From Candidatus Omnitrophota bacterium (GTDB lineage Bacteria > Omnitrophota > Gorgyraeia > Gygaellales > Profunditerraquicolaceae): 64,000 nt of DNA. A program made the position numbers and the translations under genes. The notes below the pieces were generated by a model that was not told where the DNA came from, searched no databases, and saw nothing but the letters and a program-made list of their open reading frames with translations. This document shows, one piece after another, positions 1 through 64,000 of this stretch (within the stretch, counting starts at the first letter, position 1; every line of letters begins with the position of its first letter). The stretch covers positions 2,180-66,179 of the forward strand of contig JAQTQQ010000004.1 in the NCBI GenBank assembly GCA_028712175.1, in the 5' to 3' direction.

Positions 1-796
1 ATTTCTCCACTAATTCAAACGGTATTTTAACCATGCCTAATTTTATTTCCGGTTTCGCTTGGCCGTGAAAATCCGAACCTCCGGTAATCAAAAGATTAAG
101 CCGCCTGGCTAAATCCAGATAAAAATTAACCATGGATTGCGAATGTTCGGGGTAATATACCTCTAATCCCTCCAGCCCATCATTTACAAATTCAGCGACC
201 AAAGCATCATCATGCAATATATAGGGGTGTGCCAAAACAGCTACCCCTCCTGCGTCATTAATTATTTTTATTGCTTCGCGGGGCGAAAGCCGAAAGCCTA
301 AAACATAAGCTGGAGAGCTATCACCGATATATTTAAAGAAGGCTTCAGAAACGGAATTTACATGCCCGTCTTTGACCAGCGCCCGGGCAATATGCATTCT
401 GCCAACTGTGGCAGTTCCGGAAATATTAAATACGGTTTCCGGATTAAGCTTTATCCCCAACCCCTCTAAATTATGTATTATTTTATAGGCCCGGCTGATG
501 CGATTTTGCTGCAATAATTTTAATGTTTCAAGCAAGGCATTATTCTTATAATCCAAGAAATACCCCAATATATGGACTTCTCGGTTTTCATGCTGGGCAG
601 TTAATTCGATGCCGGGAATAATTTCTAAATCCGTGCCTTGAGCCGATTCATTCGCCTGAGCAATAGCCTCAACGGTATCATGGTCAACTATGGCAATTGC
701 GGAAAGCTTGCGCTTAACTCCTTCTTTGACCAGTTCTTTAGGCGTACATGTGCCGTCGCTGGCCAAAGAATGCACGTGCAAATCAGCGTATCTCAC
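1..796 (-). CDS. PHP-domain phosphoesterase (TrpH/YciV-like), 3' end outside the window. GTG start overlaps the nusB stop in a GTGA arrangement.
   Basis: The reverse translation reads VRYADLHVHSLASDGT...IVDHDT...HPY, the typical PHP metal-binding His/Asp motifs. The start is coupled to the nusB stop. Confidence 0.7.
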   Translation of the reverse strand, partial: MRYADLHVHSLASDGTCTPKELVKEGVKRKLSAIAIVDHDTVEAIAQANESAQGTDLEIIPGIELTAQHENREVHILGYFLDYKNNALLETLKLLQQNRISRAYKIIHNLEGLGIKLNPETVFNISGTATVGRMHIARALVKDGHVNSVSEAFFKYIGDSSPAYVLGFRLSPREAIKIINDAGGVAVLAHPYILHDDALVAEFVNDGLEGLEVYYPEHSQSMVNFYLDLARRLNLLITGGSDFHGQAKPEIKLGMVKIPFELVEK

Positions 797-1209
797 TTTT
801 CTTTCTCAATCTTTATCTGATCCAATATGGCATTGACAAATTTACCGGATTCCAATCCGGAATATTTTTTTGCCAATTCAACTGCCTCATTAATCGCTAC
901 TTTGGGCGGAATATCCTGACGAAATAAAAGTTCAAAACAACCCAAACGCATGATATTGCGATCCACAAAAGCCATACGGTCAAGCTGCCAATTCGCAGCG
1001 TATTTGCTGATTTTTTTATCAATCTCCTCTATATGCTCCACCACCCCTTGAAGAAGCTGCGCAGAAAAATCCTTAAGCTCTTCGGAATCAGCCTGTCTTT
1101 CGCTATTATCCCAGAAACTTTTCAAGACCTCCTGATGGCAGAGGCGGGTAATGTCCACTTGATAGAGCATCTGCAATACATATTCTCTTGCCTTAGTCCT
1201 TTTTCTCAT
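793..1209 (-). CDS. nusB: Transcription antitermination factor NusB
   Basis: 138 aa. MRKRTKAREYVLQMLYQVD... is a characteristic NusB N-terminus, and the gene sits downstream of ribH as in many bacteria. Confidence 0.9.
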   Translation of the reverse strand: MRKRTKAREYVLQMLYQVDITRLCHQEVLKSFWDNSERQADSEELKDFSAQLLQGVVEHIEEIDKKISKYAANWQLDRMAFVDRNIMRLGCFELLFRQDIPPKVAINEAVELAKKYSGLESGKFVNAILDQIKIEKEK

Positions 1210-1216
1210 AAAATTA

Positions 1217-1684
1217 TTATTTTAACTGGCCTGATAAATTGACCATTTCAATTGCAGAAAGTGCCGCATCCCTGCCTTTATTACCGTCTTTTGAACCTGC
1301 CCGTTCTACAGCCTGTTCAATGCTATCAGCCGTAATTATGCCAAATATAACCGGCACACCGCTATCCAAAGAAACTTTGGCTACGCCCTTAGCGGCTTCC
1401 GATGCGATATAATCAAAATGCGGAGTGGCGCCGCGAATAACCGTGCCCAAACAGATTACTGCATCAAATGTTTTAGATTTGGCCATTTTCTGAGCCGCCA
1501 ATGGAATTTCAAATGCGCCGGGAACCCAGGCTACCGTAATATTCTTATCCTCTGCACCATGCCTTAGCAAGGTATCAATACAGCCGCTCACTAATTCTTT
1601 GGTCATCATATCATTAAAACGCGAAGCCACCAAGCCAAAGCTTTGGCCTTTTACTAAGAGTTTACCTTCGAGCACTTTTACCAT
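1217..1684 (-). CDS. ribH: 6,7-dimethyl-8-ribityllumazine synthase
   Basis: 155 aa matching the lumazine synthase fold, with the GAFEIP-like motif. A strong SD (aaggagg) precedes the ATG. Confidence 0.92.
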
Positions 1685-1698
1685 AACTTCCTCCTTGT

Positions 1699-2907
1699 TT
1701 AAAGTTTGAGATGATGCCCCATTTTTTCTTTTTTTGTTTTTAAGTACCTGTAATTCTCGCTGTTTGGCTGAATCTCCAAAGGCAGGCGCTCTAAAACCTT
1801 AAGGCCATAGCCCTCTAAGCCAATAATCTTACGCGGATTATTAGTCAATAGCCTTATCCCCTTAACCCCTAAGTCTACAAGAATCTGGGCACCGATACCA
1901 TAATCACGCAAATCAACCTTATGGCCTAATGCCTCGTTAGCTTCTACCGTATCCATACCTTTATCCTGAAGTTTATATGCGCGGATCTTTTCAACTAAAC
2001 CAATTCCGCGCCCTTCTTGTTTCATATAAAGGATAACCCCTTTCTTTTCTGCGGCGATTATCTGCATGGCTTTCTCCAGTTGCCTGCCGCAATCACAACG
2101 CAATGAACCGAAGACATCTCCGGTTAAGCATTCAGAATGTACGCGCACCAATACCGATTCATCTTTCCAGCTGCCCATACACAAAACTATATGCGTCTGA
2201 TCAGAAGTCGTATCCCTATAGATGACTAATTTAAATTCTCCGAATTTTGTCGGCAGCTTAGTTTCAACTACTGCCTCAACTAATTTTTCGCTTCTGCGGC
2301 GGTATTCTATAAGGCTGGCAATACTGCAAATCTTTAATGAGTGTTTCTTTGCAAATTCAAGAAGATTCGCAAGGCGGGCCATACTGCCATCATCATTCAT
2401 AATCTCACAAATTACCCCCGCCGGATAACATCCTGCAAGACGCATTAAATCAAGACTTGCTTCAGTATGTCCTGCCCTAACCAAAACTCCGCCGCGCCGG
2501 CAGCGCAAAGGAAAAATATGCCCTGGGCGCAGGAGGTCTTCTGGTTTAGTATCTTGGCTAATTAAAATTTCAATTGTTCTAGCCCTATCGGCAGCAGAGA
2601 TACCCGTACTTATTCCGCGCGCCGCATCAACTGAAATCATCCATGCAGTCTTAAAAGGATCTTCTTTATGGGGCTGCAGGGTATTTTTAAGCATAGGATC
2701 AAGTTCCAGAAAACGCAAGCGCTCTTCTTCCATAGGAACACAAATAAGCCCGCGTCCAAATTTAGCCATAAAATTTATATCTTCGGGCCTGACGCCTGAA
2801 GCCGCCATAACCAGATCACCTTCATTCTCACGGTCCTCATCGTCAACGACAATTACCATTTTGCCGTTTTTTAAGTCTTCTACAATTTCTGGAATTGTGT
2901 TAAACAT
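1699..2907 (-). CDS. ribBA: Bifunctional 3,4-dihydroxy-2-butanone-4-phosphate synthase / GTP cyclohydrolase II
   Basis: DHBP synthase and GTP cyclohydrolase II motifs are present (CxxGxxxC ... [10 protein letters not shown]). The start was placed at the internal ATG (MFNTIPE), which has a GGAGAG SD. The longer ORF call would run into the riboswitch terminator. Confidence 0.9.
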
Positions 2908-2961
2908 GGCTCTCCTATACCCTCCGGGTGCATCCGCGCAGATCCCTAAAACGCAGGGTAT

Positions 2962-2993
2962 TAAAAAATAAGCCCGAAATAAACTCTTCGGGC
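2962..2993 (-). terminator. Intrinsic terminator hairpin of the FMN riboswitch expression platform
   Basis: On the minus strand the sequence gcccgaagagtttatttcgggc forms a 7-bp GC-rich stem. It is followed by TTATTTTTT, and lies between the aptamer and the ribBA start. Confidence 0.6.
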
Positions 2994-3039
2994 AATTTGC
3001 TATTTTCACCAGGAATCACCGGCGAATCCGCGGCTATTT

Positions 3040-3165
3040 ACAGCGGTAATCTTCTTCCATCTGGACTTTACACCCTAACCAACTTTAAAATGGGTGCCCG
3101 TTTTATTACGGAACCATCGGCCCTGGAATTTCACCAGATCTGTCCGCCATTGAATCAGTGGCGGA
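3040..3165 (-). ncRNA. FMN riboswitch (RFN element) aptamer
   Basis: The minus strand contains GGUGAAAUUCCAGGGCCGAUGGU ... AAAGUCCAGAUGGAAGAAG. This matches the conserved RFN cores (GGUGAAAUUCC; CCGxCGGU; AAAGUCUGGAUGGGAGAAGG) and has P1 pairing AUCUGG/CCAGAU. It lies upstream of ribBA. Confidence 0.75.
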
Positions 3166-3279
3166 CTCGCGGGCTTTTACAACTTAACCATATTTTTGGT
3201 TTATTGTGCTCTACCGCCGGTAAGGATTTACACCTTGCCCTGAAGATTAACTGAAATTATTTTACCAGAGAAACTAAAC

Positions 3280-3308
3280 TTGTCAATACAATTAAAATGG
3301 GCTATAAT
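3280..3308 (+). promoter_or_regulatory. Sigma70-type promoter, TTGTCA-17nt-TATAAT
   Basis: -35 TTGTCA at 3280-3285, a 17-nt spacer, and -10 TATAAT at 3303-3308. It is divergent from the riboswitch/rib operon. Confidence 0.5.
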
Positions 3309-3315
3309 ATTTTAC

Positions 3316-3792
3316 GTGGTTACAAAAATTCTAAAACAAATCCATCGCACGCTTCTAACCCGTCAAAAAACCGTATCTCTTGCTGAATCCTGCACCGGAG
3401 GCATAATTAGCAGCCTATTAACCAGTCAATCAGGCTCCTCCGGATACTTTCTTTCAGGGGTAGTTGCCTATAGCAACAAATCAAAAGAGCTGCTTTTAGG
3501 CATCCCGGAAAAAACAATTGTCAAATATGGCGCAGTATCAGAAAAAATCGCCAAATTAATGGCAGAAAACATCCGCAAGAAAACAAATGCCGACTTCGGC
3601 TTAAGCGTTACAGGGCTGGCAGGACCATCAGGAGCTAATAAAAATAAACCCGTAGGAACTGTTTTTATCAGCCTTTCCGATGAAAACAGGAATATCTGCC
3701 GAAAATTCTCTTTTTCGGGTAGCCGCCAGAGTATTCGCAAGAAATCTGCCCAAGAAGCCTTAAAACTACTATGCGCGCATTTATCGCGATAA
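3316..3792 (+). CDS. pncC: CinA C-terminal domain protein (NMN amidohydrolase PncC-like)
   Basis: Carries the ...SLAESCTGG... motif typical of CinA-C. The ORF track begins at TTG 3280, which coincides with the -35 hexamer, so the start was set at the in-frame GTG 3316 just downstream of the predicted TSS. That start is uncertain. Confidence 0.7.
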   Translation: MVTKILKQIHRTLLTRQKTVSLAESCTGGIISSLLTSQSGSSGYFLSGVVAYSNKSKELLLGIPEKTIVKYGAVSEKIAKLMAENIRKKTNADFGLSVTGLAGPSGANKNKPVGTVFISLSDENRNICRKFSFSGSRQSIRKKSAQEALKLLCAHLSR

Positions 3793-4343
3793 CCCTACCG
3801 GCAGAGATCCAAAAAGCTGTTGCCATATTACAGGATGAATTAAAAACCGGACTGCCTAAAATCAGCTGGATTGAACCGGGCAACTTGCATATCACCTTAA
3901 AATTCCTTGGTGAAATATCAGACGGACAGCTAAACAATATTAAGCAGATAATCGCAGAAATCTCAAAGAAAACTACCCAATTTCAAATAAAACTTGATAA
4001 ATTCGGCGTTTTCCCTGACATATCTGGGCCGCGGATAATTTGGATAGGCACAAATAATACGTTTACGGAAATAAAAAAAATTGCTGAACAATTAGAACTA
4101 AAAATTGAGAAATTAGGAGCCGCTAAAGAAACCCGCGCATTTTCTATTCATCTAACTATTGGCCGGATAAAAACCGATGTTAAACTCGAAAATCTGGAAA
4201 AAATACTTAATAAAGCAGGCAAAAATTTGATTAATAAAAACCTTGAATTTGTTGCCCAGGGGATCACCTTATTTAAAAGCAGGCTTGATAAGGCGGGTGC
4301 GGTTTATACTGTTTTAAAACAAGCTAATTTTAAAACTACCTGA
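3771..4343 (+). CDS. thpR: RNA 2',3'-cyclic phosphodiesterase (2'-5' RNA ligase family, ThpR/LigT)
   Basis: 190 aa. Two H-x-T/S-x motifs are present (HITLKF and HLTIGR). Confidence 0.8.
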   Translation: MRAFIAITLPAEIQKAVAILQDELKTGLPKISWIEPGNLHITLKFLGEISDGQLNNIKQIIAEISKKTTQFQIKLDKFGVFPDISGPRIIWIGTNNTFTEIKKIAEQLELKIEKLGAAKETRAFSIHLTIGRIKTDVKLENLEKILNKAGKNLINKNLEFVAQGITLFKSRLDKAGAVYTVLKQANFKTT

Positions 4344-4783
4344 AGGACAATATTCGTGTAGATCCCTGCGATTAAATCATCTCCCATTATACCGGCTGCT
4401 CCGCGCATATGCTGCAATCTCTCTGCGGGAAAAGGTTTAAGTGTATCAAGTATACGAAAAATAATAAAACCCAGGATAACAACCTTTAAATCGAGCGGCA
4501 TAAAACTGTAGGCAACAAGCATTCCCATAACTTCGTCAATAACCACCCGGCTGGGATCTTTTTTATTCAAAAGCCTCTCCATCCTTCCGCTGGTTAATAA
4601 CCCTAAGAGAATTATACAAAGAATGCTTAAAAAGTAAACCGCAGAATCAGCTCTCTTAATTAAATAAAATAAACCGGCTCCCACCATGCTCCCGAATGTC
4701 CCGGGTACAAACGGTAAATAACCGATAAAAAAAACAGAGGATATTATTTTGCTCAAAAAATCAAGAAAAGCTCCGGACTTCAT
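4304..4783 (-). CDS. pgpA: Phosphatidylglycerophosphatase A
   Basis: 159 aa membrane protein with PgpA motifs (FGSxxG, DEVxG, GIMxDDxxAG). Confidence 0.8.
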   Translation of the reverse strand: MKSGAFLDFLSKIISSVFFIGYLPFVPGTFGSMVGAGLFYLIKRADSAVYFLSILCIILLGLLTSGRMERLLNKKDPSRVVIDEVMGMLVAYSFMPLDLKVVILGFIIFRILDTLKPFPAERLQHMRGAAGIMGDDLIAGIYTNIVLQVVLKLACFKTV

Positions 4784-5358
4784 AAGCGGGTAATGACTTT
4801 ACGATTCTCCCATAGGTATGATAAACCGGAATAAAGCGTTAAGCCTACGGTCGTAAGCATGAGAAAGAATATTCCCTGCCTGAAAACTTTTTCCCACGCA
4901 GGATTCCAGGTATAATATTTAAGTATAATCTCTTTAAGCACGATAAAACCTAAGATAGTAAATATCACGGTCATCTGCAAAGCTGTCTTATGCTTTCCGG
5001 CCCGAGCGGCAGACAATACTTTACCTTTATTTAAGGCAAACAGGCGCAAAGATGTGATTAAAATCTCCCGTGAAACAATTATTACAAACATCCAGGCATC
5101 GATCAACTGCAGCTGGACAAATGCCGCAAAAGCCGCCAAAACCAGTATCTTATCGGCAATGGGATCCATAAGCCTGCCGAAATCCGTAACCATATTTCTG
5201 CGCTGGGCTACTATTCCGTCGAATAAATCCGATAAAGCCGCAAGGACAAAAACCACTAAACTAATTACCTTGGGCCAAAGCCCATGGCAAAATAAAAAGA
5301 ACATAAAAACAAAGGTCAATAATATACGCGACATTGTCAGGCGATTAGCAAGATTCAT
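4780..5358 (-). CDS. pgsA: CDP-diacylglycerol--glycerol-3-phosphate 3-phosphatidyltransferase
   Basis: CDP-alcohol phosphatidyltransferase motif DxxDGxxAR...G...DPxxDK, as in LSDLFDGIVAQRRN...DPIADK. Confidence 0.85.
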   Translation of the reverse strand: MNLANRLTMSRILLTFVFMFFLFCHGLWPKVISLVVFVLAALSDLFDGIVAQRRNMVTDFGRLMDPIADKILVLAAFAAFVQLQLIDAWMFVIIVSREILITSLRLFALNKGKVLSAARAGKHKTALQMTVIFTILGFIVLKEIILKYYTWNPAWEKVFRQGIFFLMLTTVGLTLYSGLSYLWENRKVITRL

Positions 5359-6602
5359 AGGACTGGCTCCCCCACTAAGTCATACTCTAAAGTATCCGTA
5401 ATTTTTACCCGGGCAAATTTACCTATTTTTAGCGCTTTTCTTGTATTTATAAAAACACTGCCGTCTACTTCCGGGGCATCTGCCTGAAGCCGCCCGGCAT
5501 ATCCGCTGCCATGTTTTTCCTCAACCAAAACAGGAATAATTGTTCCGAGAAAATTAGAGTTCAATTCCGCGGCAATTTTCTGCTGCGCAGACATAATAAT
5601 GTCGAACCTTTCTTGTTTTATTTTTTCAGGTACTTGGCCTTTAAAGTTATAGGCGGGAGTATCCTCTTCCCTTGAATAAATAAAGGCGCCCAACCTATCA
5701 AACTTTATTTGCTTTACAAACTCAAGCAGTTCGTTAAATTCTTTATCTGTTTCCGAAGGAAAACCTACGATGATTGAAGTCCGCAAAGTAATTTCCGGTA
5801 TAATCTTTTTGATTTTATTAATTAACGCAAAAATTTCATCTTTATTTACCCGCCTATTCATAAGCTTTAGTATACGGTTATTTATATGCTGCATGGGTAA
5901 ATCGATATATTTACATATCTGTTTCTCTGCTGCGATTAAATCAAGCAGTTCAGTATTGACCCTCTCGGGATTCAAGTATAAAAGCCGAATCCATGCAATA
6001 TCAGGCGCGTTACTGATTATTTTCTTTAAGATTCCAGCTAACCCGCTTTTACCTGAGAAATCCATCCCAAAACCAGTAATATCCTGTCCGATTATATTTA
6101 ATTCTGAGATTTTCTCTTTATTGAAACGCCTGACTTTAGCAATTATCGTTTTCTCATCAAGGCTTTTAAGCGTGCCTTTAATTTTAGGGATTACGCAATA
6201 ACTGCAATTATTAACACAACCCTCGCATATTTTTAAATAAGCATAATGTCCAGGGGTAAGCGCAAACCTTTTTAACTCATGGTTTAATTCCGGCGAACCT
6301 ACAAACGCATCGACCTCAGGCAGCTGTTTTCTCAGGTTTTTATAACGCTGAGCCAAACAGCCATAAACGATCAATTTCTTAAGCCTGCCCTGTTTTTTTA
6401 ATTCAATTAAATCAAGGATGGCATCAATAGACTCGCGTTTGGCTTCCTGGATAAAAGCACAGGTATTTATTAACGCAATATCAGCTTCCTCCATGTTTTC
6501 AACAATAGAATAACCTTTGAAATTAAGGCGGCCTGCTAACGCCTCACTATCAACCAGATTTCTTGGGCACCCTAAAGTCAGTATCCCTAATTTTTGTTTC
6601 AT
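5355..6602 (-). CDS. rimO: Ribosomal protein S12 methylthiotransferase RimO (radical SAM MTTase)
   Basis: Has the MTTase N-terminal domain (GCPRNLVDSE), a radical SAM CxxxCxxC (CSYCVIP), and a C-terminal TRAM domain ending EYDLVGEPV like RimO. Confidence 0.8.
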   Translation of the reverse strand: MKQKLGILTLGCPRNLVDSEALAGRLNFKGYSIVENMEEADIALINTCAFIQEAKRESIDAILDLIELKKQGRLKKLIVYGCLAQRYKNLRKQLPEVDAFVGSPELNHELKRFALTPGHYAYLKICEGCVNNCSYCVIPKIKGTLKSLDEKTIIAKVRRFNKEKISELNIIGQDITGFGMDFSGKSGLAGILKKIISNAPDIAWIRLLYLNPERVNTELLDLIAAEKQICKYIDLPMQHINNRILKLMNRRVNKDEIFALINKIKKIIPEITLRTSIIVGFPSETDKEFNELLEFVKQIKFDRLGAFIYSREEDTPAYNFKGQVPEKIKQERFDIIMSAQQKIAAELNSNFLGTIIPVLVEEKHGSGYAGRLQADAPEVDGSVFINTRKALKIGKFARVKITDTLEYDLVGEPVL

Positions 6603-7408
6603 CGGGATATCTTTAAGCCATCTTTATTGATAATAATATTCTTTAGAGGCTTACCGCGCCGGCCGAGATTATCAAAACGCTGGTCATTAACCTGAAGCTC
6701 TACCGCGCCGGCATCACCCAAAGATAATTCAACTTTTTCACGGGCATGCCAGGTTTCGCTCCTTCCGCGGGCGAGCACGCCGTGAAAAATAACCTTACCA
6801 TCAACCTTAGCAGATATCCAGGATTTGCTACGAGCAAATATCCCCAAGGTAAAACCTTCTGTCAGGTCTTTTTTAATATTAGCTTGCTTAGCCTTGGGCT
6901 GCTGCTTTAAAGCAACCTTTGGCGCAAGAGAAGCGGCAGGTATCAGCGCCTTAACTTTTTCTATATGGGCCCTACGCCTGGAAGAAATAAATTTAATCAG
7001 ATTCACTCCCAAGAATATAATAATTACGGCAAAAACCGCAAAAACAATTATCTTTTTAAAATTAGCCGAAGGCCTTAACGAAACCAACTTTACCGAAGCA
7101 TCTTTTATAAATGATGCTTTTTTTTCAACCCTCTCCCCTATAGGCCTGCCGACAGTAGCATTTAATACCGGCTTATGCGCCACCTCAGAGCAGGCGCCAA
7201 TGAACTCTTTAGCATCAAGCCCTAAAGCGGCACAATAAATCTTAATAAAACCTTTAAGATAGATCGGGCTTAAATCCGAAATACTATCACCTTCAATCGC
7301 ACGTAAAACATTAAGGTGGATTTTGGTTTTTTTCTGAATATCCTCTAAACTCAACCCTCTTTCCTGACGGGTCTTCTTTAGCCTGGATCCTGCTGTCTCA
7401 ATACTCAC
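6599..7408 (-). CDS. rodZ: RodZ-like cytoskeleton protein (HTH_XRE N-terminus, TM, DUF4115 C-terminus)
   Basis: An N-terminal HTH (GLSLEDIQKKTKIHLNVLRAIE), a single TM segment, and a C-terminal beta-rich domain. Confidence 0.65.
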   Translation of the reverse strand: MSIETAGSRLKKTRQERGLSLEDIQKKTKIHLNVLRAIEGDSISDLSPIYLKGFIKIYCAALGLDAKEFIGACSEVAHKPVLNATVGRPIGERVEKKASFIKDASVKLVSLRPSANFKKIIVFAVFAVIIIFLGVNLIKFISSRRRAHIEKVKALIPAASLAPKVALKQQPKAKQANIKKDLTEGFTLGIFARSKSWISAKVDGKVIFHGVLARGRSETWHAREKVELSLGDAGAVELQVNDQRFDNLGRRGKPLKNIIINKDGLKISR

Positions 7409-9588
7409 GGTTTCTCCATCTTTCCACCTGTAGTTAAATCCTTAAGCCAAGCCTGACGATCAACTAAAATTTTACGCGGTTTACTGCCCTCAAACTGTCC
7501 GACAAGGCCTTCTGTTTCCATGGTATCAATAATCCTCGCAGCCCGGGTATAACCTAAGCGCATCCGCCTTTGTAATATAGAAACCGAAGCTTGGTTGCTT
7601 TCCATAATTACACGTACCGCTTCATCATAAAGCTCATCTTTCTCGCCGCCGCCAGACAAACTATTCTTTTGCTGCTCTTTAAGAATCTGGTCATCATAAA
7701 TGGGTTCACCTTGAGCTTTAATAAACTCTACCACTTTTTCGATCTCTGAATCCTTGACCAAAGCTCCCTGGATACGGATAAGATCCTCTTTACCGGGCTG
7801 CAAAAATAACATGTCGCCTTTACCCAATAAAGTCTCTGCACCATTCATATCCAATACGGTACGCGAATCAACCTTAGAGGCTACCTTAAAAGATACTCGG
7901 GCAGGCAAATTTGCTTTTATTACTCCGGTAATTACGTCCACGCTTGGCCGTTGCGTAGCCAGAATCAAATGTATGCCTACGGCGCGTGACAACTGTGCAA
8001 GGCGCGTAATTGCATTTTCAATCTGGTCGCGTGCGACACTCATTAAATCCGCAAATTCATCCACGATAACTATAATATAGGGAATTTTCTCCTGCTTCTC
8101 GTTATAAGCCTCAATATTCCTTGCCCCTGCCTTAGATAAAAGCACATAACGTGACTCCATTTCTGAAACTACCCAATTAAGGGCAACTGCCGCTTTCTTG
8201 GCATCCGTGACTACCGGGCACAATAAATGCGGTAAACCGTTAAAAGGCATAAGCTCGACCATTTTGGGGTCAATCATCAGGAATTTTAAATCATTGGGTG
8301 ACTCTCTAAAAAGCAAAGATAGTATACAGGTATTAACGCACACGGTCTTACCTGATCCGGTAGTTCCGGCAATTAATAAATGCGGCATATCGTCCAAATC
8401 TCCAAACACGGAGCGGCCGGTTATATCTTTGCCTAGAGCTATTGTCAAAGCTGACTTCTGCTTATGATACTCCGGAGATACGAGCAGATCCCTGATACAC
8501 ACTAAAGAACTCTGTAAATTAGGCACCTCAACCCCTACCCTGCCTTTACCCGGAATAGGAGCAATAATCCTTATTGACTGGGCTTTAATTGCTAAAGCAA
8601 TATCGTCACTTAAAGCCTCGATACGGTTAATTTTAACCCCCGGAGCAGGTTCAAGTTCATAACGGGTAATTACGGGACCGCGGATGATATCTGTAACCTT
8701 GGCCGAAATACCAAAATCCTCCAGGGTATCTTCTAATGTCCGGGCGCAAGCCTCAAGGTCCTCTTTCATCTGCCTAGTATCGGAGGCAGGCGGCTCATCT
8801 AACAGATCTATAGAGGGCAGATGATAATCTCCGATTTTTAACTCGCCGGTTTTCAACTTAATCTCTTGCGCAACCGGTTTCGTTTTAATCTGAATCTTCG
8901 GCTTGGAAAGAACCGGCTGCGGCATAAATATTTTAGGTTTTGACAGGCCTGGCTCGCTTTCCTGTTTCTTGGCAAGAGAATTATTAATAAGGCTCGGTTT
9001 AACCCTTACCGGCGTAGACTTTCTTGCACTATGAAAGTTTGATAAGCCGAAAAACACGGATTTCATTTTTTCGATCGTTTTAAGAAAAAGCGAAGAAATG
9101 AGGATTTCCGTAACTAACGCAAGAGAAAGGATTGCAAAGGTAATAAAAATAATAAACCCGCCCAACCGGCTAAAATATGTAGTTATAAAGTTAGAGGTAA
9201 GCGCCCCTAAAAACCCGGAGGTTTGAAACCTTAAAGGCTCATTGCTTAGATTAAACATACCAATAAACGAGCTTATTGAGGCAAGCAGGACAAACATCCC
9301 CAGAATACGAGGGATACTCAAATAAGGCTTATCCTGGCGAAAATATTTTACACCAAGCGCAATAACTAGGAACGGAATGATAAAACTAGAGATATTACCG
9401 AAAAGAAAAATAAGAAACCCGGCTAGATAAGCACCGAAAACTCCGAGCAGATTTTTTGGGGGAAAATTTGGGTGAGAAGTATAGAAAACTAAGTCAAGAC
9501 GGTCAAAACGGATAAGGCTGGCCAAAACCATCAGCCCTAACGCTACTAGAATAACGCCTTTAACCTCATTTATTCTTCTTTCTCTCAC
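7405..9588 (-). CDS. ftsK: DNA translocase FtsK/SpoIIIE
   Basis: 727 aa with N-terminal TM segments, a Walker A motif (GTTGSGKT), and a C-terminal gamma wHTH domain. Confidence 0.9.
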   Translation of the reverse strand: MRERRINEVKGVILVALGLMVLASLIRFDRLDLVFYTSHPNFPPKNLLGVFGAYLAGFLIFLFGNISSFIIPFLVIALGVKYFRQDKPYLSIPRILGMFVLLASISSFIGMFNLSNEPLRFQTSGFLGALTSNFITTYFSRLGGFIIFITFAILSLALVTEILISSLFLKTIEKMKSVFFGLSNFHSARKSTPVRVKPSLINNSLAKKQESEPGLSKPKIFMPQPVLSKPKIQIKTKPVAQEIKLKTGELKIGDYHLPSIDLLDEPPASDTRQMKEDLEACARTLEDTLEDFGISAKVTDIIRGPVITRYELEPAPGVKINRIEALSDDIALAIKAQSIRIIAPIPGKGRVGVEVPNLQSSLVCIRDLLVSPEYHKQKSALTIALGKDITGRSVFGDLDDMPHLLIAGTTGSGKTVCVNTCILSLLFRESPNDLKFLMIDPKMVELMPFNGLPHLLCPVVTDAKKAAVALNWVVSEMESRYVLLSKAGARNIEAYNEKQEKIPYIIVIVDEFADLMSVARDQIENAITRLAQLSRAVGIHLILATQRPSVDVITGVIKANLPARVSFKVASKVDSRTVLDMNGAETLLGKGDMLFLQPGKEDLIRIQGALVKDSEIEKVVEFIKAQGEPIYDDQILKEQQKNSLSGGGEKDELYDEAVRVIMESNQASVSILQRRMRLGYTRAARIIDTMETEGLVGQFEGSKPRKILVDRQAWLKDLTTGGKMEKP

Positions 9589-9608
9589 TTCTAGAATGGA
9601 CTTATTTT

Positions 9609-11687
9609 TTAAGCTGCTTCAGCCTGTTTCTTGCTTAAATTAATTCTTCCTAACTCATCTATGCCAATAACTTTAACCTTGAATTCGTCTCCGACTTTAA
9701 CAAGATCATCAATCTTCTTAACAAAAGTACTGGACAATTCAGAAACATGCACTAACCCTTCTTTACGCGGAGCTATCTCAACAAAAGCGCCAAATTGCAT
9801 AATCCGCTTAACTTTGCCGAAGTAAATTCTGCCTACCTCTACATCCTCAGTGATTGCCTTGATCATTTTAATGGCAGCAACTGATTTCTCAGCATCGATT
9901 GAGCCGACCAAGACCGTACCGTCGTCCTTTATATCTATACTCGCTCCGGTAGCGGCGATTATAGCTTTAATCGTTTTCCCTCCGGGGCCGATAAGCTCCC
10001 CGATTTTTTCAGTATTGATTTTTAAAACATCAATGCGCGGAGCAAAACTAGAAAGTTCCTCTCGCGGGGTGCCTAAAGCCATGCTCATTTTATCTAAAAT
10101 AAACAGCCTGCCTTCCTTAGATTGAGCAAGGCATTCCTTAAGCAACTCCAGGGAAATACCGTCGATCTTAAGGTCTAGCTGAACCGCGGTAACCCCTGTA
10201 CGCGTTCCGGCAACTTTAAAATCCATATCTCCAAAGTGGTCTTCCAGCCCGGCAATATCCGTAAGGATCACCGTTTTATTGCCTTCTTTAACCAAACCTA
10301 AAGCAACCCCGCCAACAGCATCCCTGATAGGAACACCAGCATCCATCAATGAAAGGGTCGCCGCACAAACCGATGCCATAGAGCTGGATCCATTAGATTC
10401 TAAAATTTCAGAAACTACCCTAATTGTATAAGGAAACTTTTCTTTTGTCGGCATCACCGCAAGCAAAGCCTTCTCTGCTAGGGCCCCATGGCCAATTTCA
10501 CGCCTACCGGGTGAACGCACAGGCCGGGTTTCACCGACGCTAAAAGAAGGAAAATTATAATGCAACATGAACGATTTCTTCTTTTCTCCGTCCAAAGCCT
10601 CTATTAGCTGTTCATCTTCACCGGTACCTAAAGTGGTTATAGCCATGCTCTGAGTTTGTCCTCGAGTAAAAAGGCTTGAGCCATGGGTACGCGGAAGCAC
10701 AGAAACTTCACATGCAATTGGGCGGATTTCTTTAAAAGAACGCCCGTCAATACGGATATTATCATCAAGGATCATTTTACGAACCTGCTTCTTTTCAACT
10801 TCATGCAACCCGGTACAAATATCAGGCGCCAAGAACCCTTCACTAGTAAGCTGCACTTCCAATTCTTTTGTCAATAAAGCCACTGCCTCTTCACGCTCTT
10901 CTTTTTTGCTTAATTTATATACTTCAGCCAATTTTTCGCGGGAAAGCAACTCAATCTTCTGCATTAGGTCTAAATCAATCAACTTAAGCTCGACATTTGC
11001 TTTAGGCTTACCATAAAGGCGGGCAAATTCATTCTGCATTTCAAGAATAGGCCTTAAGCTGTCCGCTCCGAACTGGACCGCTTCAAGGTAAATTTCTTCG
11101 GAAACTTCCTTAGCTTTTGATTCAAGCATAACTACGCCATTTTTATTACAGGCAACCACAACTTCTAAATCTGAACTTTCAATCTCGGCATAAGTAGGAT
11201 TAAGGACAAACTCATTATTTATCCTGGCTACCCGGCAGCTAACTAAGGGGCCGTTAAAAGGGATATCCGATATGGACAGGGCAGCGCTGGCGCCGATTAA
11301 TGCCAAAACATTCGGATCATTCTCTCCGTCGCTTGACAAAACGATAGCCATCACTTGGACTTCATGTAAGAATCCCTCCGGGAACAAAGGCCTTATCGGA
11401 CGATCAATAAGGCGTGAACCCAGTATTTCATTCTCAGAAGGCCTGCCTTCGCGCTTAAAGAAACCCCCGGGGATCCTTCCGGCCGCATATGTTTTCTCCT
11501 GATATTCAACAGTTAAAGGAAAAAAATCCTGCCCCTCCCTTATTTCGCGGGACATGCAAGCAGTAACTAAAATAACGGTTGATCCGTAGGTAACCGTAAC
11601 CGAACCGTTAGCCTGCTTTGCAATTTTACCTGTTTCTATGATAAGGTCATTTTTCCCAAATTTAATTTTTAAACTTTTATTCTGCAT
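9609..11687 (-). CDS. pnp: Polyribonucleotide nucleotidyltransferase (PNPase)
   Basis: 692 aa with two RNase PH domains, KH and S1 domains. Sits downstream of rpsO. Confidence 0.95.
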   Translation of the reverse strand: MQNKSLKIKFGKNDLIIETGKIAKQANGSVTVTYGSTVILVTACMSREIREGQDFFPLTVEYQEKTYAAGRIPGGFFKREGRPSENEILGSRLIDRPIRPLFPEGFLHEVQVMAIVLSSDGENDPNVLALIGASAALSISDIPFNGPLVSCRVARINNEFVLNPTYAEIESSDLEVVVACNKNGVVMLESKAKEVSEEIYLEAVQFGADSLRPILEMQNEFARLYGKPKANVELKLIDLDLMQKIELLSREKLAEVYKLSKKEEREEAVALLTKELEVQLTSEGFLAPDICTGLHEVEKKQVRKMILDDNIRIDGRSFKEIRPIACEVSVLPRTHGSSLFTRGQTQSMAITTLGTGEDEQLIEALDGEKKKSFMLHYNFPSFSVGETRPVRSPGRREIGHGALAEKALLAVMPTKEKFPYTIRVVSEILESNGSSSMASVCAATLSLMDAGVPIRDAVGGVALGLVKEGNKTVILTDIAGLEDHFGDMDFKVAGTRTGVTAVQLDLKIDGISLELLKECLAQSKEGRLFILDKMSMALGTPREELSSFAPRIDVLKINTEKIGELIGPGGKTIKAIIAATGASIDIKDDGTVLVGSIDAEKSVAAIKMIKAITEDVEVGRIYFGKVKRIMQFGAFVEIAPRKEGLVHVSELSSTFVKKIDDLVKVGDEFKVKVIGIDELGRINLSKKQAEAA

Positions 11688-11728
11688 GAAGTCACTCTTT
11701 CCTTTTCTGAATTTAACCTTGCGGAGTA

Positions 11729-11998
11729 TTACTTCCTCAAGCTAAGTTTTCCAAGAATCTTTTCGTACTTCTTCATATCCTTATCCTTGAGGTATTTGAG
11801 GAGTCTGCGGCGCCTACTTACTAAAAGAAGCAACCCGCGGCGAGAATGAAGATCTTTCTTATGTGATTTAAAGTGCTCCCCTAGATCGTTGATCCTCTCG
11901 GTTAAAATTGCTATCTGGACCTCGGCAGACCCAGTATCCCTGGAATGCACTTTAAAATCATCGATTAATTTTGCCTTTTGTTCCTTTGCCAAAACCAA
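11729..11998 (-). CDS. rpsO: 30S ribosomal protein S15
   Basis: 89 aa S15 sequence with a TTG start and a GGAGG SD. Confidence 0.92.
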
Positions 11999-12023
11999 AT
12001 CTCTACCTCCTTTTTTCTTAACG

Positions 12024-12052
12024 ATTATACGGTAATTAATTTAACAAGTCAA
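12024..12052 (-). promoter_or_regulatory. Sigma70-type promoter TTGACT-17nt-TATAAT for rpsO-pnp
   Basis: On the minus strand, TTGACT (12052-12047), a 17-nt spacer, then TATAAT (12029-12024). It is upstream of the rpsO SD and start. Confidence 0.6.
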
Positions 12053-12091
12053 TAATTTCTTTACCATTAATATGTTACCACAAGAAAATAT

Positions 12092-12505
12092 TTATGCAAC
12101 TTCAATTTCGCGGATTTTCCTGCGCACAAATTTCTTTTCTGCATGCCTGCGCTTTTCTTCAAGTATCCTTTTTTTCAGCCCTTTAGGCTTGAGGCGATTC
12201 CTGCGCATAACCTTGGCCTTAAATGACTGATTGGCCAAATTATCCTGCTGGATTTTATTAGCAATTTTACTTAAAAGGATATGCCGGGCTAAAGACCGGT
12301 TTAGGAGCTGGGAACGCTGGCGCTGGCATTTTACCTCTATTCCGGTAGGCAGGTGTTTTAGATATACGCAAGTAGAAGTTTTATTAACATTCTGGCCTCC
12401 CGGGCCGCTTGAACGTATAAAACTCTCTACAATGTCCTCTTCACGCACGCCTAAAAGAGCCATCCTATTTTCTAAGGTTACTGTTTTTACCGGTAGAGGC
12501 AACAT
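12092..12505 (-). CDS. arfB: Alternative ribosome-rescue factor ArfB (peptidyl-tRNA hydrolase, GGQ protein)
   Basis: 137 aa with a GGQ motif (SSGPGGQNVNKT) and a basic C-terminal tail. Confidence 0.85.
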   Translation of the reverse strand: MLPLPVKTVTLENRMALLGVREEDIVESFIRSSGPGGQNVNKTSTCVYLKHLPTGIEVKCQRQRSQLLNRSLARHILLSKIANKIQQDNLANQSFKAKVMRRNRLKPKGLKKRILEEKRRHAEKKFVRRKIREIEVA

Positions 12506-12506
12506 A

Positions 12507-13169
12507 TCAGGATTTTTCCTCCATCTCTAAATCGATATTTCTGATCAAATTGTCCAGATCTTTAATTAAAGACACAGAAAGTATCTTTAACGTGCTAACC
12601 TCTGTTTTAAGCGAACGCAGCTGGCCGAGAAGTCTTTTTAATGCCGAAAACCTCTTTTTTTCCTGTATCTGGTCGCTATCCAGCTCCTGCCTCTGCCGGA
12701 TGATCACCCCTAAATTTTTCTTAACTTCAGCGGCGTCTTTTCCTTTTTCAAATATTTCTTTTTTTAAATTTCGGTAGTCTTCTTCATCCAGACCTTTTTT
12801 ATTCTTTGCCTGGCGCAGGATATCAACCGACTCATAACTGGGAATACTGGCCGGTTTTGCCGCATCGGCATAATCATCTTTTAAATATTGCGGCTCTTCC
12901 TTTTCCAGAAAATAATATGATTTAAGCAGCTTCATTGCAGTTTGTTTGCGTATGCCTATCTCGCGGCTGACATAAACATCAAAATTGAGATAACCCCATT
13001 CTTTATACATTTTGTCTTTATAAACCGAGTACAAAGAACGCCCTAATTCAATCCAAGAGCACTTAAAGTTTTTTGCGCTTTCAAGGACATGATAACGTAA
13101 AGATTTTATATCTAAGGCTTCCATTTTCTCTTCAATACTTCTTAATGATTTAGGCCTGGTTTCCTGCAT
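12507..13169 (-). CDS. Hypothetical protein with a charged, lysine/glutamate-rich C-terminus and a possible N-terminal HTH
   Basis: 220 aa with no recognised family. The segment YLNFDVYVSREIGIRKQTAMKLL looks HTH-like. It is tightly coupled upstream of arfB. Confidence 0.5.
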   Translation of the reverse strand: MQETRPKSLRSIEEKMEALDIKSLRYHVLESAKNFKCSWIELGRSLYSVYKDKMYKEWGYLNFDVYVSREIGIRKQTAMKLLKSYYFLEKEEPQYLKDDYADAAKPASIPSYESVDILRQAKNKKGLDEEDYRNLKKEIFEKGKDAAEVKKNLGVIIRQRQELDSDQIQEKKRFSALKRLLGQLRSLKTEVSTLKILSVSLIKDLDNLIRNIDLEMEEKS

Positions 13170-13181
13170 CTGCTTATTCTC

Positions 13182-14246
13182 CTATTTACCGAAGATTTTC
13201 TTTAATTCCTTGCCCATCTCTTTATACTTATCGATGGCAGTTGTCACTTTATCAACCAACTGTTCCGGGGATTGATTTACCAAATTTTTCATAGCCGCTT
13301 TTAATATCACAGGCTTTATTTTCTCAAGGCTTAAATCCGGGTTATTAAGCTTGGTGTCAATTTTAAACTCAAGGCGCAAATTTCCGTTTTCGTCCGTAAA
13401 CAGGTCCAAGGCATTATCCGCCAGATTAAGAGAAGCAGGCTCAGGGCCTTCGGCTTTTTCATAAATCAGATTGGAAAGAGTAAAGTCGGTAACAATCTGC
13501 AAATCATTTTTCTTTGCCTTAAAAACAGAACTTAGATTAAGCAAGCCCGAGGCAAGTTTTTTATTTGATATAAAATCTCCGTAGTAAGGGGCAAAATTAA
13601 CCACATTCAGGTTTTTAACCTTAAAATCTGCATCCATATCCTGCGCCGGATAATCCAGCTGTCCGTCAAATACAATGCTACCAAAAGGCAAAAGGCGCGA
13701 ATTAACAAGCTCTGCTCTTAAACTAAAATTCGCAGCCAAGGAGGCAATGGGCAGGGTAACTTTGGATATTTTTATATTCAGTTTATCTAAAATTATCTGG
13801 AGGCCTTCGGGCGCAATTTTTTTATCCGTAAAAATTATCTTTCCGTTCTGCACCCTAAGGCTGGTTAAATAAACCGCGGGGCTCTTGCCTTTTTGTTCTA
13901 AAGACGGGAGGTTTAATTTTCCATCGGCTAACTGCACGAGATTAATTACCGGATCGACAACAGTCAAGCCGTGAATAACTATTTTGCCAAATAACAAACC
14001 TATTAAATTAGGGGATAAAGATACCCTCTTAATACTGGCAAAGTCCCCTATCTCTAATCTTTCAAGGTTAATTGTAAAAGGAAGAGTCAGGCTTACCTTG
14101 CTAAGGCTGGCTTTAAGCTTTAGATTCTGCTCGATCTGGGTTTCGATGATCCGGGGAGCAAATATTGCGAACAAAATATTGGCTGCAAGAAATACCGTTA
14201 AAAAAAAGACAAGGATCCAAGTTATTACTTTAAATTTTTTCTTCAT
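13182..14246 (-). CDS. AsmA-family / DUF748-like membrane-anchored protein
   Basis: An N-terminal TM anchor followed by a repetitive beta-rich domain resembling AsmA-like proteins. No closer assignment was possible. Confidence 0.5.
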   Translation of the reverse strand: MKKKFKVITWILVFFLTVFLAANILFAIFAPRIIETQIEQNLKLKASLSKVSLTLPFTINLERLEIGDFASIKRVSLSPNLIGLLFGKIVIHGLTVVDPVINLVQLADGKLNLPSLEQKGKSPAVYLTSLRVQNGKIIFTDKKIAPEGLQIILDKLNIKISKVTLPIASLAANFSLRAELVNSRLLPFGSIVFDGQLDYPAQDMDADFKVKNLNVVNFAPYYGDFISNKKLASGLLNLSSVFKAKKNDLQIVTDFTLSNLIYEKAEGPEPASLNLADNALDLFTDENGNLRLEFKIDTKLNNPDLSLEKIKPVILKAAMKNLVNQSPEQLVDKVTTAIDKYKEMGKELKKIFGK

Positions 14247-14251
14247 TAATT

Positions 14252-14974
14252 TTAGAGGAGTAACGCTTCTTCTATTTTTGAACGGACAGTGTCTCTAAGC
14301 AGGGCAAAATCTCCAGGGCTAAACCCATCCGTTGCTACCTCCGGCAGTACTCTTACCGAAGCCGCAACCGTCGTTTTAAAAACCCAGCTACCCTTAGGAA
14401 TTGCTTCCTGCGTTCCCTTGATACAAATCGGAAGGATTGGTTTTTTCTCCTTAATTGCAAGTTTAAATGCCCCGTTCTGGTATTCGCCCATCTGATCATT
14501 GCTGCTGCGGGTGCCTTCAGGAAAAAATAATACCGACATATCTTTGTGCAGCCAATCGCTTGCCTCTTGGTAAATTTTTTTAATACTGGTAAAATCACCG
14601 CGGGTAAGCTTTATGTGTTTAATCAGGCTTAAACACCAGCCGATAAAAGGTACCTTGAATAAACTCGCTTTAGCTACCCATTTAAACTGCGCCTTAATCT
14701 GATAAAGCACCACAATATCGGCCATACTCTGATGGTTAGCGATAATAACGTAGGTTTTCTTATGATCAATATTCTTCAGGCCTTCTACTTTTACGCGCCA
14801 GAAAGGATTTAAACCGATTACGGCATCTGACCACCAAAAACACTGCCTATGGGTAACCTTCTTTTTCTTATCGAAAGGAAAAAGCAGAATGGTTAAAACC
14901 AAAACCGCAAAAAATAAGAGAATCGTCAGTAAAACACTGCCAATCCATATAAATATAGAAATAATTGCCTTCAT
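14252..14974 (-). CDS. plsC: 1-acyl-sn-glycerol-3-phosphate acyltransferase
   Basis: HxxxxD motif (NHQSMAD) and an FPEGTRS motif, with an N-terminal TM segment. Confidence 0.8.
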   Translation of the reverse strand: MKAIISIFIWIGSVLLTILLFFAVLVLTILLFPFDKKKKVTHRQCFWWSDAVIGLNPFWRVKVEGLKNIDHKKTYVIIANHQSMADIVVLYQIKAQFKWVAKASLFKVPFIGWCLSLIKHIKLTRGDFTSIKKIYQEASDWLHKDMSVLFFPEGTRSSNDQMGEYQNGAFKLAIKEKKPILPICIKGTQEAIPKGSWVFKTTVAASVRVLPEVATDGFSPGDFALLRDTVRSKIEEALLL

Positions 14975-14985
14975 ACTCTACTTTA

Positions 14986-15014
14986 ACTTTAATCCAAATA
15001 ACAGGGGTTGTCAA
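14986..15014 (-). promoter_or_regulatory. Sigma70-type promoter TTGACA-17nt-TAAAGT, short leader
   Basis: On the minus strand, TTGACA (15014-15009), a 17-nt spacer, then TAAAGT (14991-14986). The ATG is only about 11 nt downstream of the -10. Confidence 0.45.
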
Positions 15015-15020
15015 CTTTTA

Positions 15021-17933
15021 TTAACGGATTACGGCAAAAGGGCAAATCTGATTATAGGCGCAATAAGTGCAGGCCTTATATTCGGGCTTAGCAGGATAAT
15101 CCTGCTTGCGGATACCTCCAGAAACAATAAGAATATCTTCTTTTACTTCATCCAGATTATCCTCGGTAAGCTTGTGGCTGCCGATAATCCCTGATTCCAA
15201 AAAATACAGCTCCACTGCAACAGGTAAAACTCCAAATATATACTGATAAGCCAAGGCATAAAGCCGAAGCTGTTTATTTTCCTTAACCCGCTTATCCGCA
15301 TCCTTCTGCGTTTTAATTTCGGAGGTTTTAAAATCCATGATTACTGCCCCATCATCACGCATATCTATACGGTCAAACCTACCGGTAATTTTATTATTAC
15401 CGATTACAAAAGAAAAATCTTTTTCAATGAATTTTGGTTTGAAAGCACGCCTTTCTTCGTCCCTATAAAATCTGGATAGCGCCTGACTTCCTATGCGAAA
15501 ACGCTCTTCCTGATGATTAGCATCTAAAAACCCCTGCGGGTCAAAGTTAGCTTCAAAACAATCCAAGAGCTCATCCTCGGCCACTTTATCCCCATTAAGC
15601 TTGCGCAACAAATACCGGCTAACGGCTTCATGCATTGCCCGGCCATAAATAACCGTATGATGCTCCATAATTGGCACGCGCAGGATATTCACATATCTAT
15701 ATTTTAAAGGACAGGTCAAATAATCATCGATTTGATAATAACTTAAAGTGACGAGCTTGTCCGCAGGAATCTCCTGAAGGGCCGGCTTAGGCAATTCTTT
15801 AACCGGCGCAAAACGCCGAATGCTTTCAATCGCGGCGGTTTTCTTCTTTTCAATCTCTTCCATGGATTTAGTGCCTAAAGCTTCCAAAATAAATTGGCTG
15901 GGCTTGCGCAGGCGCTTTCCGCCATAATCTTCGGCGCTGGTCAAATACAGCTCTGACTTGGCGCGCGTTAAACCGACATAAAAAAGGCGGCGTTCCTCCT
16001 GTAAATGAAAATCCCCGCTGGGAAGAACCTCCTTGATCAAAATATCAGGAAGTTCGATTTGCTGTGAACGCCTGGGAACCGGAAACTTCCCCTGCACAAG
16101 GCTGACTAAAAATACTACCCTGAATTCAAGGCCTTTAGCCTTATGTATGGTTAAAATATTTACCGCGTCCTGATCCATATCTGCCTCAACCGTAGGAGGA
16201 TCGTCTCCCGAATCAATCAATAGGTTAAGATGCCTGATAAAACTGATCACCCGGTCCTCTTTAGCAATAAGCTCAAAATCGCGCACCTGGTTAAAAAACT
16301 TAGCGATATTCTGGATCTTATTTTCTTTCTCAAGGCTTGGGTCATGCGTCAGATATCTAAGGTAACCCGTATCAGTCAGAAAACTATAAAGCAGCCTGCC
16401 GGTTGTTTCATCGCGGGAAACCTGCAGAAATTTCTCAATATCTAAAACCAACTGTTCTATTTTTTTCTTAGTCTCATCTTTTATCTGGCTTAGCTCCGGA
16501 ATATTTTCTAAATCTCCAAACACGGAATAAAGTGAGCGATTTCTACGCCGGGCAAAATGGCTGCACAGCGACAGGTCAACCAGGTCTACTTTATAAATTT
16601 CGGAACTTACCAAATAATATAAACTTAATGAATCTGAAGGATTGGCAATTACACGTAAAAAGTTAATACACAACTTAACCTCGCCTCTGCCATACAGCCC
16701 CTGATTACCGCTAAATTGCCACGGAATACTCAACATATTTAATGACTGAATAAAACTCATAGCGTCGGAATTAGAACGCACAAGAATAGCAAAATCCCTA
16801 TACTTATACTTACCTAAACTTACTTTATCTTGTATAATCTTACTTACATTATCAGCTTCGGCAGAATGCGTATCAAAGTGCAAATGAACGGGATTTGGGC
16901 CTCCACCGGTCAGGCCGATAAGATGCTTATTGATCTTTGCTTTTATCTCAAAACGTTCAGGGTTATTGTGCTGGATTAGCTGATAGCTGCTATCCAGTAT
17001 CGGTTGGGTGGAACGGTAGTTTTTAATTAAAGTAATCTTCTCCGCCTTAGGGTACTCCTCGATAAAGTTTAAGACATTACTATAAGCAGCCCCTCGCCAG
17101 CGGTAAATACACTGGTCATCATCGGCAACTACGGTAATATTTTTAATCGAACCAGCAAGAAGTTTTACAATTTGGAATTGCGCAAAATTCGTATCCTGAA
17201 ATTCATCTACTAAAATGTATTTAAATTGTTTTTGATAATTCTTCAGGACCAACGGATGCTGGCGCAAGAGCTGCAGGCTTAAATAAAATTGATTGCCGAA
17301 ATCAATCAACCCTTCTTTGGCTAAAAGCTCCTGATATTTAAGATAAGCAGCCGCTACCTCCATCTGCTGCAATGCCAGCTCCTCATTAGCCTTATCAAAC
17401 GGCTTATTTTTCGCTTCAACCATAAAATCCTGTGCGTATCTTAAATATTCTTTGGCTGAAATATCCTCATCTTTAGCGCGGCTAAAAAATGAGATAAGCG
17501 CTTCGATAAAACGCGTGGGTTCTGCTAAGGGGCGGTAATAGGTAAGTGAAAATTCGAACAGATGCTCGCGGAAGAATACTGCGGCTTCGGCTTGAGTGAG
17601 TACTTTAAAATCAGGATTAAGCCCGGCGACTAAGGCATTCTCGCGCAAAAGGCGGTCTCCAAAAGCATGAAATGTAGAGATCCAGATATCGGTATAACCA
17701 TAAGGCATCAGGATATCCACTCTCTCCTGCATTTCTTTAGCTGCCTTATCGGTAAAAGTAAGCGCCAAGATTTCATCGGTTTTAGCTAAATCCTGATTAA
17801 TCAGCCAGGCAATACGCTGGGTAATTACCCGGGTCTTACCGGTTCCGGCTCCGGCAATAATTAAAAGAGGCCCATCGCCGAAAGTGACCGCGTTAATTTG
17901 CTCTTTGTTTAAACCTTCTAATACTTTATTCAT
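15021..17933 (-). CDS. UvrD/PcrA-family SF1 helicase fused to a C-terminal PD-(D/E)XK Cas4/AddB-like Fe-S nuclease domain
   Basis: 970 aa with Walker A GAGTGKT and a DEFQDTN motif. The C-terminal nuclease domain has a four-Cys signature (CPLKY ... CTYCAYNQICPF). Confidence 0.8.
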   Translation of the reverse strand: MNKVLEGLNKEQINAVTFGDGPLLIIAGAGTGKTRVITQRIAWLINQDLAKTDEILALTFTDKAAKEMQERVDILMPYGYTDIWISTFHAFGDRLLRENALVAGLNPDFKVLTQAEAAVFFREHLFEFSLTYYRPLAEPTRFIEALISFFSRAKDEDISAKEYLRYAQDFMVEAKNKPFDKANEELALQQMEVAAAYLKYQELLAKEGLIDFGNQFYLSLQLLRQHPLVLKNYQKQFKYILVDEFQDTNFAQFQIVKLLAGSIKNITVVADDDQCIYRWRGAAYSNVLNFIEEYPKAEKITLIKNYRSTQPILDSSYQLIQHNNPERFEIKAKINKHLIGLTGGGPNPVHLHFDTHSAEADNVSKIIQDKVSLGKYKYRDFAILVRSNSDAMSFIQSLNMLSIPWQFSGNQGLYGRGEVKLCINFLRVIANPSDSLSLYYLVSSEIYKVDLVDLSLCSHFARRRNRSLYSVFGDLENIPELSQIKDETKKKIEQLVLDIEKFLQVSRDETTGRLLYSFLTDTGYLRYLTHDPSLEKENKIQNIAKFFNQVRDFELIAKEDRVISFIRHLNLLIDSGDDPPTVEADMDQDAVNILTIHKAKGLEFRVVFLVSLVQGKFPVPRRSQQIELPDILIKEVLPSGDFHLQEERRLFYVGLTRAKSELYLTSAEDYGGKRLRKPSQFILEALGTKSMEEIEKKKTAAIESIRRFAPVKELPKPALQEIPADKLVTLSYYQIDDYLTCPLKYRYVNILRVPIMEHHTVIYGRAMHEAVSRYLLRKLNGDKVAEDELLDCFEANFDPQGFLDANHQEERFRIGSQALSRFYRDEERRAFKPKFIEKDFSFVIGNNKITGRFDRIDMRDDGAVIMDFKTSEIKTQKDADKRVKENKQLRLYALAYQYIFGVLPVAVELYFLESGIIGSHKLTEDNLDEVKEDILIVSGGIRKQDYPAKPEYKACTYCAYNQICPFAVIR

Positions 17934-17957
17934 AGTTTAATTCTTAAAAATCGGTTT

Positions 17958-18074
17958 TAGCTATTAGCTCGTAGCTATTAGCTCTTAGAAAAACATTGTT
18001 TACAGCAAAATAAGGTTAAAAGGCTAAACAGAAAACACTTGGTTTCTAGCTCTTAGCTCATAGCTAAGAGCTAA
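17958..18074. repeat. Modular intergenic palindromic repeat, copy A (heptad arm, core1, core2, inverted heptad arm)
   Basis: Left arm TAGCTAT/TAGCTCG/TAGCTAT/TAGCTCT heptads, then core1 aaaaacattgtttacagcaaaataagg, core2 aaggctaaacagaaaacacttggtttc, and a palindromic right arm agctcttagctcatagctaagagct. Copy B at 18265-18430 has a near-identical layout. Confidence 0.7.
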
Positions 18075-18264
18075 ATCCCATCAACAGTACAAACGCTGCT
18101 AATATTGCTAATATTGCAATAATGAATACAATCTTATGCTTCGGGTATCGCAACCTGCCCATGAAACCAACACTACGATTTAAGCTCTCTCCGCAGAAAA
18201 TGCAAAACAACGCCTCATCATCATATATCGGCTGTTTGCAATGGGGACATGTGTATGCGCTCAT
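18064..18264 (-). CDS. Small zinc-ribbon membrane protein (CPHC...CIFC plus C-terminal TM helix)
   Basis: 66 aa with two CxxC pairs and a hydrophobic C-terminus. There is no clear SD. The stop and last codons lie inside repeat arm R1, and the start abuts repeat copy B. Confidence 0.45.
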   Translation of the reverse strand: MSAYTCPHCKQPIYDDEALFCIFCGESLNRSVGFMGRLRYPKHKIVFIIAILAILAAFVLLMGFSS

Positions 18265-18430
18265 ATTAGCTCTTAGCTCTTAGAAAAACATTGTTTACAG
18301 CAAAATAAGGGTCGCTAGACTATAGTCGATGGTCGATAAAATCTGGCCTCCATAAATTCATGCACAAAAGGCTAAGGCAGAAAACACTCGGTTTCTAGCT
18401 TTTAGCTCATAGCTACGAGCTAAGAGCTAA
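18265..18430. repeat. Modular intergenic palindromic repeat, copy B (as copy A, plus an inserted GACTATAGTC palindrome module)
   Basis: core1 is identical to copy A (27/27) and core2 is about 90% identical. The insert is gtcgctagactatagtcgatggtcgataaaatc, carrying the perfect 10-bp palindrome GACTATAGTC. The right arm is agcttttagctcatagctacgagctaagagct. Confidence 0.7.
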
Positions 18431-18442
18431 TTATATTCTATC

Positions 18443-18470
18443 TTGACAATGCCTGAATTTCAAGTATACT
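18443..18470 (+). promoter_or_regulatory. Sigma70-type promoter TTGACA-16nt-TATACT for rpmB
   Basis: -35 TTGACA at 18443-18448 and -10 TATACT at 18465-18470. It is followed by the SD GAAGGAG and the ATG at 18499. Confidence 0.6.
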
Positions 18471-18498
18471 TATTAAACTTAAATGAAGGAGAAATCAA

Positions 18499-18753
18499 AT
18501 GTTAAAAGAATGCGTAATCTGCAAAAAAGGTGCACTTCAAGGGAAAGTATTATCCAGAAAGGGCCAATATAAAGCTAAAGGCGGTACAGGTTCAAAGATT
18601 GCCCGCTGGAGCAAGCGTAAATTTCTGCCTAATCTACAAAAGGTAAATATGGTGGTCGAGGGAACTTCCAAGAGGGTCTTTATCTGCGCCAAATGCATTA
18701 AAAAAGGCGATTTCAAAAAAGCAGTCCCCAGAAAACCTAGACCCACTACTTAA
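18499..18753 (+). CDS. rpmB: 50S ribosomal protein L28 (Zn-ribbon C+ form)
   Basis: 84 aa matching the L28 pattern CxICxKG ... RxFxPNLQ ... CAKCxKxG. Has a strong SD. Confidence 0.85.
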   Translation: MLKECVICKKGALQGKVLSRKGQYKAKGGTGSKIARWSKRKFLPNLQKVNMVVEGTSKRVFICAKCIKKGDFKKAVPRKPRPTT

Positions 18754-20434
18754 AAAATATATCTTTGGCCTCAAGGATTATTGATTCTTCCCTGCGCCAG
18801 CTGTCTATTTTTGGCGTATAAATAAGATCAAAAAATTCTGCCTGCAGCAGGCTCTCTCTTAAACCACTCATACCAAAAGCAATAACCTGCCAAGTAGTAG
18901 CTCCATCGGTTGCCCAAAACTTTAGTGTCCCGCGATTTAAAAGCTGTATTTCTCCTTTTAGCTTTAAAGAACGCGTATAAAATAAAGGTTCGGGATTTTC
19001 CATGCCAAACGGTTCTAAAAGCTCTAATTCTTTAACCAAACCTTCATTTAATTCGGCAAAACTAATTTCCAAATCAATATCCTTACTGGGGAGCAAATCC
19101 TCCAAAGTTAATCTGTCGCTGGCCAGCCTGTTGATACTCTTCCTAAAATCATCAATATTATCTTTGGTAATTAATAAACCTGCGGCATGAGCGTGGCCTC
19201 CAAAACTGTTTAAGAGCTCCTTACAATCGAGAAGTGCATTAAAAAGATGGAAATTCTTAATTGAACGCGCCGAACCCTTGCATAACTCTTCACTTAAAGA
19301 GATCACTATTGCCGGACGGTAAAATCTGTCGGCAAGTTTAGAGGCAACAATGCCTAAAACACCCTGATGCCAATCTTCTTTGGCAATTACAATTACTTTA
19401 TGGTCTTTAAAATTAACCTGTGCGTTAATCAATTGTTCCGCTTCTTCTAAAATCTTGCCTTCGATCTTCTGGCGCTGGCGATTTAGCTGTTCTAATTCTC
19501 TGGATAAATTTTGCGCCTCTGCCTCACTCCGGCTCATCAATAATTTTAATGACACCTCAGCGCTAGAGATCCTGCCGGCTGCATTCAAGCGGGGGGCAAT
19601 AATAAAACTTACATAAGTAGAATTAAACTTCTTATTTTCAATGCCTGCATTTTCAATTATAGCGCGCAGACCCCATCTTTTGGTTTCCGGCAGCCTCAAC
19701 AAACCTTCTTTGGCGATAATCCGGTTTTCACCGGTTAAAGGCACACTATCTGCGATTGTACCTAAAGTTACCAAATCCAGATCATCGGGCAACAAAGAAC
19801 CTGACAGGCCTTGAGCAAATTTATAAGCCACCCCCACCCCGGCTAACTCCCTGTAAGGATAAGTTGAATGTTTTACTTTTGGATTAATAATACAGGATGC
19901 CCCTGGCAAATTTGAATTCTGCGGCTCATGATGATCCGTAATAATCACGTCAATATTTGCCCGTCTTAAAGCCTCTATCTCTTTATGGTTGGTTATACCG
20001 CAGTCAGCAGTAACCATAAGCTTAACATGGTTTTTCACAGCAAAATCAACAATATCTTGATTTAACCCGTAACCTTCGGTAATCCTATGGGGGATATGGT
20101 GTAGAACAACTAAACCTATCGCCTCAAGCCTATTTTTAAGCAAAACTGTACTAGTAATCCCATCCACATCATAGTCTCCAAAAACCATTACTTTTTCATT
20201 ATTAGCCTCTGCCTTTTTAACCAAGCTGATTGCCTTAGGCATATCCGTGAATAGGTGCGGGCTAAATAAATCTGCGATTGAAGGTTTTAGAAACTTTTCT
20301 GCTTGAGCTGCGGTAATTATCTTGCGGTTAATCAAGATCTGGGCCAGTATTTTTGAAATACCTAATTCTTTTGCAAATTGATTCTGCAGGGAAACATGCG
20401 GGGCGGCTATTCGTAAGATTGTGTGACTGGACAT
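18746..20434 (-). CDS. recJ: Single-stranded-DNA-specific exonuclease RecJ
   Basis: 562 aa with DHH motifs (DYDVDGITS, ITDHHEP) and a DHHA1 domain. Confidence 0.9.
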   Translation of the reverse strand: MSSHTILRIAAPHVSLQNQFAKELGISKILAQILINRKIITAAQAEKFLKPSIADLFSPHLFTDMPKAISLVKKAEANNEKVMVFGDYDVDGITSTVLLKNRLEAIGLVVLHHIPHRITEGYGLNQDIVDFAVKNHVKLMVTADCGITNHKEIEALRRANIDVIITDHHEPQNSNLPGASCIINPKVKHSTYPYRELAGVGVAYKFAQGLSGSLLPDDLDLVTLGTIADSVPLTGENRIIAKEGLLRLPETKRWGLRAIIENAGIENKKFNSTYVSFIIAPRLNAAGRISSAEVSLKLLMSRSEAEAQNLSRELEQLNRQRQKIEGKILEEAEQLINAQVNFKDHKVIVIAKEDWHQGVLGIVASKLADRFYRPAIVISLSEELCKGSARSIKNFHLFNALLDCKELLNSFGGHAHAAGLLITKDNIDDFRKSINRLASDRLTLEDLLPSKDIDLEISFAELNEGLVKELELLEPFGMENPEPLFYTRSLKLKGEIQLLNRGTLKFWATDGATTWQVIAFGMSGLRESLLQAEFFDLIYTPKIDSWRREESIILEAKDIFFK

Positions 20435-22075
20435 TTACATCTTCTCAGGTTGGGCTATCCCTAACAACTCTAATCCGCAGGATAAAACAATTTTTGTACC
20501 TGTAATCAAGGCAACCCGGGCGCAAGTTAAAACATCACTCTGACCCAAAACACGGTGCAGATCATAAAACTTATGGAAACTTTCTGAAAGTTCCTGTAGA
20601 TATACCGTAAGCATGTAGGGATCGCAAGTAACCAAGCAAATATTAAGGACTGCCTCAAATTCAAGCATTTTCTTAATAAGGCCCAGCTCTTCTTTTTCTT
20701 TAAGCACAGAAAGGTCTAAACCTTCCATGCCTGCGGCAGGCGGACTGCTGCGTAATATACTGCAAATACGCGCATGCGCATACTGCACATAATATACGGG
20801 ATTTTCGGCACTCTGTTTTTTGGCTACTTCAAGGTCAAAATCCAAGTGGCTTGAAGTGCGGCGCATCAAAAAGAAAAACCTTGCGGCATCTTTTCCCACC
20901 TCATCTAAAACTTCCCGTAAAGTTATATACTGGCCGCGCCGGGTAGACATTTGCACTTCTTGGCCGTAGCGAAAAATAGTAGCTAATTGGACAATAACTA
21001 CGGACAAATCATCCTTATTATGCCCAAATGCCTCAATCGAAGCTTTAATACGGTTAATATACCCATGATGATCCGGGCCCCAAAGATTAATCAGCCAGCT
21101 GTAACCACGATCAAACTTGTCCTGATGATAAGCAATATCCGGAGCCAGGTATGTCTGACTTCCATCGCTCTTAATAATCACCCGGTCTTTATCGTCGCCA
21201 AATACGGTTGATTTAAACCAAAGCGCCCCATCCTGTTCATATAAGAATTCTTTTTGCTTTAATTGCTCAAATGCTTTCTCAACCTTGCCACTTTTAGCCA
21301 GCGCTTTTTGTGAATACCAACAATCAAATTTAACCCCAAAATCATCCAGCTCCTGTTTAATAATTTTAAGGATGTACCCGGAAGCAAAATCACCCAAATC
21401 TTCTTCTTTGATTCCCTTAGCTTGCGCTTCCTGGGCAATGTCTTTGATATAATCGCCCTGATAATAGTTCTCAGGAAACTCTGTCGTTTCACCTTGTAAT
21501 TCTTTAAGCCTAAGCTGGACTGACTTACCTAAAATATTTATCTGGTTACCCTCATCGTTTAAATAATATTCGCGCGAAACCTGAAAATTTAGAAAATCCA
21601 AGATACTGGCAAGACAATCACCAACCGCTGCCTGACGGGCATGGGCAACCGACAAAGAACCGGTAGGGTTAGCGCTGACAAATTCAATTAGAACCTTCCT
21701 GGTACCTCCTAAATCCGCCTTTAATGCCTCTTTGCCTACTGCAATTATCTTACGCAGTTTCTCATAAAAATAATCCTCTTTAAGATAAAAATTTATAAAA
21801 CCTGCCCCCTCTACTTTTACTTTAGTAACCAATTCTTTTAATCCTGTCTTAGCTATTTCCTTCTGGATAAACTCAACTAACCGGCTAGCAATGACCCTAG
21901 GCTGCTGTTTTAACTCTTTACTTAATTTTAAGGCAATATTAGTGGTAAAATCACCAAAACGCTTATCCGTAGGAAGATCCATTAAAATCGCTTCTTGGCC
22001 ATCCTTAAGGTAGCCTAAGTGCCTAAGAGCTGCGCCCACTAAATCAATAAGCTCTTTTGTAATATCGTTCGTCAT
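20435..22075 (-). CDS. argS: Arginyl-tRNA synthetase
   Basis: 546 aa with a class I ArgRS catalytic core and a DALR anticodon-binding domain. Confidence 0.92.
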   Translation of the reverse strand: MTNDITKELIDLVGAALRHLGYLKDGQEAILMDLPTDKRFGDFTTNIALKLSKELKQQPRVIASRLVEFIQKEIAKTGLKELVTKVKVEGAGFINFYLKEDYFYEKLRKIIAVGKEALKADLGGTRKVLIEFVSANPTGSLSVAHARQAAVGDCLASILDFLNFQVSREYYLNDEGNQINILGKSVQLRLKELQGETTEFPENYYQGDYIKDIAQEAQAKGIKEEDLGDFASGYILKIIKQELDDFGVKFDCWYSQKALAKSGKVEKAFEQLKQKEFLYEQDGALWFKSTVFGDDKDRVIIKSDGSQTYLAPDIAYHQDKFDRGYSWLINLWGPDHHGYINRIKASIEAFGHNKDDLSVVIVQLATIFRYGQEVQMSTRRGQYITLREVLDEVGKDAARFFFLMRRTSSHLDFDLEVAKKQSAENPVYYVQYAHARICSILRSSPPAAGMEGLDLSVLKEKEELGLIKKMLEFEAVLNICLVTCDPYMLTVYLQELSESFHKFYDLHRVLGQSDVLTCARVALITGTKIVLSCGLELLGIAQPEKM

Positions 22076-22114
22076 TTTAAAGTTTTAAGAAACGGTTGGT
22101 GCAGATTGGGTAAG

Positions 22115-22471
22115 CTATTTTTTAGGAGTTCCCACTCTTACTCTTTTAGCATCGGACCAGAGCCCCTCTAAAGAATAAAACTCTCTCACAGGTTTATAAA
22201 ACGAATGGGCTATCACAGAAACATAATCAAGGGCTATCCACCCTGATTCGTCGTTCGGAGAAACCTTAGAGAGAGATTTTATTTTTTTTATTTCAAGGTC
22301 ATCCTTGATCGCCTGAGCTATCGCAGTAGCCTGCCTTAAAGAATTACCGCTTGCAATAACAAAATAATCGCAAAACCCGGCAACCTTGGAAACATCGAGA
22401 ATAACAACCTGCTCGGCTTTTTTAGACTTAGCAACCCAAGCAATGCGTTGCGCTAAAGTTTTCGAGTCTAT
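22115..22471 (-). CDS. rsfS: Ribosomal silencing factor RsfS (Iojap family). Has no ATG/GTG/TTG start, so an AUA start is proposed.
   Basis: The reverse translation reads IDSKTLAQRIAWVAKSKKAEQVVILDV...SGWIALDY...SLEGLW, a full-length RsfS with no Met anywhere. AGGAG sits 6 nt upstream of ATA, and an in-frame stop lies immediately upstream. Confidence 0.7.
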   Translation of the reverse strand: MDSKTLAQRIAWVAKSKKAEQVVILDVSKVAGFCDYFVIASGNSLRQATAIAQAIKDDLEIKKIKSLSKVSPNDESGWIALDYVSVIAHSFYKPVREFYSLEGLWSDAKRVRVGTPKK

Positions 22472-22498
22472 TTTCTACTCCTATCTAAAGAAGACCGT

Positions 22499-22648
22499 TT
22501 ATTTCTTTCCTAAGATCTTATACATTCCGGTTCCGCATTCCGGACACTTGCCTTTCATTGCCGCGCGGCCATTTTTCATAGTAACTTTCTGTTCATCCTT
22601 CATAGATTTCTTACCTTTACATTTTACGCAATATCCTGTTTCTGCCAT
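22499..22648 (-). CDS. 49-aa zinc-ribbon microprotein (CxxC...CxxC), conserved-hypothetical type
   Basis: MAETGYCVKCKGKKSMKDEQKVTMKNGRAAMKGKCPECGTGMYKILGKK. GGAGG lies 6 nt upstream of the ATG. It is missing from the ORF track because it is under 60 aa. Confidence 0.6.
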   Translation of the reverse strand: MAETGYCVKCKGKKSMKDEQKVTMKNGRAAMKGKCPECGTGMYKILGKK

Positions 22649-22723
22649 TTGATTCCTCCTTTTTATACCACAAGATCGTTCTGATTATAAATAATTTTAA
22701 CACAGGTTAATTTCGATGTCAAT

Positions 22724-23728
22724 TTATTTGCTCATGCATTTTCTCGCAGAGTATTTTTCTTCTATCTCCCCGACAATTTCTTCAATCAGGTCCTCCAGTG
22801 TCACCAGGCCCAAGGCCTTTCTGTCTCTGTCTACGACAATAGCTATCTGCATTTTCTCCGCCTGGAATCTTTTTAGAAGGTCATTTACCCGCGTTGAGCT
22901 AGAAACAAAACAGGCATCATGAAGAAGGTCCTGCAACAAAAACAGGCTTTTTTCGCGTAATATGTAAAGCAGGTCCTGGGCATAGACTATCCCTACAATA
23001 TTATCCTTATTGCCCTTATAAACCGGAAGACGGGCATGGCCCTCCTCAACAAATATATTTAAAAGATTATCCGAATTAGTATTTATATCAACGGCAACGA
23101 TCTTTTCCTTAGGCACCATTATCTCCAATAGCTGGGTATCGCCAAATTCAAAGATGCGGTGGAGCATCATGCGCTGGTCCTCGCTTAAAAACCCCTCCTG
23201 CTGGCCAAGCTCAATCATTATTTTTAATTCTTCTTCTGTAATTAAGGGCGACTTCTTAGAAACGCTTAAACCAAAAATTCTTAAAATAAAATTGCTAATC
23301 CCGATAAGAAATATATTCAAAGGTTTAAAAATCACAAGGGCCAACCGCATCAGCGGAGCGGTAATAAGGACCATCTTTTCCGTATGCTTAGAGGCGAGTA
23401 TCTTGGGGGTTATTTCGCAGAAAATAAGCAAAACCATTGTAATTACAAACGTAGAGATAATAACCCCCCATTTATAACCGTAAATCTGGACGAAAATACC
23501 GGTTACAATCGATGAGATGGCTATATTCGTAAGATTGTTTCCGATCAATATGGCAGCGATTACTTTATCCAGCTTAGTTACCAATCGCTGTACGCCGTGG
23601 GCGCCCTTGACCCCTTTTTGCAGCATATGGTGCAACCGAACCTTGCTCAAACCGATTATCGATGTCTCTGAGGCTGAGAAAAGGAAAGACAAGACCAGAA
23701 GAATCAGTAAAATCAACAATAATAACAT
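22724..23728 (-). CDS. DUF21-CBS pair membrane protein (CNNM/TlyC/CorC hemolysin-like family)
   Basis: An N-terminal 4-TM DUF21 domain followed by a tandem CBS pair. Confidence 0.75.
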   Translation of the reverse strand: MLLLLILLILLVLSFLFSASETSIIGLSKVRLHHMLQKGVKGAHGVQRLVTKLDKVIAAILIGNNLTNIAISSIVTGIFVQIYGYKWGVIISTFVITMVLLIFCEITPKILASKHTEKMVLITAPLMRLALVIFKPLNIFLIGISNFILRIFGLSVSKKSPLITEEELKIMIELGQQEGFLSEDQRMMLHRIFEFGDTQLLEIMVPKEKIVAVDINTNSDNLLNIFVEEGHARLPVYKGNKDNIVGIVYAQDLLYILREKSLFLLQDLLHDACFVSSSTRVNDLLKRFQAEKMQIAIVVDRDRKALGLVTLEDLIEEIVGEIEEKYSARKCMSK

Positions 23729-23730
23729 TT

Positions 23731-24999
23731 TTATCCTAAATTAAGTTTCTCATAGATACTTCCTTCAAGCTTACCAAGCGGGCCGATTAAAGCCAGATTA
23801 ATCGCTTTATTATTAAATAATCCGGCGGCAACCTGACGTATATCCTCCAAACTTACCTTGTTAACTTCTTTAATAACCTGCTGAAGAGTATATACTTTAT
23901 CTAAGCAGGCAACGCTCTCGCCCATCCAAAGCATATACTCCATGGTATCCTCTAAAGCTAAAGCCAGTTGGCCCAGATAAAATTCTTTTGCGCGCCTGAA
24001 TTCATCAATGGGCAGGAGAGCTTTTTTAGTCTTACCCAATTCCCTAAATATCAAACTTAAAGCATCTTCTACTTTAGAATTATCGATCCCCGCGTGCACA
24101 AGAAAAGCCCCGGTATCGGTAAAACGCTTAAGAGCGGAACCAATCTCATAAGCTAAGCCTCTTTTCTCCCTGACTTCATTAAAAAGCCTGCTGGACATAT
24201 TTGCGCCCAAGATTATATGCAATATTGACTGCGCATGCCTTAAAGGGTGATCCCGCTTTAAGGCATGAAAACCCAAAGCCATATGCGTCTGTTCGGTTTC
24301 CTTATGGAAGATTTTTAACTGCGGCCTATCTTGGTTTTCCCTTACCGGGGTAAATTCATTAAATTTAGCTTCTTTCTGTAATGAAAAAATGGAGGAAGCA
24401 TTTTTAACCAAGAGATCATGGTCAACCAAGCCTGCTGCGCTAATTACGATATTAGGGGCGGTGTAATGCCTGGACTGGTAATTTTTCAAACTTTGGCGGT
24501 TAATCTTCGTTACCGAATCAACCGTGCCGATTATCGGAGCACCCAGGGCCTGTTTTGGCCAAAGCAGTTCATCCAGCAGCTCATAAACATAGCTCTGCGG
24601 GAGATCTCTATACATCTTAAGCTCTTCTAAGATAACCGTTCTTTCTTTATCAATATCCGCCTGCTTGAGACATGGATACGCTACTATATCGGACAAAATA
24701 TCCAAAGAAGATGCTAAATACCGTTTGGGGATTTTAACCAGGTAACAGGTCAGTTCTTCGGAAGTAAAACCATTTAATGAGCCTCCGACCCCTTCAATTA
24801 ATTCCTTTATAGCACGGCAGGAATATTTCGCACTGCCCTTAAAAAGAAGATGCTCTAAAAAATGCGAGATCCCCTTCTGGTCAGCTGTTTCGTAACGTCC
24901 GCCAATCTTAATCCATATCCCCAAAGATGCTGATTGCACGCCGCTATTACGTTTTGAAACTATTCTTAAGCCGTTACTTAATTTGGTCTTTTTATACAT
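23731..24999 (-). CDS. M16-family zinc peptidase (pitrilysin-like)
   Basis: Inverted zincin motif HxxEH (SHFLEHLLFKGS). The start was set at the internal ATG (MYKKTKL), which has an AGGAG SD, and it overlaps the trpA stop by 8 nt. Confidence 0.8.
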   Translation of the reverse strand: MYKKTKLSNGLRIVSKRNSGVQSASLGIWIKIGGRYETADQKGISHFLEHLLFKGSAKYSCRAIKELIEGVGGSLNGFTSEELTCYLVKIPKRYLASSLDILSDIVAYPCLKQADIDKERTVILEELKMYRDLPQSYVYELLDELLWPKQALGAPIIGTVDSVTKINRQSLKNYQSRHYTAPNIVISAAGLVDHDLLVKNASSIFSLQKEAKFNEFTPVRENQDRPQLKIFHKETEQTHMALGFHALKRDHPLRHAQSILHIILGANMSSRLFNEVREKRGLAYEIGSALKRFTDTGAFLVHAGIDNSKVEDALSLIFRELGKTKKALLPIDEFRRAKEFYLGQLALALEDTMEYMLWMGESVACLDKVYTLQQVIKEVNKVSLEDIRQVAAGLFNNKAINLALIGPLGKLEGSIYEKLNLG

Positions 25000-25777
25000 T
25001 AAGGCTCCTGACAAACTTAGCCACCCTTTCAACCATACTGCGGCTGCCGAGATTCTTCCTAATTTTATCAACAATTGCACTGCCGATAATTACTCCGTCT
25101 GAAAATTTAGAGGCCTCTTGAGCCTGTTGCGCTCCAGAAATACCAAAACCAACACAAACAGGCAAAGAGGTAAACTTTTTAATCTTAGCAAGGTTGGTTT
25201 TTAAATCAGCGCTTAGATTATTACGCTTACCGGTTACCCCGGTTAATGAAACATAGTAAATAAAACCTTTTGCTTTTTTTGATATTGCTTTAATCCGCTC
25301 GCCTGAGCTAGTCGGCGCAATAAAACAAATGTTAATAAGCCCTGATTTATCCGCATAACGGATAAACTCCCTTGCCTCTTCCGGCGGCAAGTCCGGAACA
25401 ATAATCCCGTCAACTCCTGAAATTACAGCTTGATCAACAAATTCTTTCTCTCCAAAACGAAAAATAGGATTATAATAAGTCATCAGGCATATCGGGATAC
25501 CGGTACTCTTACGCAATTTCTTTACTAAATTTAGGATCTTCTGCAGATTAACCCCTTTTTTAAGGGAATATGCCGAGGCTTCCTGAATAACCGGGCCATC
25601 AGCTAATGGATCAGAAAAAGGCACGCCTAATTCAATTATATCTACCCCGCTCTTTTCAAAGCTTAAGACAAGCCTGGCTGTCGCAGGTAAATCCGGAAAA
25701 CCCGCGGTTATAAAAGCTATAAGGGCTTTTTTATTCCGTTTCTTCAATAGTACAAATTTTTCCTTAATACGATTCAT
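24992..25777 (-). CDS. trpA: Tryptophan synthase alpha chain
   Basis: 261 aa TrpA TIM barrel. Confidence 0.9.
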
Positions 25778-26936
25778 GTAAATCCTTATCCCCTCTTCCG
25801 GAAAGACAAACTATAACTACCGCTTTCTTAAAATATTTAGCTGACTTTTTTAAATAAGCAATGGCATGTGCGGATTCTAATGCAGGAATAATTCCTTCAA
25901 CTTGTGATAACAGCCTAAACCCATCCATAGCCTCTTTATCGGTAATTGCCACATAATCAGCCCTTTTTATTTCTTTGTAATAAGCATGCTCCGGTCCCAC
26001 CCCCGGATAATCAAGGCCCGCGGCAACTGAATGGGCATTTTTGATCTGGCCGAATTTATCCTCCAAAATCTTTGATTTAGAACCATGCAGTACCCCGACC
26101 GAACCTGCCTCAAGGCTTGCCGAATGTTTCCCGCTTGATAACCCCAAGCCTGCGGCTTCAACTCCGATCATCTTTACCGTTGAATCATTAAAAAAAGGAT
26201 GGAATAAACCTATGGCATTGCTTCCGCCTCCGACACAAGCCACTAAATAATCAGGAAGACGGTTTTCCTTATTTAAAATCTGCCCCCTTGCCTCGCGGCC
26301 AATCACAGATTGAAAATTACGCACCATCTCAGGATAAGGATGCGGCCCGGCCACCGTTCCGATAACATAATAAGTGCTGCGCACGTTAGTAACCCAATCA
26401 CGCAAAGCTTCGGTCATCGCATCTTTTAGAGTCTGCGTTCCGCTTTTTACGCTGATGACTCTTGCGCCCAATAACCTCATGCGCATAACATTCAAGGCCT
26501 GGCGGCCAATATCTTCCTGGCCCATATATATGTCACATTTTAAACCGAATAAAGCTGCAACAGTTGCAGTAGCAACTCCATGCTGGCCTGCCCCAGTTTC
26601 CGCAATTAACCTTTTTTTGCCCATTTTAACCGCCAAAAGCACCTGACCTAAGGTATTATTGATTTTATGAGAACCGGTATGCAGCAAGTCTTCCCGTTTT
26701 AAATAAATCTTCATTATCCCTAAATGGCGGCTTAAGTTTTTAGCCAGATATAATGCCGTAGGCCTGCCTGCGTATTCACGCAACAAAAAGGAAAACTCTT
26801 TAGCAAACTCCTTGTTCTCTTTTGCCTCTAAATATTCTTTTTCCAATTCATCAAGGGCATAAATTAACGTCTCGGGGACGAACCTGCCGCCAAATTCCCC
26901 AAAATGCCCTGTTCTATCCGGCACCCTGTTATTCAT
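25764..26936 (-). CDS. trpB: Tryptophan synthase beta chain
   Basis: 390 aa PLP enzyme with the HTGSHKINN motif. Confidence 0.95.
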
Positions 26937-27547
26937 CTAGAAACCTCTTTCATGAATTCCTTTATTTTTTTATGATTTTTTTTACCGGGCTCATCTTCCA
27001 AACTGCTTGATACATCTACCCAGCCGGGTTTTAATAATTTGACTGCCCTTGCTACATTAGAAGAAGTTAAACCTCCCGATAAAAACATAATAGGAGTTAT
27101 TTTACCTAGATACGCAAGCATTTTCCAGTTAAATCTTTTCCCCGTACCGCCTAATTGATTATTCGAGAAGCTATCAAATAAATAGGCAAAGGTATTATAC
27201 TTGGATACCCCGTGGAGATCTTCTTTTCTGCTTATTCTAAAAGCCTTAATTACCTTATATCCTTTAAATTTGCGGCAATATGCTGGGGACTCCTGGCCGT
27301 GAAACTGCAGCATATCTAAATTACACTGGCTGGCAATTTTTTTTACTCTCGAAACGGGTTCATCAGCAAAAACTCCTACCCGCTTGATTTTCTTCGGTAA
27401 AATCAGGGATATCTTTCTTGCCGCGCTCGGGCTTATATAGCGCGGGCTTTTTTTATAAAAAACAAATCCTAATGCATCTGCGCCTTCAAAATAACATACA
27501 AGGGCATCTTCTAAATTAGTTACTCCGCATATTTTAACTTTTATCAT
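26933..27547 (-). CDS. trpF: Phosphoribosylanthranilate isomerase
   Basis: 204 aa beginning [10 protein letters not shown]. Confidence 0.85.
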
Positions 27548-27550
27548 CTT

Positions 27551-27680
27551 TGGCCAAAGGTCGAAAGACTAAAGTCTAAAAATTCATCTCTAGCCTAGGC
27601 TTTGTGCGCCCTTTTAGGCTTGCAACTTTAGTCTTTAAATTATACATGGTTTTCTACGATTCACGAACTAAGAACTAATT
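27551..27680. repeat. Modular intergenic palindromic repeat, copy D (long imperfect hairpin plus CGAACTA heptads abutting the trpC stop)
   Basis: Contains ggtcgaaagactaaagtc. The 11-bp inverted repeat aagactaaagt (27565-27575) / actttagtctt (27625-27635) flanks the ctagcctagg palindrome. The heptads cgattca/cgaacta/agaacta end exactly at the trpC stop codon. Confidence 0.65.
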
Positions 27681-28467
27681 ACCACCCCATAACCTGGCTT
27701 ACTTTACTTTTTATATCGTCAGACTGCATAAAAACCGTCCCGATCAAAACCGCGCTTGCCCCAAGAATCTTTAAGAATAAAACATCCTGAGAATTTTTAA
27801 TCCCGCTTTCTACAACCACTATTTTATCTTTAGGGATTAATGTAAATAATTTTTCGGTAGTCTTGAAATCAACCTCCAGTGTTTTTAAATTACGGTTATT
27901 TATCCCGATCACGGGGATTTTCAGGCTAAGTGCCTTCTTTAATTCTTTTTCATCGTGCACCTCAACCAGATAATCAAGGCCCAAACTATCGGCAATCTGC
28001 ATAAATTCCGCTAACTTTTCTTTGGTTAGGAGGCCGGCAATTAATAAAATTGCATCAGCGCCTAAGTAACGCGACTCATAAACCTGGTAGCTCTCTAAAA
28101 TAAAATCTTTCCTTAATACCGGTCCGCTAAATACATTTTTTACCTCACTTAGATAAGCGGGATTACCTGCGAAGAAATCTTCTTCGGTTAGCACAGAAAC
28201 TGCCTGAGCGCCAGCTTCCTGATAGGCCATGGCGACTTCTCTTAAATTTAAATTCTGGCGGATCACTCCCGCTGAAGGCGAAGACTGCTTAATTTCAGCA
28301 ATCAGAGCGATTTGACGCGGCTTACCGATTATTTCCCTAAACGGGCGCGTTGGCGGCAGATCTTTTAATTTCGCTTTCAGGCCATCCTCGTTTAGCTGCT
28401 GTTTGGCTAAAATAATTCTTTCCTTCTTTTTTGCGACAATCTTCTTTAAAATATCGGTTTTTACCAT
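27679..28467 (-). CDS. trpC: Indole-3-glycerol phosphate synthase
   Basis: 262 aa IGPS. Confidence 0.9.
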   Translation of the reverse strand: MVKTDILKKIVAKKKERIILAKQQLNEDGLKAKLKDLPPTRPFREIIGKPRQIALIAEIKQSSPSAGVIRQNLNLREVAMAYQEAGAQAVSVLTEEDFFAGNPAYLSEVKNVFSGPVLRKDFILESYQVYESRYLGADAILLIAGLLTKEKLAEFMQIADSLGLDYLVEVHDEKELKKALSLKIPVIGINNRNLKTLEVDFKTTEKLFTLIPKDKIVVVESGIKNSQDVLFLKILGASAVLIGTVFMQSDDIKSKVSQVMGW

Positions 28468-28473
28468 TTTTTC

Positions 28474-29478
28474 TTAAGAATACTCCTTTAATAACTGAAG
28501 TTTTTTCAATGCCTGGGCTGAATCAATTGATTCTTTTGCAAGGATTAATCCTTCGCTGATTGTTTTAGCTTTATCTGCTGCATAAATTGCACCGGCAGCG
28601 TTGAATAAAACGATATCCCGTCTCGGGCCGCTTTTTCCTGCGAGCACCTCTTGAGCTATATTGACATTGTCGGCTACCGAACCTCCTAATAAATCCTCCG
28701 GTGAGGATGTCTTTAAACCAAACTCCTGCGGAGAAATATCATATTCTTTCAATACCCCATTATTCATCTCAACAACATATGTTTTGCCGGTAGTCGTTAT
28801 CTCATCAAGGCCATCTGAACCATGAACTACTAAAATATGTTTTGAACCTAAATTATATAATACTTGCGCAAGAGGCAAAGCCCATTCCTTAGAATACACG
28901 CCGATTAATTGATTAGTTGCCCGCGCAGGATTAATCAAGGGGCCCAAAATATTAAATATGGTCTTCTGGGCAATTTGCTTCCGGGCGGGCAGCACAAAAC
29001 GCATTGCCGGATGCAGGTTTGGAGCGAACAAAAAAGCAATCCCTATCTCCTGAAGGCATTTCTTAATTTTCTCCCTATCCATATTAATATTAACGCCCAA
29101 AGCCTCTAAGATATCAGCGCTGCCGCATTTACTCGATACTGAACGGTTACCGTGTTTGGCCACCGTAACCCCGGCACCGCTTGCTACAAAAGCGGTAATT
29201 GTCGAAATATTAAAGGAACCTTTCTTGTCCCCGCCGGTTCCGCAGGTATCTAAAATGTTTGGCCGGTCGACGACAATCGGCTCAACGTATTTAAGCATTA
29301 CGTTCACGGCCGCAGTTAATTCGGCGACAGTCTGCCCCTTATCGTTTAAAGAAGTTAAAAAAGCAACAATATCCGCGGTATCAACATGCCCGCTTAAAAT
29401 CTCCCGCATTACCTGCTGCATTTGAAGATCAGTTAAATCTTTTTTATTAGCCAACTGGGCGATTAGGTCCTTGATCAT
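28474..29478 (-). CDS. trpD: Anthranilate phosphoribosyltransferase
   Basis: 334 aa with the GTGGD motif. Confidence 0.9.
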   Translation of the reverse strand: MIKDLIAQLANKKDLTDLQMQQVMREILSGHVDTADIVAFLTSLNDKGQTVAELTAAVNVMLKYVEPIVVDRPNILDTCGTGGDKKGSFNISTITAFVASGAGVTVAKHGNRSVSSKCGSADILEALGVNINMDREKIKKCLQEIGIAFLFAPNLHPAMRFVLPARKQIAQKTIFNILGPLINPARATNQLIGVYSKEWALPLAQVLYNLGSKHILVVHGSDGLDEITTTGKTYVVEMNNGVLKEYDISPQEFGLKTSSPEDLLGGSVADNVNIAQEVLAGKSGPRRDIVLFNAAGAIYAADKAKTISEGLILAKESIDSAQALKKLQLLKEYS

Positions 29479-30041
29479 TTTATTTGAATGAAATTATCTA
29501 AAATCTGTTTCCCGCTTTTAGTAAGTATTGATTCAGGATGAAACTGCACTCCCCAAATAGGATACTCTTTATGTTTTAACCCCATAATTTCATTTTCATC
29601 AGTGTAGGCGGTTATCTCAAGAGATGAAGGCAGGCTTTTTTTGTCCACTAATAACGAGTGGTAACGCGTAGCCAGAAATGGACTCGGAATATTTTTAAAG
29701 ATGTCTTTCTTATTATGATAAATCTTGGAGGTTTTTCCATGCATTAGCTTTTTTGCCTGAATGATTTTGGCTCCGAAATAATAACCTATTGCCTGATGCC
29801 CCAAACAAACCCCTAAAATAGGGATTTTCCCGAGAAAGCTGCCTATGACTTCACATGAGATACCGGCGTCTTCCGGCCTACCCGGGCCCGGAGATATAAC
29901 AATTTTTTCCGGATCAAGTTTTTTAATATCCCCGACAGTCAACGCATCATTGCGGTAGACCAGAATCTTCTCCCCTAATTCTCCCAAATACTGCACAAGG
30001 TTATAGGTGAATGAGTCGTAGTTATCAATCATTAATATCAT
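29475..30041 (-). CDS. trpG: Anthranilate synthase component II / glutamine amidotransferase (TrpG/PabA type)
   Basis: 188 aa class I GATase with catalytic Cys (GVCLGHQ) and His. Confidence 0.85.
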   Translation of the reverse strand: MILMIDNYDSFTYNLVQYLGELGEKILVYRNDALTVGDIKKLDPEKIVISPGPGRPEDAGISCEVIGSFLGKIPILGVCLGHQAIGYYFGAKIIQAKKLMHGKTSKIYHNKKDIFKNIPSPFLATRYHSLLVDKKSLPSSLEITAYTDENEIMGLKHKEYPIWGVQFHPESILTKSGKQILDNFIQIK

Positions 30042-30060
30042 TTAAATCTCCCCAAAGAAT

Positions 30061-30150
30061 GGCCGATAGACTATGGACCATAGTCGATAAAACCAGTTCC
30101 TAACTCTTGACTCGCAGCCCGTAGGAAAACCTACGAACTAAGAACTTATT
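30061..30150. repeat. Modular intergenic palindromic repeat, copy C (GACTATGG-a-CCATAGTC module, hairpin, and CGAACTA heptads abutting the murA stop)
   Basis: ggccgatagactatggaccatagtcgataaaacc is a homolog of the copy B insert. It is followed by the cgtaggaaaacctacg hairpin and the heptads acgaact/aagaact, which end at the murA stop codon. Confidence 0.65.
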
Positions 30151-31408
30151 CTTTTTCTCTCCACACCTTCGCGCCTAAGTTAATTAATTTATCCTCGATA
30201 AACTCATAACCGCGCTCTAAATGATAAATCCTTGAAATAGAAGTTTTGCCGCGTGCGGCTAGGCCGGCTAAAACTAAACCTGCTGAGGCACGCAAATCGC
30301 TTGCCATAACCGGAGCACCGCTTAAATTCCTCACCCCTTCTACTATTGCATGCGGCCCCTCTCTTTGAATATGGGCCCCCATACGGTTAAGCTCGGACAC
30401 ATGCATAAACCTGTCGGGATAGATTTTCTCGGTGATCACACTTATGCCTTCGGCAACCGACATCAGGCTCATTATCTGCGCCTGCATATCCGTAGGGAAT
30501 CCCGGATAGGGAAGCGTAGTAATATTAATCGCCTTTAGCCTTTTATTACCCTTAACACGCAAAGATCCCTCGCTGCGCTTAATGTGGGCGCCGGCTTCAT
30601 CTAATTTGTCAAGTAAAGCACCCAAATGTTGATATTGGATATTTTTAATTAAGACATCCCCCGCGGTGATTAGCGCGGCTAAAATCAATGTGCCTGCTTC
30701 AATGCGGTCAGAAATTATCGAATGCATTGCGCCGTGCAAATGCTTCACGCCTTCGATTTCAATTACCGGAGTGCCATGACCTTTAATCTTAGCGCCCATC
30801 TTAATCAAAAATTCCGCTAAATCCACCACTTCCGGCTCACAAGCCGCAGACTCTATTACGGTCTTGCCGTTAGCTAAAACCGCAGCCATCATGACATTAT
30901 CAGTAGCTAAGACCGAAGAACCATAAACCCCGCCTAAATAGATATAGGCGCCGCGCAATTTATTAGCTTTAGCCACCACATAACCCGAATCAATGCTAAT
31001 ATCGGCACCCAAGGCCTTGATGCCTTTTAAATGCAGGTCAACGGGGCGCACTCCGATGATGCATCCTCCTGGGAGAGAAACTTTTGCTTTTTTTAATTTA
31101 CCTAAAAGCGGCCCCAAAACACAGAATGAAGCGCGCATAGTAGAAACCAGTTTGTATTCGGCAATGTAATTTTCCGCTTTGCCCGAACAAATACTAACCC
31201 TGCCTTTGTCAAACTCGGCAATTTTACCCAATGAGCGCAAAATTTTAAGCATACTATTAGTATCCCGCAGGCATGGCACGCCCTTAATAACGCATGGCTC
31301 ATTAGTAAGCAGGGTTGCTGCCAGTATCGGTAACACTGCATTCTTTGCCCCGGAGGCCGTAACCTCTCCCTGTAATCTTGCCCCGCCTTCAATAATTAAT
31401 TTATCCAT
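30146..31408 (-). CDS. murA: UDP-N-acetylglucosamine 1-carboxyvinyltransferase
   Basis: 420 aa EPT fold with a conserved active-site Cys region. Confidence 0.95.
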   Translation of the reverse strand: MDKLIIEGGARLQGEVTASGAKNAVLPILAATLLTNEPCVIKGVPCLRDTNSMLKILRSLGKIAEFDKGRVSICSGKAENYIAEYKLVSTMRASFCVLGPLLGKLKKAKVSLPGGCIIGVRPVDLHLKGIKALGADISIDSGYVVAKANKLRGAYIYLGGVYGSSVLATDNVMMAAVLANGKTVIESAACEPEVVDLAEFLIKMGAKIKGHGTPVIEIEGVKHLHGAMHSIISDRIEAGTLILAALITAGDVLIKNIQYQHLGALLDKLDEAGAHIKRSEGSLRVKGNKRLKAINITTLPYPGFPTDMQAQIMSLMSVAEGISVITEKIYPDRFMHVSELNRMGAHIQREGPHAIVEGVRNLSGAPVMASDLRASAGLVLAGLAARGKTSISRIYHLERGYEFIEDKLINLGAKVWREKE

Positions 31409-31409
31409 A

Positions 31410-32198
31410 TCAAGAAATCCTTTTTTTACCTGTTACGACCCGCTCAATATTATTATAATCATTAATTACCCTTATATCATGAAAATTCTCCTTTAAAAGC
31501 ATGGAGCTAACCGGGCCAGACTGCATAATCCCCACCTCAAAGGCTAAAAGCCCGTTATCATGCAAATAAACCGGAGCCTCAATAACTATTCGGCGGTAAA
31601 AATCCAATCCATCGATTCCCGCTTCTAAGGCCTGAACCGGTTCAAAGGATATTTCTTTGGCTAAAGCACTAAGTTGATTAACTGGAATATAAGGCGGATT
31701 ACTGATGATTAAATCAAATTTCTCTTCCGAACCCTTTAAAACACTGAAAATATCCGTATTCAAAAATTTAATATCCACATTATTAAAGCGGGCATTTTCT
31801 CTGGCTAGCTGCAAAGCTTGTTTCGATATGTCAGTCGCCCATACGATTGATTGCGGTAATGCTTTAGCTATTGCCACAGCAATACAACCTGAACCTGTTC
31901 CCAGGTCAAGGACCTTCGGGCAAGCAGTATTCATTGTTTTTAATTCCTCTATCGCTGCTTGAACCAGGATTTCCGTTTCCGCACGGGGGATCAACGCGCG
32001 CCTGTCAACCTTAAACTCATAACCCATAAAATTACTCGAGCCCAGGATATATTGCAGCGGCTCACCGGCAATCCTGCGCTTTAATATTTTAGAGATTAAA
32101 ACAGACCGATATTTGCCTAAAGTGGAATCTTTATTTATATACAGAGACAATCTGTCGCAATTTAAAACATGAGTCAATACTAATTCGGCCTCATTCAT
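31410..32198 (-). CDS. prmC: Release factor glutamine N5-methyltransferase PrmC (HemK)
   Basis: Has an NPPY motif and an SAM-binding LDLGTGSG motif, and sits downstream of prfA. Confidence 0.88.
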
Positions 32199-33258
32199 TC
32201 ATTTGGCCCCTCTTATCTGATTCTGCCTTTAACAGGGCCTCGAAAAGCTCCTCCATCTGCCCCTCAAGAATTGCCTCTAACTGATGCGAAGTAAAATTAA
32301 TCCTATGGTCAGTAACCCTGCGGTCAGGAAAATTATAAGTACGGATTTTTTCGCTCCTGTCGCCGGTACCGATCTGGATCTTTCTGGCGCTGGATTGTTT
32401 TCTTACCTCTGCCTCGATTTTTGCTTCTAAAATACGCGCGCGCAAAACCCTCATTGCCTTGGCCCTATTCTTGATCTGCGAACGTTCATCCTGGCAGGCA
32501 ACCACTGTTCCGGTTGGTATATGCGTTATCCTGACCGCTGAATCGGTTTTCTGCATATGCTGCCCTCCGGGCCCGCTTGAACGGTAAGTATCAATCCTCA
32601 AATCCTTCGGTTCAATAATCAAATCGACCTCTTCCGGCTCTACCAATACCGCAACCGTCGCCGTAGAAGTATGGATTCTTCCCTGCGCTTCAGTTGCCGG
32701 AACCCTTTGCACGCGGTGTACTCCGCTTTCAAATTTAAGCAAGCGGAAGGAATCTTTGCCTTTTACGCCAAAAACAATTTCTTTAATACCCCCGGCTTCA
32801 TTGACGCTGCTTGACATAGGTTCAATCACCCAACCCTTTGCCGCTGCAAATTTTGAATACATCCGGTAAAGATCGGCCGCGAATAGGCCTGCCTCATCTC
32901 CACCCGTACCTTGCCTGATTTCGATAATACAATTACGGCCGGCATCCTTATCCTCGCCAGCCATTATTTTTCTCAACTTTAGTTCAATCTCTGTCTTTTT
33001 TGCTTCCAGATCCTTAAATTCCTCTTCTGCTAACTCGAGGAACTCCTTGTCATCTTTTTCGCCTGGCGCTATCTCAAGATCCTTTGCCTGCTTAACCAAG
33101 TTCTTATACTCAGCCAACAGCATAACGGTCTCTTTAATATCAGAAAGCTCCTTAGCCAGCTTATTATACTGATCCCTATCGGCAATCTGTTCATGGCTGG
33201 CCAAAAGATGCTCAAGCTCTGCATAACGCGCAACTAGTTTCTCTAATTGTTCAAACAT
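32191..33258 (-). CDS. prfA: Peptide chain release factor 1
   Basis: 355 aa with GGQ and PxT-type motifs. Confidence 0.95.
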
Positions 33259-33303
33259 ATCAGTTAGTTTGATTCAACCTTATCCTAAATCTTAAAATTG
33301 GCT

Positions 33304-33507
33304 TTACTTATTTTTCCCATATTTCTTCATGAACTTATCCACGCGTCCGGCAGAATCTACCAACTTCTGCTTTCCGGTAAAAAACGGATGGCATTTCGAA
33401 CAAATTTCAACGCGGATACTTGGCTTAGTCGACCGGGTATGCACTGTCTCACCGCAAGCGCAGACAATCGTGCTCTCTTTGTAATTAGGATGAACTTTGT
33501 CTTTCAT
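33304..33507 (-). CDS. rpmE: 50S ribosomal protein L31 (Zn-ribbon C+ form)
   Basis: MKDKVHPNY...CxCG...CSKCHPF. The start was set at the ATG that has AAGGAG 8 nt upstream. The ORF track's GTG at 33516 would add only 3 aa. Confidence 0.85.
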
Positions 33508-33525
33508 TTTACTCACTCCTTTTTA

Positions 33526-34785
33526 TTATTTCTGGTTCATACTGTTTAAGAATTCTTCGTTATTCTTGGTTTTACTTAATTTTTCGATCAATAGCTCCAT
33601 CGCCTCTACGTTATTTAATTCGTTCAATACTTTCCTTAAGATCCATGTCTTCTGCAGCACATCCGGTTTAACTAAAAGTTCTTCGTGGCGGGTATTAGAA
33701 CGCTTAATATCTATTGCCGGATATATTCTGCGTTGGAAGAGATTGCGGTCAAGCTGAGTTTCCATATTTCCCGTACCCTTAAACTCTTCGAAGATAACTT
33801 CATCCATGCGGCTTCCGGTATCGACTAACGCCGTTGCGATGATTGTCAGGCTTCCGCCTTCATCTACGGCGCGCGCCGCGCCAAAAAACCTTTTTGGTTT
33901 CTGGAGGGCGTTAGAATCAATGCCGCCCGAAAGTACTTTGCCGCTATGGGGCACGACCGAGTTATAGGCGCGGGCAAGGCGGGTTATACTATCCAAAAGA
34001 ACAACTACATCGCGTTTATGCTCAACCAGGCGCTTTGCTTTTTCTAAAACTATCTCAGCAACCTGAACATGGCGTTCCGGCGGCTCATCAAAAGTAGAGG
34101 AGATTACCTCTCCCTTAACATTGCGCTGCATATCCGTAACTTCCTCCGGGCGCTCATCAATAAGCAAAACGATAAGAATTACATCCGGATTATTGGTAGT
34201 AATGGCGTTAGCAATCTTCTGCAATAGAACTGTTTTTCCACTATAGGGCTGAGCAACAATTAAACCGCGCTGCCCCCGGCCGATAGGAGTTAACAAGCTC
34301 ATAATGCGCATAGATATCTCATCGGGCTTTGTTTCCATATTAAACGCCGCGCGGGGATAAACCGGAGTAAGGTTATCAAAAAGGACTTTTTCTTTTACCT
34401 CCTCGGGATTTTCAAAGTTCACCGCCTCAACCTTAAGCAAAGCAAAATATTTTTCACCCTCTTTGGGCGGACGGATCTGCCCGCTCACTGTATCTCCCGT
34501 ACGCAATTCAAACTTTCTAATCTGCGAGGGTGAAATATAAATATCATCAGGGCAAGGTAAATAATTATAATTCGGGCTTCTTAGAAAACCAAAACCTTCG
34601 GGGAGTATTTCAAGCACACCTTCACCGAACATCAGCCCTTCTTTTTCTGCCTGAGCCTGAAGTATTTTAAAAATCAGGTCCTGTTTCTTTAAGCCGCTTG
34701 TACCGTTTGCATTTAACTCTCTGGCAAGCTTGTTTAATTCGCTGATCTTCATGTCTTTAAGATTCTTAATATCTAACTTTTCCAC
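33526..34785 (-). CDS. rho: Transcription termination factor Rho
   Basis: 419 aa with an N-terminal OB/RNA-binding domain and a RecA-like ATPase domain containing a Walker A motif. Confidence 0.95.
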
Positions 34786-35381
34786 AACTTCCTCCTTATT
34801 TCGGAAACCTGTTTTTCGGTTTTTCTGATTTGTCCGCTATTATCTATAATAAAATCCGCAAAACGTAATTTTTCCTTTTGCGAAATCTGGGATTTCATCC
34901 TCATCACAATATCTTCCTTTCTAAACACCCCTCTCTGCATGAGGCGCTGGATCTGCTGTTGCCTTTGGGTTGTAACTACAACTAATTTATCGACTATTTT
35001 TCTTAAACCCGCCTCAATAATTAAGGCCGCGTCTAAAACTATTATTTTCTTATCTGATTTCTTAATAAGCCGTTTAATTTCCTTGATTAACGCAGGATGG
35101 ATTATTTTATTAAGCCTGTTTAACGCTGAACTGTCGGCAAAAACTATTCTTCCCAATTTCTTCCGATCTATACGTTTATCAGGCTTAAGAATTCCCTCTC
35201 CAAAAGCCGCTTTGACCTTTTCATAAATTCTCCTGTTTTTCGCCAAAAACATGCGGGCAATTACATCAGCATCGATTAAAAGGGAATCCCTTGTTTTAAA
35301 CATCTTAGAGACCGTACTTTTACCGCAGGCAATATTGCCGGTAATCCCCAAAACAAATTTAGCGCGCCCTTGCTTTTGCAT
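34773..35381 (-). CDS. coaE: Dephospho-CoA kinase
   Basis: Walker A motif [12 protein letters not shown]. Confidence 0.85.
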
Positions 35382-36747
35382 ATAGTTTAATATATTTACC
35401 GGCAGAAATACTCCAGGAGAAATTACAATTCATGGCATTGGTCATAAGGCAAGCCCATTTGGCCTTATTTTTAAAAACTAACAGGGCATGGTCAAGGGCC
35501 CTCAATAGCCCATCTTTGGAATAATCGGAGAAAAGAAAACCGTTTTTCGCATTTATAGTATCATTCAGGCCTCCGGTCTTAAAAACCAGAGGTATAGTGC
35601 CGTAACGCAAACTTATTAATTGCCCGAGCCCGCAAGGCTCATATTTGGACGGCATAAGAAAAATATCGCTTCCGGCATAGATCTTGTGCGCCAGAGGATC
35701 GTCAAACTTTAAATTTAAAGAAATAACCCCGGGGTATTTCTCGGATGCGTTTTTTAGAATCTGATGGTATTTTAAATCTCCAGTCCCTAAAATGACCAAC
35801 TGCAATCCCATCTTGCAAAGCTTGCTTAGGGCTTCAGCAAGAACATCAAAACCCTTCTGCTCGGCTAAGCGCGAAACGATACCTAAAACAGGGATATCTT
35901 TATTCAACGGCAACCCGCACCTTTTTTGTAAATCCTCTTTATTAAAAACCTTGCTTTCTAAAGTCTCCGCGGAAAAATTCTGAATAATAAATTTATCCAC
36001 CATAGGATCCCAAACAGAATAATCCAGCCCGTTTAGTATTCCACTTAAAACCTCTTTTCGCTCCCTTAAAAGGCCGTCTAAACCAAAACCAAAATCCTTG
36101 GTCTGTATCTCTTTGGCATAAGTAGGGCTTACGGTGTTAATAAAATCTGAAAAGATTATCCCGCCTTTAAGCAGATTAACCTTACCGTAGAATTCAAGAC
36201 CGTTAATACCGAATAAATCCCAGCTAAGACCAAGCTTGGCAAATTTTTCCTTCTCAAAAATACCCTGGTATCCGGTATTATGGATAGTCAAAACACATTT
36301 CATTCTGCTGTAAAAACCTTTAGCCGCATAGATGTTCTTTAAATAAACGGGAATGAGGCTTGCCTGCCAGTCATGCAGGTGCAGAATATCGGCAGGATAA
36401 TTGATTTCTTTCAATAGGTCAAGGGCCCTGCGGCAAAAAAATGAAAATCGTTCCAAGTTATCTTTGTAATCTCCATTCTTATCCCCGTATAAACCATCAC
36501 GGGCAAAATATGAGCTGTTTTCTATAAAATAGACCTTGAGATCCTTTCCGATAACTGAAAACGATATATCTTCAGAAACCCTGTTAATCTTAAATTTGGA
36601 ATCCGTGACACATTTATAGCGCGGCATAATAACAATTACCTCTTGGCCGCAATATTGAAGCGCTAAAGGCAGAGCGCCAACCACATCCGCAAGCCCTCCT
36701 GTTTTTGCAAAAGGCAAGACTTCAGAAGCCAGCACAGCTATCTTCAT
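35359..36747 (-). CDS. glgA: Glycogen synthase (ADP-glucose type, GT5)
   Basis: MKIAVLASEVLPFAKTGGLADVV..., the KTGGL motif typical of GlgA. Confidence 0.9.
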   Translation of the reverse strand: MKIAVLASEVLPFAKTGGLADVVGALPLALQYCGQEVIVIMPRYKCVTDSKFKINRVSEDISFSVIGKDLKVYFIENSSYFARDGLYGDKNGDYKDNLERFSFFCRRALDLLKEINYPADILHLHDWQASLIPVYLKNIYAAKGFYSRMKCVLTIHNTGYQGIFEKEKFAKLGLSWDLFGINGLEFYGKVNLLKGGIIFSDFINTVSPTYAKEIQTKDFGFGLDGLLRERKEVLSGILNGLDYSVWDPMVDKFIIQNFSAETLESKVFNKEDLQKRCGLPLNKDIPVLGIVSRLAEQKGFDVLAEALSKLCKMGLQLVILGTGDLKYHQILKNASEKYPGVISLNLKFDDPLAHKIYAGSDIFLMPSKYEPCGLGQLISLRYGTIPLVFKTGGLNDTINAKNGFLFSDYSKDGLLRALDHALLVFKNKAKWACLMTNAMNCNFSWSISAGKYIKLYAKARAR

Positions 36748-39302
36748 TGTCCAACCTCCTTAGGAGTTAAACTTGACATCTTAAGCCAATTAGGGCCTTT
36801 TTTTATATCTATCTTTATCGGGACATCAAACTTTACAACATTCTCCATTCTGTCTTTTACCAAAGAACAGAGCACATTCAATTCATCCGATGGTAAATCA
36901 AAAACCAGCTCATCATGGATCTGTAAAATCATTTTAGCTTTTAAGCCTTTTATCTTAATCCCTGCGGATATATTAATCATCGCCAATTTAATCAAATCGC
37001 TGGCTGTGCCCTGAATGGGAGTATTTACCGCCTGACGCTCGGCAAATTGCCTAATTCCAATATTTTTATTATTAATCTCCGGGATATACCTTCTCCTTCC
37101 CAGGAGAGTAGTAACAAAACCTTGCTCTTGGGCCTTTTTAATCTGCGAATCGATATATTCTTTTACCTTGGGGTAACGCAGGAAATATGCATCGATAAAA
37201 TCCTGGGCTTGATTTACAGAAATACCCAAATCTTTGCTTAAACCGTATGCGCTCTGGCCGTAAATAATCCCGAAATTTACCCTTTTAGCTACTTCGCGCA
37301 TATCATCATTAACCTCTCTCTCGGTAATATTATAAATTAAAGAAGCGGTCAAGCGGTGCACATCCTGATCAAGGCTAAACGCTTTAACCAGCGTATTATC
37401 CCCTGATAAATGCGCAAGCACCCTTAATTCTATTTGAGAATAATCGCAGGACAATAGACAGCTATCCTTGTCCGATGCAATAATCGCCTGCCTAATTTTA
37501 CTGCCGATATCGGTTTTAACGGGAATATTCTGCAGATTAGGATTACTTGAGCTAAGCCGGCCTGTTTCGGTTCCCGTCTGGTTGAAAGATGTATGCACTC
37601 TTTGGGTCTTCTGGTCCGCTAATTTAGGCAAAGCATCGACATAAGTATTCTTTAATTTGGTCAGCTGCCTGTATTCCAATAAAAAAGCGGGGAGCGCATG
37701 CCTATCCTGCAGGCGCTTTAATACTTCTTCATCCGTAGATGGGCCGGTCTTAGTCTTCTTAATTACAGGCAACTTAAGCTTTTCGAATAAAACACTCCCT
37801 AGCTGTTTCGGAGAATTGATATTAAACTGCGTATCGGCTGCTTCATAAATATCCGAAACTAATTTTATTAACCTCTTTTCTATCTCGCCCGAAAGCTCTT
37901 TAAGAAAAACCAAATCCAGTTTTATTCCGTCGATCTCCATCTGAGCCAATATGCTAACCAAAGGCATCTCAAGCTCGGTAAATAATTTAATTAGCCCCTT
38001 TTCCAGCAAGGCTGCATTTAATACGGGTTTTAATTTAAGCACAAGGGCCAAGGTATCCAAGGTGTTCAATGAACCTTCCCGGATAAAATCGCCTAAGTTC
38101 TCCAATGCCAGATCCACAGGCGAATAACTTGCCCGCGATGGATTTAATAAATAGGCTGCGATCATAGTATCAAAATCCGCACCATTTAATTCCAGGCCTT
38201 CCTTAAAAAGCAAAACCTTTAATTTCTTAAGGTCGTGTCCGGTTTTCTTTATTTTTTCATCAGCGATAACAGTTTTTATGCATTCTTTGGCGGATTGAGC
38301 ATTAAAGATTTTACCTTCGATCGCAAAATAAAGTTCATTAACACCCGAACCGAAAATAGCGATCTCTTCAGCATGATTCATTAAATTTTTCAACTCCGTT
38401 TGGCTGCAATAAAACAAATTGGCCTTAATATCTTTATCATCTGAAGTACCAAGATCGCCTAATAGCTTTTTAAATTCTAACCTTTTAAATATCTTTGATA
38501 ACCCCGCTATATCCGGCGTGCCAACCTTAGCCTCTTTCAAATTAAGCTCTATCCCTACTTCTTGATTTAGGCTGATAAGCTCTTTGTTCAATCTTATCCG
38601 CTCAAGATTATCGGATATCGACTCTCTTATTCTCTCAGGTACAACCTTTGCGATATTTTCCATTAATTTTTCCAAAGAGCCGAATTCAATGATAAGCTTT
38701 TTCGCTGTTTTATCTCCTATGCCGGGCACTCCCGGAATATTATCCGCATCATCACCCATAAGAGCAATAATGTCCGGCACCCTTTCAGGAGAAACCCCAA
38801 AATACTCCCTAACTTTATCTAAATCGTAAAGCGTGCCCTCGTCCTTATAGGGATTAAAAACCGAGACATATTTATCCACTAATTGCAGAATATCTTTATC
38901 GCTGCTTACTATTGTCACGGGGATCTTTTTTTTAGCGCCAGACCTGGAAAGCTGGGCGATTATATCATCAGCCTCAAAACCGGGCTTCTCGAAAATAGGT
39001 ATACCGTAGGCAGAAATAATCTCCTTAATTATAGGAATCTGGCTAACCAGACCGTCGGGCATGGCGCGCCTTTGCATCTTATATTGCGCAAGCTTTTCCT
39101 GCCGGAACGTCTTTCGCGAAACATCAAAACAACAGGCCAGATAATCCGGTTTTTTCTCTTTTAATATCTTATTAAGGATGTTGACAAACCCGTAGACCGC
39201 GTTTGTCTCCTGCCCACGGGATGTCCTTAAATCCTTTAAAGCATAGTAAGCCCGATAGCAAAATGCATTCGCGTCAATAAGGAATAAACTTTTCTCAGCC
39301 AT
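36744..39302 (-). CDS. polA: DNA polymerase I
   Basis: 852 aa with a 5'-3' exonuclease domain, an exonuclease-like middle domain, and a family A polymerase domain. Confidence 0.95.
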   Translation of the reverse strand: MAEKSLFLIDANAFCYRAYYALKDLRTSRGQETNAVYGFVNILNKILKEKKPDYLACCFDVSRKTFRQEKLAQYKMQRRAMPDGLVSQIPIIKEIISAYGIPIFEKPGFEADDIIAQLSRSGAKKKIPVTIVSSDKDILQLVDKYVSVFNPYKDEGTLYDLDKVREYFGVSPERVPDIIALMGDDADNIPGVPGIGDKTAKKLIIEFGSLEKLMENIAKVVPERIRESISDNLERIRLNKELISLNQEVGIELNLKEAKVGTPDIAGLSKIFKRLEFKKLLGDLGTSDDKDIKANLFYCSQTELKNLMNHAEEIAIFGSGVNELYFAIEGKIFNAQSAKECIKTVIADEKIKKTGHDLKKLKVLLFKEGLELNGADFDTMIAAYLLNPSRASYSPVDLALENLGDFIREGSLNTLDTLALVLKLKPVLNAALLEKGLIKLFTELEMPLVSILAQMEIDGIKLDLVFLKELSGEIEKRLIKLVSDIYEAADTQFNINSPKQLGSVLFEKLKLPVIKKTKTGPSTDEEVLKRLQDRHALPAFLLEYRQLTKLKNTYVDALPKLADQKTQRVHTSFNQTGTETGRLSSSNPNLQNIPVKTDIGSKIRQAIIASDKDSCLLSCDYSQIELRVLAHLSGDNTLVKAFSLDQDVHRLTASLIYNITEREVNDDMREVAKRVNFGIIYGQSAYGLSKDLGISVNQAQDFIDAYFLRYPKVKEYIDSQIKKAQEQGFVTTLLGRRRYIPEINNKNIGIRQFAERQAVNTPIQGTASDLIKLAMINISAGIKIKGLKAKMILQIHDELVFDLPSDELNVLCSLVKDRMENVVKFDVPIKIDIKKGPNWLKMSSLTPKEVGQ

Positions 39303-39355
39303 TAATCAACTATAAAAGGAATTCAATATAAGGAAAGATATTTTGCGGTACGCTT

Positions 39356-40114
39356 CTATCGCGACAAAGCTCTCAACCCTGCCTTTTCAATGAATGCTTC
39401 GATCTCTTCATTGTCTGGCTCCAGCTGCTGTGCATCCAGAGCCAGCTTAATTGCCAAAGCAAGATCCCCATCATTAAAACTTTGCCTGGCTTTCTTGAAA
39501 TAATCGCGGGCCTGCTCCTTATCTTCTTTGAACGTGGATTTTCTTACTGTAACATCTTCCATAAGATCGAGGACTTCTTCTTCTCGCTGATCAGCAAATA
39601 CGCTATCGCTTAGGACTGAACGGATATCTTTCAGCCGATTAGCTGCCTTCAGCGCCCAAGGATCATCCGGAGAACCTAAAGCTGACCTTTTAGCCCAATA
39701 AAACTCTGCTTTCTTTAAATTACGCTTATTTTCATAAAAAAATGCCAGGTTAGTATAGGCACTTAAATAAGCGGGGTCTATTTTTATCGCCCTTAAATAA
39801 TTCTCTTCAGCCTTATCAAGATCTCCTTGGGCTTCGTAAATAACCCCCAAATCATTATAAGCAACGGCATAATTAGGGTCTAAAGCAACTGCCTTCTGAT
39901 ACCACCCCTTGGCTTCGGATAAATTACCAATAGCTTGATGCCTAGCCCCTTCTTCTCTGTATTTATGGGCTTGCGATTCTAAAGTATAGGGATGGTCTTC
40001 AGCCGCTTTAGGCTTAACAGGAGCCCCTTTGGCAAAGAGCGAATCCGCAAAACAGAAAACGCATAATATTGTAGCTATGATAATTAAGTATTTGGGCAGG
40101 ATATCTCTATTCAT
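39356..40114 (-). CDS. Secreted TPR-repeat protein
   Basis: A signal peptide / N-terminal TM segment followed by multiple TPR units. Confidence 0.7.
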   Translation of the reverse strand: MNRDILPKYLIIIATILCVFCFADSLFAKGAPVKPKAAEDHPYTLESQAHKYREEGARHQAIGNLSEAKGWYQKAVALDPNYAVAYNDLGVIYEAQGDLDKAEENYLRAIKIDPAYLSAYTNLAFFYENKRNLKKAEFYWAKRSALGSPDDPWALKAANRLKDIRSVLSDSVFADQREEEVLDLMEDVTVRKSTFKEDKEQARDYFKKARQSFNDGDLALAIKLALDAQQLEPDNEEIEAFIEKAGLRALSR

Positions 40115-40124
40115 TTATGAAAAT

Positions 40125-40153
40125 ATTATACACATTTAAAACATAGACGTCAA
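40125..40153 (-). promoter_or_regulatory. Sigma70-type promoter TTGACG-17nt-TATAAT, near-leaderless
   Basis: On the minus strand, TTGACG (40153-40148), a 17-nt spacer, then TATAAT (40130-40125). The ATG is 10 nt after the -10. Confidence 0.55.
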
Positions 40154-40159
40154 GAAAAA

Positions 40160-42721
40160 TTAAATAATCGGATCCATGGTCAATGCCGGATGGGCCACTT
40201 TATGCAAAAAGACTAAAAGCTCTTCGGAGCTTGTCGCAACCGCCTCATCGGCAATCTTATCCAATAAGTCCGGCTGATTAATTTCGTTTGCCCTTTCCTT
40301 TAGCTTATCGCCTAAAATGTTTTTTAATTCTTTAGGCATCCAGACGACCCTGGCCAACCCGCCTTCAGCTGAAATAAATTTCCTGCTTAAAATATATAAT
40401 TTGCCCACCCCTAAAAATCCGGGCGTCTGCACGCCCCCCCCGACTGAACCGGCTAAAGTAGTAAAGCTCATTCCTGAAGGAGTCATGCCGGAATAATCCC
40501 GATGCACTATCATTACCCCGTTAGCTTCAGGGATAATCGCCACTATGCATTCAAAGCATCCGCAGGAAGACTGCGGCCCGTCCATCATCGAATAGATACT
40601 GACTGCCTCAATAGTATGATTGGATTTCTGCTCAACAAACTCGTTTACATTATCCCATTGGCCGAGCCTTGCATCCAAAAGATTTCCTTTGAGAACAGGC
40701 TGATTCGGCCCGGTAGGCGTAATTTCAAAAGAAGCCTTGGCGTCAAGCCAGGAATATGCACCACATAACCCTAAACGCTCCGGAGTAACAATACAAACAT
40801 GATTCGGCGCAAAAGACTGACAGAGCAGGCAAGAATAAAAAGTATCCACGCTTTCATCAGTCATTCCGGCAATCCTCTCATCACGCTCATTATATGCTTT
40901 TTGCGCAGCCAGCGAAAGCTTCTGGACATCCTCTTGGTTCGTATAAAGCTTAACCTGAATTTTATCCACAATAGCGCTATATTCCTGATGCAACATAGCA
41001 TGCAAAATTACCCCTAGATGCCTAAGCCGAAAACCTTTATTAAAAGCATCTTTTGAAATCCGAATCCAAACCATATCGCGTTGCCCCATATGCATAAGCC
41101 CCATTGCATAATTTATAAAACGATGGATCTGGCGCTCTAATATCGGTTCAAAATCTCTTTGCATTTTGCGCCCAAAAACACTGACCATAATTGCCAAAGG
41201 CAGTGATTTAGCATCTTGGCTTAATTGATCTATATCACGGCCGATTAATTCCACTCTTCCGTCGCTAACATTTGCCTCATCCTCAATGGACAAAAGTTCG
41301 ACAGCCGCGCTTGCCTTGCCTCCGAACTCAACAGCCAGCTGCTCCTTACGCACACGCTCACCTTCAAATGCTGCGGCATAAGGCACAGGGACTGCAACTT
41401 CAGAGATCTTAGCTTTAATTCCCCGCGTCAGGATACACTTAGAAGGAAGCTTCTCGTAATCTTTTTCCGTAACCAAAGCTTCAAATAATGTGGTATCTAT
41501 TTTAGCTAACTGCGGAAGATCTAAATCGGAGATTATTGGCAGTCCAAAAGCAAGGGCGCCTAAACCGGTCGCTACCAAAAGCTCATCAACATGGCTAAGC
41601 AGGAGCACAAACGCAGGCACCCGGTCGCGGACATAATCCGCAGCCTTTTCCCATTGACCCGGCTTAATCCCTCCGTAAATCAATGGCGCGCGTACTGCAA
41701 AATTTATGGCGTAAATAGCAGAAAGATAATCATCGCCTAAAGGAACAATATAATTTTCTAACCCTATCCCTATACCCTTATTTTCAAGTTGCTGCCTAAA
41801 ACTTCTGTCACCCGCACTTCCTGCCAGCAGACTGACAATGCCCTTAGACTGAAAACTACGGATGAGATACAGGGCCGTTTTTTCATCTTTAGCCGGGCCC
41901 AAAATTACAGCAATCCCGGATATCCTGCCGTCAACTAATTGCAGGCCGAGTGAACGCAGAATTTTATCCGGAAGAAAACCCAGCCCTTCTTTAGGGTGCT
42001 GGTGATTTAATACCGCTAACGCGGCTAAGATCTCCTCGCAAATCAAAGTGCCAATACCTTTATTTAGCATGCCGGCTAAAGAATTAACCGTAAGCCCGCC
42101 GGAAGCTGCCTTATTATTAACTAAACCTTCAGCTTGATAAAAAACATCCGAGCAATCTTTAAGTGTTTTTACTTCAACATTCAGAAGCGCATTAATTAAA
42201 GGCAGGTAATAATTTGTTTCGCCAAATTCAATCTTGGCACTTTCGCCATTTTGGGCTATTGCGCTATCCAAAGCTTGCCGCGTAAAGAGCAATGCGCTAT
42301 CGGCGCCCTTTGTCCCAAGCTCTATTAATAATTTATCCAAACCTTCGCTCACAGTTTTCTTTTTAAGGTTACCGGCTATTTCTTTATCAATAAAAATAAC
42401 CAGGCAGGCGCCGATGGCCTTACCATCCTTTAATTTAACCGCCTCTGCCCTGCCTTCGCCGACAATCTCCTTGATCTGACTATTGATAACTTCAATATCT
42501 TCGGGCAATTCTGCGGTAATTTGGTCTTTGATTAAAAGCTTAAGGCCGACTTTGTATTTTTCATGAATTAATCTAGCTAAGTCAATTGCTGACTCCGCCG
42601 GACCCTCAATACAAACAGTATCATTGATAAGATAATCCTCTAACTTTTTAAAATCATCATCGGAACTTATTAAAATTACCCCTTTTTTCCTGGCCCCGGG
42701 TATCTGCGGTAAATTCCCCAT
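40160..42721 (-). CDS. acsB: Acetyl-CoA synthase (CODH/ACS A-cluster subunit AcsB/CdhC-type) with a roughly 110-aa N-terminal extension
   Basis: A-cluster ligand pattern CxxCx8Cx9C followed by the bridging C-G-C (SSCGCFE). Similarity to Moorella-type AcsB runs along the full length. Confidence 0.85.
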   Translation of the reverse strand: MGNLPQIPGARKKGVILISSDDDFKKLEDYLINDTVCIEGPAESAIDLARLIHEKYKVGLKLLIKDQITAELPEDIEVINSQIKEIVGEGRAEAVKLKDGKAIGACLVIFIDKEIAGNLKKKTVSEGLDKLLIELGTKGADSALLFTRQALDSAIAQNGESAKIEFGETNYYLPLINALLNVEVKTLKDCSDVFYQAEGLVNNKAASGGLTVNSLAGMLNKGIGTLICEEILAALAVLNHQHPKEGLGFLPDKILRSLGLQLVDGRISGIAVILGPAKDEKTALYLIRSFQSKGIVSLLAGSAGDRSFRQQLENKGIGIGLENYIVPLGDDYLSAIYAINFAVRAPLIYGGIKPGQWEKAADYVRDRVPAFVLLLSHVDELLVATGLGALAFGLPIISDLDLPQLAKIDTTLFEALVTEKDYEKLPSKCILTRGIKAKISEVAVPVPYAAAFEGERVRKEQLAVEFGGKASAAVELLSIEDEANVSDGRVELIGRDIDQLSQDAKSLPLAIMVSVFGRKMQRDFEPILERQIHRFINYAMGLMHMGQRDMVWIRISKDAFNKGFRLRHLGVILHAMLHQEYSAIVDKIQVKLYTNQEDVQKLSLAAQKAYNERDERIAGMTDESVDTFYSCLLCQSFAPNHVCIVTPERLGLCGAYSWLDAKASFEITPTGPNQPVLKGNLLDARLGQWDNVNEFVEQKSNHTIEAVSIYSMMDGPQSSCGCFECIVAIIPEANGVMIVHRDYSGMTPSGMSFTTLAGSVGGGVQTPGFLGVGKLYILSRKFISAEGGLARVVWMPKELKNILGDKLKERANEINQPDLLDKIADEAVATSSEELLVFLHKVAHPALTMDPII

Positions 42722-43591
42722 TTATAACCCGCTTGCCTCTAGAACCGCAGGCACCAGTTTATTCCAGCCGATTGGCATAATATGAACCCCTTGGCAATAA
42801 GGTTTTAATTTCTTAATCAAAGAGCTGGCAATTTCTATAGAAGTAGCTGCCTTATCCTTACTCTCCTGCATTTCTTTAATTAAATTATCCGGGACAAAAA
42901 TTCCTGCTACATTTTTATTCATAAAATTAGCCATAGCCGAAGATTTTAATAAAACAATACCTGCTATAACCGGAATTTTAATATGCTTAATCTTAGAAAT
43001 AAAATTATCAAAAATTTTTTCGTCAAAAATAGCCTGTGTTTGAAAAAATTCAGCCCCTGCGGCTATTTTTTTCTCCATTTTCATAATCTGAGGTTCCAGC
43101 GGCTCTGAATTAGGATTGACTACTGCGCCAAGGCAGAATTTAGGGAATATGCCCGCCAATTTATTTCCGTTCATGTCCTGGCCGGTTTCTAGTTTTCTGG
43201 CAACTTGGAGTAACTGAACCGAGTCCAAATCGAAAACCGGTTTTGCCTGCGGATGGTCTCCTTTAATCGGATGGTCGCCGGTAGTAATCAATATATTTTC
43301 CAATCCTAATGCGGCGGCAGAAAGCAAATCTGACTGCAGGGCAAGCCGGTTGCGGTCACGGCAGGTAAGCTGATAAATCGATTCAAAACCTTTTTGCTTA
43401 AGCAGATAACTCACCGCCAAAGACCCTAAACGCATTACTGAACTTTGTAAATCCGTAACGTTAATCGCATCTACTTTTGCGCGAATAAGCTCAGCCTCAT
43501 CCAGTAATTTCTTTACTTCGATCCCCTTATCCGGGCCGCTCTCCGAAGTAATTATAAATTTCCCTGACTGTATTTTTTCTTTAAATATCAT
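42722..43591 (-). CDS. metF: 5,10-methylenetetrahydrofolate reductase
   Basis: 289 aa MTHFR TIM barrel, adjacent to acsB. Confidence 0.8.
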   Translation of the reverse strand: MIFKEKIQSGKFIITSESGPDKGIEVKKLLDEAELIRAKVDAINVTDLQSSVMRLGSLAVSYLLKQKGFESIYQLTCRDRNRLALQSDLLSAAALGLENILITTGDHPIKGDHPQAKPVFDLDSVQLLQVARKLETGQDMNGNKLAGIFPKFCLGAVVNPNSEPLEPQIMKMEKKIAAGAEFFQTQAIFDEKIFDNFISKIKHIKIPVIAGIVLLKSSAMANFMNKNVAGIFVPDNLIKEMQESKDKAATSIEIASSLIKKLKPYCQGVHIMPIGWNKLVPAVLEASGL

Positions 43592-43605
43592 GTTTTCTTA
43601 GATTA

Positions 43606-43690
43606 AGGGTTGATAACCTATGGGCGATGGCCGAGAAAACCGAAGGTTTTATGAACTTTGCCTATAGTCTTTCGACCAATAAATTATTCC
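43606..43690. repeat. Modular intergenic palindromic repeat, copy E (inverted orientation)
   Basis: The reverse complement ggtcgaaagactatagg matches the copy B/C/D modules. There is also an aaaacc-gaa-ggtttt hairpin at 43636-43650. Confidence 0.55.
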
Positions 43691-43777
43691 AGAATTCCGG
43701 TTTCTATAGCAAACTTTGCGCTAACATCTAACAACCTAAATAACTATAAACAATCTTATTGACTCGAAACGTAAAGC

Positions 43778-44620
43778 TTATTGTTGAAGTTTAGCTGCCT
43801 CGACTAGGTTACGCATCAAGATAACTACCGTAAGCGGACCCACCCCTCCCGGAACAGGAGTGATATAGCTAGCGCGTTTTTCTGCTGCTTGAAACCCCAC
43901 ATCACCGACAATTTTACCGTTAGCACGATTTATTCCCACATCCACTACAATAGCGCCTTTCTTAATCCATTCACCATTAATTATACCGGCCTGTCCTACG
44001 GCCGAAATAAGCAAATCTGCTTTGCGCACATGCTCTTTCAGTTTTCCTGCTTTGCTTGTCCCGATATGACAAATAGTAACGGTGGCCAGTCTTTCCAATA
44101 AAAGCAAGGCAAGAGGCTTACCCACAATCTCGCTAGAACCAACCACTACCGTTTCTTTGCCGCACAAGTCTATGCCTGTTGAATTCAATAACTCCATTAC
44201 CGCGCTGGCCGTACAAGTAGCGGCCCGGTTATTGCCGAAAATCACATGCCCCATATTTAAAGGATGCATCCCTTCCGCATCCTTTTGCGCAGAAATTACT
44301 TCGCTTATTTTTCTATAATCCATCTGGGGACCAAGCGGCGTTTGCACAATAATTCCGTTAACAGTTTTATCTGCATTAAGCTTGTTGATGAGATCTATTA
44401 ATACATTCTCGGTAATATTGTCGTTTAACTTATACAGCCTATAGGCTATGCCGAGGCTTGCTGCGGTTTTTTCCTGAGAAGATACATAGCTGGCTGCGCC
44501 AAGATTATTCCCGACTAATATGCTGGCAAGCACCGGGGCCTGTTTTAAATTTTGTACGCTAAGCCTGATCGCTTCTTTTATTTTTTCAGCTACGGGTTTA
44601 CCTTCTAGTAATTTTGCCAA
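43778..44620 (-). CDS. folD: Bifunctional methylene-THF dehydrogenase / methenyl-THF cyclohydrolase
   Basis: 280 aa FolD. Confidence 0.92.
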   Translation of the reverse strand: MAKLLEGKPVAEKIKEAIRLSVQNLKQAPVLASILVGNNLGAASYVSSQEKTAASLGIAYRLYKLNDNITENVLIDLINKLNADKTVNGIIVQTPLGPQMDYRKISEVISAQKDAEGMHPLNMGHVIFGNNRAATCTASAVMELLNSTGIDLCGKETVVVGSSEIVGKPLALLLLERLATVTICHIGTSKAGKLKEHVRKADLLISAVGQAGIINGEWIKKGAIVVDVGINRANGKIVGDVGFQAAEKRASYITPVPGGVGPLTVVILMRNLVEAAKLQQ

Positions 44621-45161
44621 AGCCGTCCTCCGTATTTTTACGGATCCTTTTAATAATCTTATCCATCTGATTCAATTCTTTTTTTACACCTTGAGCTAAT
44701 TTTTTATCTCCCAGGCTCTGCAAATTTACCTCTACATTAAAACGTGCACAAACAAAAGCCGATTCCAACAAAACTGCTGCTGCCGCGACATCGCTTAACA
44801 AAGCCACATTACCCTTCTTAAGCAAAGGCGGGCATAATTTAGCTGCCCGGGCACAAAGGCGGCTAAGCATAAATGGCACATCCATTGCCTTTCTGATATC
44901 CCTGCTCTGATAGGCCTCTACATCCAAATCCACCAAATCAAGGAAATCATTCTTTAATTGCTCGGATTCAACCAAAACATCTTTTAACTCGGCTTCAAAC
45001 ACAGCATACTTGAGCTTACCTAAGGTAAAGTTGACAACCATGCTGATAAGGCTTGCGGCCATTGCCGCGTTTAAAGCTGCGGCAGAACCGCCTCCGGGAG
45101 CAGGAAGCCTTGCAGAAAGATCATCCAGGTATTTAGCCAGACTTTGAGTTTTATATTTCAT
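44598..45161 (-). CDS. fchA: Methenyltetrahydrofolate cyclohydrolase / formiminotransferase-cyclodeaminase domain protein
   Basis: PAPGGGSAAAL motif of the cyclodeaminase/FchA family. Confidence 0.75.
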   Translation of the reverse strand: MKYKTQSLAKYLDDLSARLPAPGGGSAAALNAAMAASLISMVVNFTLGKLKYAVFEAELKDVLVESEQLKNDFLDLVDLDVEAYQSRDIRKAMDVPFMLSRLCARAAKLCPPLLKKGNVALLSDVAAAAVLLESAFVCARFNVEVNLQSLGDKKLAQGVKKELNQMDKIIKRIRKNTEDGFGKITRR

Positions 45162-45165
45162 GGTT

Positions 45166-45546
45166 TTAAATTGTAAGATTTTCGTTTAATTCAAAGGCAT
45201 TTTTTATTAAGGATACCTCGGCTTTATTATTCCTATATAAAATTGATAATACATCAAAACGAGCCGGATGCTTCAAAAGATTATTAAGCTTCAAATAACA
45301 AACAGCTGCTTTTGCAATATTGCTCTGCTTCTTAAATGAAACGGCCTCAGATGGTTCACCTAGACAAAGAGAATGCCTGCCTTTGACCTCCACAAAACAG
45401 ATTGACTCTTTATCCCTTGCAATTATATCAATTTCCCCAAACCTGGTCCTATAATTTATTTGGAGGATTTTATAGCCTTGTGATCTTAAAAATTCTGCCG
45501 CTTCTTTCTCGCTGGCCTTTCCGAATTCTATGTGTTCTCCAGGCAC
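45166..45546 (-). CDS. yraN: YraN-family (UPF0102) endonuclease
   Basis: 126 aa with a PD-(D/E)XK-like core (GEIDIIA...VEVK). Confidence 0.75.
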   Translation of the reverse strand: MPGEHIEFGKASEKEAAEFLRSQGYKILQINYRTRFGEIDIIARDKESICFVEVKGRHSLCLGEPSEAVSFKKQSNIAKAAVCYLKLNNLLKHPARFDVLSILYRNNKAEVSLIKNAFELNENLTI

Positions 45547-46142
45547 CTTAAAAAGCTCTTTCTATGAATTCCCAAAGCCCCCATTTCTTTTAAAGCATTG
45601 CGATGCTCTTCTGTCGGGTATCCCTTGTGCCTGATAAAACCGTATTGCGGATAGATTTTATCATAAGCATCCATAATTTTATCCCTGTGTACTTTGGCGA
45701 CTATGGAAGCTGCGGCAATACTCAAAGACTTGCCGTCTCCCCTGATAATACTCTGGTAAGGAAAATTCAACTTTAGGCGTAAATTACCGTCAATAAGCAC
45801 AAATACACGTTTTAACTCAGCAGGCTTCAGCTGTTTAGCAAGTTTAGCTACTGACTTTTGCATGGCTAAAATTGTAGCCTGCAGGATATTGATCCGGTCA
45901 ATCTGTTTATGGCTAACTTGAGTTACCGCGTATATGGATTTGTTTCTTATCTCGGAAAAAGCGTTTTTTCTTCTTAAAGGGGTTAATTTCTTGGAATCAT
46001 CAATACGATTATAAAAACTAAAACTATTCAGGAGTACCGCTGCGGCTACTACCGGCCCGGCTAACGGTCCTCTGCCGGCTTCATCTACTCCGATAACCAA
46101 ATCAAAACCTTTAATTTTTAGTTTTCTTTCGTATGCCAGCAC
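45528..46142 (-). CDS. rnhB: Ribonuclease HII
   Basis: 204 aa with the GVDEAGRGP motif. Confidence 0.9.
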   Translation of the reverse strand: MLAYERKLKIKGFDLVIGVDEAGRGPLAGPVVAAAVLLNSFSFYNRIDDSKKLTPLRRKNAFSEIRNKSIYAVTQVSHKQIDRINILQATILAMQKSVAKLAKQLKPAELKRVFVLIDGNLRLKLNFPYQSIIRGDGKSLSIAAASIVAKVHRDKIMDAYDKIYPQYGFIRHKGYPTEEHRNALKEMGALGIHRKSFLRCLENT

Positions 46143-46498
46143 TAACTTGATTGCTCTTCTCTGCTTTCTATCTTGGTTGCATGTTTTCCGACTTTGCTGC
46201 GCAAGTAATAAAGCTTAGACCGCTTGACCTTGCCGGAACGGATAAGTTCAATACGCTCGATAACCGGTGAATAAAGCGGGAATACACGCTCAATACCTTC
46301 GCCGAAGGAAACTTTTCTCACTGTAAAATTTATTTTGGTACCCGAGCCTTTTCTGGCAATCACTACACCCTCAAAAGGATGCAGGCGGAATTTATCTGGA
46401 CCTTCCGGGATCCTGGTGAGAACCTTTACGGTATCTCCGACATTAAAAGCAGGCATCTCTTTCTTGGTAAATCCTGCCTCGATTGATTTTATGTCCAT
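46142..46498 (-). CDS. rplS: 50S ribosomal protein L19
   Basis: 118 aa L19. Confidence 0.92.
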   Translation of the reverse strand: MDIKSIEAGFTKKEMPAFNVGDTVKVLTRIPEGPDKFRLHPFEGVVIARKGSGTKINFTVRKVSFGEGIERVFPLYSPVIERIELIRSGKVKRSKLYYLRSKVGKHATKIESREEQSS

Positions 46499-46562
46499 TG
46501 TTACTGCTCCTTTCTGTTGCTTTTACTTTTTGATTAATCCTAATCTTAAAACGATAAAATCT

Positions 46563-49344
<2,782 letters not shown>

Positions 49345-49360
49345 TTTTATAATTAAGACA

Positions 49361-49420
49361 TAGGAAAAAGAGGACGTTTCTATTTATTTTAAGTATCGGC
49401 TACGATAAATAGAAACGTCC
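49361..49420 (-). terminator. Rho-independent terminator (16-bp perfect inverted repeat plus T-run)
   Basis: ggacgtttctatttat (49372-49387) and ataaatagaaacgtcc (49405-49420) with a 17-nt loop. On the minus strand it is followed by TCTTTTTCC, and it sits between the GHL10 gene stop and the queA start. Confidence 0.6.
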
Positions 49421-49440
49421 CGATTTTACCTTTTCTAATT

Positions 49441-50628
49441 TTAATTTAGGTAGCCGATTATCTGATCGGTCAAATCATCAATAGAAAAGAATACCACTCC
49501 ATCGGCCAACAAATCAGTAACCATGCGGTATTGATTAAAAAACAGGTCAGGTTTATTTTTCATCAAAAATAATCCTATACCGATATAAACCTTGCCCTTA
49601 CCTCTGTGCCCAAGAGCAGATTTAACTATTCTCTTGGCAAATTGGTTATCTTTGGTGTATGCCATCAATACAACATAATCAATAAGACCGTCCTCAAGCC
49701 ACGCCGACCAATCTTGGAATGCATTAGCATATGCACGCTCAATTAAAGAGATGACTGCGCAAGAAACTAAAAGGTTCGGGGATTTTACCTTAACTAAACT
49801 TGCAATCTTACGCACCAATTCCGTAAGCTGCTGGCGCTTCCAATTATCCCAAGCTAAGTATTCATCTTCATTATTCAAGGTATCTAAACTATTTAACCCG
49901 GTCTTATCTTTAAAACGTTCCACGTTTTTTACCCCGTAACCATAAGTTAAGCCAAATTTATTAAATCTTGTCCCCGGGACAAACGGGACAGGCGAAGGGT
50001 AACGCAGGTAATCCAGGTGAATCCCGCTGATTAGCGGATAACGGTTAATAATTTCATTGATGATCGTCAGGATATATTCCTCTACCCTGGGATCTCCAGG
50101 CTCTAAAAATATCATATCCTCTCTTAAATAATATTTGTCTATTTCCATATTTGATGCAACTTTTGAAGGCCTTTGGTATTGATCGCGGGTTAAAATGGAA
50201 TTGCCGTATTTAGTTAAAATACTGGCCTTATCATTATTGCCCAAGCTTAAAACATTTACCCATGCAAAAACATTTATATTATTTTCCTGAGCCTCCCTCA
50301 ACAATAGGTCCAGCGTGTCTAAACCGGCGGCTTTAACCATCTGGTCATATTTGGACCTATCACAAATCTTAGAATCATAATAAGCATTACCTGATTGAAA
50401 AATTTGCAGATAAATCTCATTTATTTTCGCCTTCTTGCATGTTGCTATCAAGTTATGCACCCCTTCTTTTGAATAAAGCGTCTTTTTAGCAGAAAATACT
50501 GATACCCAAACACCGCGCCTGGGTTCGTTTTTTAAAGATGGGGTTTTATCTTCGGCCGACAAAGAATCAAACCCGAGCGAGCAAAGCAAAAATAAAACCA
50601 GTATTTTAAAAATAAACTTACTTTTCAT
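49441..50628 (-). CDS. Glycoside-hydrolase-like GHL10 (DUF187) family lipoprotein
   Basis: A signal peptide / lipobox-like N-terminus and a TIM-barrel-like DUF187 core (GVWV...EIYLQIF...). Confidence 0.6.
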   Translation of the reverse strand: MKSKFIFKILVLFLLCSLGFDSLSAEDKTPSLKNEPRRGVWVSVFSAKKTLYSKEGVHNLIATCKKAKINEIYLQIFQSGNAYYDSKICDRSKYDQMVKAAGLDTLDLLLREAQENNINVFAWVNVLSLGNNDKASILTKYGNSILTRDQYQRPSKVASNMEIDKYYLREDMIFLEPGDPRVEEYILTIINEIINRYPLISGIHLDYLRYPSPVPFVPGTRFNKFGLTYGYGVKNVERFKDKTGLNSLDTLNNEDEYLAWDNWKRQQLTELVRKIASLVKVKSPNLLVSCAVISLIERAYANAFQDWSAWLEDGLIDYVVLMAYTKDNQFAKRIVKSALGHRGKGKVYIGIGLFLMKNKPDLFFNQYRMVTDLLADGVVFFSIDDLTDQIIGYLN

Positions 50629-51143
50629 TTTTTAATGGAATATTTACAACCGCAATATTTCTGCCGATAAATTTTTAGCTCCTTGGCTTCTATTTGTGCC
50701 TGATTAAAACCAACGCGAAAATCCTCATAATAGAAATCCACGCCTGCTTCTCTGGCAACCTGGCCACCACAATCCTTAAGAAGCTCATGATCCTGATAAG
50801 GGCTGACTAATAAAGTGGTACTAAATGCTTTAAACCCGTTAGTTTTGGCAAACTCAGCTGTTTTCTTAAGGCGCAGCATAAAACAAATTGCGCAGCGTGC
50901 ATGCGGCCCCTGATTACAGGTGATTGCATGAAAATAATCCGCAGGCTCATAATCGGGGTATTCCACATCAATCTTTAAATGTTTGCCAACTACGCCTAAG
51001 GCCGATTTACGACGAATATATTCCTCTGACGGATAAATATTAGGGTTATAATAAAAACCCTTAATTCTAAATTTTTTCTTATTTAAACTGCTAAACGGAT
51101 AAATTAAGCAGGGTGCGCAACATATATGTAGTAGGATATCCAT
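50625..51143 (-). CDS. queH: Epoxyqueuosine reductase QueH (DUF208)
   Basis: CCAPC motif plus additional Cys/His ligands. It is near tgt and queA. Confidence 0.8.
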   Translation of the reverse strand: MDILLHICCAPCLIYPFSSLNKKKFRIKGFYYNPNIYPSEEYIRRKSALGVVGKHLKIDVEYPDYEPADYFHAITCNQGPHARCAICFMLRLKKTAEFAKTNGFKAFSTTLLVSPYQDHELLKDCGGQVAREAGVDFYYEDFRVGFNQAQIEAKELKIYRQKYCGCKYSIKK

Positions 51144-51155
51144 AAATTTAGAGGC

Positions 51156-52208
51156 CTAAAAGATCTCTTCCTGCTGCTCTTTATTGAATTTCAAACCAAA
51201 ATGTTCAAAGGCCTTTTTGGTGACAATCCTGCCGCGTGAGGTGCGTTTTAAATAACCGGCCTTTAAAAGATACGGTTCTACGGTATCTGCAATAGTATCT
51301 ACTTCTTCATTGAGGCTGGCAGCCAAAGATTCTATGCCCACCGGCCCACCGCCAAAAGATTCAAGAATTAACTTTAGGACTTTACGGTCCAAGTCGTCAA
51401 AACCCGCCTGGTCTATCCCCAGGTCGTTAAGAATCTTGGAAGCCAAAAGAGAATCAACTTTCTCTATTTTTAATACTTGAGCATGATCCCGCACCCTCCG
51501 CAGGAGGCGGTTAGCAACCCGCGGGGTGCCTCTTGAACGCTTGGCAATCTCTAAAGCAGCATCATCATTAATCTGTATCGAAAGCAACTTGCTTGAGTTA
51601 TTTATTATTTTAGCCAACTCTTCGATTTTATAAAAATCCAGGTTATAAAATATCCCGAATCTTGCCCGAAGCGGCGCTGCCAGTAGGCCTGTACGCGTAG
51701 TCGCTCCGATTAAAGTAAAAGGCTTAAGGTTAAACTTAATAGTTTTAGCGTAAGGCCCTTTGTCAATTACAAAATCAATTTGGAAGCTTTCCATTGCAGG
51801 ATACAAAAATTCTTCCACTACCTTAGACATCCTATGTATTTCATCGATAAAAAGAATGTCCCCTTTTTCCAAATTAGTAAGTATCCCGATTAAATCCCCG
51901 GCCCGCTCAATCGCCGGCCCGCTGGTTGCGGTAATCTTTGCCGACATCTCATGCGAAATAATATGAGATAATGAAGTTTTACCTAACCCCGGAGGCCCGC
52001 TTAAAAGAACATGCTCCAGCGGCTCTTTTCTCTGCTTAGTTGCCTGAATAGCTATTTTTAAATTGTCGATAATATCCCTATGCCCGACAAATTCGCTGAA
52101 TTTTTTCGGCCTCAAGGATATATTTAAGACAACATCTTCCTCGGACTCCTTTATGTCGGAAATAACCGGATTAGCCTTCAGCAGGGTGCGCCTGGTCTCT
52201 TCGCTCAT
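51156..52208 (-). CDS. ruvB: Holliday junction branch-migration ATPase RuvB
   Basis: 350 aa AAA+ protein with GPPGLGKT. Confidence 0.95.
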   Translation of the reverse strand: MSEETRRTLLKANPVISDIKESEEDVVLNISLRPKKFSEFVGHRDIIDNLKIAIQATKQRKEPLEHVLLSGPPGLGKTSLSHIISHEMSAKITATSGPAIERAGDLIGILTNLEKGDILFIDEIHRMSKVVEEFLYPAMESFQIDFVIDKGPYAKTIKFNLKPFTLIGATTRTGLLAAPLRARFGIFYNLDFYKIEELAKIINNSSKLLSIQINDDAALEIAKRSRGTPRVANRLLRRVRDHAQVLKIEKVDSLLASKILNDLGIDQAGFDDLDRKVLKLILESFGGGPVGIESLAASLNEEVDTIADTVEPYLLKAGYLKRTSRGRIVTKKAFEHFGLKFNKEQQEEIF

Positions 52209-52941
52209 AGGGTATGATATTATCCTTATTCCTTACTATAATTATATCCTCAAATGCTGCGTCCTGACGGGCAATAATCTCCTTCATTTTCGCCAGCTCT
52301 AAAATCGCAAGAAAAATTACAATTATTTCTGTCTTGCTCTTTGATTTTACAAATAAAGCCGAAAGCTTGATCTCTGACTCAACTAACAACAGATGTAAAA
52401 TATCATGCACCTTCTGCTCAACCGTAAACTGATCCTTAACCACTTCATAAAAAACCTCCCGAGGCACATCTTTTAACGCCCGGGAGAATGCACTAATTAA
52501 ATCAAAAATGCTTGCCTCAAAATAAACCTCCTCTTTATCCTGGCTATCCGGGATTCCTTGAGGGGATTCGGCTTTAGGGCGTTTAAAAACCTCTTGCTGA
52601 CTAGTTTCTCTTTCTTTCAAGCTTTCTGCAATCTGCTTAAATTTCTCATACTCAAGCAGCTTCTTAACCAATTCCGCCCGCGGGTCCTCTTCTTCCTGCG
52701 CAGCCAGCTCTTCTGCCGGCAAAAGCATTTTGGATTTTATTTGCATAAGCGTAGCCGCCATTACTAAAAAATCTCCCACGATGTTTAAATCCAAAAGCTG
52801 CATAAAATTGATATATTCTAAATACTGTTGAGTAACTTTGGCAATCGGAATATCATAAATATTAAGGTGGTCTTTTTTTACCAAATACAATAGCAGGTCT
52901 AAAGGCCCCTCAAACATATCTAAGCGTATTTTATAATTCAT
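52171..52941 (-). CDS. scpA: Segregation and condensation protein A
   Basis: 256 aa kleisin beginning FEGPLDLLLYLVKK. Confidence 0.85.
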   Translation of the reverse strand: MNYKIRLDMFEGPLDLLLYLVKKDHLNIYDIPIAKVTQQYLEYINFMQLLDLNIVGDFLVMAATLMQIKSKMLLPAEELAAQEEEDPRAELVKKLLEYEKFKQIAESLKERETSQQEVFKRPKAESPQGIPDSQDKEEVYFEASIFDLISAFSRALKDVPREVFYEVVKDQFTVEQKVHDILHLLLVESEIKLSALFVKSKSKTEIIVIFLAILELAKMKEIIARQDAAFEDIIIVRNKDNIIPYERRDQAHPAEG

Positions 52942-53926
52942 ACCAGACCTTAAGTATCCCCTTTACCTGAGCAATTGTTTTTTTAGCCAATTCAGAAGCG
53001 CCCGAGTTTCCTTTAAATAATATCTCCTGAATATACTTTTTGTCTTTTAACAGCTCCTGTCTTTTTTCCTGAATAGGAGCCAGCAGACTAACTAACTTAT
53101 CAGCTAATTCTTTTTTGCATTCCGTGCAGCCAATCTTAGATTTAGAACAACGCTCATACACCTCTTTCTCCATATTGGGGAAAAATACCATATAATAGCA
53201 GCAAACATTGCATTTATGCGGATGGCCAGAGTCGGTTATGCGGATACGTTTGGGATCCGTAATCATACTCTGCACTTTTTTCCGGATGACCTGCGGCTCT
53301 TCGGATAAAGCTATATAATTATTATAGCTTTTACTCATCTTTCTTCCGTCTAAGCCCAAAAGGCGGTTTGTTTTAGTAAGCAGGGCCTTTGGCTCAAGCA
53401 AGCAATCCGTCTTATAAAGATTATTAAATTTACGCACAATCTGGCGCGCCAGTTCTAAATGCGGCAATTGATCCTCTCCTACAGGCACAGTATCCGCTTT
53501 ATAAAGCAGGATATCGGCGGCTTGTAAAACCGGATAACCCAAAAAGGCATAAGTGCTTAAATCGCGGTTTAATACTTCGCGCAACTGTTCTTTATAAGTA
53601 GGGCAACGCTCAAGAAGCCCTAGCGGCGTAATCAAAGAAAGAATAAAGTAAAGCTCCAGATGTTCGGGTATTTGCGACTGGATAAAAATATTAGATTTAT
53701 TAGGATCGACCCCGCAGGCAAGCCAATCAATAACATTATCTAAAATGTTTTCTTTGATGTTGCCCGGATTTTCATATTCCGACATAAGCGCATGCCAATC
53801 CGCAACCATAAAAAAACAATCGTATTCATCTTGGAGGCTTGTCCAATTAGATAAAGCACCGACTAAATGGCCCAAATGCAATTTCCCCGTGGGGCGCATT
53901 CCGCTTAATATACGTTTTTTAGTCAT
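52931..53926 (-). CDS. trpS: Tryptophanyl-tRNA synthetase
   Basis: HIGH-like (GKLHLGH) and KMSKS motifs. Confidence 0.92.
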   Translation of the reverse strand: MTKKRILSGMRPTGKLHLGHLVGALSNWTSLQDEYDCFFMVADWHALMSEYENPGNIKENILDNVIDWLACGVDPNKSNIFIQSQIPEHLELYFILSLITPLGLLERCPTYKEQLREVLNRDLSTYAFLGYPVLQAADILLYKADTVPVGEDQLPHLELARQIVRKFNNLYKTDCLLEPKALLTKTNRLLGLDGRKMSKSYNNYIALSEEPQVIRKKVQSMITDPKRIRITDSGHPHKCNVCCYYMVFFPNMEKEVYERCSKSKIGCTECKKELADKLVSLLAPIQEKRQELLKDKKYIQEILFKGNSGASELAKKTIAQVKGILKVWYEL

Positions 53927-53936
53927 ATTTTACCTA

Positions 53937-56123
53937 TTAAAGTTTTCTGGCTATCTTTTCTATATCGTAAGCCTCGACAACATCGCCTTCCATTAGCTGG
54001 TCAAAACCGCCTATAGCTATACCGCATTCAAACCCTTCGCCAACCTCACGCACATCATCTTTAAAGCGTTTTAAGCTTGAAAGCTTGCCTTCAAAGGCTA
54101 CCGCGCCGTTACGCATTACCGTGACCATACAATTACGGTTGATCTTGCCTTTAATTACCATGCAGCCGGCGATTATGCCGGATCGGGAGAGCTTGAACAT
54201 TTTTCTTACTTCTGCTTTTCCTAAAAATACTTTTTTTAATCTGGGGCTGAGCATACCTTCTACAGCCGCCCTTATGTCATTAGCCAGCTCATAAATGATG
54301 CTATATGTTTTCACTTCTACGCCTTCTTTAGAAATTAACTCCTTGGCAGGCTCATCGGCAGAAACATTAAATCCTAAAATCAAAGCGTCCGAAGCCATTG
54401 CCAAAACAACATCAGAAGTATTAATGTTTCCTGCGCCCATATGGATTACACTTACCTTTATCTCGGAAACATTCAATTTATCCAAAGTATCCTTGATTGC
54501 CTCAAGCGAACCCTGCACATCAGCCTTAATAATTAATTTTATCTCTTTAATCTGCCCTTCGGCAATCTGCGTGTGCAAATCTTCAAGGCTGACTCTTTTT
54601 ACCTCTTTTACCTGCCGCTGCTTCTCTTTCTCTATGCGCGCTTCTATTAAGCTTTTAGCCTGTTTTTCATCCTCAATCACAAAGAATTGTTCTCCTACAT
54701 TAGGAATACCGCTTATCCCCAAAACCTCAACAGGGGTAGCAGGACCAACGGCCGTCACCCCCTGCAAACGGTCATTAAGCATTGCGCGGATCTTACCGTA
54801 TAAATTACCCACGATTATATTTTGATTAAGGCGCAATGTACCATTTTGCACAAGAAGGGTAGATACCGGGCCTCTCCCCTTAGCCATCCTTGCTTCTATA
54901 ACTACACCGCTTGCTAGACGGTCGGGATTTGCTTTTAACTCCATAATCTCCGCCTGAAGCAAAATCATTTCAAGTAAGTTGTCTATACCCTGTCCTGTCT
55001 TAGCAGAAACCGGGACGGTAATAGTTTTTCCGCCCCAGTCTTCAGAGGTCAAGCCCGCTTCTTGTAATTGTTTTTTTACCATATCAATGTTTACCTGCGG
55101 CTTATCTATTTTATTTATCGCAACAATAAGTGCAACACCGGCAGCGCGCGCATGGTCAATTGCCTCTTTAGTCTGCGGCATAATCCCATCATCAGCAGCT
55201 ACAACTAAAACCACGATATCTGTTATACGTGCACCTCTTGCGCGCATCGCCGTAAACGCCTCATGGCCCGGAGTATCTAAAAAGGTGATCTCTCCCTGGG
55301 GGAGGCTGACACGATAAGCGCCGATATGCTGAGTGATCCCGCCATGTTCGGCTTCGGTAACTTTCGTTTTACGTATAGCATCAAGCAAGGAAGTTTTACC
55401 ATGGTCAACATGCCCCATAAAAGTAACTATGGGCGAGCGTTTTTTAAGTCTCGCCGGCGAGTCTATTTTCTTATGCTCCTCTAAAGCTATCTCTTCTGCA
55501 TCAGGGGCTTTTCTAATCCTAAAATTATATTTTAAACACAGTTTATTTAAAGTAGGCTCATCCAAAGTTTGATTGATACCGATCATCACCCCCATACCCA
55601 TAAGATGCTTAATAAGAACCGATGACTTCTCTTGTAATTTTATTGCCAAGTCTTTTACCGTAATAGGAAGCTCGAGCTCAATTTCCTTATGCACAGACAC
55701 AACAGCGGCAACCTCAGGTTTTTTCTCAAACAACGGCTCAGGCGACTTCAGGATATCCCTGCTTTTGTCCGTCTCATGCGGCTTAGCTATAGATACATGC
55801 GCCTGTTTAGAAGAAACCTCCGGCCTATGAACAGGCTTAATTACAGGCGCAGGTTTAACTACAGGCTTTAGTTCATGCTTGACTTCTATTTTAACTTCGA
55901 CCTTCGGTTCACGTTTTATTATTACAGGTTTTACCTCTCTCTTTATTTTCTTTACCGCATCAGCCTTTGGCTTAAGCGGAGGTTTAGATTTTATAACTCG
56001 TGCCCTAACAGCAACCTTTTTGGGTTTTTGTTCGGACTGAGCAGCCGGCGCGCGTTTGGCCGAAGCTGCTTTGGGTTTAGTTATTTTCTTTACGGCTATT
56101 TTCTCTTTTTTTACCTTAGGCAT
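53937..56123 (-). CDS. infB: Translation initiation factor IF-2
   Basis: 728 aa with a K/P-rich N-terminus and a GTPase domain (GHVDHGKT). Confidence 0.95.
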   Translation of the reverse strand: MPKVKKEKIAVKKITKPKAASAKRAPAAQSEQKPKKVAVRARVIKSKPPLKPKADAVKKIKREVKPVIIKREPKVEVKIEVKHELKPVVKPAPVIKPVHRPEVSSKQAHVSIAKPHETDKSRDILKSPEPLFEKKPEVAAVVSVHKEIELELPITVKDLAIKLQEKSSVLIKHLMGMGVMIGINQTLDEPTLNKLCLKYNFRIRKAPDAEEIALEEHKKIDSPARLKKRSPIVTFMGHVDHGKTSLLDAIRKTKVTEAEHGGITQHIGAYRVSLPQGEITFLDTPGHEAFTAMRARGARITDIVVLVVAADDGIMPQTKEAIDHARAAGVALIVAINKIDKPQVNIDMVKKQLQEAGLTSEDWGGKTITVPVSAKTGQGIDNLLEMILLQAEIMELKANPDRLASGVVIEARMAKGRGPVSTLLVQNGTLRLNQNIIVGNLYGKIRAMLNDRLQGVTAVGPATPVEVLGISGIPNVGEQFFVIEDEKQAKSLIEARIEKEKQRQVKEVKRVSLEDLHTQIAEGQIKEIKLIIKADVQGSLEAIKDTLDKLNVSEIKVSVIHMGAGNINTSDVVLAMASDALILGFNVSADEPAKELISKEGVEVKTYSIIYELANDIRAAVEGMLSPRLKKVFLGKAEVRKMFKLSRSGIIAGCMVIKGKINRNCMVTVMRNGAVAFEGKLSSLKRFKDDVREVGEGFECGIAIGGFDQLMEGDVVEAYDIEKIARKL

Positions 56124-56150
56124 AAATTCTCCGTCTTATATTAGAAAAGA

Positions 56151-57413
56151 TTATAATAGTTTCTTTGCTTCGGCAATGATATTGGCTGCCTTCTTTTCTC
56201 CAATACCCTTAATCTTTATAAGCCCTTCGACTTTGGCTTTAATTATATCATCAATGCACTTAATCCCCTCTGCATTTAAACTTTCAATAATCTTTGCGCC
56301 GACCCCTGAAAGAAGTTCTAAAGAAAGCTCTTCCTTTTTCGCTGCTTTTTTGCTTTCTTTTTTAACAGCCTTTTTTGTTTTCTTTGCCTTAGGTTTTTCT
56401 TCGGCCTCGCCTTCTTTTCCTTCGCCAAGAGGGGATTTTTCTTCTGCCTTTCCGCCTAAAGCCTCAGCGGCAATCATACTCTTAGTCCGAATATCCAATT
56501 CCCAGCCAACAAGCCTAGAAGCCAAGCGTACATTCTGGCCGTGCTTCCCTATACTTAAAGAAAGCTGATCATCATCAACAACCACCTCAGCCTTATTTTT
56601 CTCCCTGTCTAGTTTTATCTCTGAAATCTTAGCCGGGGAAAGAGCGGCTTTTATATATTCACGCAAATCATCATTGAAACGCACAATATCGATTTTCTCC
56701 CCCTGCAATTCATTGACAATATTTCTCACACGATTTCCCCGCATACCAACGCAGGCGCCCACAGCGTCTACTTTTTCATTCTTTGAATAAACTGAAATCT
56801 TGGTGCGCTCGCCGGCTTGACGAGTTATGCCTTTAATCTCGACTATCCCTTCATAAATCTCAGGGACCTCTAGTTCAAATAGCTCTTTAACCAGATTAGG
56901 ATGCGCGCGCGATAAAATAATCTGCGGCCCCTTAGTATCCTTCTTTACCTCCACGACATATGCACGGATACGCTGCCCCTGCTTAAATTCTTCCTTCGGG
57001 GACTGTTCACGCTTAAGTAAAATTCCTTCTGCTTTACCCAGCAAGTCAACGATGACATTCCCTTTTTCGAAACGGTAAACCGTACCGCTGACAATTTCTC
57101 CCACGCGGCTTTGGAACTCTCCAAAGACCACATCCTTTTCCGCCTCGCGCATCTTCTGGATAATCACCTGTCTGGCGGTAGATGCGGCAATACGGCCAAA
57201 ATCTATGTTGGTAAACGGCTCATTGTTACGAAAAGCCCGAATTTCTCCGGTTACACGGTCAATCTTAACGCTAAATTCCTCATCAGGCTTTAAATCTATC
57301 ACTCTTTTGGCAGCGCTAAGCATGGCGCTTTCTACCGCCTCAAGCATAATTTCTTTTTTAATTCCTTTTTCACGTTCAATCTGCTCAATAATCGCTAATA
57401 ATTCCTGACTCAT
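56151..57413 (-). CDS. nusA: Transcription termination/antitermination factor NusA (with a K/E-rich linker before the C-terminal HhH)
   Basis: 420 aa with NusA N-terminal, S1 and KH domains and a C-terminal HhH. Confidence 0.92.
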   Translation of the reverse strand: MSQELLAIIEQIEREKGIKKEIMLEAVESAMLSAAKRVIDLKPDEEFSVKIDRVTGEIRAFRNNEPFTNIDFGRIAASTARQVIIQKMREAEKDVVFGEFQSRVGEIVSGTVYRFEKGNVIVDLLGKAEGILLKREQSPKEEFKQGQRIRAYVVEVKKDTKGPQIILSRAHPNLVKELFELEVPEIYEGIVEIKGITRQAGERTKISVYSKNEKVDAVGACVGMRGNRVRNIVNELQGEKIDIVRFNDDLREYIKAALSPAKISEIKLDREKNKAEVVVDDDQLSLSIGKHGQNVRLASRLVGWELDIRTKSMIAAEALGGKAEEKSPLGEGKEGEAEEKPKAKKTKKAVKKESKKAAKKEELSLELLSGVGAKIIESLNAEGIKCIDDIIKAKVEGLIKIKGIGEKKAANIIAEAKKLL

Positions 57414-57428
57414 TTTTTTATTCTCCGG

Positions 57429-57893
57429 TTATTTGTTTATTACTAATTGTGCTTTGTTTATCTTTGTTAACGGGATTTCTATAATTTTCTCGGCGCTTTG
57501 AATAAATACGCATGCCTCATCGGCTTTAGCGACTACCCCCTGCCATTGGCATTTACCGTCTATAAAATCATTAAGAAAAAATACTACTTCCCTGTTTAAA
57601 CACCTTAAAAAATCTTTTTTCCTCTTAAGAGAGCGATCTAACCCCGGAGACGAAACTTCAAGGATATATTCGCAAGGAATTATATTTTTTTCATCTAACA
57701 ATTCCCCAAGCCGGCGGTTAAGCATGGCGCATTCATCCAATGTTATGCCATCCTGCGGATAATCTGCCAAAATTCTTATAATTAATTTTCTTCCTTCCTG
57801 CCGGCAAATTAAATCAATAAGCTCAACATTGGCAGAAGCAAAACATGGAAGAATAAGATACTCCAATTCCTTGATCAAGCTTTCTTTAATCAA
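57429..57893 (-). CDS. rimP: Ribosome maturation factor RimP
   Basis: 154 aa in the conserved position upstream of nusA. Confidence 0.85.
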   Translation of the reverse strand: MIKESLIKELEYLILPCFASANVELIDLICRQEGRKLIIRILADYPQDGITLDECAMLNRRLGELLDEKNIIPCEYILEVSSPGLDRSLKRKKDFLRCLNREVVFFLNDFIDGKCQWQGVVAKADEACVFIQSAEKIIEIPLTKINKAQLVINK

Positions 57894-57906
57894 AAAATCA
57901 CCTTCT

Positions 57907-59136
57907 TTAAAAATCTTGGCTTCTATAACCGGATACCTTGTTCAGTTTATTATAAAAATTCGGCTTTACCTTTGCGGGTTTAAGGGCCCCGGACTCTTCA
58001 TCAAAAACGAAAATATCCTGCATAGAATATTCTTTTGATTTTAAGACCTCGCTAATCTGAGTGACCCGGCGCCTGCCATCCGGAAACCGGGTTAAATAAA
58101 CAACCAGGTCTACTGCCCCGATAATCTGCCTTCTTGCAACTTCACCGGACATATTACTGCTTCCCATCAAGGCCAGTATTTCAAGACGATCCAGGGCTTC
58201 CGAAGGAGAGCTGGCATGAAGAGTAGTCATTGATCCTTCATGGCCCGTGCTCATCGCCTGAATCATGTCTAAAACTTCCCCTCCTCTTACCTCGCCGGCA
58301 ATAATCCTGTCTGGACGCATATGCAAGGCATTTTTAAACAAATCTCTTATACTTATTTCACCCTTGCCCTCAATATTAAAAGGCCGCGTTTCCATTGGCA
58401 CAGTATGTTTTCTTGAAATGATTAACTCACGGGTATCCTCAATGGTAATCAATCTTTCATTCTCGGGAATAAAATCAATTAAGGCATTCAAAAATGTTGT
58501 TTTACCAGTGCCCGCGCCTCCGGAAATCAATATATTCATCCGGGAAATTACACATGCCTTCAAGAATTCGGCGGCGGAAGAATTAAGGCTGCCCAACTTA
58601 ATAAGGTCGTCCATACGCAAAACATTATAGGAAAATTTCCTGATAGTCAATAACGGGCCTATCCTCGAAACCGGACTCCTGACTATATTAACACGCGAAC
58701 CGTCATTAAGCCGGGCGTCTACAAAAGGCTCAAATTCCGAGATCCTTCTGCCTACGGGCGAAATTATCTTTTCGATAAGATAGGAGACCTGGGCTTCATC
58801 ATTAAAAGTAATATCAGTGAGTTCTAGATTACCTTTGCGCTCAACATAAACCTGATGCGGGCCATTAATCATAATCTCGGTAACCCCATCGTCTTTAAGC
58901 AATTTCTCAATCGGACCAAAACCAAGAAAATAAGTTATTACTTCGCTTAGCAGTTCTTCCTGCTCATGGCGGTTAAGACTAATTTTATTCTCCCTAATAA
59001 CCGACCTAAAGGCAGCCTCTATTGTACGTTGAAATAGCGAGCGGTCCTCTTTGCCATAATTGGCTCTAAGCTCATCCTCGCGGAATCTCAATTTATCCAA
59101 TATGTCTTCTTTTACAGCCTGCAGGTGTTCGTTCAT
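57907..59136 (-). CDS. CpaF/TadA-family (VirB11-like) secretion ATPase, paralog 1
   Basis: 409 aa with Walker A GGAGTGKTT and Asp/His boxes typical of type II/IV secretion ATPases. Confidence 0.8.
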   Translation of the reverse strand: MNEHLQAVKEDILDKLRFREDELRANYGKEDRSLFQRTIEAAFRSVIRENKISLNRHEQEELLSEVITYFLGFGPIEKLLKDDGVTEIMINGPHQVYVERKGNLELTDITFNDEAQVSYLIEKIISPVGRRISEFEPFVDARLNDGSRVNIVRSPVSRIGPLLTIRKFSYNVLRMDDLIKLGSLNSSAAEFLKACVISRMNILISGGAGTGKTTFLNALIDFIPENERLITIEDTRELIISRKHTVPMETRPFNIEGKGEISIRDLFKNALHMRPDRIIAGEVRGGEVLDMIQAMSTGHEGSMTTLHASSPSEALDRLEILALMGSSNMSGEVARRQIIGAVDLVVYLTRFPDGRRRVTQISEVLKSKEYSMQDIFVFDEESGALKPAKVKPNFYNKLNKVSGYRSQDF

Positions 59137-59152
59137 AGCCCTTCTTTCTGCC

Positions 59153-60400
59153 TTATACCTTAAAAGCTAATTGCGTAATTGATTTCAATACCTCATCCTT
59201 TGATAAGAGAAGGGTTTCTCTGGACTTACGAACCCTTAATTCTATCTTTTTTTCTTCAATACTTTTTTTACCAATTATAATACTAAGCGGTATACCGGTC
59301 AAATCGGCATCTTTGAATTTTACCCCGGCACGCTCATCCCTGTCATCCAGCAGCACTGAAAACCCCGCGGAACTAATCTGTTTATAAAAATCCTGCGCCT
59401 CTTGCATAACCGCATGGTTAGTTACATCTAAGGGCAGGATTATAATCTGGAAAGGGGCGATTTCCCTAGGCCAGATCATTCCGTCAGCATCGTTATTCTG
59501 CTCAATTACCGCAGAGATCAAACGCGAAACACCAATACCATAACAACCCATAACTACCGGCCTAAGCGCGCCGGTAACATCGGCAAAATTTGCCTGCATT
59601 GCCTGGCTGTATTTTAAACCCAGTTTAAATATATGGCCTACTTCAATAGTATTGACTTTATCCATCTTAGCCTGACATTTAGGGCAGGAATTTTCTTCCT
59701 TAAAAGCCAGGGCCAAATTGCATTTTGGGCAACACAACACCACATCTTCACCAAGCAGAGCAGAAACCATAAACTCATGAGAGAGTTTACCGCCCATCAC
59801 ACCGGAATCGGCTTCGGTAATCAAAGTTTCCAAACCGCATCTGGAAAATATCCTCTTATACGCTTCATACATTAATTGATAATTTTTATCCAAACCCGCT
59901 TCATCCTGATCAAAGCTGTATGCGTCCTTCATAATAAATTCACAAGCGCGGATCAGGCCAAAACGCGGACGGATCTCATCGCGAAACTTTGTCTGTATCT
60001 GGTATAGAATTAAAGGCAGCTGCCTGTAGCTTGATATATTATTTTTCACTAAATCCGTAATTATCTCTTCATGCGTAGGCCCAAGGGCAATCTCCCTTCC
60101 GCGGCGGTCTTTAAGCCTTAGCATTACTTCACCCAGGTCTTTGTCGCGCCCTGTTTTCTGCCAAAGTTCGAGCGGATGCAAAGCCGGTAAGAGTAATTCG
60201 CTTGCACCGCAGGCATTCATCTCCTGGCGGATGATCACCTGAATTCTTTCTAAAACCCTGAGACCTAAAGGAAGATAAGTATAAGCCCCTGCCATAAGCA
60301 TGCGGATAAATCCCGCACGCAGCAACAATTGATGGCTTTTCGACTCTGCCTCTTTAGGTATCTCTTTCAGTGTTGGAATAAACGCTTTTGACCAAAACAT
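59153..60400 (-). CDS. proS: Prolyl-tRNA synthetase, bacterial-type core without the INS editing domain and with a Cys4 mini-insertion
   Basis: 415 aa with class II motifs and a C-terminal anticodon-binding domain. Where INS would be there is CCPKC...CPKC. Confidence 0.85.
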   Translation of the reverse strand: MFWSKAFIPTLKEIPKEAESKSHQLLLRAGFIRMLMAGAYTYLPLGLRVLERIQVIIRQEMNACGASELLLPALHPLELWQKTGRDKDLGEVMLRLKDRRGREIALGPTHEEIITDLVKNNISSYRQLPLILYQIQTKFRDEIRPRFGLIRACEFIMKDAYSFDQDEAGLDKNYQLMYEAYKRIFSRCGLETLITEADSGVMGGKLSHEFMVSALLGEDVVLCCPKCNLALAFKEENSCPKCQAKMDKVNTIEVGHIFKLGLKYSQAMQANFADVTGALRPVVMGCYGIGVSRLISAVIEQNNDADGMIWPREIAPFQIIILPLDVTNHAVMQEAQDFYKQISSAGFSVLLDDRDERAGVKFKDADLTGIPLSIIIGKKSIEEKKIELRVRKSRETLLLSKDEVLKSITQLAFKV

Positions 60401-60401
60401 A

Positions 60402-61664
60402 TTAATCCTTTTTAAAAATTTCTTTAGATAAACTCACTCCTCTTTTTGCAAATAACGGATAGAATGCCGGCTCCACACCGGTAGTCTTAAAAACACCATA
60501 AACCTTGCCGTCTTCAACAACATTACTAATCTCGTAGTAGAAAATATCCTCCAGATTCACCCATCCGTTTTTTAACCCGTTGACCTGGGTAATGCGGGTA
60601 ATCTTACGCGATCCGTCAGCAAGCTGGTCCTGCTGGATAATTAAATGAAGGCTTGCCGCAATCTGGCGGTGTATTGCCTCTAAGGTTATCGGTATACCGG
60701 ACATAAGGATCATTGTCTCCAGGCGATGCAAAACCTCCGAAGGAGTATTTGCATGAATAACTGAAAGTGCCCCGTTGTGGCCCGAACACATTGCCTGAAG
60801 CATATCCAAGGCTTCTGCCCCTCTGATCTCCCCCAAAATAATCCTTTGAGGCCGCATACGCAGGGTATTGCGAAAAATATCCCTGATAGTAATTTCGCCT
60901 TTCCCTTCAATATTAGCCGGTTTTGTTTCAAGCCTGACGACATGGTCCTGGGCCAGGTGCAATTCAGCCGTATCTTCAATAGTAATCGTACGTTCGTCAT
61001 TACCGATATACCCGGAAAGTACCCCTACGGTAGTAGTTTTGCCGCTTCCGGTAGCGCCCGCAAAAACCATATTTACTTTGCCCTTAATGCATGCTATCAG
61101 AAAATCCGCCATCCTTCTGTCAAAAGTGCCTAATTCAATAAGGTCCTCGGCCTTTACGATTTTCTTAAGGAATTTACGTATGGTTATTGTCGGCCCGTCT
61201 AAAGCAAGCGGCGGGATAATGATGTTTACACGCGAACCATCCTGAAGGCAGACATCCGTATAGGGAGATAGCTCGTCAACCCTTCTCCTTGTAGGAGCCA
61301 AAATCTTCTGTACGATATACATCAGCTGCTGGTCGCTATCGAACTTAATATTTGTCAGTATTTTCTTTCCGTGCTTCTCTACATATACGTTCTGCGTACC
61401 ATTAATCATGATTTCCGTGATATCAGGGTCCATCATCAGCTTTTCAATGGGGCCGAACCCTGAAAATTCATCAACTAACTCGTTAATGATGTTATCTCTC
61501 TCTTCCTGCTTGAGCGGGCCGCGCGGCTGGCTTAAGATCCCCTCGAGGATATTCCTAACTACTGAAGCCACCTCAACTTTATCCCCGGAACTCTTTTGTA
61601 AAATATAGCTGTATTTTGCAATAAAATCTTCGCGTACCCTGCTTTTTAATGTCTGATGGCCCAT
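60402..61664 (-). CDS. CpaF/TadA-family (VirB11-like) secretion ATPase, paralog 2
   Basis: 420 aa with Walker A GATGSGKTT. It is clearly homologous to paralog 1 but divergent. Confidence 0.8.
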   Translation of the reverse strand: MGHQTLKSRVREDFIAKYSYILQKSSGDKVEVASVVRNILEGILSQPRGPLKQEERDNIINELVDEFSGFGPIEKLMMDPDITEIMINGTQNVYVEKHGKKILTNIKFDSDQQLMYIVQKILAPTRRRVDELSPYTDVCLQDGSRVNIIIPPLALDGPTITIRKFLKKIVKAEDLIELGTFDRRMADFLIACIKGKVNMVFAGATGSGKTTTVGVLSGYIGNDERTITIEDTAELHLAQDHVVRLETKPANIEGKGEITIRDIFRNTLRMRPQRIILGEIRGAEALDMLQAMCSGHNGALSVIHANTPSEVLHRLETMILMSGIPITLEAIHRQIAASLHLIIQQDQLADGSRKITRITQVNGLKNGWVNLEDIFYYEISNVVEDGKVYGVFKTTGVEPAFYPLFAKRGVSLSKEIFKKD

Positions 61665-61665
61665 A

Positions 61666-62745
61666 TCATCTCCTTAATTTAACCTCACGCAATAAAATAC
61701 GCACACAATCTTTTGCTAATACTTTCTTAACAATCTTGCCGCGCGAAAATAGCATTCCTTCGTTTTTACCGAAAGCAACTCCTAAATCTGCGCCTTTTGC
61801 TTCTTGCGGGCCGTTAACCACGCAACCCATTACCGCTATTTTCAAAGGATCTTGAGATCTTTTGCGTTTCCAGCCGGCCAACTCATTTTCTAATTCTTTA
61901 ACTATTTTTATCAGGTCTACTTCGCAGCGTCCGCAAGTAGGACAACTGATTATCTGAACGCCACAACTGTAGAAACCCAATGATTCCAATATGCATTTGG
62001 CTGCTTTTACCTCTTCTACCGGGTTATCCGTAAGGGACACCCTTATTGTATCACCAATACCCTCCAGTAGTAAAGCGCCTATTGCGACGCTAGACTTAAT
62101 AATACCGCTATAAGGGGAACCGGTGGCTGTAACCCCCAAGTGCAGCGGGTATTCGCAGAGGGATGCTATCTTACGATAGCTCTCAACTGTGTCCAAAACA
62201 TTGTTAGCTTTAAGCGAAATTACTATATTATTAAACTTTTGCTTCTCAATAAACTTCACATAACCTAAACAGGCAGCCACAAGCTTATCAGTCATTGAAG
62301 ATCTCTTCGGCCCTGTGTCTTTTACCGAACCGCTATTTAGCCCGATACGTAAAGGGATCTTGGCTGTTTTTAAGGCAGAGATTACCGCACTAATCTCTGC
62401 AGGCTTATCGATATTCCCCGGGTTCAGCCTAATCTTATCAACCCCGTTTTCGATAGCAGTAAGTGCCAAACGATAAGAAAAATGGATATCCGCAACCAAC
62501 GGAATTTTGGCATGAGCCTTAATTTTCTTTAAAGCCGCGCCGTCGGACGGGTCTTTAATCGCAAGGCGCACAATTTGACAACCTGCCTCTTCTAATTGTT
62601 TAATCTGCCTGAGAGTACCTTCAATATCCGAGGTTTTAGTCTTAGTCATTGATTGGATGGCAACCGGATTACCCGCTCCGATTAAGAGATTGCCTATTTT
62701 GATACCTCTGGATTTCCTTCTCTTTATTTCCATATTATTTGACAA
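61666..62745 (-). CDS. ispG: 4-hydroxy-3-methylbut-2-enyl diphosphate synthase
   Basis: 359 aa GcpE with C-terminal Fe-S cysteines (CPTCGRC). Confidence 0.92.
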   Translation of the reverse strand: MSNNMEIKRRKSRGIKIGNLLIGAGNPVAIQSMTKTKTSDIEGTLRQIKQLEEAGCQIVRLAIKDPSDGAALKKIKAHAKIPLVADIHFSYRLALTAIENGVDKIRLNPGNIDKPAEISAVISALKTAKIPLRIGLNSGSVKDTGPKRSSMTDKLVAACLGYVKFIEKQKFNNIVISLKANNVLDTVESYRKIASLCEYPLHLGVTATGSPYSGIIKSSVAIGALLLEGIGDTIRVSLTDNPVEEVKAAKCILESLGFYSCGVQIISCPTCGRCEVDLIKIVKELENELAGWKRKRSQDPLKIAVMGCVVNGPQEAKGADLGVAFGKNEGMLFSRGKIVKKVLAKDCVRILLREVKLRR

Positions 62746-63817
62746 ACAACTTACTAAGCTTATCTCCGTATAGCCTCAATATATCATTGTAAGTAACGAA
62801 TACTGCCAAGGAGATCATCAGCGTAAAACCGATATTATTAACTACCGCTTCCGTTTTAATTCCCAGGGCTTTCTTCCTCAGCTTCTCTAGGCCCAATAAA
62901 AACAGGTGCCCGCCATCCAAAATAGGCAAAGGCAGAAGATTAAATATCGCAAGGCTGACGCTTAATACTGCAATCAGGTGCAATACCGCAATTAATCCTA
63001 ACTTTGCCGCTTTAGAAGTAATAAAAAATATTCCCAGCGGCCCGGTCATCGATTCGCGCATTGACATCCTGCCGCTGACTAAACCCCAGAGCCCTTCATA
63101 GGTCATAATAGTTAAATTAACGGTTTTCTTGACCGCCAGATACGCTGACTCAAAGAAACCATGCCTTACCTCAACTATTTCATCAAAAGGAGAAATACCA
63201 ATGATCCCTAAAGCGCGCTTTTTGCCTAGCTGATCATCAAAAACCTTGTCTTTAATCAAAACGTCGAATTTCAATTCTTTATTGTTCCGCAAAACCGTTA
63301 AGGCAACGCTTGGCTTTGTTTTGCTCTCCTGAATCTTACGCTGAAGCTCCTCCCAAAAATCTACCTTTTTTCCGTCAACCAAAATAATTTTATCTCCAAC
63401 TGTAAGCCCCGCTTCCTTGGCGCCATAACCATCAATCAATCCGCCGACTTTTGAAGTAAGGCTGGGATAACCTATAAAAAGAATAAACCAGAAAAATAAA
63501 AACCCCAGGAGATAATTTAACAACGGGCCAAAGAAAATAATCTGGAATCTTCTTCCCGGGGCTTTTGAAAAATATTCATAATCAGCCCCCTTATATTCCG
63601 ACTGGCTGTCACCTGCCATTTTAACATATCCGCCTAAAGGGATAAGGCTTATACTATATTCGGTATCTCCCACTTTCTTTTTAAAAATCTGGGGGCCAAA
63701 CCCCAAAGAAAACTGCTCAACGCGCACCCCATTCCTGCGCGCGGCAATAAAATGTCCGAATTCATGCACAATAATAAGCAGGCTTAAAATTAATATAAAA
63801 ATAAATATCGGGATCAT
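62735..63817 (-). CDS. rseP: RIP metalloprotease RseP (site-2 protease)
   Basis: HEFGHF motif, a PDZ domain and multiple TM segments. Confidence 0.85.
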   Translation of the reverse strand: MIPIFIFILILSLLIIVHEFGHFIAARRNGVRVEQFSLGFGPQIFKKKVGDTEYSISLIPLGGYVKMAGDSQSEYKGADYEYFSKAPGRRFQIIFFGPLLNYLLGFLFFWFILFIGYPSLTSKVGGLIDGYGAKEAGLTVGDKIILVDGKKVDFWEELQRKIQESKTKPSVALTVLRNNKELKFDVLIKDKVFDDQLGKKRALGIIGISPFDEIVEVRHGFFESAYLAVKKTVNLTIMTYEGLWGLVSGRMSMRESMTGPLGIFFITSKAAKLGLIAVLHLIAVLSVSLAIFNLLPLPILDGGHLFLLGLEKLRKKALGIKTEAVVNNIGFTLMISLAVFVTYNDILRLYGDKLSKLFVK

Positions 63818-63831
63818 TTTCTAACTTAAGG

Positions 63832-64000
63832 TTAATGTACCAAGCGCATAGCTTCTTCTCTGGCCCAAGCATCGGCAAAAATTATATCCCTCAGGCTGGG
63901 GTTAACTTTATTTTCATGGCGCCGCATTACCTTCTCCACTATTTTAGGTATGGTTAAGAAATTTATTTTTCTGTTTAAGAAACTGTTAACACTCTCCTCA
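63832..64000 (-). CDS. dxr: 1-deoxy-D-xylulose 5-phosphate reductoisomerase, C-terminal fragment (5' end outside the window)
   Basis: The reverse translation ends ...PSLRDIIFADAWAREEAMRLVH*, which matches the Dxr C-terminus. The order dxr-rseP-ispG is conserved synteny. Confidence 0.7.
   Translation of the reverse strand, partial: EESVNSFLNRKINFLTIPKIVEKVMRRHENKVNPSLRDIIFADAWAREEAMRLVH

What the first reader, a model, noticed from the sequence alone, without database searches (positions are those of the whole stretch)
17934..18498. Two copies of a composite palindromic repeat bracket a 66-aa zinc-ribbon membrane mini-ORF
Copy A (17958-18074) and copy B (18265-18430) share an identical 27-nt core1 and a roughly 90% identical core2. 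Both are flanked by arms of TAGCTNT heptads that are inverted relative to each other (agctcttag ... ctaagagct). Copy B also carries a module with the perfect palindrome GACTATAGTC. The 66-aa ORF between them (CxxC...CxxC plus a TM helix) takes its last codons and its stop from repeat arm R1. It has no SD, although SDs are common elsewhere in the window. This could be a MITE-like mobile unit carrying or disrupting a small gene. It could also be a structured sRNA or regulatory locus sitting at the promoter regions of the helicase-nuclease gene and rpmB.
Basis: seen in the sequence. Interest (0 to 1): 0.7.

Follow-up and report, generated by a model that had tools for sequence, protein, structure and literature searches.

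The report
Heptad-armed palindromic intergenic repeats, duplicated
The two repeats are real: they are copies of a non-coding hairpin element whose arms are runs of the 7-base unit TTAGCTN, one of a small family that sits between genes in this Omnitrophota genome and, in a strikingly similar form, between nearly every gene of some uncultured phages; the 66-aa gene between them is a genuine, intact small gene, not a casualty.

Summary
Two direct copies of arm-core-arm flank a 66-aa ORF, and the heptad pattern is far above chance.

- **Host and site.** The window is Candidatus Omnitrophota. Several relatives at about 70% helicase identity have only 72-80 nt between the helicase gene and rpmB, holding back-to-back promoters. 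Here 473 nt (copy A, ORF, copy B) lie between the helicase -10 box and its ATG.
- **The ORF.** It belongs to a conserved 64-aa zinc-ribbon/TM family found in unrelated contexts. It is intact.
- **Other copies.** Four of the seven intergenic gaps over 90 nt hold related elements, made of TTAGYTC heptads or a hairpin plus a 35-nt 'module'. All have the same polarity.
- **Relatives.** A sister species keeps one of these orthologously, with a compensatory stem change. A more distant relative has an empty junction.
- **Phages.** Inverted TTAGCTN arrays with variable cores fill gene junctions of uncultured phage contigs, about 24 in 35 kb. Three control heptads gave none.

Best reading: a REP/STRR-like foldback repeat, locally duplicated, transcribed as leader and intercistronic hairpins with stops in nearly all frames. 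The function is inferred. Mobility of the gene-carrying unit is not shown. No sRNA was found.

The parts
17934..17957 (.). Residual spacer between the helicase start codon (17933, minus strand) and copy A
   Evidence: Relatives with an empty site have 3-14 nt here.
17958..17988 (.). Copy A outer arm: TAGCTAT TAGCTCG TAGCTAT TAGCTCT TAG (4.4 heptads)
   Evidence: It is complementary to 18055-18074 (I5, 90%) and to 18404-18430 (I3, 93%).
17989..18015 (.). Core1 of copy A (27 nt, identical to 18284-18310)
18016..18046 (.). Core2 of copy A (TT + AAAAGGCTAAACAGAAAACACTTGGTTTC)
   Evidence: (D1)
18047..18074 (.). Copy A hairpin arm, TAGCTCTTAGCT-CAT-AGCTAAGAGCTAA. It contains the last codons and the TAG stop of the mini-ORF.
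   Evidence: (I11)
18064..18264 (-). Mini-ORF, 66 aa: zinc ribbon plus C-terminal TM helix. It is an intact member of a conserved 64-aa family.
18265..18283 (.). Copy B inner arm, ATTAGCTCTTAGCTCTTAG. It abuts the mini-ORF ATG and pairs with 18413-18431 (95%).
   Evidence: (I6)
18284..18310 (.). Core1 of copy B
18304..18348 (.). 'Module' (GGGTCGCTAGACTATAGTCGATGGTCGATAAAATC), part of the 55-nt segment 18311-18365 that copy A lacks. It belongs to a dispersed motif family.
   Evidence: The orthologue is in L067 3914-3959.
18366..18395 (.). Core2 of copy B
18396..18430 (.). Copy B outer hairpin arm (TAGCTTT TAGCTCA TAGCTACGAGCTAAGAGCTAA). Its outer end coincides with the start of sequence conserved in all relatives.
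18435..18463 (-). Promoter-like site facing the helicase (TTGAAA-17-TAGAAT). The predicted start near 18428 falls at the first heptad of copy B.
   Evidence: The block ATTCTATCTTGACA...TTTCAAGTATACT is conserved across relatives. The transcription start is inferred.
18443..18470 (+). rpmB promoter-like site TTGACA-16-TATACT (11/12), just outside the repeat
27548..27678 (-). Related element in the trpC|trpF gap. TTAGTTC TTAGTTC GTGAATC GTAG follows the stop directly, then an internal hairpin and a module-like sequence.
   Evidence: The module-like resemblance was judged by eye; nhmmer gave only E = 6.
30042..30145 (-). Related element in the murA|trpG gap: TTAGTTCGTAGG-TTTT-CCTACGGGCTG hairpin right after the stop, then the module
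   Evidence: The orthologue in L102 7403-7526 has cleaner heptads.
43592..43777 (-). Related element in the folD|MTHFR gap: module (43602-47) plus an inverted partner (43640-78) and degenerate CTAACAN heptads

Best explanation
Copies A and B are two local, directly repeated copies of a non-coding 'foldback' intergenic repeat. Its arms are inverted arrays of the heptanucleotide TTAGCTN, and its interior is a variable core.

**Family.** The element belongs to a lineage-specific family of extragenic palindromes. Each member has a TTAGYTC heptad run or hairpin immediately after the stop codon of one gene, then a spacer, then a roughly 35-nt 'module' 15-80 nt before the next start codon. These elements punctuate the tightly packed, co-directional gene arrays of this Omnitrophota genome.

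**This locus.** It lies in a hypervariable spacer. Several more distant relatives (about 70% helicase identity) have only 72-80 nt there, containing back-to-back rpmB and helicase promoters. Here a genuine small gene (zinc-ribbon membrane protein) and the two elements, 473 nt together, lie between the helicase -10 box and the helicase ATG.

**Transcripts (inferred).** Copy B would then be the 5' leader of a mini-ORF-helicase mRNA, and copy A the intercistronic spacer.

**Origin (inferred).** Heptad arrays grow by replication slippage. The palindromic AGCT core lets arrays pair within and between arms. Recombination or gene conversion between arms then produced the A/B duplication from the simpler arrangement still seen in the sister species.

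**Function (inferred, about one chance in three).** The elements would act like REP/BIME elements or the T7 intercistronic hairpins.
- The heptads put a stop codon in nearly every reading frame: in all six for both copy B arms, and in all three frames on the rpmB strand but only two on the gene strand for the copy A arms.
- The long stems, with 13-19 paired bases in the predicted folds and 20-27-nt complementary arms, form stable RNA hairpins that delimit cistrons.
- The stems would protect the 3' end of the upstream message and occlude the region just before the mini-ORF start codon.
For: **Shown.**
- Anatomy and non-randomness.
- Organism and 60-odd syntenic loci.
- The conserved sequence shared with relatives begins at 18431, one base after copy B ends. 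Empty spacers of 72-80 nt exist in L041, L042, L045, L052, L053 and L061.
- Divergent promoter-like sites lie in the conserved block.
- The mini-ORF family has 12 members, 11 of them 64 aa, with invariant CPHC/C..CG. They occur in unrelated neighbourhoods without repeats. The window version is 66 aa because 4 nt at the old TAA are missing and the frame runs into a heptad TAG.
- Four of the seven intergenic gaps over 90 nt carry related elements, all in one polarity.
- Thirty of the small and medium neighbouring genes scanned are housekeeping (trp, fol, murA, ribosomal and others). No transposase, integrase or RHH gene is among them.
- The sister species (L067/L102) has orthologous arm, core1 and module, a 24-bp heptad hairpin between the mini-ORF and the helicase, and an orthologous heptad hairpin at murA|trpG. 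That hairpin shows an A-T to G-C compensatory change at the loop-closing stem. The sense strand folds better there (-42.7 vs -36.7 kcal/mol; window -31.4 vs -20.3).
- In the more distant L104, murA and trpG overlap, so the site is empty.
- At the same helicase/rpmB spacer, L050 and L048 carry heptad-periodic inverted arrays built from unrelated heptads. In L050 they bracket a PNPOx gene.
- Period-7 arrays number 20, against 0-5 for periods 5, 6 and 8-11, in about 800 kb.
- Stop codons are present in five or six of the six frames of each arm.
- The predicted fold of the copy B transcript closes with a 15 + 3 bp stem ending at the base before the AUG.
- Phage contigs carry [TTAGCTN x4-5]-core-[AGCTAAN x4-5] elements that exactly fill gene junctions, about 24 in 34.5 kb of one contig, with MFE -33 to -60 kcal/mol. 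Three control heptad hairpin patterns gave 0 hits.

**From the literature.** Heptanucleotides are the commonest 5-11-nt simple repeats in bacteria, attributed to polymerase slippage. Intergenic heptamer arrays next to start codons are known in Beggiatoaceae and cyanobacteria (PMC4679880; bioRxiv 10.1101/2022.06.06.494920).
Against: - **No expression data.** Co-transcription, the transcription start at about 18428 and any processing are inferred from consensus matches only.
- **Strand asymmetry is mixed.** Copy B folds slightly better on the antisense strand (-52.0 vs -47.8). In the phages, 10 of the 12 elements flanked by co-directional genes fold better on the strand antisense to those genes, and the core occurs in both orientations. 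That fits a DNA-level or orientation-independent role better than an RNA one.
- **The cores are unexplained.** Core1 is identical in A and B, which points to a very recent duplication and says nothing about function.
- **The module is not structurally conserved.** It has no conserved hairpin and no convincing promoter consensus.
- **Homology to the phage elements is not established.** The similarity rests on the heptad and the architecture, so convergence is possible.
- **Limited genome coverage.** Only 64 kb of the genome could be examined.
Confidence: 0.55

Rival explanations
1. This is a MITE-like or foldback mobile element. The heptad arrays would be terminal inverted repeats recognised by a trans-acting transposase, for example a RAYT/IS200-type enzyme acting on single-stranded hairpins. 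The block copy B-mini-ORF-copy A would be a composite unit that carried the small gene into the helicase/rpmB spacer.
For: - The inserted block is bounded exactly by the outer arms when compared with empty sites.
- Outer arms 17957-17983 and 18404-18430 are 93% complementary (I3), and the DNA fold pairs them.
- Constant arms with variable 'cargo' (0 to about 120 nt) occur in the window, in L067 and in the phages.
- The phage elements are near-identical across phages whose proteins are only 28-68% identical. They are absent from orthologous junctions of L086, and they occur in both orientations.
- The mini-ORF occupies many different neighbourhoods.
- Assemblies of this species break inside the element (L001, L003, L004).
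Against: - No target-site duplication is visible at either copy or at the phage copies.
- No transposase was found among the window genes scanned.
- No second copy of the cores was found in the window, the relatives or the two public collections.
- The mini-ORF has no such repeats in eight other contexts.
- Arm length varies and 'half' elements are common.
- The other window elements are old and diverged and sit at orthologous sites in the sister species. That looks like vertical inheritance, not recent jumping.
Confidence: 0.15
2. The heptads are iterons for a small sequence-specific DNA-binding protein, such as an omega/ParR/RHH-type repressor or a centromere-binding protein. The protein would coat direct and inverted 7-bp sites that flank a promoter-containing core, and would regulate or insulate the divergent rpmB and helicase promoters.
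For: - The same 5-of-7 fixed heptad (TAGCT) recurs in unrelated genomes of 40% and 55-65% GC, while three control heptad hairpins give nothing. This suggests a sequence-specific reader.
- AGCT is a palindromic tetramer at 7-bp spacing, as expected for dimeric beta-ribbon binders (own knowledge of omega of pSM19035 and ParR/parC of R1).
- Arrays flank cores that contain promoter-like hexamers: TTTACA-16-TAGACT in copy B and TGTTATAAT in L067.
- The location is a divergent promoter region.
Against: - No RHH, ParA or similar gene lies next to the locus or among the 30 window proteins scanned.
- At the same hotspot, other species use quite different heptads, and L050 uses several in one locus. One protein cannot explain that.
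- The other window elements sit inside operons right after stop codons, not at promoters.
- In the phages the elements occupy nearly every gene junction of the late operon.
Confidence: 0.1
3. The repeats are neutral by-products of slippage and palindrome-driven recombination in a recombination-prone spacer. They would have no function of their own beyond making the site unstable.
For: - The spacer is hypervariable across relatives, from 72 nt to more than 5 kb, with different genes.
- Unrelated heptad arrays arose there in L048 and L050.
- Heptanucleotide slippage is a known mutational bias (PMC4679880, citing Mrazek 2007).
- The other window copies are decaying.
- One strain variant (L001) differs at two positions that make the arm a perfect palindrome, as hairpin-templated correction would do.
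Against: - This genome is very compact, with most gaps under 50 nt. Retaining 100-180-nt elements at orthologous junctions in two species, with a compensatory stem change, argues for constraint.
- All elements share the same polarity and the same position relative to stop and start codons.
- The phages devote about 6% of a genome to them.
Confidence: 0.15
4. Each copy, or copy B alone, encodes a small regulatory RNA on the rpmB strand. The promoter would be in core1 and the module, and the heptad hairpin would be the terminator.
For: - A 9/12 promoter-like match lies at 18294-18321, and a terminator-like hairpin with a T-rich tail lies at 18396-18429, both on the + strand.
- L067 has an extended -10 (TGTTATAAT) at the equivalent place.
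- The + strand of copy A folds with a z-score of -3.4.
Against: - There is no Rfam match.
- Copy A lacks the -10 part (the module).
- The predicted promoter count in the region (5) is not above shuffles (2.9 +/- 1.5).
- Cores are not conserved beyond the sister species.
- Folding z-scores are driven by the arms.
Confidence: 0.05

Closest known systems
REP/BIME elements and REPINs (E. coli, Pseudomonas; Bertels & Rainey 2011, PMC3116915)
   Same: - Short (about 100 nt) extragenic imperfect palindromes built from two inverted units plus a spacer.
- Predicted to form hairpins in ssDNA or mRNA.
- They sit between co-directional genes just after stop codons.
- Several diverged families exist per genome.
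- They occur as singlets ('half' elements) and as doublets.
   Different: - The arms here are arrays of a 7-nt unit, not a single 20-35-nt REP with a 5' GTAG.
- No RAYT gene was found, but only 64 kb could be searched.
- Density is low in the window (5 copies in 64 kb).
- The core content is variable.
Heptanucleotide tandem repeats: cyanobacterial STRR/heptamer repeats and TAACTGA repeats of Beggiatoaceae (MacGregor 2015, PMC4679880; Pradhan et al., bioRxiv 10.1101/2022.06.06.494920)
   Same: - Seven-nt unit, 2-6 or more copies.
- Intergenic position, often ending within a few nt of a start codon.
- SD sequences are often absent nearby.
- The unit contains stop codons.
- Phylogenetic distribution is patchy, including apparently unrelated lineages.
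- A regulatory role is proposed but unproven.
   Different: - Those are almost always direct repeats: 169 direct sets against one indirect set in BOGUAY.
- Here the defining feature is paired inverted arrays enclosing a core, giving 13-35-bp stems.
- The unit is different (TTAGCTN).
- The host is different (Omnitrophota, uncultured phages).
MITEs and foldback elements (e.g. Correia/NEMIS elements; Drosophila FB elements, whose inverted termini are arrays of short subrepeats). Own knowledge.
   Same: - Non-coding and of about 100-170 nt.
- Terminal inverted repeats, in FB elements made of tandem subrepeats.
- Variable internal segment.
- Multi-copy, with presence/absence at orthologous sites.
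   Different: - No target-site duplication.
- No cognate transposase.
- Arm length is variable.
- There is no evidence of recent dispersal in the Omnitrophota genome.
Intercistronic RNase III processing hairpins of phage T7, and mRNA-stabilising REP hairpins in malE-malF and hisJ-hisQ. Own knowledge.
   Same: - Long hairpins with an internal asymmetric loop, placed at gene junctions of polycistronic operons next to the downstream ribosome-binding site.
- This is what the phage TTAGCTN elements look like (arms, then an AAGTAACTT bulge, then a GC hairpin).
   Different: - No cleavage or stability data exist here.
- The element's orientation relative to transcription is not fixed in the phages.
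- T7 sites are not built from heptads.
Heptad iterons of the omega repressor (pSM19035) and the iteron-core-iteron centromere/operator parC of plasmid R1. Own knowledge.
   Same: - Runs of 7-bp (omega) or 11-bp (parC) sites in direct and inverted orientation.
- In parC, the sites flank a promoter core.
   Different: - No partner protein gene.
- The elements occur inside operons and at almost every phage gene junction.
- Other heptads are used at the same hotspot in related species.
Integron attC sites and gene cassettes. Own knowledge.
   Same: - A small, promoterless-looking ORF bracketed by imperfect palindromes of variable length (57-141 nt for attC).
- The site's gene content differs between relatives.
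   Different: - No integrase gene was found among the genes scanned or upstream of the helicase; the two rpmB-side neighbours are RecJ and ArgS.
- No R'/R'' GTTRRRY core sites.
- The same ORF elsewhere lacks any such site.

Membership tests
REPIN / REP-RAYT system | Two inverted REP units plus a spacer that form a hairpin, located in extragenic space | tested here: met
   Arms are inverted and 90-95% complementary, and the elements lie only in intergenic gaps.
REPIN / REP-RAYT system | Many copies per genome that fall into sequence families | tested here: inconclusive
   Five copies at four loci in 64 kb, and orthologues in the sister species. The rest of the genome could not be scanned, and core1 is absent from the GTDB representatives and the JGI contigs.
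REPIN / REP-RAYT system | A cognate RAYT (Y1 HUH transposase) gene in the genome, usually flanked by REPs | not testable with these tools
   None among the 30 window proteins scanned. The whole genome is not available.
REPIN / REP-RAYT system | Conserved 5' GTAG tetranucleotide ahead of the palindrome | tested here: inconclusive
   GTAG occurs in some heptads (CGTAGCT, GTAGG at 30.1 kb and in L067). Most units read TTAG.
Heptanucleotide simple-sequence (STRR/TAACTGA-type) repeats | Tandem head-to-tail copies of a 7-nt unit, intergenic | tested here: met
   TRF reports period 7 with 2.6-4.6 copies per arm. Period 7 is enriched over periods 5, 6 and 8-11.
Heptanucleotide simple-sequence (STRR/TAACTGA-type) repeats | Predominantly direct orientation, without a paired inverted array | tested here: not met
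   Every full element has an inverted partner array.
MITE | Terminal inverted repeats | tested here: met
MITE | Target-site duplication flanking each copy | tested here: not met
   Flanks are GGTTT|...|ATCCC for copy A and CATAT|...|TTATA for copy B. The phage copies have none either.
MITE | Near-identical copies at unlinked loci, and empty sites in relatives | tested here: inconclusive
   Empty sites exist. The only near-identical pair is the adjacent A/B pair. The phage copies are near-identical and dispersed.
Integron gene cassette | attC with R''/L''-L'/R' (RYYYAAC...GTTRRRY), and an adjacent intI/attI | tested here: not met
   No such core sites are present in the sequence. No integrase was found among the 30 window proteins scanned or upstream of the helicase gene, and the two rpmB-side neighbours are RecJ and ArgS.
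Known RNA families (Rfam 15) | Match to a covariance model | tested here: not met
   Nothing better than E = 4 in 17000-19500. At gathering thresholds the whole window yields only an FMN riboswitch.
Zinc-ribbon small membrane protein family (mini-ORF) | CxxC...CxxC ribbon, conserved GFMG motif, C-terminal TM helix, about 64 aa | tested here: met
   12-sequence alignment with 18 invariant columns. Pfam zinc-ribbon models match below threshold.

The most novel reading that the evidence does not exclude
TTAGCTN-heptad foldback elements would be a distinct, so far undescribed class of 'cistron punctuation' or selfish DNA shared across phyla.

- The same arm chemistry (palindromic AGCT core, TAG/TAA in nearly every reading frame, 7-nt register) would be either recognised by an unknown ssDNA- or RNA-acting enzyme, or selected convergently.
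- The elements would spread to saturate gene junctions in some phages and seed hypervariable gene-insertion sites in bacterial chromosomes such as this Omnitrophota helicase/rpmB spacer.
- Genes such as the mini-ORF, or PNPOx in L050, would be captured between paired elements by arm-to-arm recombination.
Probability: 0.25. Interest if true: 0.75.

Novelty: new variant of a known kind. Interest (0 to 1): 0.55.

Why it matters
Extragenic palindromes (REPs, REPINs, STRRs) are among the least understood recurrent features of bacterial genomes. Almost nothing is known about them in uncultured phyla such as Omnitrophota.

- **A bridge between two classes.** This locus shows a variant that joins two known classes: heptanucleotide simple repeats and hairpin-forming REP-like elements.
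- **A traceable history.** Within one clade one can follow a 75-nt promoter spacer growing into a gene-bearing, repeat-bracketed insertion.
- **A tractable phage system.** The same arm design appears at almost every gene junction of some uncultured phages. That offers many near-identical copies in a small genome for testing what such elements do: mRNA processing or insulation, all-frame translation stops, recombination hotspots, or transposition.
- **A practical consequence.** Assemblies break at these palindromes, and gene callers skipped the real 66-aa gene between them.

Tried and rejected
- **Exact searches for core1.** The GTDB representative genomes gave 0 hits. The JGI metagenome contigs gave six hits, all chance matches without heptads.
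- **Exact look-up of the mini-ORF.** It is not on record, meaning it was not called as a gene.
- **Rfam and ARAGORN** on the locus, the whole window and L067 found no relevant RNA, tRNA or tmRNA.
- **Is copy B a remnant of the structured RNA found at this site in relatives?** An nhmmer profile of that RNA finds nothing in the window. Rejected.
- **Is the module a sigma-70 or sigma-28 promoter?** G(T/C)CGATAA resembles the sigma-28 -10 box, but it lies on the strand opposite to the genes, with no TAAA at the correct spacing, and sigma-70 spacings do not fit. Rejected by inspection.
- **Is the module a conserved hairpin?** The palindrome GACTATAGTC is not kept in the other copies. Rejected.
- **Integron cassette idea.** Rejected: no integrase and no core sites.
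- **Annotated phages.** BLAST of the phage element, the phage locus and copy A against 50,697 annotated phage genomes gave no match. The low-complexity filter may contribute to this.
- **Literature search** for the arm sequences found nothing relevant. Elhai et al. 2008, on small repeats nested in heptamer arrays, is not held.
- **Strand asymmetry of folding as a test of RNA- versus DNA-level function.** The results are mixed and not decisive.
Full report
**1.

Reading 17500-19000 shows two direct copies of a composite element.
- Copy A (17958-17988 / 17989-18015 / 18016-18046 / 18047-18074) consists of a left arm of TAGCTNT heptads, the 27-nt core1, core2, and a right arm.
- Copy B (18265-18283 / 18284-18310 / 18311-18365 / 18366-18395 / 18396-18430) has the same parts plus a 55-nt extra segment. 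That segment contains the palindrome GACTATAGTC.
- Core1 occurs exactly twice in 64 kb, where shuffles expect none.
- The heptad pattern gives 16 hits, 15 of them here, against 0.72 expected. TRF calls period-7 arrays.
- Left and right arms are mutually complementary, 90-95% within a copy and 93% between copies. Each right arm is also a perfect or near-perfect local hairpin.
- The 66-aa ORF (18064-18264, minus strand) ends GGA TTT AGC TCT TAG, so it ends inside the arm.
- A second assembly of the same species has the same 565 nt (L002). Three other assemblies break inside or next to the element.

**2. Where it sits**

- The flanking genes are a UvrD-type helicase with a PD-(D/E)XK nuclease domain (15021-17933, minus strand), ribosomal protein L28 (18499-18753, plus strand) and RecJ.
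- A scan of GTDB representatives with the helicase returned 60-odd syntenic loci, most titled Candidatus Omnitrophota, with 67-90% amino-acid identity.
- In L041, L042, L045, L052, L053 and L061 (68-74% helicase identity), the helicase and rpmB start codons are only 72-80 nt apart.
- The block ...TATATTCTATCTTGACAAT...TTTCAAGTATACT... is conserved in most relatives. In the window it begins at 18431, one base after copy B ends.
- That block holds two face-to-face promoter-like sites: TTGACA-16-TATACT for rpmB and TTGAAA-17-TAGAAT towards the helicase.
- In the short-spacer species the -10 box lies 9-14 nt from the helicase ATG, so that mRNA would be leaderless or nearly so (inference).
- In the window, 473 nt (copy A, ORF, copy B) lie between that -10 box and the helicase ATG. 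If the promoter is used, copy B is the 5' leader of the mini-ORF and copy A is the spacer between the mini-ORF and the helicase (inference).
- Across the closer relatives this spacer is hypervariable, from 120 nt to more than 5 kb, with different genes.

**3. The mini-ORF is a real, intact gene**

- Eight database proteins and three loci (L067, L020, L023) encode 64-aa homologues at 56-67% identity. They share invariant CPHC...C..CG, a GFMG motif and a hydrophobic tail.
- These homologues lie in unrelated neighbourhoods: after a TonB-dependent receptor, a radical-SAM gene or a VanZ gene. Apart from L067, none has heptad repeats.
- The window protein is two residues longer. Relative to L067 (…GGG ATT TAA TAGCTC…), four bases at the old stop are missing, and translation runs on to the TAG of the first heptad.
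- Nothing is disrupted.

**4. The element has relatives in the same genome**

- The genome is very compact. Only seven gaps exceed 90 nt.
- Four of these gaps hold related sequences: the finding itself, trpC|trpF (27548-27678), murA|trpG (30042-30145) and folD|MTHFR (43592-43777).
- Read in the direction of the genes, they share TTAG[C/T]TC-type heptads or a heptad hairpin directly after the upstream stop codon.
- They also share a roughly 35-nt 'module' (GGTTTTATCGACCATCGNCTATAGTCTANCGNCCC) 15-80 nt before the next ATG (15-44 nt in the window copies).
- An nhmmer profile of the module finds three window copies plus an inverted partner, and L067. It finds nothing in about 700 kb of other Omnitrophota loci. 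The 27.6-kb copy is recognised by eye only (nhmmer E = 6).
- Consecutive [TG]TAG[CT]TN heptads occur only at the finding and at 27665-27678, against 0.2 expected.
- Thirty neighbouring small and medium proteins are housekeeping. No transposase, integrase or ribbon-helix-helix protein is among them.

**5. Comparison with the sister species**

- L067 and L102 (89% helicase identity over the 295 residues available, collinear with window 18-39 kb) carry, in the same spacer, a 24-bp heptad hairpin between the mini-ORF and the helicase.
- After two further small genes (a desulforedoxin-like gene and a 119-aa secreted protein), they carry a degenerate arm, core1-like sequence and the module. These align to copy B.
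- The two-copy arrangement of the window is therefore derived. Copy A gained the cores, and copy B gained a hairpin arm, by recombination or conversion between arms (inference).
- At murA|trpG the sister species has a cleaner element: five TTAGYTC heptads, a TTTT loop, five inverse heptads, and a module remnant.
- The loop-closing pairs read CATAGG/CCTATG there and CGTAGG/CCTACG here, which is a compensatory change.
- In both species the sense strand folds better (-42.7 vs -36.7 and -31.4 vs -20.3 kcal/mol), because of G-U pairs.
- In the more distant L104, murA and trpG overlap by 4 nt, so the site is empty.

**6. Heptad palindromes recur at this hotspot and in phages**

- In L050 the same spacer holds a PNPOx-family gene bracketed by inverted arrays of GGACCAA, GGACGAN, GCGTTCA and TGTGACY heptads. 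In L048 it holds a GCAAAAG-type heptad hairpin.
- Over the window plus the Omnitrophota loci (about 800 kb), period-7 arrays number 20, against 0-5 for neighbouring periods.
- Scans of IMG/VR contigs with the window's own arm motif found uncultured phage contigs (GC 55-65%) carrying [TTAGCTN x4-5]-core-[AGCTAAN x4-5] elements.
- The hairpin pattern hit 9 and 15 loci from about ten contigs. One 36-kb contig has about 24 elements in 34.5 kb, and a 25-kb contig has at least 13.
- These elements fill the gaps between the terminase, portal, protease and major-head genes. Their MFE is -33 to -60 kcal/mol.
- Hairpin patterns built from three control heptads gave no hit. A control direct array gave one hit against eight.
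- The phages share only a few proteins at 28-68% identity, yet carry near-identical elements. One phage lacks them at orthologous junctions, and cores occur in both orientations.
- No annotated phage genome and no paper in the library contains these sequences.

**7. Interpretation**

Shown:
- a palindromic, heptad-armed, non-coding repeat family;
- a local duplication that brackets an intact gene;
- insertion between a conserved promoter and the helicase ATG;
- conservation with a compensatory change in a sister species, and empty sites further out.

Inferred:
- The heptads arise by slippage. The literature reports 7 nt as the favoured unit (PMC4679880).
- The AGCT core allows arrays to pair, which drives palindrome formation and arm-to-arm recombination.
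- As RNA, the elements would provide stop codons in nearly every frame (five or six of six per arm) and long stems that delimit cistrons and occlude the mini-ORF start. This would work like REP/BIME or the T7 intercistronic hairpins.

I put about 0.8 on the identity (a REP/STRR-like foldback repeat, locally duplicated) and about one in three on the RNA-punctuation function.

**8. Rivals**

- **Mobile cassette (MITE-like, carrying the ORF).** This is favoured by the exact arm-delimited boundaries and by the behaviour of the phage elements. It lacks target duplications, a transposase and any second copy.
- **Heptad-binding protein.** This would explain why the same heptad recurs in unrelated genomes. 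It has no candidate gene and cannot explain the other heptads at the same hotspot.
- **Neutral slippage.** This remains possible, but it sits badly with retention in a very compact genome.
- **An sRNA.** Unsupported.

**9. Limits**

- Only 64 kb of the genome and about 20 kb of collinear sequence from the sister species could be examined.
- The collection scans were exhausted before a heptad pattern could be run on bacterial genomes.
- No expression data were available.
- Homology between the phage and Omnitrophota elements, as opposed to convergence, is not established.

Noticed in passing
L056:4765-4981, L035:4559-4803, L046:2242-2488, L049:4616-4859, L054:4628-4853, L067:3440-3660 (rpmB strand); partial L036:2-161 (opposite orientation): A conserved 217-247-nt non-coding block lies next to the rpmB promoter in several Omnitrophota. 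It folds into a multi-stem structure of 66 pairs, 22 of them with compensatory double changes among only six sequences. There is no Rfam hit at E <= 0.1. It is absent from the 64-kb window. This is a candidate undescribed ncRNA, and the strand is not settled.
   Followed up: partly
IMG/VR contigs 3300021255_003533 (L094, L098, L099, L107) and 3300028833_000521 (L096, L097, L100, L110); also L085, L086, L093, L095, L105, L106, L108, L109, L111, L112: Uncultured phage contigs (GC 55-65%) are saturated with elements of about 95 nt: [TTAGCTN x4-5]-GC hairpin-AAGTAACTT-[AGCTAAN x4-5]. The elements sit at nearly every gene junction of the late operon. The core occurs in both orientations. Nothing matches in annotated phages or in the literature library.
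   Followed up: partly
L050:135-226 and 715-1062; L048:4895-4990: More distant Omnitrophota have heptad-periodic inverted arrays at the same helicase/rpmB spacer, built from unrelated heptads (GGACCAA, GGACGAN, GCGTTCA, TGTGACY; GCAAAAG). In L050 the arrays bracket a PNPOx-family gene.
   Followed up: partly
L024:3997, L046:4970, L049:4977, L062:2594, L067:3901, L102:19852, L104:4908 and 5625: A further intergenic repeat family has conserved ends, GCGGGTCCTGYC ... GTCACCCGC(TA), and a variable interior. It occurs at different junctions in different species, for example trpC|trpF in L104.
   Followed up: no
L102:4045-4168 and 17230-17339: Two intergenic gaps of the sister species begin with the same motif, (A/G)TGAGG(C/G)CATGG(T/G)TTAT(G/A)GAG(T/C)GCGAAAG(C/T)GCG. 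This is another small dispersed repeat.
   Followed up: no
L041, L042, L052, L053, L061 (spacers of 72-80 nt): In the species with a short spacer, the helicase-side -10 box (TAGAAT) lies only 9-14 nt from the helicase ATG and there is no SD. This suggests a leaderless or near-leaderless helicase mRNA made from promoters that overlap the rpmB promoter.
   Followed up: no
L001:1-40 versus window 18396-18430: A strain variant differs at two positions (T to C, A to G). Both changes turn the copy B right arm into a perfect palindrome. Three assemblies of this species end inside or beside the element, so the palindrome appears to break assemblies.
   Followed up: partly
window 3045-3251 (-): An FMN riboswitch (90.7 bits) lies upstream of the riboflavin genes. 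It is the only Rfam family above gathering score in the window.
   Followed up: no
L018:4731-4979, L025:593-829, L027:711-947, L059:2722-2958, L062:3678-3914, L063:3279-3515, L069:2729-2965: A conserved 78-82-aa protein (MNNEIQRDLGEQPIAKIMAEHGFKPNDLVSNSTEQITHKMV...) recurs in the variable island upstream of the helicase in many relatives. The one copy scanned (L018) had no Pfam match.
   Followed up: no
window 49351-49441: A 37-nt-arm inverted repeat (76% complementary) fills the 96-nt gap before the queuosine-synthesis gene. It is unrelated to the heptad family and looks like an ordinary terminator or attenuator hairpin.
   Followed up: no

Follow-up and report, generated by a model that had tools for sequence, protein, structure and literature searches.

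Probable REP-like mosaic elements built of degenerate heptanucleotide arrays between the genes of an Omnitrophota bacterium

Long spacers in a compact genome

What fills the few long spacers of an otherwise tightly packed Omnitrophota genome, and are their contents related to each other? The window analysed here is a 64-kb stretch of contig JAQUMO010000004.1, from the MAG of an uncultured Candidatus Omnitrophota bacterium; the genes around the spacers are housekeeping genes. In a greedy layout of its ORFs the intergenic spaces are 60 nt or shorter almost everywhere, in agreement with a preliminary description of this DNA. Spacers of more than 100 nt are found at 3010-3279 (an FMN riboswitch), 17934-18498 (copies A and B), 22076-22723, 27548-27678 (copy C), 30042-30145 (copy D) and 43592-43777 (copy E). 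These spacers, riboswitch and one exception apart, had been described as carrying repeats. The odd spacers do contain real members of a family (A–E); the lone exception, 22076-22723, is not empty but contains a DUF5679 gene together with an RsfS-like ORF.

Copies A and B share 44 nt at 98% identity and 46 nt at 93%. The additional approximately 56 nt of B match D (79% of 39 nt) and E (74%), so the earlier description of B as copy A plus an extra module stands: it is an A-like element with a unit also present in D and E. The pattern TTTTNTCGRCYATNGNCYATAGKYTA is matched exactly in B, D and E, with 0.01 expected by chance, and AGYTCTTAGYTCGTRR is exact in B, C and D, with eight sites at two or fewer mismatches against 0.36 expected. 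The lag-7 autocorrelation is 0.36-0.47 in each of the five elements, compared with a baseline of approximately 0.25 and a value of 0.27 in control spacers. This periodicity extends along the full length of A–E (pooled z = 9.1; z = 6.2 for C, D and E alone). Module sharing far beyond chance and a heptad period thus bear out the claim of one modular dispersed repeat family in the five spacers. The alternative, a chance resemblance between low-complexity sequences, has lost all its support to shuffle controls and to the presence of more copies in the same genome and in relatives; we consider its probability negligible. With the exception of the neighbouring A/B pair, the copies within the genome have diverged to 60–80% identity. 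The heptad periodicity of every module had been overlooked in the earlier reading.

Unit architecture and individual copies

Two types of unit make up the elements. In type 1, (TTAGYTC)2-4 leads into TAGAAAACCAT; type 2 reads TTTT-ATCGACC-ATCGACT-ATAGTCT-ATCGACC, and a T-rich form of it is designated 2b. Either unit may stand alone as one arm or be paired with an inverted partner (a potential hairpin), and the two combine and nest as mosaics. The non-repeat boundary motifs TAGAAAACCAT and TTTTATCGAC are common to non-orthologous copies. Of the module set proposed previously, the sharing among spacers is retained, but the separate modules reduce to these two REP-like units, all of them heptad-periodic: the ‘CGAACTA heptads’ are the reverse strand of TTAGTTC, and ‘core1’ and ‘core2’ belong to two type-1 units in inverted arrangement, of which they are the parts nearest the loop.

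Copy A (17958..18075, minus strand) is a type-1 inverted pair between the stop of a small ORF and the start of a UvrD/PD-(D/E)XK helicase gene. In gene orientation, its 5' unit corresponds to + strand 18030-18075 and its 3' unit to + strand 17958-18000; the TAG stop of the small ORF (18064-18066) falls within the heptads. Copy B (18266..18430, minus strand) resembles A in being a type-1 doublet, with arms at 18380-18430 and 18266-18293; its loop contains a nested type-2a arm (18301-18344). The small ORF itself (18064..18264, minus strand; 66 aa), with B upstream and A downstream, encodes a zinc ribbon, for which the Pfam matches are weak, and one transmembrane helix. Its slot is absent or otherwise filled in relatives and the ORF, although outside the repeat proper, may have arrived together with it. 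Overlapping divergent promoters are predicted at 18435..18470 (TTGACA-16-TATACT on the plus strand, for L28, and TTGAAA-17-TAGAAT on the minus strand). They are conserved phylum-wide and locate B with respect to the start of transcription: judged from the promoter motif, B starts about at the expected start of the TTGAAA-17-TAGAAT transcript and forms the predicted 5' UTR of the small ORF.

Copy C (27548..27678, minus strand) occupies the trpC-trpF junction. Its type-1 singlet (27645-27678; TTAGTTC TTAGTTC GTGAATC GTAGAAAACCATG) abuts the trpC stop codon and is followed by a type-2b inverted pair (arms approximately 27611-27639 and 27551-27584; TTTTTAGAC TTTAGTC TTTCGAC). Copy D (30042..30148, minus strand), at the aroA-trpG junction, consists of a type-1 singlet (30120-30148), the first heptad of which includes the aroA TAA stop, then a type-2a arm (30061-30094) and, for trpG, a new ribosome-binding site (GGGGAG). 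In copy E (43592..43777, minus strand), located between folD and the MTHFR gene, the heptads are degenerate; a type-1 boundary (TATAGAAACCGG, + strand 43697-43710) precedes a type-2a inverted pair (arms 43645-43680 and 43600-43642). Copy E had been given an end at 43690 and extends to 43777.

The members of the family are found right after stop codons inside operons, in one 5' UTR, between tRNA genes and upstream of unrelated genes. In folding analyses they form stable hairpins, and the heptads of the lone type-1 arms adjoin a stop codon in five of five independent cases. These positions and hairpins, the element that begins at a transcription start and the presence of C and D in an aro/trp cluster are what a family of functional cis-acting RNA or protein-binding sites could explain. 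The hairpins might make the mRNA upstream of them more stable, break translational coupling or hold up ribosomes at termination, like the REPs of Escherichia coli; alternatively, an oligomeric HutP-like protein that binds RNA might recognise a UAG every 7 nt. The binding sites of HutP in the Bacillus hut leader are three UAG triplets 4 nt apart, and the sense strand of the type-1 unit reads UAG-N4-UAG-N4-UAG, in the manner of this recognition pattern.

Several observations argue against this function. Sense and antisense strands fold alike (22 vs 16 regions; 146 vs 144 G-U pairs), with neither a sense-strand advantage nor a G-U excess, unlike ordinary spacers; the symmetry of the elements therefore looks to be at the DNA level. 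The type-2 arm is found in both orientations relative to genes. A scan of A–E for intrinsic terminators (a G+C-rich hairpin and a U tract) found no such site on the minus strand and, unlike in the hut leader, there is no terminator to antagonise. In Rfam 15 the FMN riboswitch alone reaches the gathering score, and relaxed searches of the elements gave a best E = 0.8. The annotated genes of the window and of a second contig (see below) include nothing like HutP or TRAP. Unlike HutP sites, the elements are dispersed at unrelated genes and on both strands, and C and D are missing from the nearest species, in which the genes overlap at those junctions. The seven-nucleotide units of other lineages are devoid of UAG. 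We judge a cis-acting role rather unlikely.

Members elsewhere and junction states in relatives

The second contig of the same assembly, JAQUMO010000002.1 (21 kb; L096), brings the sequence of this genome to approximately 85 kb and carries three members: F (hisD-hisB), G (hisF-hisI) and H (hisI-trpE). The eight members include singlets (C, D, F), doublets (A, E, G, H), the nested copy B, and composites. Related members are present in two sister species (L095 and L098). In 89 loci (1.36 Mb), the type-1 profile has matches only in the window, the second contig and these two species; on this profile the family is clade-specific (genus-level), as is usual for REPs. The absence of copies outside the window and in relatives, which the preliminary description had named as the mark of chance similarity, is contradicted by these members.

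The composite of copy C at trpC-trpF is resembled by an L098 copy at hisI-trpE, a non-orthologous site, and the type-2a arms of B and of a copy in L093 are identical at 30 of 32 bases (counted by hand). Because non-orthologous copies share boundary motifs and whole composites, copying is indicated rather than independent local slippage.

Most of the approximately 40 syntenic Omnitrophota, L005 and L006 (the nearest species) among them, have overlaps of aroA with trpG (-1) and of trpC with trpF (-4), and the trpC-trpF junction is empty in L086. Several lineages have unrelated heptad-armed hairpins at these two junctions. Among species with 89–92% HisD identity, the his junctions vary between filled, differently filled and empty states. 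Units have been copied to many permissive sites, and occupied and empty states exist at the same junction among related species. An orthologous copy is conserved at 71% overall and at 86% in the type-2 arm, compared with 52.6% at four-fold sites. Conservation above the synonymous level favours the cis-acting reading; it fits function or protein recognition as well as selfish persistence.

Mobility

A search for a cognate transposase elsewhere in the genome had been suggested earlier. Neither a transposase nor a RAYT was found among the genes of the 64-kb window or of the 21-kb second contig, and a tblastn search of 1.4 Mb of loci with an approximate E. coli RAYT query gave no match. When filled and empty junctions were compared, no target-site duplication was seen beyond a 2–3 nt ambiguous overlap, and no sharp ends of the elements could be defined. 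The comparison of copies between strains, also suggested earlier, showed no change in presence, copy number or indels at the eight elements in two to four strains that are 99.4-99.97% identical; these strains thus give no sign of recent mobility or of active slippage.

The label of MITE given to the elements is therefore not supported. Classical MITEs are deletion derivatives of an insertion sequence, are moved in trans by the transposase of that sequence, and have both terminal inverted repeats and target-site duplications. The elements here are small, dispersed and intergenic, their arms form inverted repeats, and a junction occupied in one species can be empty in another, as this origin would predict. 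However, besides the missing duplication, the lack of a transposase in approximately 85 kb and the missing insertion polymorphism, lone arms and mosaics are common and the arms are repeat arrays of variable length, not fixed termini; we consider a MITE origin very improbable. The REP-like part of the label is upheld by the single arms, the inverted pairs, the mosaic combinations and the location inside operons just behind stop codons.

Heptad repeats across the phylum

Among the long simple repeats of prokaryotes, heptanucleotides are the most frequent, with known families such as GGGAATC in Xanthomonas, GGGGAYT in Nostoc and TAACTGA in Beggiatoaceae (PMC4679880, PMC4692102). The preference for period 7 is ascribed to polymerase slippage (PMC4679880 citing Mrazek 2007; PMC4692102). 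Omnitrophota is, as far as the literature searched shows, a new host phylum for the phenomenon. In 0.96 Mb analysed with Tandem Repeats Finder, period 7 is dominant (33 arrays vs three or fewer for any other period), and 45 of 66 arrays lie outside long ORFs. The arrays are thus over-represented and mostly intergenic, like the heptamer families above. Arrays within one genome share their 7-nt unit across unrelated sites, and the units differ between lineages.

Such a bias raises the possibility that the heptads arise at each site by replication slippage, the family being a by-product of 7-nt mutation and nothing being copied between sites. The strength of period 7 in these genomes, as in many prokaryotes, the variation of units between lineages, and arrays that look locally derived (AAGGGTC x12.6 in L048, which merges into the start sequence of trpF) agree with this; the recurrence of one unit at unrelated sites of a genome, the boundary motifs and composite architectures of non-orthologous copies, and the conservation of an orthologous copy above the synonymous level do not. 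Length variation between close relatives, expected under slippage, is also missing among the strains. In-place origin is accordingly judged unlikely.

Elements of the same kind, built on other 7-nt units, are common across Omnitrophota, even in coding sequence: in-frame heptad arrays lie inside prmC and argS of relatives, with none such in the window. Rickettsia palindromic elements (RPE) are likewise small palindromic repeats that insert in frame at tolerant protein loops. They differ in being units of 100-150 bp without heptad substructure, and the in-frame heptads seen here are confined to relatives.

Origin of the elements and comparison with known repeats

The most probable explanation, in our view, is that these are REP/BIME-like mosaic palindromic DNA elements, a genus-level family built of short degenerate 7-nt arrays. 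Duplicative insertion or ectopic recombination, through a putative enzyme, would have produced the copies from each other, with subsequent drift by slippage in 7-nt steps. The elements would persist as tolerated sequence or through a mild usefulness of their hairpin. Insertion would part translationally coupled genes, the downstream gene taking a new ribosome-binding site. The same process, with other 7-nt units, may operate across Omnitrophota and occasionally write in-frame arrays into protein loops. The lack of a mobilising enzyme in approximately 85 kb, of target-site duplication and of strain polymorphism, and the divergence of the copies, count against this explanation. Moreover, as all flanking genes point the same way, orientation with respect to transcription is inseparable from orientation with respect to replication.

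We regard as distinctly improbable a broader proposal, that in Omnitrophota, and perhaps in cyanobacteria, xanthomonads and Beggiatoaceae, a dedicated sequence-specific activity writes or copies lineage-specific 7-nt arrays into permissive DNA, including the loops of essential proteins. Candidates would be a transposase of the HUH or tyrosine type that acts on heptad hairpins in single-stranded DNA, a template-copying polymerase or a reverse transcriptase, with TAGAAAACCAT and TTTTATCGAC as recognition sites. If true, this would explain why 7 is a favoured repeat length in prokaryotes.

Among the closest known systems to the family favoured here are the REP, BIME and REPIN elements of Proteobacteria and other phyla. 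REPs have been described as short palindromes that occur singly, as inverted dimers, in mosaic clusters and within genes; most lie between co-directional genes, downstream of a coding region (PMC3733652). They are species- or genus-specific, occasionally intragenic and long-lived at orthologous sites (PMC3733652, PMC3116915, RAREFAN preprint). The dispersed extragenic singlets, inverted dimers and mosaics found here, eight members in approximately 85 kb, conform to this pattern. Unlike those of REPs and REPINs, their arms are variable-length degenerate 7-nt arrays, and the diverged copies do not form a tight cloud of near-identical sequences. A single-copy RAYT (Y1 transposase) flanked by the repeats, which characterises REPINs, was not found in the approximately 85 kb.

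With the heptamer STRR/LSSR of cyanobacteria (GGGGAYT), Xanthomonas (GGGAATC) and Beggiatoaceae (TAACTGA), the elements share intergenic arrays and a genome-specific unit in which some positions are fixed while others vary freely. Heptamer LSSRs occupy tens to hundreds of sites per genome, some inverted and few inside ORFs (PMC4692102, PMC4679880). The arrays here differ in being short (two to five units) and joined to conserved non-repeat boundary motifs, usually as hairpin arms, in mosaics of two unit types and with no length variation between strains.

Cyanobacterial heptanucleotide repeats have been known since 1990, and an explanation of REP/BIME elements is available, to our knowledge, only for cases with a RAYT gene. 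The two phenomena meet in the present family, in which heptad arrays with conserved boundary motifs make up the arms of REP-like singlets, doublets and mosaics. As the genome is compact and gene order is highly conserved across MAGs, filled, differently filled and empty junctions can be compared directly, which makes Omnitrophota a good natural system for the origin and spread of such elements, and for the response of the cell when an element splits translationally coupled genes or enters an essential protein. In annotation, the elements should not be named as genes or regulators; in MAG assembly they mark likely breakpoints.

GTAG-/CGTC-tagged REPs (Di Nocera et al. 2013, PMC3733652) were also considered. 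These have an unpaired GTAG/CGTC tag, a 6-13 bp stem and a short loop, in contrast to the elements here, the stems of which are the heptad arrays themselves. GTAG is found inside the heptads (CGTAGCT, CGTAGG, CGTAGAAAACC) and not as a tag before a discrete stem-loop.

Repeats of the long intergenic spacers

The trpF gene of the window lies on contig JAQUMO010000004.1 (94,690 bp; record coordinate = window coordinate + 393) of assembly GCA_028718085.1. Relatives of TrpA come nearly all from Candidatus Omnitrophota MAGs; the closest one in the reference-genome collection, from which the source species itself is absent, is 71% identical. The genes are tightly packed and lie nearly throughout on the minus strand. 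Housekeeping genes include the rib operon with its FMN riboswitch, pnp, ftsK, a uvrD-like gene, recJ, argS, aroA-trpGDCFBA, prfA/prmC, rho, polA, acsB, folD/metF, tgt/queA and infB/nusA. No transposase was found among the window genes by annotation and domain look-ups.

Besides the riboswitch, spacers longer than 100 nt are found at 17934-18498, 22076-22723, 27548-27678, 30042-30145 and 43592-43777. The preliminary description considered these spacers, with one exception, as carriers of a single repeat family. The exception, 22076-22723, is occupied by a DUF5679 gene and an RsfS-like ORF without canonical start codon, so that all truly non-coding long spacers other than the riboswitch carry repeats. 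The RsfS-like ORF (22115-22475, minus strand) spans about 119 codons and includes a DYFVIASGNSLRQ motif, and its 5' region offers none of ATG, GTG and TTG in frame; GGAG is located 7 nt ahead of an ATA codon, and the stretch was left uncalled by the gene caller. It may be a pseudogene or may begin at a non-canonical codon.

The repeat feature of the five intergenic copies, A-E, is real. Copies A and B have 44 nt in common at 98% identity and 46 nt at 93%, and the additional approximately 56 nt of B align with D (79% of 39 nt) and E (74%); B is an A-like element plus a unit that D and E also carry, close to the original proposal. A 26-nt degenerate pattern matches exactly in B, D and E (0.01 expected), and a 16-nt pattern in B, C and D, with eight sites at no more than two mismatches versus 0.36 expected. 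Autocorrelation at lag 7 is 0.36-0.47 in all five elements versus about 0.25 at other lags (pooled z=9.1; z=6.2 for C, D and E alone), and the other window spacers show no such signal (0.27). Scanning the window from end to end at lag 7 recovered A-D and one extra peak, in a PHP-domain gene; this candidate sixth copy (232-483) was rejected as a chance CGAAAGC repeat within the gene.

Repeat units and their arrangement

Read in gene orientation (minus strand), and with the copies found later included in the definitions, the modules of the preliminary description collapse to two units. In type 1, (TTAGYTC)2-4 precedes TAG(A/G)AAACCAT; type 2a is TTTT-ATCGACC-ATCGACT-ATAGTCT-ATCGACC, and type 2b is a T-rich version of type 2, TTTTTAGAC-TTTAGTC-TTTCGAC. 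Each type occurs as a single arm (singlet) or as two inverted arms separated by a short loop (doublet). Copy A is a type-1 doublet; the sequences formerly distinguished as core1 and core2 are the loop-proximal portions of its two arms. In copy B, a type-2a arm is nested within the loop of an A-like type-1 doublet. The remaining copies combine a type-1 singlet, degenerate in E, with a type-2b doublet (C), a type-2a arm (D) or a type-2a doublet (E). Copy E is placed inside a Wood-Ljungdahl-type gene run (40160-44620; folD, MTHFR and the ACS/CODH beta subunit). B and A are separated by a 66-aa zinc-ribbon/transmembrane ORF, which is missing in relatives.

The heptads of C and D begin at the stop codon of the upstream gene, which is included in the first heptad of D. 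In all five independent cases of lone type-1 arms the heptads adjoin the stop codon; this placement is only suggestive. Because all genes are co-oriented, arm orientation is inseparable from replication direction.

Copies elsewhere in the genome and in sister species

Run against metagenomes, the type-2a pattern matched six loci. In one of these, L093, HisD has a rounded 100% identity to a protein of GCA_028718085.1, and the locus is 99.975% identical to L096, i.e. contig JAQUMO010000002.1 of the same assembly. Contig L096 carries copy F (hisD-hisB; type-1 singlet and a type-2a arm inverted relative to that of D), copy G (hisF-hisI; type-2a doublet) and copy H (hisI-trpE; type-1 doublet), bringing the members in this genome to eight in about 85 kb. 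The absence of copies outside the window and from relatives, envisaged in the preliminary description as a sign of chance similarity, is contradicted by F-H and by the copies in relatives.

Two sister species, L095 and L098 (HisD 91-92% identical), share the unit types of this genome, partly at the same junctions and partly at others. The hisI-trpE copy of L098 resembles copy C of the window (trpC-trpF) in architecture and has much sequence in common with it. At these sites the more distant L100 and L102 have empty junctions of 10-17 nt or a different heptad hairpin. Inverted type-2a pairs are also present in L090, 5' of an unrelated gene, and in L091, between two tRNA genes. A search of 89 loci (1.36 Mb) with the type-1 profile gave matches in the window, L096, L095 and L098 and nowhere else; the sequence family is therefore clade-specific.

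Heptanucleotide arrays in other Omnitrophota

About 40 Omnitrophota loci keep the gene order prfA-prmC-aroA-trpGDCFBA-M16-CNNM-argS-recJ-(L28)-uvrD. In most of these, among them L005 and L006, the nearest species, aroA/trpG and trpC/trpF overlap (ATGA; -1 and -4). Other lineages have, at the same junctions, hairpins armed with arrays of different 7-nt units, for instance AAGCGTA, CGTAATY/AATTACG, AATGACA, AGTAAYT, TAGCTCA, AAAAATC and AAGGGTC (12.6 copies). Tandem Repeats Finder (score at least 40, at least 2.8 copies) detected 33 arrays of period 7 in 0.96 Mb, and at most three for every other period; a strong lag-7 signal is seen in 22 of the 225 spacers that are 60 nt or longer. Within one genome, arrays at different sites use a common unit.

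In relatives, essential genes also contain heptad arrays in frame: PrmC has them in two variable loops, ArgS in a single region. Their unit is the one found between genes in the respective genome. In L027, GGTCTAC is used at three sites, 3690-3715 and 3903-3949 in prmC and 16257-16284 in argS; in L036 (2960-2986) the unit is GTCGTTG. In the L022 array (3683-3923), the single unit whose TAG would be in frame reads TAT. The other in-frame arrays are L030:3487-3519, L020:4110-4141, L018:2942-2968, L011:7398-7421 and L016:14556-14585. The prmC gene of the window has no heptad array.

Stability and conservation

No indels were found in any of the eight elements among strains from four other samples (99.4-99.97% identical), and only four substitutions separate the strains in about 1.85 kb of element sequence, with no excess over the flanks; the arrays are therefore not hypervariable. 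No recent insertion was seen among these strains. The ENA contig L086 belongs to the same species and matches the window at 99.4% identity from trpF on; its left end (1-370, the 3' end of trpC and the 5' end of trpF) is strongly divergent and lacks copy C. Its empty junction reads TAA followed by TTGGCCAAGG, and the same TTGGCCAA is found downstream of copy C in the window. Either this allele is recombinant, or the assembly has joined two co-occurring lineages into a chimera. No target-site duplication could be defined, the filled and empty sites being too diverged to fix the insertion ends.

Between L093 and L095, four-fold degenerate sites are only 52.6% identical, versus 71% for the orthologous hisD-hisB element as a whole and 86% for its type-2 arm; the element sequence is therefore maintained. 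Function, recognition or conversion from other copies might account for this.

Possible functions

The elements match no Rfam family. Hairpins are predicted for them and may have a role in the host; no intrinsic-terminator-like site or U-tract terminator was detected on their sense strand. No internal promoters exceed chance expectation, and only the conserved divergent pair beside B stands out. Selection on RNA structure was rejected: sense and antisense folding of heptadic spacers are nearly balanced (favoured in 22 versus 16 regions, mean difference -0.44 kcal/mol, G-U pairs 146 versus 144), whereas folding of ordinary spacers is biased to the sense strand (-2.06 kcal/mol, G-U pairs 771 versus 601). 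HutP/TRAP-like control of the trp genes via UAG arrays was also rejected, as the nearest species lack C and D, and the arrays occur at unrelated loci, in both orientations and, in other lineages, with units devoid of UAG. Single examples had suggested selection for stops in all three frames, or a rule placing the stop-rich arm first; a systematic count (20 of 35 regions) showed no bias.

Relationship to known repeat families

The REP/MITE-like label of the preliminary description holds for REP/BIME-like behaviour only. Like REP/BIME/REPIN elements (traits, including intragenic copies, in PMC3733652), the family comprises singlets, inverted doublets and mosaics, follows stop codons inside operons, is clade-specific, persists at orthologous sites and is intragenic in relatives. 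Unlike formal REPs, its elements have no GTAG or CGTC tag with a discrete stem-loop, and unlike MITEs, they have neither a definable target duplication nor fixed termini. A tblastn search with an E. coli RAYT sequence gave no match in 1.4 Mb of loci, a weak negative. The arms are heptanucleotide arrays, as in the STRR, GGGAATC and TAACTGA families (PMC4679880, PMC4692102), whose origin is described as unexplained and has been put down to polymerase slippage. In one expectation the elements differ from simple-sequence repeats, their length being constant between strains. The common boundaries and composites are best explained by copying between sites. No earlier description of such elements in Omnitrophota was found in the literature searched.

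Promoter region next to copy B and other insertions

Overlapping divergent promoters are located at window positions 18435-18470, TTGACA-16-TATACT for L28 and TTGAAA-17-TAGAAT for the helicase (uvrD-like) gene; copy B begins just 3' of the -10 box of the latter. The pair is conserved across the phylum (L005-L058, recJ/L28-uvrD spacer). In several relatives the helicase start codon lies 8-15 nt past the -10 box, a spacing that suggests a leaderless mRNA. Elsewhere, the promoter slot is filled by unrelated insertions: a small HTH-like ORF (L005), heptad hairpins (L016 and L026) or palindromes (L027 and L031).

Some of the conserved junctions hold other insertions instead of heptad hairpins, such as a GIY-YIG gene or a GTCATTGCGAGG-type palindrome. 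The former, a small nuclease ORF at the trpC-trpF junction of L042 (1882-2184), is flanked on both sides by a 16-nt inverted repeat; it is a different kind of insertion at the junction that carries copy C in the window. The palindrome (GTCATTGCGAGG...CGAAGCAATC...CCTCGCAATGAC) is a second, unrelated repeat that recurs in several Omnitrophota loci (L027:19343 region, L036:7384-7505, L090:8192-8450), and once forms a 37-aa in-frame insertion in PrmC (L027, residues CVIARSEATKQS).

A separate hairpin family built on GGGACGTTTC(C/T), flanked on both sides by A and T runs, looks like a bidirectional terminator; it is found at window 49345-49440 (queA end), at L096:19347-19415 (after secDF) and in the secDF-mfd spacers of L098 and L102. 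The periodic hairpins of these genomes are not all of period 7: the 157-nt spacer L090:5342-5498 forms a long hairpin of approximately 8-nt units, with GTTCGTGA on one side and CGCTAACT/CGCGAACT on the other.

What the first reader, a model, noticed from the sequence alone, without database searches (positions are those of the whole stretch)
22440..22500. rsfS has no canonical start codon and most likely initiates at AUA with a well-spaced SD
The RsfS reading frame is unmistakable (…VVILDV…SGWIALDY…SLEGLW) and is 119 codons long. It contains no ATG, GTG or TTG between the upstream in-frame TAG and the conserved N-terminus. The only plausible initiator is ATA at 22471-22469, with AGGAG exactly 6 nt upstream. 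AUA initiation is rare in bacteria. The alternative is a sequencing error changing ATG to ATA.
Basis: seen in the sequence. Interest (0 to 1): 0.55.

Follow-up and report, generated by a model that had tools for sequence, protein, structure and literature searches.

The report
rsfS gene with conserved AUA start
The gene for the ribosome silencing factor RsfS in this Omnitrophota genome has no normal start codon and almost certainly starts at AUA behind a ribosome-binding site; the same arrangement in 56 related genomes rules out a sequencing error and points to a deliberately weak, probably regulated, start.

Summary
rsfS (22471..22115, minus strand, 118 aa) has an in-frame TAG two codons before ATA (22471-22469). 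AGGAG lies 6 nt upstream. There is no ATG, GTG or TTG until codon 87.

It is not an error. All 56 non-identical Omnitrophota orthologs (52-97% aa identity, independent assemblies) carry ATA (53) or ATC (3) at this position, and none has ATG. In 49 of them no canonical start lies between the upstream in-frame stop and this codon. 47 have an SD match of at least 5 nt, mostly 6-10 nt upstream.

The codon aligns with the ATG/GTG/TTG starts of orthologs in other phyla. It gives the same residue numbering as solved RsfS structures. It sits at the minimum of predicted mRNA structure. The flanking genes start with ATG, and rsfS is the only such case among 62 ORFs in the window.

Near-cognate starts also appear in Verrucomicrobiota (ATA/ATC/ATT overlapping the upstream stop) and some Chloroflexota and Deltaproteobacteria-labelled loci (CTG). 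E. coli rsfS starts at TTG.

Best reading: SD-directed initiation at AUA. That this keeps RsfS low and sensitive to IF3 proofreading is inferred, not shown. It is a new member of a known kind (infC, ccpN). Public annotations give inconsistent N-termini.

The parts
22115..22471 (-). rsfS coding sequence read from ATA to the TAG stop (118 aa; the N-terminus is expected to be fMet)
   Evidence: Translation. PF02410 87.9 bits and TIGR00090 89.4 bits. Matches PDB RsfS chains in 1:1 residue register.
22469..22471 (-). Proposed start codon ATA (AUA)
   Evidence: ATA in 53 and ATC in 3 of 56 orthologs. Aligns with the ATG/GTG/TTG of orthologs in other phyla. Minimum of predicted local mRNA structure.
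22478..22482 (-). Shine-Dalgarno AGGAG, with a 6-nt spacer to ATA
   Evidence: 47 of 56 orthologs have an SD match of at least 5 nt, with spacers mostly 6-10 nt. By the same match with a 4-12 nt spacer filter, only 17 of 59 window genes have one.
22475..22477 (-). In-frame TAG two codons upstream of ATA; it closes the frame
   Evidence: A second in-frame TAG lies at 22481-22483. 23 of 56 orthologs have an in-frame stop within 5 codons upstream.
22442..22444 (-). ATT at codon 10: a rival near-cognate start, and the start used by NCBI in a relative
   Evidence: It has no SD in front of it. The aligned codon is GTT, GTA, GTC, GCG or GCA in 8 of 56 orthologs.
22499..22648 (-). Upstream 49-aa zinc-ribbon ORF (DUF5679, ATG start). 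Its TAA stop lies 27 nt before ATA. It is the conserved operon partner of rsfS.
   Evidence: Found directly upstream of rsfS in 54 of 55 orthologous loci.
22694..22722 (-). Promoter-like site TTGACA-17-TAAAAT (11 of 12 matches, TG extension) upstream of DUF5679. It is the likely promoter of a DUF5679-rsfS-argS unit.
   Evidence: This is a consensus match only.
20435..22075 (-). Downstream argS (ATG start), 39 nt after the rsfS stop
   Evidence: An argS-like gene follows rsfS in the related loci and mostly starts with ATG.
22264..22282 (-). Patch 1 of unusual synonymous-site conservation inside rsfS (ATAAAATCTCTCTCTAAGG; codons I64-K69)
   Evidence: Function unknown.
22166..22186 (-). Patch 2 of unusual synonymous-site conservation inside rsfS (AGAGAGTTTTATTCTTTAGAG; codons R96-E102)
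   Evidence: Pairing with patch 1 is possible but not supported by covariation.

Best explanation
rsfS is a functional gene translated from the near-cognate start codon AUA at 22471-22469. The 30S subunit is placed by the AGGAG Shine-Dalgarno 6 nt upstream, and the initiator tRNA pairs with AUA despite a third-position mismatch, so the protein begins Met-Asp-Ser-Lys. The arrangement is an inherited, selectively maintained feature of rsfS across the Omnitrophota clade sampled here. This much follows from comparative sequence evidence. The next two points are inferred from what is known of near-cognate starts in E. coli and S. aureus. First, the weak start keeps RsfS synthesis low relative to its co-transcribed neighbours, which fits a protein that blocks 50S-30S joining and would be harmful in excess. 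Second, it makes RsfS output depend on start-codon proofreading by IF3 and on growth state, as with infC. Ribosomes that finish the DUF5679 ORF 27 nt upstream may add to initiation by re-initiating, but this is not required.
For: 1. No canonical start is available. An in-frame TAG lies two codons upstream, and the first ATG/GTG/TTG is at codon 87.
2. Conservation. 56 non-identical orthologs at 52-97% aa identity have ATA (53) or ATC (3) and never ATG, although ATA to ATG is a single transition. 49 of 56 have no canonical start between the upstream in-frame stop and this codon. 23 of 56 have a stop within 5 codons. One has TAA immediately before ATA.
3. SD. 47 of 56 have a match of at least 5 nt to TAAGGAGGT, with spacers mostly 6-10 nt. 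Only 17 of 59 window genes have such a match at a 4-12 nt spacer.
4. Coding signature. It starts at this codon: A7 is 98% Ala using all four codons, and R9 uses four Arg codons, while positions -1 and -2 are not conserved.
5. Register. Orthologs in other phyla have ATG, GTG or TTG at exactly the aligned codon. Residue numbers match solved RsfS chains one to one (2o5a 5=5, 6sj5 13=13, E. coli chain 15=15).
6. mRNA structure. Predicted structure in 40-nt windows is lowest exactly at the codon (mean -2.2 kcal/mol, against -6 to -8 in most of the gene body).
7. Specificity. rsfS is the only such case among 62 window ORFs. DUF5679 starts with ATG in every aligned locus and argS in most of them.
8. 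Precedent. AUA starts with extended SDs were shown by Ribo-RET and reporters for S. aureus infC, ccpN and citZ, at about 10-30% of AUG (PMC13009471). An AUA mRNA is translated well in E. coli extracts and is depressed in extracts of cells grown in poor (M9) medium and slightly by added IF3; ppGpp inhibited all the non-AUG mRNAs tested (PMC5499595).
9. E. coli rsfS itself uses the weak start TTG.
Against: There is no direct evidence of initiation: no Ribo-seq, N-terminal peptide or toeprint. The codon-level argument is not unique to the start, because Ile64 is also ATA in 48 of 51 orthologs, inside a separate patch conserved at the nucleotide level. 7 of 56 orthologs do have an in-frame canonical codon further upstream, for example ATG two codons upstream in L105, so some lineages may use another start. 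In vivo initiation at AUA in E. coli has been reported at only about 1-2% of AUG (cited in PMC5499595). NCBI's pipeline places the start of a relative at ATT, codon 10. The regulatory part (IF3 sensing, dosage control) is inference only. infC is not in the window or the fetched loci, so its start codon in this lineage is unknown.
Confidence: 0.85

Rival explanations
1. Sequencing or assembly error: the true codon is ATG and position 22469 is miscalled.
For: A single A/G difference would create ATG. MAG assemblies do contain errors.
Against: All 56 non-identical orthologs from independent assemblies and samples show ATA (53) or ATC (3), and none shows ATG. These include a 97%-identical relative (L001).
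Confidence: 0.01
2. Translation starts at ATT, codon 10 (22444-22442), giving a 109-aa protein. NCBI annotates a relative this way (MAWVAKSKK...).
For: ATT is a permitted near-cognate start. NCBI's CDS in GCA_035402765.1 begins at this ATT.
Against: There is no SD in front of it. The aligned codon is not AUH in 8 of 56 orthologs (GTT, GTA, GTC, GCG, GCA). Codons 2-9 evolve as coding sequence. A start here would remove the first residues matched by the Pfam and TIGRFAM profiles (from residue 7-9) and by solved RsfS chains (from residue 5). The minimum of mRNA structure is at ATA, not 27 nt downstream.
Confidence: 0.05
3. AUA is used mainly by ribosomes that have just terminated on the upstream DUF5679 ORF (termination-reinitiation or 70S scanning). 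Expression of rsfS is then slaved to DUF5679 translation rather than to de novo SD-directed initiation.
For: DUF5679 lies directly upstream in 54 of 55 loci, and the gap is 12-33 nt in 38 of them (27 nt in the window). In Verrucomicrobiota the ATA/ATC/ATT of rsfS overlaps or abuts the upstream gene's stop (ATAA, ATAG, TAATC), the classic coupling geometry.
Against: 15 of 54 Omnitrophota loci have gaps of 44-212 nt and L162 has about 250 nt, yet they keep SD plus ATA. The strong SD is conserved, which coupling alone would not require. This rival overlaps with the main explanation and does not exclude it.
Confidence: 0.2
4. rsfS is fused to an upstream reading frame by stop-codon readthrough or programmed frameshifting, or it is a decaying pseudogene that is no longer translated.
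For: In the window the DUF5679 ORF happens to be in the same frame as rsfS.
Against: Three in-frame stops (TAA, TAG, TAG) separate the two ORFs in the window. The relative frame of the two genes is 0, 1 or 2 in roughly equal numbers across loci, and the gaps vary from -7 to 212 nt. The ORF is intact and under purifying selection in all 56 orthologs.
Confidence: 0.02

Closest known systems
infC (IF3) with its conserved AUU start (E. coli) or AUA start (S. aureus), autoregulated through IF3 proofreading of the start codon
   Same: A translation-factor gene whose near-cognate AUH start codon is conserved among relatives, is preceded by a good SD and is never replaced by AUG. AUA specifically is used by S. 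aureus infC (PMC13009471).
   Different: The gene is different: it encodes a 50S-binding anti-association factor, not IF3. Any regulation by IF3 would act in trans rather than as autoregulation. No experiment exists for rsfS.
S. aureus ccpN and citZ AUA starts and cvfC1 AUU start, directed by extended SD motifs (PMC13009471)
   Same: AUA plus a strong or extended SD. Conserved among relatives: ccpN and cvfC1 among staphylococci, citZ only within the NCTC 8325 lineage. The start lowers expression to about 10-30% of AUG and can make it depend on growth medium.
   Different: Those cases were proven by Ribo-RET and luciferase reporters, in metabolic or virulence genes and within one genus. Here the evidence is comparative only, but it spans a phylum-level clade.
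E. coli rsfS (ybeB), which starts with UUG
   Same: The same gene family using a weak start codon behind an SD-like GGGGG. Among more distant orthologs with canonical starts, TTG (16) and GTG (12) together outnumber ATG (20).
   Different: UUG is a canonical, fairly efficient start that gene finders recognise. AUA is a near-cognate that gene finders miss.
Translationally coupled gene pairs with ATGA or TAATG stop/start overlaps
   Same: In Verrucomicrobiota rsfS shows the analogous overlaps ATAA, ATAG and TAATC with the upstream gene.
   Different: In the window and most Omnitrophota there is a 12-33 nt spacer with its own SD, not an overlap.

Membership tests
RsfS / Iojap ribosome silencing factor (PF02410, TIGR00090) | Pfam PF02410 match above the gathering score over the whole domain | tested here: met
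   87.9 bits against 21.6. Residues 9-105 match profile positions 2-98 of 98.
RsfS / Iojap ribosome silencing factor (PF02410, TIGR00090) | NCBIfam TIGR00090 equivalog match above its cut-off | tested here: met
   89.4 bits against 56.9. Residues 7-105 match profile positions 2-99 of 99.
RsfS / Iojap ribosome silencing factor (PF02410, TIGR00090) | Sequence similarity to RsfS proteins solved alone or on the 50S subunit | tested here: met
   13 PDB sequences at E <= 0.001 (2o5a, 6sj5/6sj6, 4wcw, 9q40, the 105-residue E. coli-length chain of 7bl2, and human MALSU1), with residue numbering in register.
RsfS / Iojap ribosome silencing factor (PF02410, TIGR00090) | Binds uL14 on the 50S and blocks subunit joining | not testable with these tools
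   This is a biochemical property, known for E. coli, M. tuberculosis and S. aureus RsfS (PMC6101614).
Genes with a conserved near-cognate (AUH) start codon, infC type | No in-frame ATG/GTG/TTG that could give the conserved N-terminus | tested here: met
   TAG lies two codons upstream and the first canonical codon is at codon 87. The same holds in 49 of 56 orthologs.
Genes with a conserved near-cognate (AUH) start codon, infC type | Shine-Dalgarno at functional spacing from the near-cognate codon | tested here: met
   AGGAG with a 6-nt spacer. 47 of 56 orthologs have an SD of at least 5 nt, with spacers mostly 6-10 nt.
Genes with a conserved near-cognate (AUH) start codon, infC type | The near-cognate codon is conserved among orthologs and not replaced by AUG | tested here: met
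   ATA 53, ATC 3 and ATG 0 of 56. Caveat: Ile64 is also ATA in 48 of 51 orthologs.
Genes with a conserved near-cognate (AUH) start codon, infC type | The codon is homologous to the canonical start of orthologs elsewhere | tested here: met
   ATG, GTG or TTG sits at the aligned codon in Bacteroidota, Firmicutes and other loci. PDB numbering is in register.
Genes with a conserved near-cognate (AUH) start codon, infC type | Direct demonstration of initiation (Ribo-RET peak, toeprint or N-terminal peptide) | not testable with these tools
   No expression data are available for this uncultured lineage.
Genes with a conserved near-cognate (AUH) start codon, infC type | Expression responds to IF3 level or fidelity | not testable with these tools
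   Inference from E. coli and S. aureus only. infC is not in the window or the loci.
Translational coupling by termination-reinitiation | Stop of the upstream ORF overlaps or lies within a few nt of the start | tested here: inconclusive
   The window gap is 27 nt. Omnitrophota gaps run from -7 to 212 nt, with 38 of 54 at 12-33 nt. Verrucomicrobiota show true overlaps, ATAA and TAATC.
Readthrough or frameshift fusion with the upstream ORF | A fixed frame relation and an open frame between the two ORFs | tested here: not met
   Three in-frame stops lie between them in the window. All three relative frames occur among orthologs.
Sequencing error | The variant is private to this assembly and relatives carry ATG | tested here: not met
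   0 of 56 relatives carry ATG and 53 carry ATA.

The most novel reading that the evidence does not exclude
rsfS would be a second infC-like sentinel gene. In this reading a near-cognate start (AUA/AUC/AUU, or CUG in other lineages) has been maintained on the ribosome silencing factor across several phyla: Omnitrophota, Verrucomicrobiota, and some Chloroflexota/Dehalococcoidia and Deltaproteobacteria-labelled lineages. E. coli would show a milder form with UUG. Synthesis of the 50S anti-association factor would then be set by IF3 start-codon proofreading and initiator-tRNA availability. That would be a feedback link between initiation fidelity or capacity and ribosome silencing which has not been described.
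Probability: 0.3. Interest if true: 0.7.

Novelty: new member of a known kind. Interest (0 to 1): 0.58.

Why it matters
Three reasons.

1. Annotation. Standard gene finders either miss this gene (ORF listing does not report it) or truncate or extend it. Public proteins for near-identical orthologs range from 89 to 158 aa, with at least eight different N-termini. NCBI places the start of one relative at ATT, codon 10. A rule of SD plus ATA at the position aligned to the family N-terminus would fix an essentially universal translation gene across a phylum.

2. Biology. A near-cognate start kept for this long, one transition away from ATG and never converted, implies selection for weak or conditional translation of a factor that shuts ribosomes down. 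It adds a translation-apparatus gene to the very short list of conserved AUH starts (infC, pcnB, ccpN, cvfC1).

3. Testability. The IF3-RsfS link can be tested directly with reporters in E. coli. The same feature in Verrucomicrobiota may make it testable in cultured organisms.

Tried and rejected
- RNA structure at the start. Folding 22420-22520 gave z = -0.7, no better than shuffles. RNAalifold on 48 orthologs found essentially no consensus structure. So no riboswitch- or thermometer-like element is supported.
- Rfam. Nothing at or near rsfS. Two sub-threshold chance hits lie upstream of DUF5679. The only family above gathering score in the window is an FMN riboswitch far away.
- Codon-level argument. 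I expected ATA conservation to be unique to the start, but Ile64 is equally fixed as ATA. Codon context does not explain either case. I therefore rest the case on stops, SD, register and mRNA structure rather than on codon choice alone.
- Long-range stem between the two internal conserved patches. 84-91% of cells pair, but almost no pair changes on both sides and the result is not clearly above the shuffle and slide controls. Not supported.
- Genome-wide ATA usage. Rejected: 59 other ORFs start with ATG (47), GTG (7) or TTG (5).
- infC of this lineage, to see whether it also uses AUH.
- Literature. Searches combining rsfS or ribosome silencing factor with start-codon terms, and Omnitrophota with start codon, found no report of a non-canonical rsfS start. 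[quoted passage not shown]
- A second large protein search to see how RefSeq annotates Enterococcus or Verrucomicrobiota rsfS was considered and not run, as it was not worth the cost.

Full report
**1. The observation**

On the minus strand the RsfS frame reads TAA (22501-22499), ACG GTC TTC TTT AGA, TAG (22483-22481), GAG, TAG (22477-22475), AAA, ATA (22471-22469), GAC TCG AAA ACT TTA GCG CAA CGC ATT and so on, to TAG (22117-22115). The TAA is the stop of the upstream ORF.
- AGGAG lies at 22482-22478, 6 nt before ATA.
- From ATA the ORF has 118 sense codons. The first in-frame ATG/GTG/TTG is a GTG at codon 87, so the mechanical ORF list omits the gene.
- Translated from ATA, the product matches Pfam RsfS (87.9 bits, residues 9-105 = profile 2-98) and TIGR00090 (89.4 bits, residues 7-105). 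Any start much further downstream would therefore cut into the domain.
- ATG/GTG/TTG make up 5.5% of internal codons in this window's genes, so 86 codons without one has P of about 0.008.
- Among 62 stop-to-stop ORFs chosen across the window, rsfS is the only one with a long leader free of canonical starts that is not explained by overlap with the neighbouring gene. The others start with ATG (47), GTG (7) or TTG (5).
One correction: ATT at codon 10 (22444-22442) is a second near-cognate candidate.

**2. The organism and its relatives**

The closest proteins are annotated as Omnitrophota RsfS. Their predicted N-termini differ widely, from 89 to 158 aa: MAWVAK..., VVILDV..., MDVSK..., LEQKIESKK..., VLIDNKN.... 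That pattern suggests gene finders fail on this gene across the clade. I fetched 80 loci from one-genome-per-species contigs and 80 from metagenome contigs. I then examined the DNA at the codon aligned to the window's ATA.

**3. Conservation of the arrangement**

After removing duplicates, 56 distinct Omnitrophota-type orthologs remain, at 52-97% amino-acid identity and including the window. The counts below are unless marked.
- All 56 have ATA (53) or ATC (3) at this position. In four of them the codon is offset by one codon in the alignment.
- None has ATG, although ATA to ATG is a single transition.
- In 49 of 56 there is no ATG/GTG/TTG between the upstream in-frame stop and this codon.
- In 23 an in-frame stop lies within five codons. 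In L112 TAA sits immediately before ATA.
- 47 have a match of at least 5 nt to TAAGGAGGT, with spacers clustering at 6-10 nt.
- By the same match, with a 4-12 nt spacer filter, only 17 of 59 genes in the window have such an SD.
- In the same loci the flanking genes start normally. DUF5679 has ATG in all aligned cases and argS has ATG in most.
- The 97%-identical relative L001, from an independent assembly, also has ATA.
- Together these results rule out a sequencing error.

**4. Is ATA the start, rather than some other codon?**

Five independent lines point to it.
- *Coding signature.* It begins here. Ala7 is 98% conserved using all four codons and Arg9 uses four codons, whereas positions -1 and -2 are not conserved as amino acids.
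- *Alignment with other phyla.* Orthologs elsewhere carry a canonical start at exactly the aligned codon: GTG in Bacteroidota loci, ATG or TTG in several Firmicutes and others.
- *Register with solved structures.* Residue numbers coincide one to one with solved RsfS chains: B. halodurans 2o5a 5=5, S. aureus 6sj5 13=13, E. coli chain 15=15.
- *mRNA structure.* The mean predicted folding energy of 40-nt windows across the 56 orthologs is least stable exactly at this codon (-2.2 kcal/mol, against -6 to -8 in most of the gene body). That is the usual mark of an initiation region.
- *The rival ATT fails the same tests.* ATT at codon 10 has no SD, and the aligned codon is not AUH in 8 of 56 orthologs (GTT, GTA, GTC, GCG, GCA).

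NCBI's annotation of a relative (GCA_035402765.1) nevertheless starts the CDS at that ATT, nine codons downstream of AAGGAG-N6-ATA.

**5. A caution on codon choice**

Ile codon usage in the window is ATT 50%, ATC 23% and ATA 27%, and it does not depend on the following base.
- Conserved Ile10, Ile39, Ile51 and Ile55 show the usual mixture of codons.
- Ile64, however, is ATA in 48 of 51 orthologs.
- That codon lies in a separate patch of nucleotide-level conservation (section 9).
- ATA fixation alone is therefore not proof of a start codon. The case rests on the stops, the SD, the register and the mRNA structure.

**6. Other routes considered**

*Fusion with the upstream ORF.* The upstream ORF is a 49-aa zinc ribbon (DUF5679). 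It sits directly upstream of rsfS in 54 of 55 loci. The gap is 12-33 nt in 38 of them (27 nt in the window) but ranges up to 212 nt, and about 250 nt in L162. The two genes occur in all three relative frames. Readthrough or frameshift fusion is therefore excluded, and in the window three in-frame stops intervene.

*Re-initiation.* Ribosomes terminating on DUF5679 may contribute where the gap is short. This cannot be the general mechanism, because loci with long gaps keep SD plus ATA.

*RNA elements.* No significant local RNA structure, no Rfam family and no consensus structure was found at the start.

**7. Mechanism**

*Supported by comparison.* Initiation at AUA is SD-directed.

*Inferred from established knowledge.*
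- Initiator tRNA reads AUH codons with a third-position mismatch, so the N-terminus is fMet.
- IF3 discriminates against such codons, which is the basis of infC autoregulation.
- In S. aureus, AUA starts of infC, ccpN and citZ were mapped by Ribo-RET. They depend on extended SDs and give about 10-30% of AUG expression, varying with growth medium for ccpN (PMC13009471).
- In E. coli extracts an AUA mRNA is translated well. It is depressed in extracts of cells grown in poor (M9) medium and slightly by added IF3, and ppGpp inhibited all the non-AUG mRNAs tested. In vivo values of 1-2% of AUG are also cited (PMC5499595).
- RsfS binds the 50S subunit through uL14 and blocks 30S joining under starvation (PMC6101614).

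*The model.* A weak, condition-sensitive start fits a protein that must be kept scarce during growth. It would tie RsfS output to IF3 activity. This regulatory step is a hypothesis, not a result.

**8. Beyond this clade**

- *Verrucomicrobiota-type loci.* 22 loci have ATA, ATC or ATT at the aligned codon and no canonical start within 12 codons upstream. The codon overlaps or abuts the upstream gene's stop as ATAA, ATAG or TAATC, the counterparts of ATGA and TAATG.
- *Second Omnitrophota lineage.* L027, L032, L033, L043, L057 and L114 (and L058, a locus labelled Planctomycetia) have ATA, ATT or ATC five codons upstream, behind GAAAGGA-type SDs.
- *CTG cases.* Dehalococcoidia, Chloroflexota and Deltaproteobacteria-labelled loci have CTG at the aligned codon behind an SD. 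L156 also has CTG behind a GGGGG-type SD but carries a TTG within the scanned range.
- *Firmicutes.* An Enterococcus locus and a Vagococcus locus have ATA and ATT behind perfect SDs, exactly where a Ligilactobacillus ortholog has ATG.
- *Overall count.* Of 84 more distant orthologs with an aligned N-terminus, 36 lack a canonical start within -12 to +2 codons. The other 48 use ATG (20), TTG (16) or GTG (12).
- *E. coli.* K-12 rsfS starts with TTG.
- *Caveat.* The sample is biased towards relatives of the query, so these are leads, not frequencies. Even so, weak starts look like a recurrent property of rsfS.

**9. Side observation inside the gene**

Two short stretches are nearly invariant at synonymous sites in most orthologs.
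- Patch 1 is ATAAAA(T/C)CTCTCTCTAAGG (22282-22264).
- Patch 2 is AGAGAGTTTTATTCTTTAGAG (22186-22166).
- About ten sequences have lost both patches together.
- They could pair: AAAA-CUCUCU with AGAGAGUUUU, or CUCUAAGG with CUUUAGAG.
- Covariation is almost absent, RNAalifold does not predict either helix, and the controls are equivocal.
- Their meaning is unknown.

**10. Comparison with known cases and verdict**

The closest known cases are infC (AUU or AUA) and the S. aureus ccpN, citZ and cvfC1 starts. This is the same kind of feature in a gene for which I found no report. One arXiv list of genes preferring non-AUG starts could not be read.

I class it as a new member of a known kind. It has practical value for annotation, and it gives a testable link between initiation fidelity and ribosome silencing. 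My confidence that AUA is the start is about 0.85. My confidence in the IF3-sensing interpretation is about 0.3.

Noticed in passing
window 22499-22648 (-) and loci L001-L112: A 49-aa zinc-ribbon protein (DUF5679, no known function and no functional literature) lies directly upstream of rsfS in 54 of 55 Omnitrophota loci. At 71-100% identity it is more conserved than RsfS itself. This may indicate a functional partnership with the ribosome silencing factor.
   Followed up: partly
window 22264-22282 and 22166-22186 (-): Two patches inside rsfS are nearly invariant at synonymous sites across orthologs (ATAAAAyCTCTCTCTAAGG and AGAGAGTTTTATTCTTTAGAG). About ten sequences have lost both together. 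They are mutually complementary, but the stem is not supported by covariation or RNAalifold. Unexplained.
   Followed up: partly
L030, L038, L041, L049, L051, L052, L054, L055, L061, L062, L066, L116, L117, L119, L127, L130-L132, L135, L137, L139, L144 (codon aligned to the window's ATA): Verrucomicrobiota-type rsfS also lacks a canonical start. ATA, ATC or ATT at the aligned codon overlaps or abuts the upstream gene's stop as ATAA, ATAG or TAATC, the counterparts of ATGA and TAATG coupling overlaps.
   Followed up: partly
L028, L071, L074, L076, L077, L156; L027, L032, L033, L043, L057, L058, L114; L068, L072: Further candidate non-canonical rsfS starts. CTG sits behind an SD in Dehalococcoidia, Chloroflexota and Deltaproteobacteria-labelled loci; L156 also has an in-frame TTG nearby. 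AUH sits five codons upstream behind GAAAGGA in a second Omnitrophota lineage. ATA and ATT sit behind perfect SDs in an Enterococcus and a Vagococcus locus.
   Followed up: partly
L161 2535-2537 (E. coli K-12 NC_000913.3, rsfS b0637): E. coli rsfS starts with TTG behind GGGGGAAAAC. Among more distant orthologs with canonical starts, TTG (16) plus GTG (12) outnumber ATG (20), far from the usual figure of about 80% ATG. The sample is biased.
   Followed up: partly
L162 401-730 (GCA_035402765.1) and proteins P0001-P0054: Public annotations of this gene are inconsistent. NCBI starts one relative at ATT (codon 10). Other callers start at internal GTG, TTG or CTN codons, or extend upstream through non-coding sequence. 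Predicted lengths run from 89 to 158 aa for near-identical proteins.
   Followed up: yes
L162 160-365: In one relative the DUF5679-rsfS spacer is expanded to about 250 nt by tandem copies of a roughly 48-nt unit (ACACCCAACGCT..GGTATTGCGTTGGTGT..GTCTAGGTAGACAAG). The end of the last copy supplies part of the rsfS SD.
   Followed up: partly
L110, alignment A2 columns 241-270: One ortholog carries an in-frame 30-nt insertion in rsfS. It consists of a GC-rich perfect palindrome (CCCGCCCCTGCGCGCAGGGGCGGG) flanked by a GATTTA duplication, which looks like the footprint of a small mobile or hairpin element.
   Followed up: no
window 3045-3251 (-): FMN riboswitch (RF00050, 90.7 bits, E = 1.9e-19) upstream of the ORF at 1699-3015.
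   Followed up: no
window 22694-22722 (-): Near-consensus sigma-70-type promoter (TTGACA, 17 nt, TAAAAT, with TG extension) in front of DUF5679. It suggests a DUF5679-rsfS-argS transcription unit.
   Followed up: no
whole window: 58 of the 62 selected ORFs lie on the minus strand, and GC skew is negative throughout (-0.10 to -0.22). By the simple match used here, only 17 of 59 genes have an SD of at least 5 nt, so many genes in this genome appear to start without a strong SD.
   Followed up: no

What the first reader, a model, noticed from the sequence alone, without database searches (positions are those of the whole stretch)
22499..22648. Unannotated 49-aa Zn-ribbon microprotein immediately upstream of, and coupled to, rsfS
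MAETGYCVKCKGKKSMKDEQKVTMKNGRAAMKGKCPECGTGMYKILGKK has two CxxC knuckles and a strong SD. It is shorter than the ORF-track cutoff. The sequence resembles widely conserved but uncharacterised bacterial Zn-ribbon microproteins. Its position in a ribosome-associated context (rsfS, with argS downstream) suggests a translation-related role.
Basis: partly seen in the sequence, partly recalled or inferred. Interest (0 to 1): 0.5.

Follow-up and report, generated by a model that had tools for sequence, protein, structure and literature searches.

The report
Conserved DUF5679 zinc-ribbon microprotein gene
The 49-residue ORF is a real, strongly conserved gene of the catalogued but uncharacterised DUF5679 zinc-ribbon family; it sits next to rsfS only in one phylum (Omnitrophota), and its fusion partners elsewhere suggest it binds nucleic acid, probably DNA, and give no support for a ribosome-specific role.

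Summary
The ORF at 22499..22648 (minus strand) is real. It has a GGAGG Shine-Dalgarno site 6 nt before the ATG and a near-consensus sigma-70 promoter. It matches Pfam PF18930 (DUF5679) over the full domain (E 1e-15), and its 13-15 differences from related contigs are all synonymous. It is not new: NCBI already names the same protein "DUF5679 domain-containing protein" in Omnitrophota MAGs.

The order DUF5679-rsfS-argS is kept in 31 of 33 Omnitrophota-type species genomes, even where RsfS has diverged to 32% identity. None of about 47 genomes from other phyla has rsfS within 6 kb, and neighbours there are heterogeneous.

Domain fusions suggest nucleic-acid binding instead. These are the N-terminus of topoisomerase I in Chloroflexota, AT-hook-like linkers, and Lys/Ser/Ala-rich tails in phage and giant-virus homologues. 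The AlphaFold model is a five-strand zinc ribbon whose best, non-significant, match is the chromatin protein Cren7. No experiment exists.

Side finding: the gene that public annotation actually misses is rsfS. It starts with a conserved ATA codon in at least 17 Omnitrophota species.

The parts
22694..22722 (-). Sigma-70-type promoter-like site: TTGACA, 17-nt spacer, TG-extended TAAAAT. It lies directly after the stop codon of the upstream CNNM/CBS gene.
   Evidence: 11 of 12 consensus matches with a TG before the -10 element. This is a consensus match only. The total number of such sites in the region was no higher than in shuffled sequence.
22655..22659 (-). Shine-Dalgarno GGAGG, 6 nt upstream of the ATG of the Zn-ribbon ORF.
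   Evidence: sequence. It is invariant in the alignment of four related contigs.
22499..22648 (-). 49-aa DUF5679 (PF18930) Cys4 zinc-ribbon protein: pI 9.7, 13 Lys/Arg against 4 Asp/Glu.
   Evidence: AlphaFold2 model with pLDDT 81.9 and five beta-strands.
22478..22482 (-). AGGAG Shine-Dalgarno for rsfS, 6 nt upstream of the ATA codon.
   Evidence: An equivalent GGAG or GAGG precedes the ATA in other Omnitrophota.
22115..22471 (-). rsfS (118 aa), starting at a non-canonical ATA codon (22471..22469). There is no in-frame ATG, GTG or TTG before codon 86.
   Evidence: translation; Pfam RsfS E 5.6e-25; not called in public annotation; ATA conserved in 17 of 31 species.
20435..22075 (-). argS (arginyl-tRNA synthetase), third gene of the conserved block.
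   Evidence: Pfam Arg_tRNA_synt_N, tRNA-synt_1d, DALR_1. It lies downstream of rsfS in 28 Omnitrophota loci.
18746..20434 (-). recJ-like DHH/DHHA1 exonuclease gene, abutting argS. It is the probable last gene of the transcription unit.
   Evidence: It is the third gene downstream in 14 loci.

Best explanation
The ORF encodes a stand-alone member of the DUF5679 family: one Zn(Cys4) ribbon of five beta-strands carrying a strongly basic surface. I propose that the zinc site holds the small fold rigid. The conserved Lys/Arg residues and the near-invariant MKNGR loop between strands 3 and 4 would then contact nucleic acid, most likely DNA. The free protein would act as a small nucleic-acid-binding or architectural protein.

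In Omnitrophota the gene is the promoter-proximal member of a conserved DUF5679-rsfS-argS(-recJ) block, so its expression is tied to translation-related genes. Nothing shows that it binds RsfS or the ribosome.

Shown: the gene is real, it belongs to the family, it is under purifying selection, the synteny is phylum-restricted, and the fusion architectures exist. Inferred: zinc binding, nucleic-acid binding, the preference for DNA, and co-transcription.
For: Family membership and selection.

Basic character: pI 9.7.

Fusions:
- About 105 of the 120 best clusters retrieved with P0149 combine PF18930 with Toprim and/or Topoisom_bac. They are named DNA topoisomerase I in Anaerolineae and other Chloroflexota, and DUF5679 sits N-terminal to Toprim.
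- P0125 and P0132 carry RGRP AT-hook-like linkers between two copies, and P0126 has Lys/Ala-rich repeats.
- Phage and giant-virus homologues carry AKKA-, KSKT- or SRKS-type basic tails.

Context: outside Omnitrophota the gene stands alone with heterogeneous neighbours. That fits a general-purpose binder better than a dedicated partner of one pathway.
Against: No experiment on any family member was found; three papers mention DUF5679 only in passing.

Other recurrent architectures do not imply DNA binding and could reflect protein-protein interaction. These are tail-anchored membrane proteins with two copies, FGE-sulfatase fusions and a DUF4062 fusion.

The MKNGR loop is not kept in the topoisomerase-fused copies, which read TNNGT.

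The only conserved operon partners are translation-related (rsfS, argS). Identity of 65-80% across phyla and domains is more typical of proteins that bind a universally conserved partner such as the ribosome.
Confidence: 0.45

Rival explanations
1. It is a ribosome-associated factor or lineage-specific ribosomal protein that works with RsfS, for example in subunit silencing or hibernation. It would be encoded in the same operon so that the two are made together.
For: DUF5679-rsfS-argS order is kept in 31 of 33 Omnitrophota-type species loci, while RsfS identity falls to 32% (median 44%) and the upstream gene varies.

The protein is small, very basic, has strong expression signals and is highly conserved, like small Zn-ribbon r-proteins.

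It is retained in reduced genomes of CPR bacteria and DPANN archaea.

The best PDB sequence hit of a family profile is the archaeal r-protein aS34 (E 0.026). Unannotated small Zn r-proteins have been found by cryo-EM before (PMC11698992).
Against: None of about 47 non-Omnitrophota loci and none of 75 viral loci has rsfS nearby. Neighbours elsewhere show no translation enrichment.

The family also occurs in archaeal MAGs; from my own knowledge RsfS is a bacterial protein, which was not tested here.

Several Omnitrophota have terminator-like hairpins between the two genes.

None of the fusions examined involved a translation domain.

The aS34 match covers only the C-terminal CPxCGT knuckle, and aS34 is a two-zinc, RING-like protein.

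No chain of any solved ribosome matches by sequence.
Confidence: 0.2
2. It is a protein-protein interaction module, for example docking onto RNA polymerase or topoisomerase I. The free protein would then be an adaptor or regulator and would not bind nucleic acid directly.
For: The domain occurs in membrane-anchored, FGE-sulfatase and DUF4062 proteins, where nucleic-acid binding is not obvious. From my own knowledge, the Zn ribbons of E. coli topoisomerase I also contact RNA polymerase; this was not tested here.
Against: The strong positive charge and the repeated association with AT-hook-like and histone-H1-like tails favour nucleic acid as the ligand. No conserved partner gene exists outside Omnitrophota.
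Confidence: 0.12
3. It is a regulatory upstream ORF whose translation controls rsfS, which has a weak ATA start, through termination-reinitiation. The peptide itself would be unimportant.
For: The ORF is short and ends 27 nt upstream of an rsfS that starts with a poor ATA initiation codon.
Against: The amino-acid sequence is 65-98% conserved across phyla, archaea and viruses in unrelated contexts, and is under purifying selection. The spacer to rsfS ranges from about 10 to about 170 nt and sometimes contains terminator-like hairpins. rsfS has its own SD.
Confidence: 0.03

Closest known systems
Pfam PF18930 (DUF5679), named 'DUF5679 domain-containing protein' by NCBI
   Same: It is a full-length match well above threshold. 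It has the same CxxC-N24-CxxC spacing and the same YCVKCK, MKNGR and CPxCGT motifs. Identical and near-identical proteins are already deposited and named.
   Different: Nothing differs. This is a typical single-domain member. The family has no assigned function.
C-terminal zinc ribbons of bacterial DNA topoisomerase I (Pfam zf-C4_Topoisom, PF01396)
   Same: Both are Cys4 zinc ribbons appended to type IA topoisomerase. DUF5679 occupies the N-terminus of TopA in many Chloroflexota.
   Different: It is a different sequence family: PF01396 did not appear in the Pfam scan at E up to 1, and E. coli TopA chains appear only at E 7-8 in the profile search. It is at the opposite end of the enzyme, and here it is a free-standing protein.
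Cren7 (crenarchaeal chromatin protein with an SH3-like fold)
   Different: The scores are below significance and sequence identity is 13-20%. From my own knowledge, Cren7 has no zinc site and is restricted to Crenarchaeota; this was not tested here.
Small one-domain zinc-finger µ-proteins of Haloferax volcanii (HVO_2753, HVO_0758 and other C(P)XCG proteins)
   Same: They belong to the same class of object: proteins under 70 aa built around C(P)XCG knuckles, mostly of unknown mechanism (papers listed).
   Different: There is no family relationship. NCBIfam HVO_2753 scores 13.9 bits against a cutoff of 80.
Small Zn-ribbon ribosomal proteins (aS34, eL42/L44e, bL36 and similar)
   Different: No significant sequence or fold match was found, and the protein is not present in any solved ribosome. 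aS34 binds two zinc ions and is RING-like.

Membership tests
DUF5679 (PF18930) | Score above the Pfam gathering threshold over the whole domain model | tested here: met
   58.1 bits against a cutoff of 27, E 9.8e-16, residues 6-45 on profile positions 1-40 of 40.
DUF5679 (PF18930) | Four invariant cysteines in two CxxC knuckles with the family's spacing | tested here: met
   C7, C10, C35 and C38 are the only invariant columns in a 47-sequence alignment of diverse members. They are also invariant.
DUF5679 (PF18930) | Zinc actually bound by the four cysteines | not testable with these tools
   Inferred only from the motif and from the zinc-ribbon-like AlphaFold model.
Ribosomal protein or ribosome-associated factor | Sequence or fold match to a known r-protein family, or to a chain in a solved ribosome | tested here: not met
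Ribosomal protein or ribosome-associated factor | Genomic linkage to translation genes across lineages | tested here: not met
   Linkage to rsfS and argS exists only in Omnitrophota (31 loci). It is absent in about 47 loci from other phyla and in 75 viral loci.
Ribosomal protein or ribosome-associated factor | Physical association with ribosomes | not testable with these tools
   This needs fractionation with mass spectrometry, or cryo-EM.
Topoisomerase I zinc ribbon (PF01396) | Match to the zf-C4_Topoisom profile | tested here: not met
   It is not among the Pfam hits at E up to 1.
Translationally coupled gene pair with rsfS | Overlapping or abutting stop and start codons, conserved among relatives | tested here: not met
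   The spacer is 27 nt and contains a separate SD in the window. In relatives the spacing is highly variable, up to about 170 nt, with terminator-like hairpins in several.
Phage or defence-system protein | Match to PHROGs or PADLOC models | tested here: not met
   No hit in either library. Homologues do exist on 75 IMG/VR contigs.

The most novel reading that the evidence does not exclude
Stand-alone DUF5679 proteins could be an unrecognised class of zinc-stabilised, Cren7-like nucleoid or chromatin proteins. They would be shared by small-genome bacteria (Omnitrophota, CPR), several other bacterial phyla, DPANN archaea, phages and giant viruses, and would have been recruited as the N-terminal DNA-binding module of topoisomerase I in Chloroflexota.
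Probability: 0.25. Interest if true: 0.65.

Novelty: already known. Interest (0 to 1): 0.35.

Why it matters
As a gene call it changes nothing, because the protein is already deposited and filed under DUF5679.

The value is in narrowing the hypotheses for a very widespread microprotein with no known function. The family has 2606 representatives at 50% identity, found in many bacterial phyla, archaea and viruses. The rsfS neighbourhood is a phylum-specific arrangement, whereas the recurrent topoisomerase I, AT-hook-like and basic-tail fusions give a concrete, cheap test: zinc content and DNA or RNA binding of a 49-residue peptide.

The side finding may interest translation specialists more. rsfS, which encodes a ribosome silencing factor, uses a conserved ATA start codon and is therefore missed by gene callers. 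ATA is a type of start codon that IF3 discriminates against, so this may mark a regulatory device analogous to infC.

Tried and rejected
- **PDB sequence searches.** The single sequence and a 47-member profile gave no significant hit. The aS34 match is confined to the CPxCGT knuckle, and aS34 is a two-zinc RING-like protein.
- **NCBIfam, PHROGs, PADLOC.** Nothing reached threshold.
- **GenBank phages.** One weak hit.
- **Literature.** DUF5679 appears only as a passing domain label in polinton and virophage papers. Nothing was found on a Zn ribbon next to rsfS.
- **Read-through or frameshift fusion of the Zn ribbon to RsfS.** Rejected: three stop codons intervene in the window, and the relative frame varies among species.
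- **Leader-peptide reading.** Rejected because the protein is conserved in unrelated contexts.
- **P0127.** This is a 3179-aa C2H2 zinc-finger array that matches the query but not PF18930, so I treated it as a spurious hit.
- **JGI names.** Labels such as 'RNase P subunit RPR2', 'HypA/HybF', 'DNA polymerase II large subunit' and 'isoleucyl-tRNA synthetase' conflict with one another on near-identical 49-aa proteins. I gave them no weight.
- **First genome scan.** The scan with a 13-sequence alignment failed for lack of a conserved stretch and was repeated with 7 sequences.

Full report
**1. The observation**

GGAGG lies 6 nt before the ATG. A near-consensus promoter-like site, TTGACA-17 nt-TGnTAAAAT with 11 of 12 matches, lies at 22722..22694, immediately after the stop of the upstream CNNM/CBS gene. 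An 88-codon ORF on the opposite strand (22386..22652) overlaps the gene; I regard it as spurious but did not test it.

The window is nearly identical to contig JAQUMO010000004.1 of GCA_028718085.1, which I take to be an Omnitrophota MAG because the closest named homologues are. In public gene calls this exact 49-aa protein is already called and carries PF18930.

**2. It is a real gene of a known family**

- Pfam gives DUF5679 (PF18930) at 58.1 bits (threshold 27), E 9.8e-16, covering the whole 40-position model.
- A word-indexed search found 875 homologues. The best are 80-96% identical, and NCBI names them [quoted passage not shown].
- An exhaustive HMMER search of 1.84 billion cluster representatives found 2606 with E of 1e-3 or better.
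- Against related contigs that encode the identical protein, the 150-nt ORF differs at 13-15 positions. All are third-codon positions and synonymous.
- The protein has pI 9.7, with 13 Lys/Arg and 4 Asp/Glu.
- In a 47-sequence alignment of diverse domains, the four cysteines are the only invariant columns and one glycine is nearly invariant.

**3. Synteny**

I scanned one genome per GTDB species with a family alignment. They come from:

- Omnitrophota
- Bacteroidota, including the cultured genera Flavivirga, Lutibacter and Lacinutrix
- Chloroflexota
- Verrucomicrobiota, including Methylacidiphilum
- Lentisphaerae
- Caldithrix
- Gemmatimonadota
- Actinomycetota
- 'Deltaproteobacteria'
- Margulisbacteria
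- Patescibacteria/CPR
- the archaeal lineages Woesearchaeota and Altiarchaeota

Identity to the window protein stays at 60-98%.

An iterative RsfS search of all six-frame stop-to-stop ORFs found RsfS directly downstream in 31 of the 80 loci. All 31 are labelled Omnitrophota or carry third-party 'uncultured Planctomycetales/Planctomycetia' labels. I infer those labels are wrong because the loci share the Omnitrophota gene order. Two loci with such labels (L046 and L027) lack rsfS, and so do all of the roughly 47 loci from other phyla.

Clustering of flanking genes shows the Omnitrophota block CNNM (19 loci), DUF5679, RsfS (31 loci by the RsfS search), ArgS (28) and RecJ (14). No recurrent neighbour exists elsewhere. 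A Pfam scan of 50 same-strand neighbours from non-Omnitrophota loci gave a heterogeneous list (epimerase ×4, NDK ×3, hydrolases, LacI and others) with no translation or DNA-topology enrichment.

Within Omnitrophota the adjacency is old. RsfS identity to the window's RsfS ranges from 97% down to 32% (median 44%), while the Zn-ribbon protein stays above about 65%.

The spacer between the two genes is highly variable, up to about 170 nt. In L014, L073 and L083 it holds a terminator-like hairpin followed by a T-rich stretch, and L016 and L079 also hold stable hairpins. Translational coupling is therefore not a conserved feature. In the window the spacer is 27 nt, has no hairpin and carries its own AGGAG.

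**4. What the domain is attached to elsewhere**

- **Topoisomerase I.** P0149 has two DUF5679 copies followed by the TopA Toprim signature. A search with it returned about 105 of 120 top clusters that combine PF18930 with PF01751 and/or PF01131. Several are named DNA topoisomerase I from Anaerolineae, Ardenticatenaceae and other Chloroflexota. The sequences show DUF5679 at the extreme N-terminus, followed by a linker and then Toprim.
- **Basic linkers and tails in cellular proteins.** P0125 and P0132 have two copies separated by RPRGRP AT-hook-like linkers. P0126 has AKVKAKVKAEVKA-type repeats.
- **Viral homologues.** IMG/VR holds 75 loci, including giant-virus MAGs. Many homologues there carry AKKA-, KSKT- or SRKS-type basic tails, and none has RsfS nearby.
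- **Other architectures.** These include FGE-sulfatase proteins with 3-7 copies, a DUF4062 fusion, an N-terminal double zinc ribbon, and tail-anchored membrane proteins with two copies. They do not obviously imply DNA binding.

**5. Structure**

AlphaFold2 on a 42-sequence alignment gives mean pLDDT 81.9 and five beta-strands (4-7, 12-15, 17-23, 29-34, 41-45), with the two knuckles at the hairpin turns. This is a zinc-ribbon topology.

Sequence searches of the PDB give nothing significant. The best hit is aS34 of Saccharolobus solfataricus, with E 1.1 for the single sequence and 0.026 for the profile, and it aligns only the KGxCPxCGT knuckle. The paper that describes aS34 shows it binds two zinc ions and resembles RING domains (PMC11698992).

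**6. Interpretation**

The data establish three things:

- The gene is real.
- It belongs to DUF5679.
- Its rsfS neighbourhood is restricted to one phylum.

On function, I commit to a zinc-stabilised, basic, nucleic-acid-binding module, most probably binding DNA (confidence 0.45). The basis is the TopA, AT-hook-like and basic-tail fusions, the charge, and the weak Cren7/NrdR fold resemblance.

The ribosome-associated reading keeps about 0.2. Its support is the deeply conserved operon with rsfS and argS, the unusually high conservation, and retention in reduced genomes. A protein-protein adaptor role gets about 0.12. A pure regulatory-uORF role is essentially excluded.

**7. Novelty**

The family is catalogued and this protein is already annotated, so the finding is 'already known' as an object, with unknown function. 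No paper in the searched library treats the family experimentally.

**8. Side finding: rsfS starts with ATA**

The gene that public annotation really misses here is rsfS: there is a gap between DUF5679 and argS in L001-L004. After an in-frame TAG, the ORF has no ATG, GTG or TTG until codon 86. AGGAG lies 6 nt before an ATA codon at 22471..22469.

In an alignment of RsfS from 31 Omnitrophota species, the codon at that position is ATA in 17. In 15 of those there is no canonical in-frame alternative. The codon at the same position is GTG in two further species. From my memory of the sequence, the position also coincides with Met1 of E. coli RsfS; this was not checked here.

ATA is a start codon that IF3 discriminates against (general knowledge; see the papers listed). 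A ribosome silencing factor may therefore be under IF3-sensitive control, analogous to infC. This is a hypothesis only.

Noticed in passing
window 22115..22471 (-); also L007-L017, L019, L020, L035, L069, L073, L079: rsfS has no canonical start codon. An ATA codon 6 nt after AGGAG is the only plausible start. ATA is conserved at the aligned position in 17 of 31 Omnitrophota species, 15 of them with no ATG, GTG or TTG alternative, and two relatives have GTG at that position. Public gene calls skip the gene. This may reflect IF3-sensitive, infC-like regulation of a ribosome silencing factor.
   Followed up: yes
P0149, P0276, P0291, P0316, P0322 and about 100 further clusters: In many Chloroflexota (Anaerolineae and relatives), DNA topoisomerase I carries one or two DUF5679 zinc ribbons at its N-terminus, ahead of the Toprim domain. 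I found no mention of this architecture in the few literature searches I ran. Many of these database entries are truncated or frameshifted.
   Followed up: partly
L087-L161 (IMG/VR contigs), e.g. L095, L103, L109, L114, L143, L153: DUF5679 homologues occur on 75 viral contigs, including giant-virus MAGs. They are often fused to Lys/Ser/Ala-rich histone-H1- or protamine-like tails. I did not verify that the contigs are truly viral.
   Followed up: partly
P0142, P0162, P0163, P0178, P0190, P0193, P0222: A recurrent family of proteins of about 150-200 aa has two DUF5679 copies ('M-x-YP-D/N-A-YCVKC...') and a C-terminal transmembrane helix, which makes a tail-anchored membrane form of the domain.
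   Followed up: no
L014, L016, L073, L079, L083, between the DUF5679 gene and rsfS: Stable hairpins sit between the two genes. In L014, L073 and L083 they are followed by a T-rich stretch. They suggest a terminator or attenuator, so that the microprotein gene could be expressed at a higher level than rsfS in those species.
   Followed up: partly
L009, L011, L013, L019, L023, L036, L045, L051, L072 (GTDB genome contigs): Third-party MAG records labelled 'uncultured Planctomycetales/Planctomycetia' carry the Omnitrophota-specific DUF5679-rsfS-argS block and near-identical proteins. The taxonomic labels are probably wrong.
   Followed up: no
window 3045..3251 (-): An FMN riboswitch (RF00050, 90.7 bits) is the only Rfam family above threshold in the window.
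   Followed up: no
window 18499..18753 (+): The ribosomal protein bL28 gene is 84 aa and has two Cys pairs (CVIC near the N-terminus, CAKC near the C-terminus), so it looks like a zinc-binding 'C+' form. It overlaps the 3' end of recJ on the opposite strand by 8 nt.
   Followed up: no
window 18064..18264 (-): A second small zinc-ribbon ORF of 66 aa (CPHC...CIFC) has weak Zn_ribbon/DZR-type Pfam matches, all below the Pfam thresholds, and a hydrophobic C-terminal segment. It is unrelated to DUF5679.
   Followed up: no
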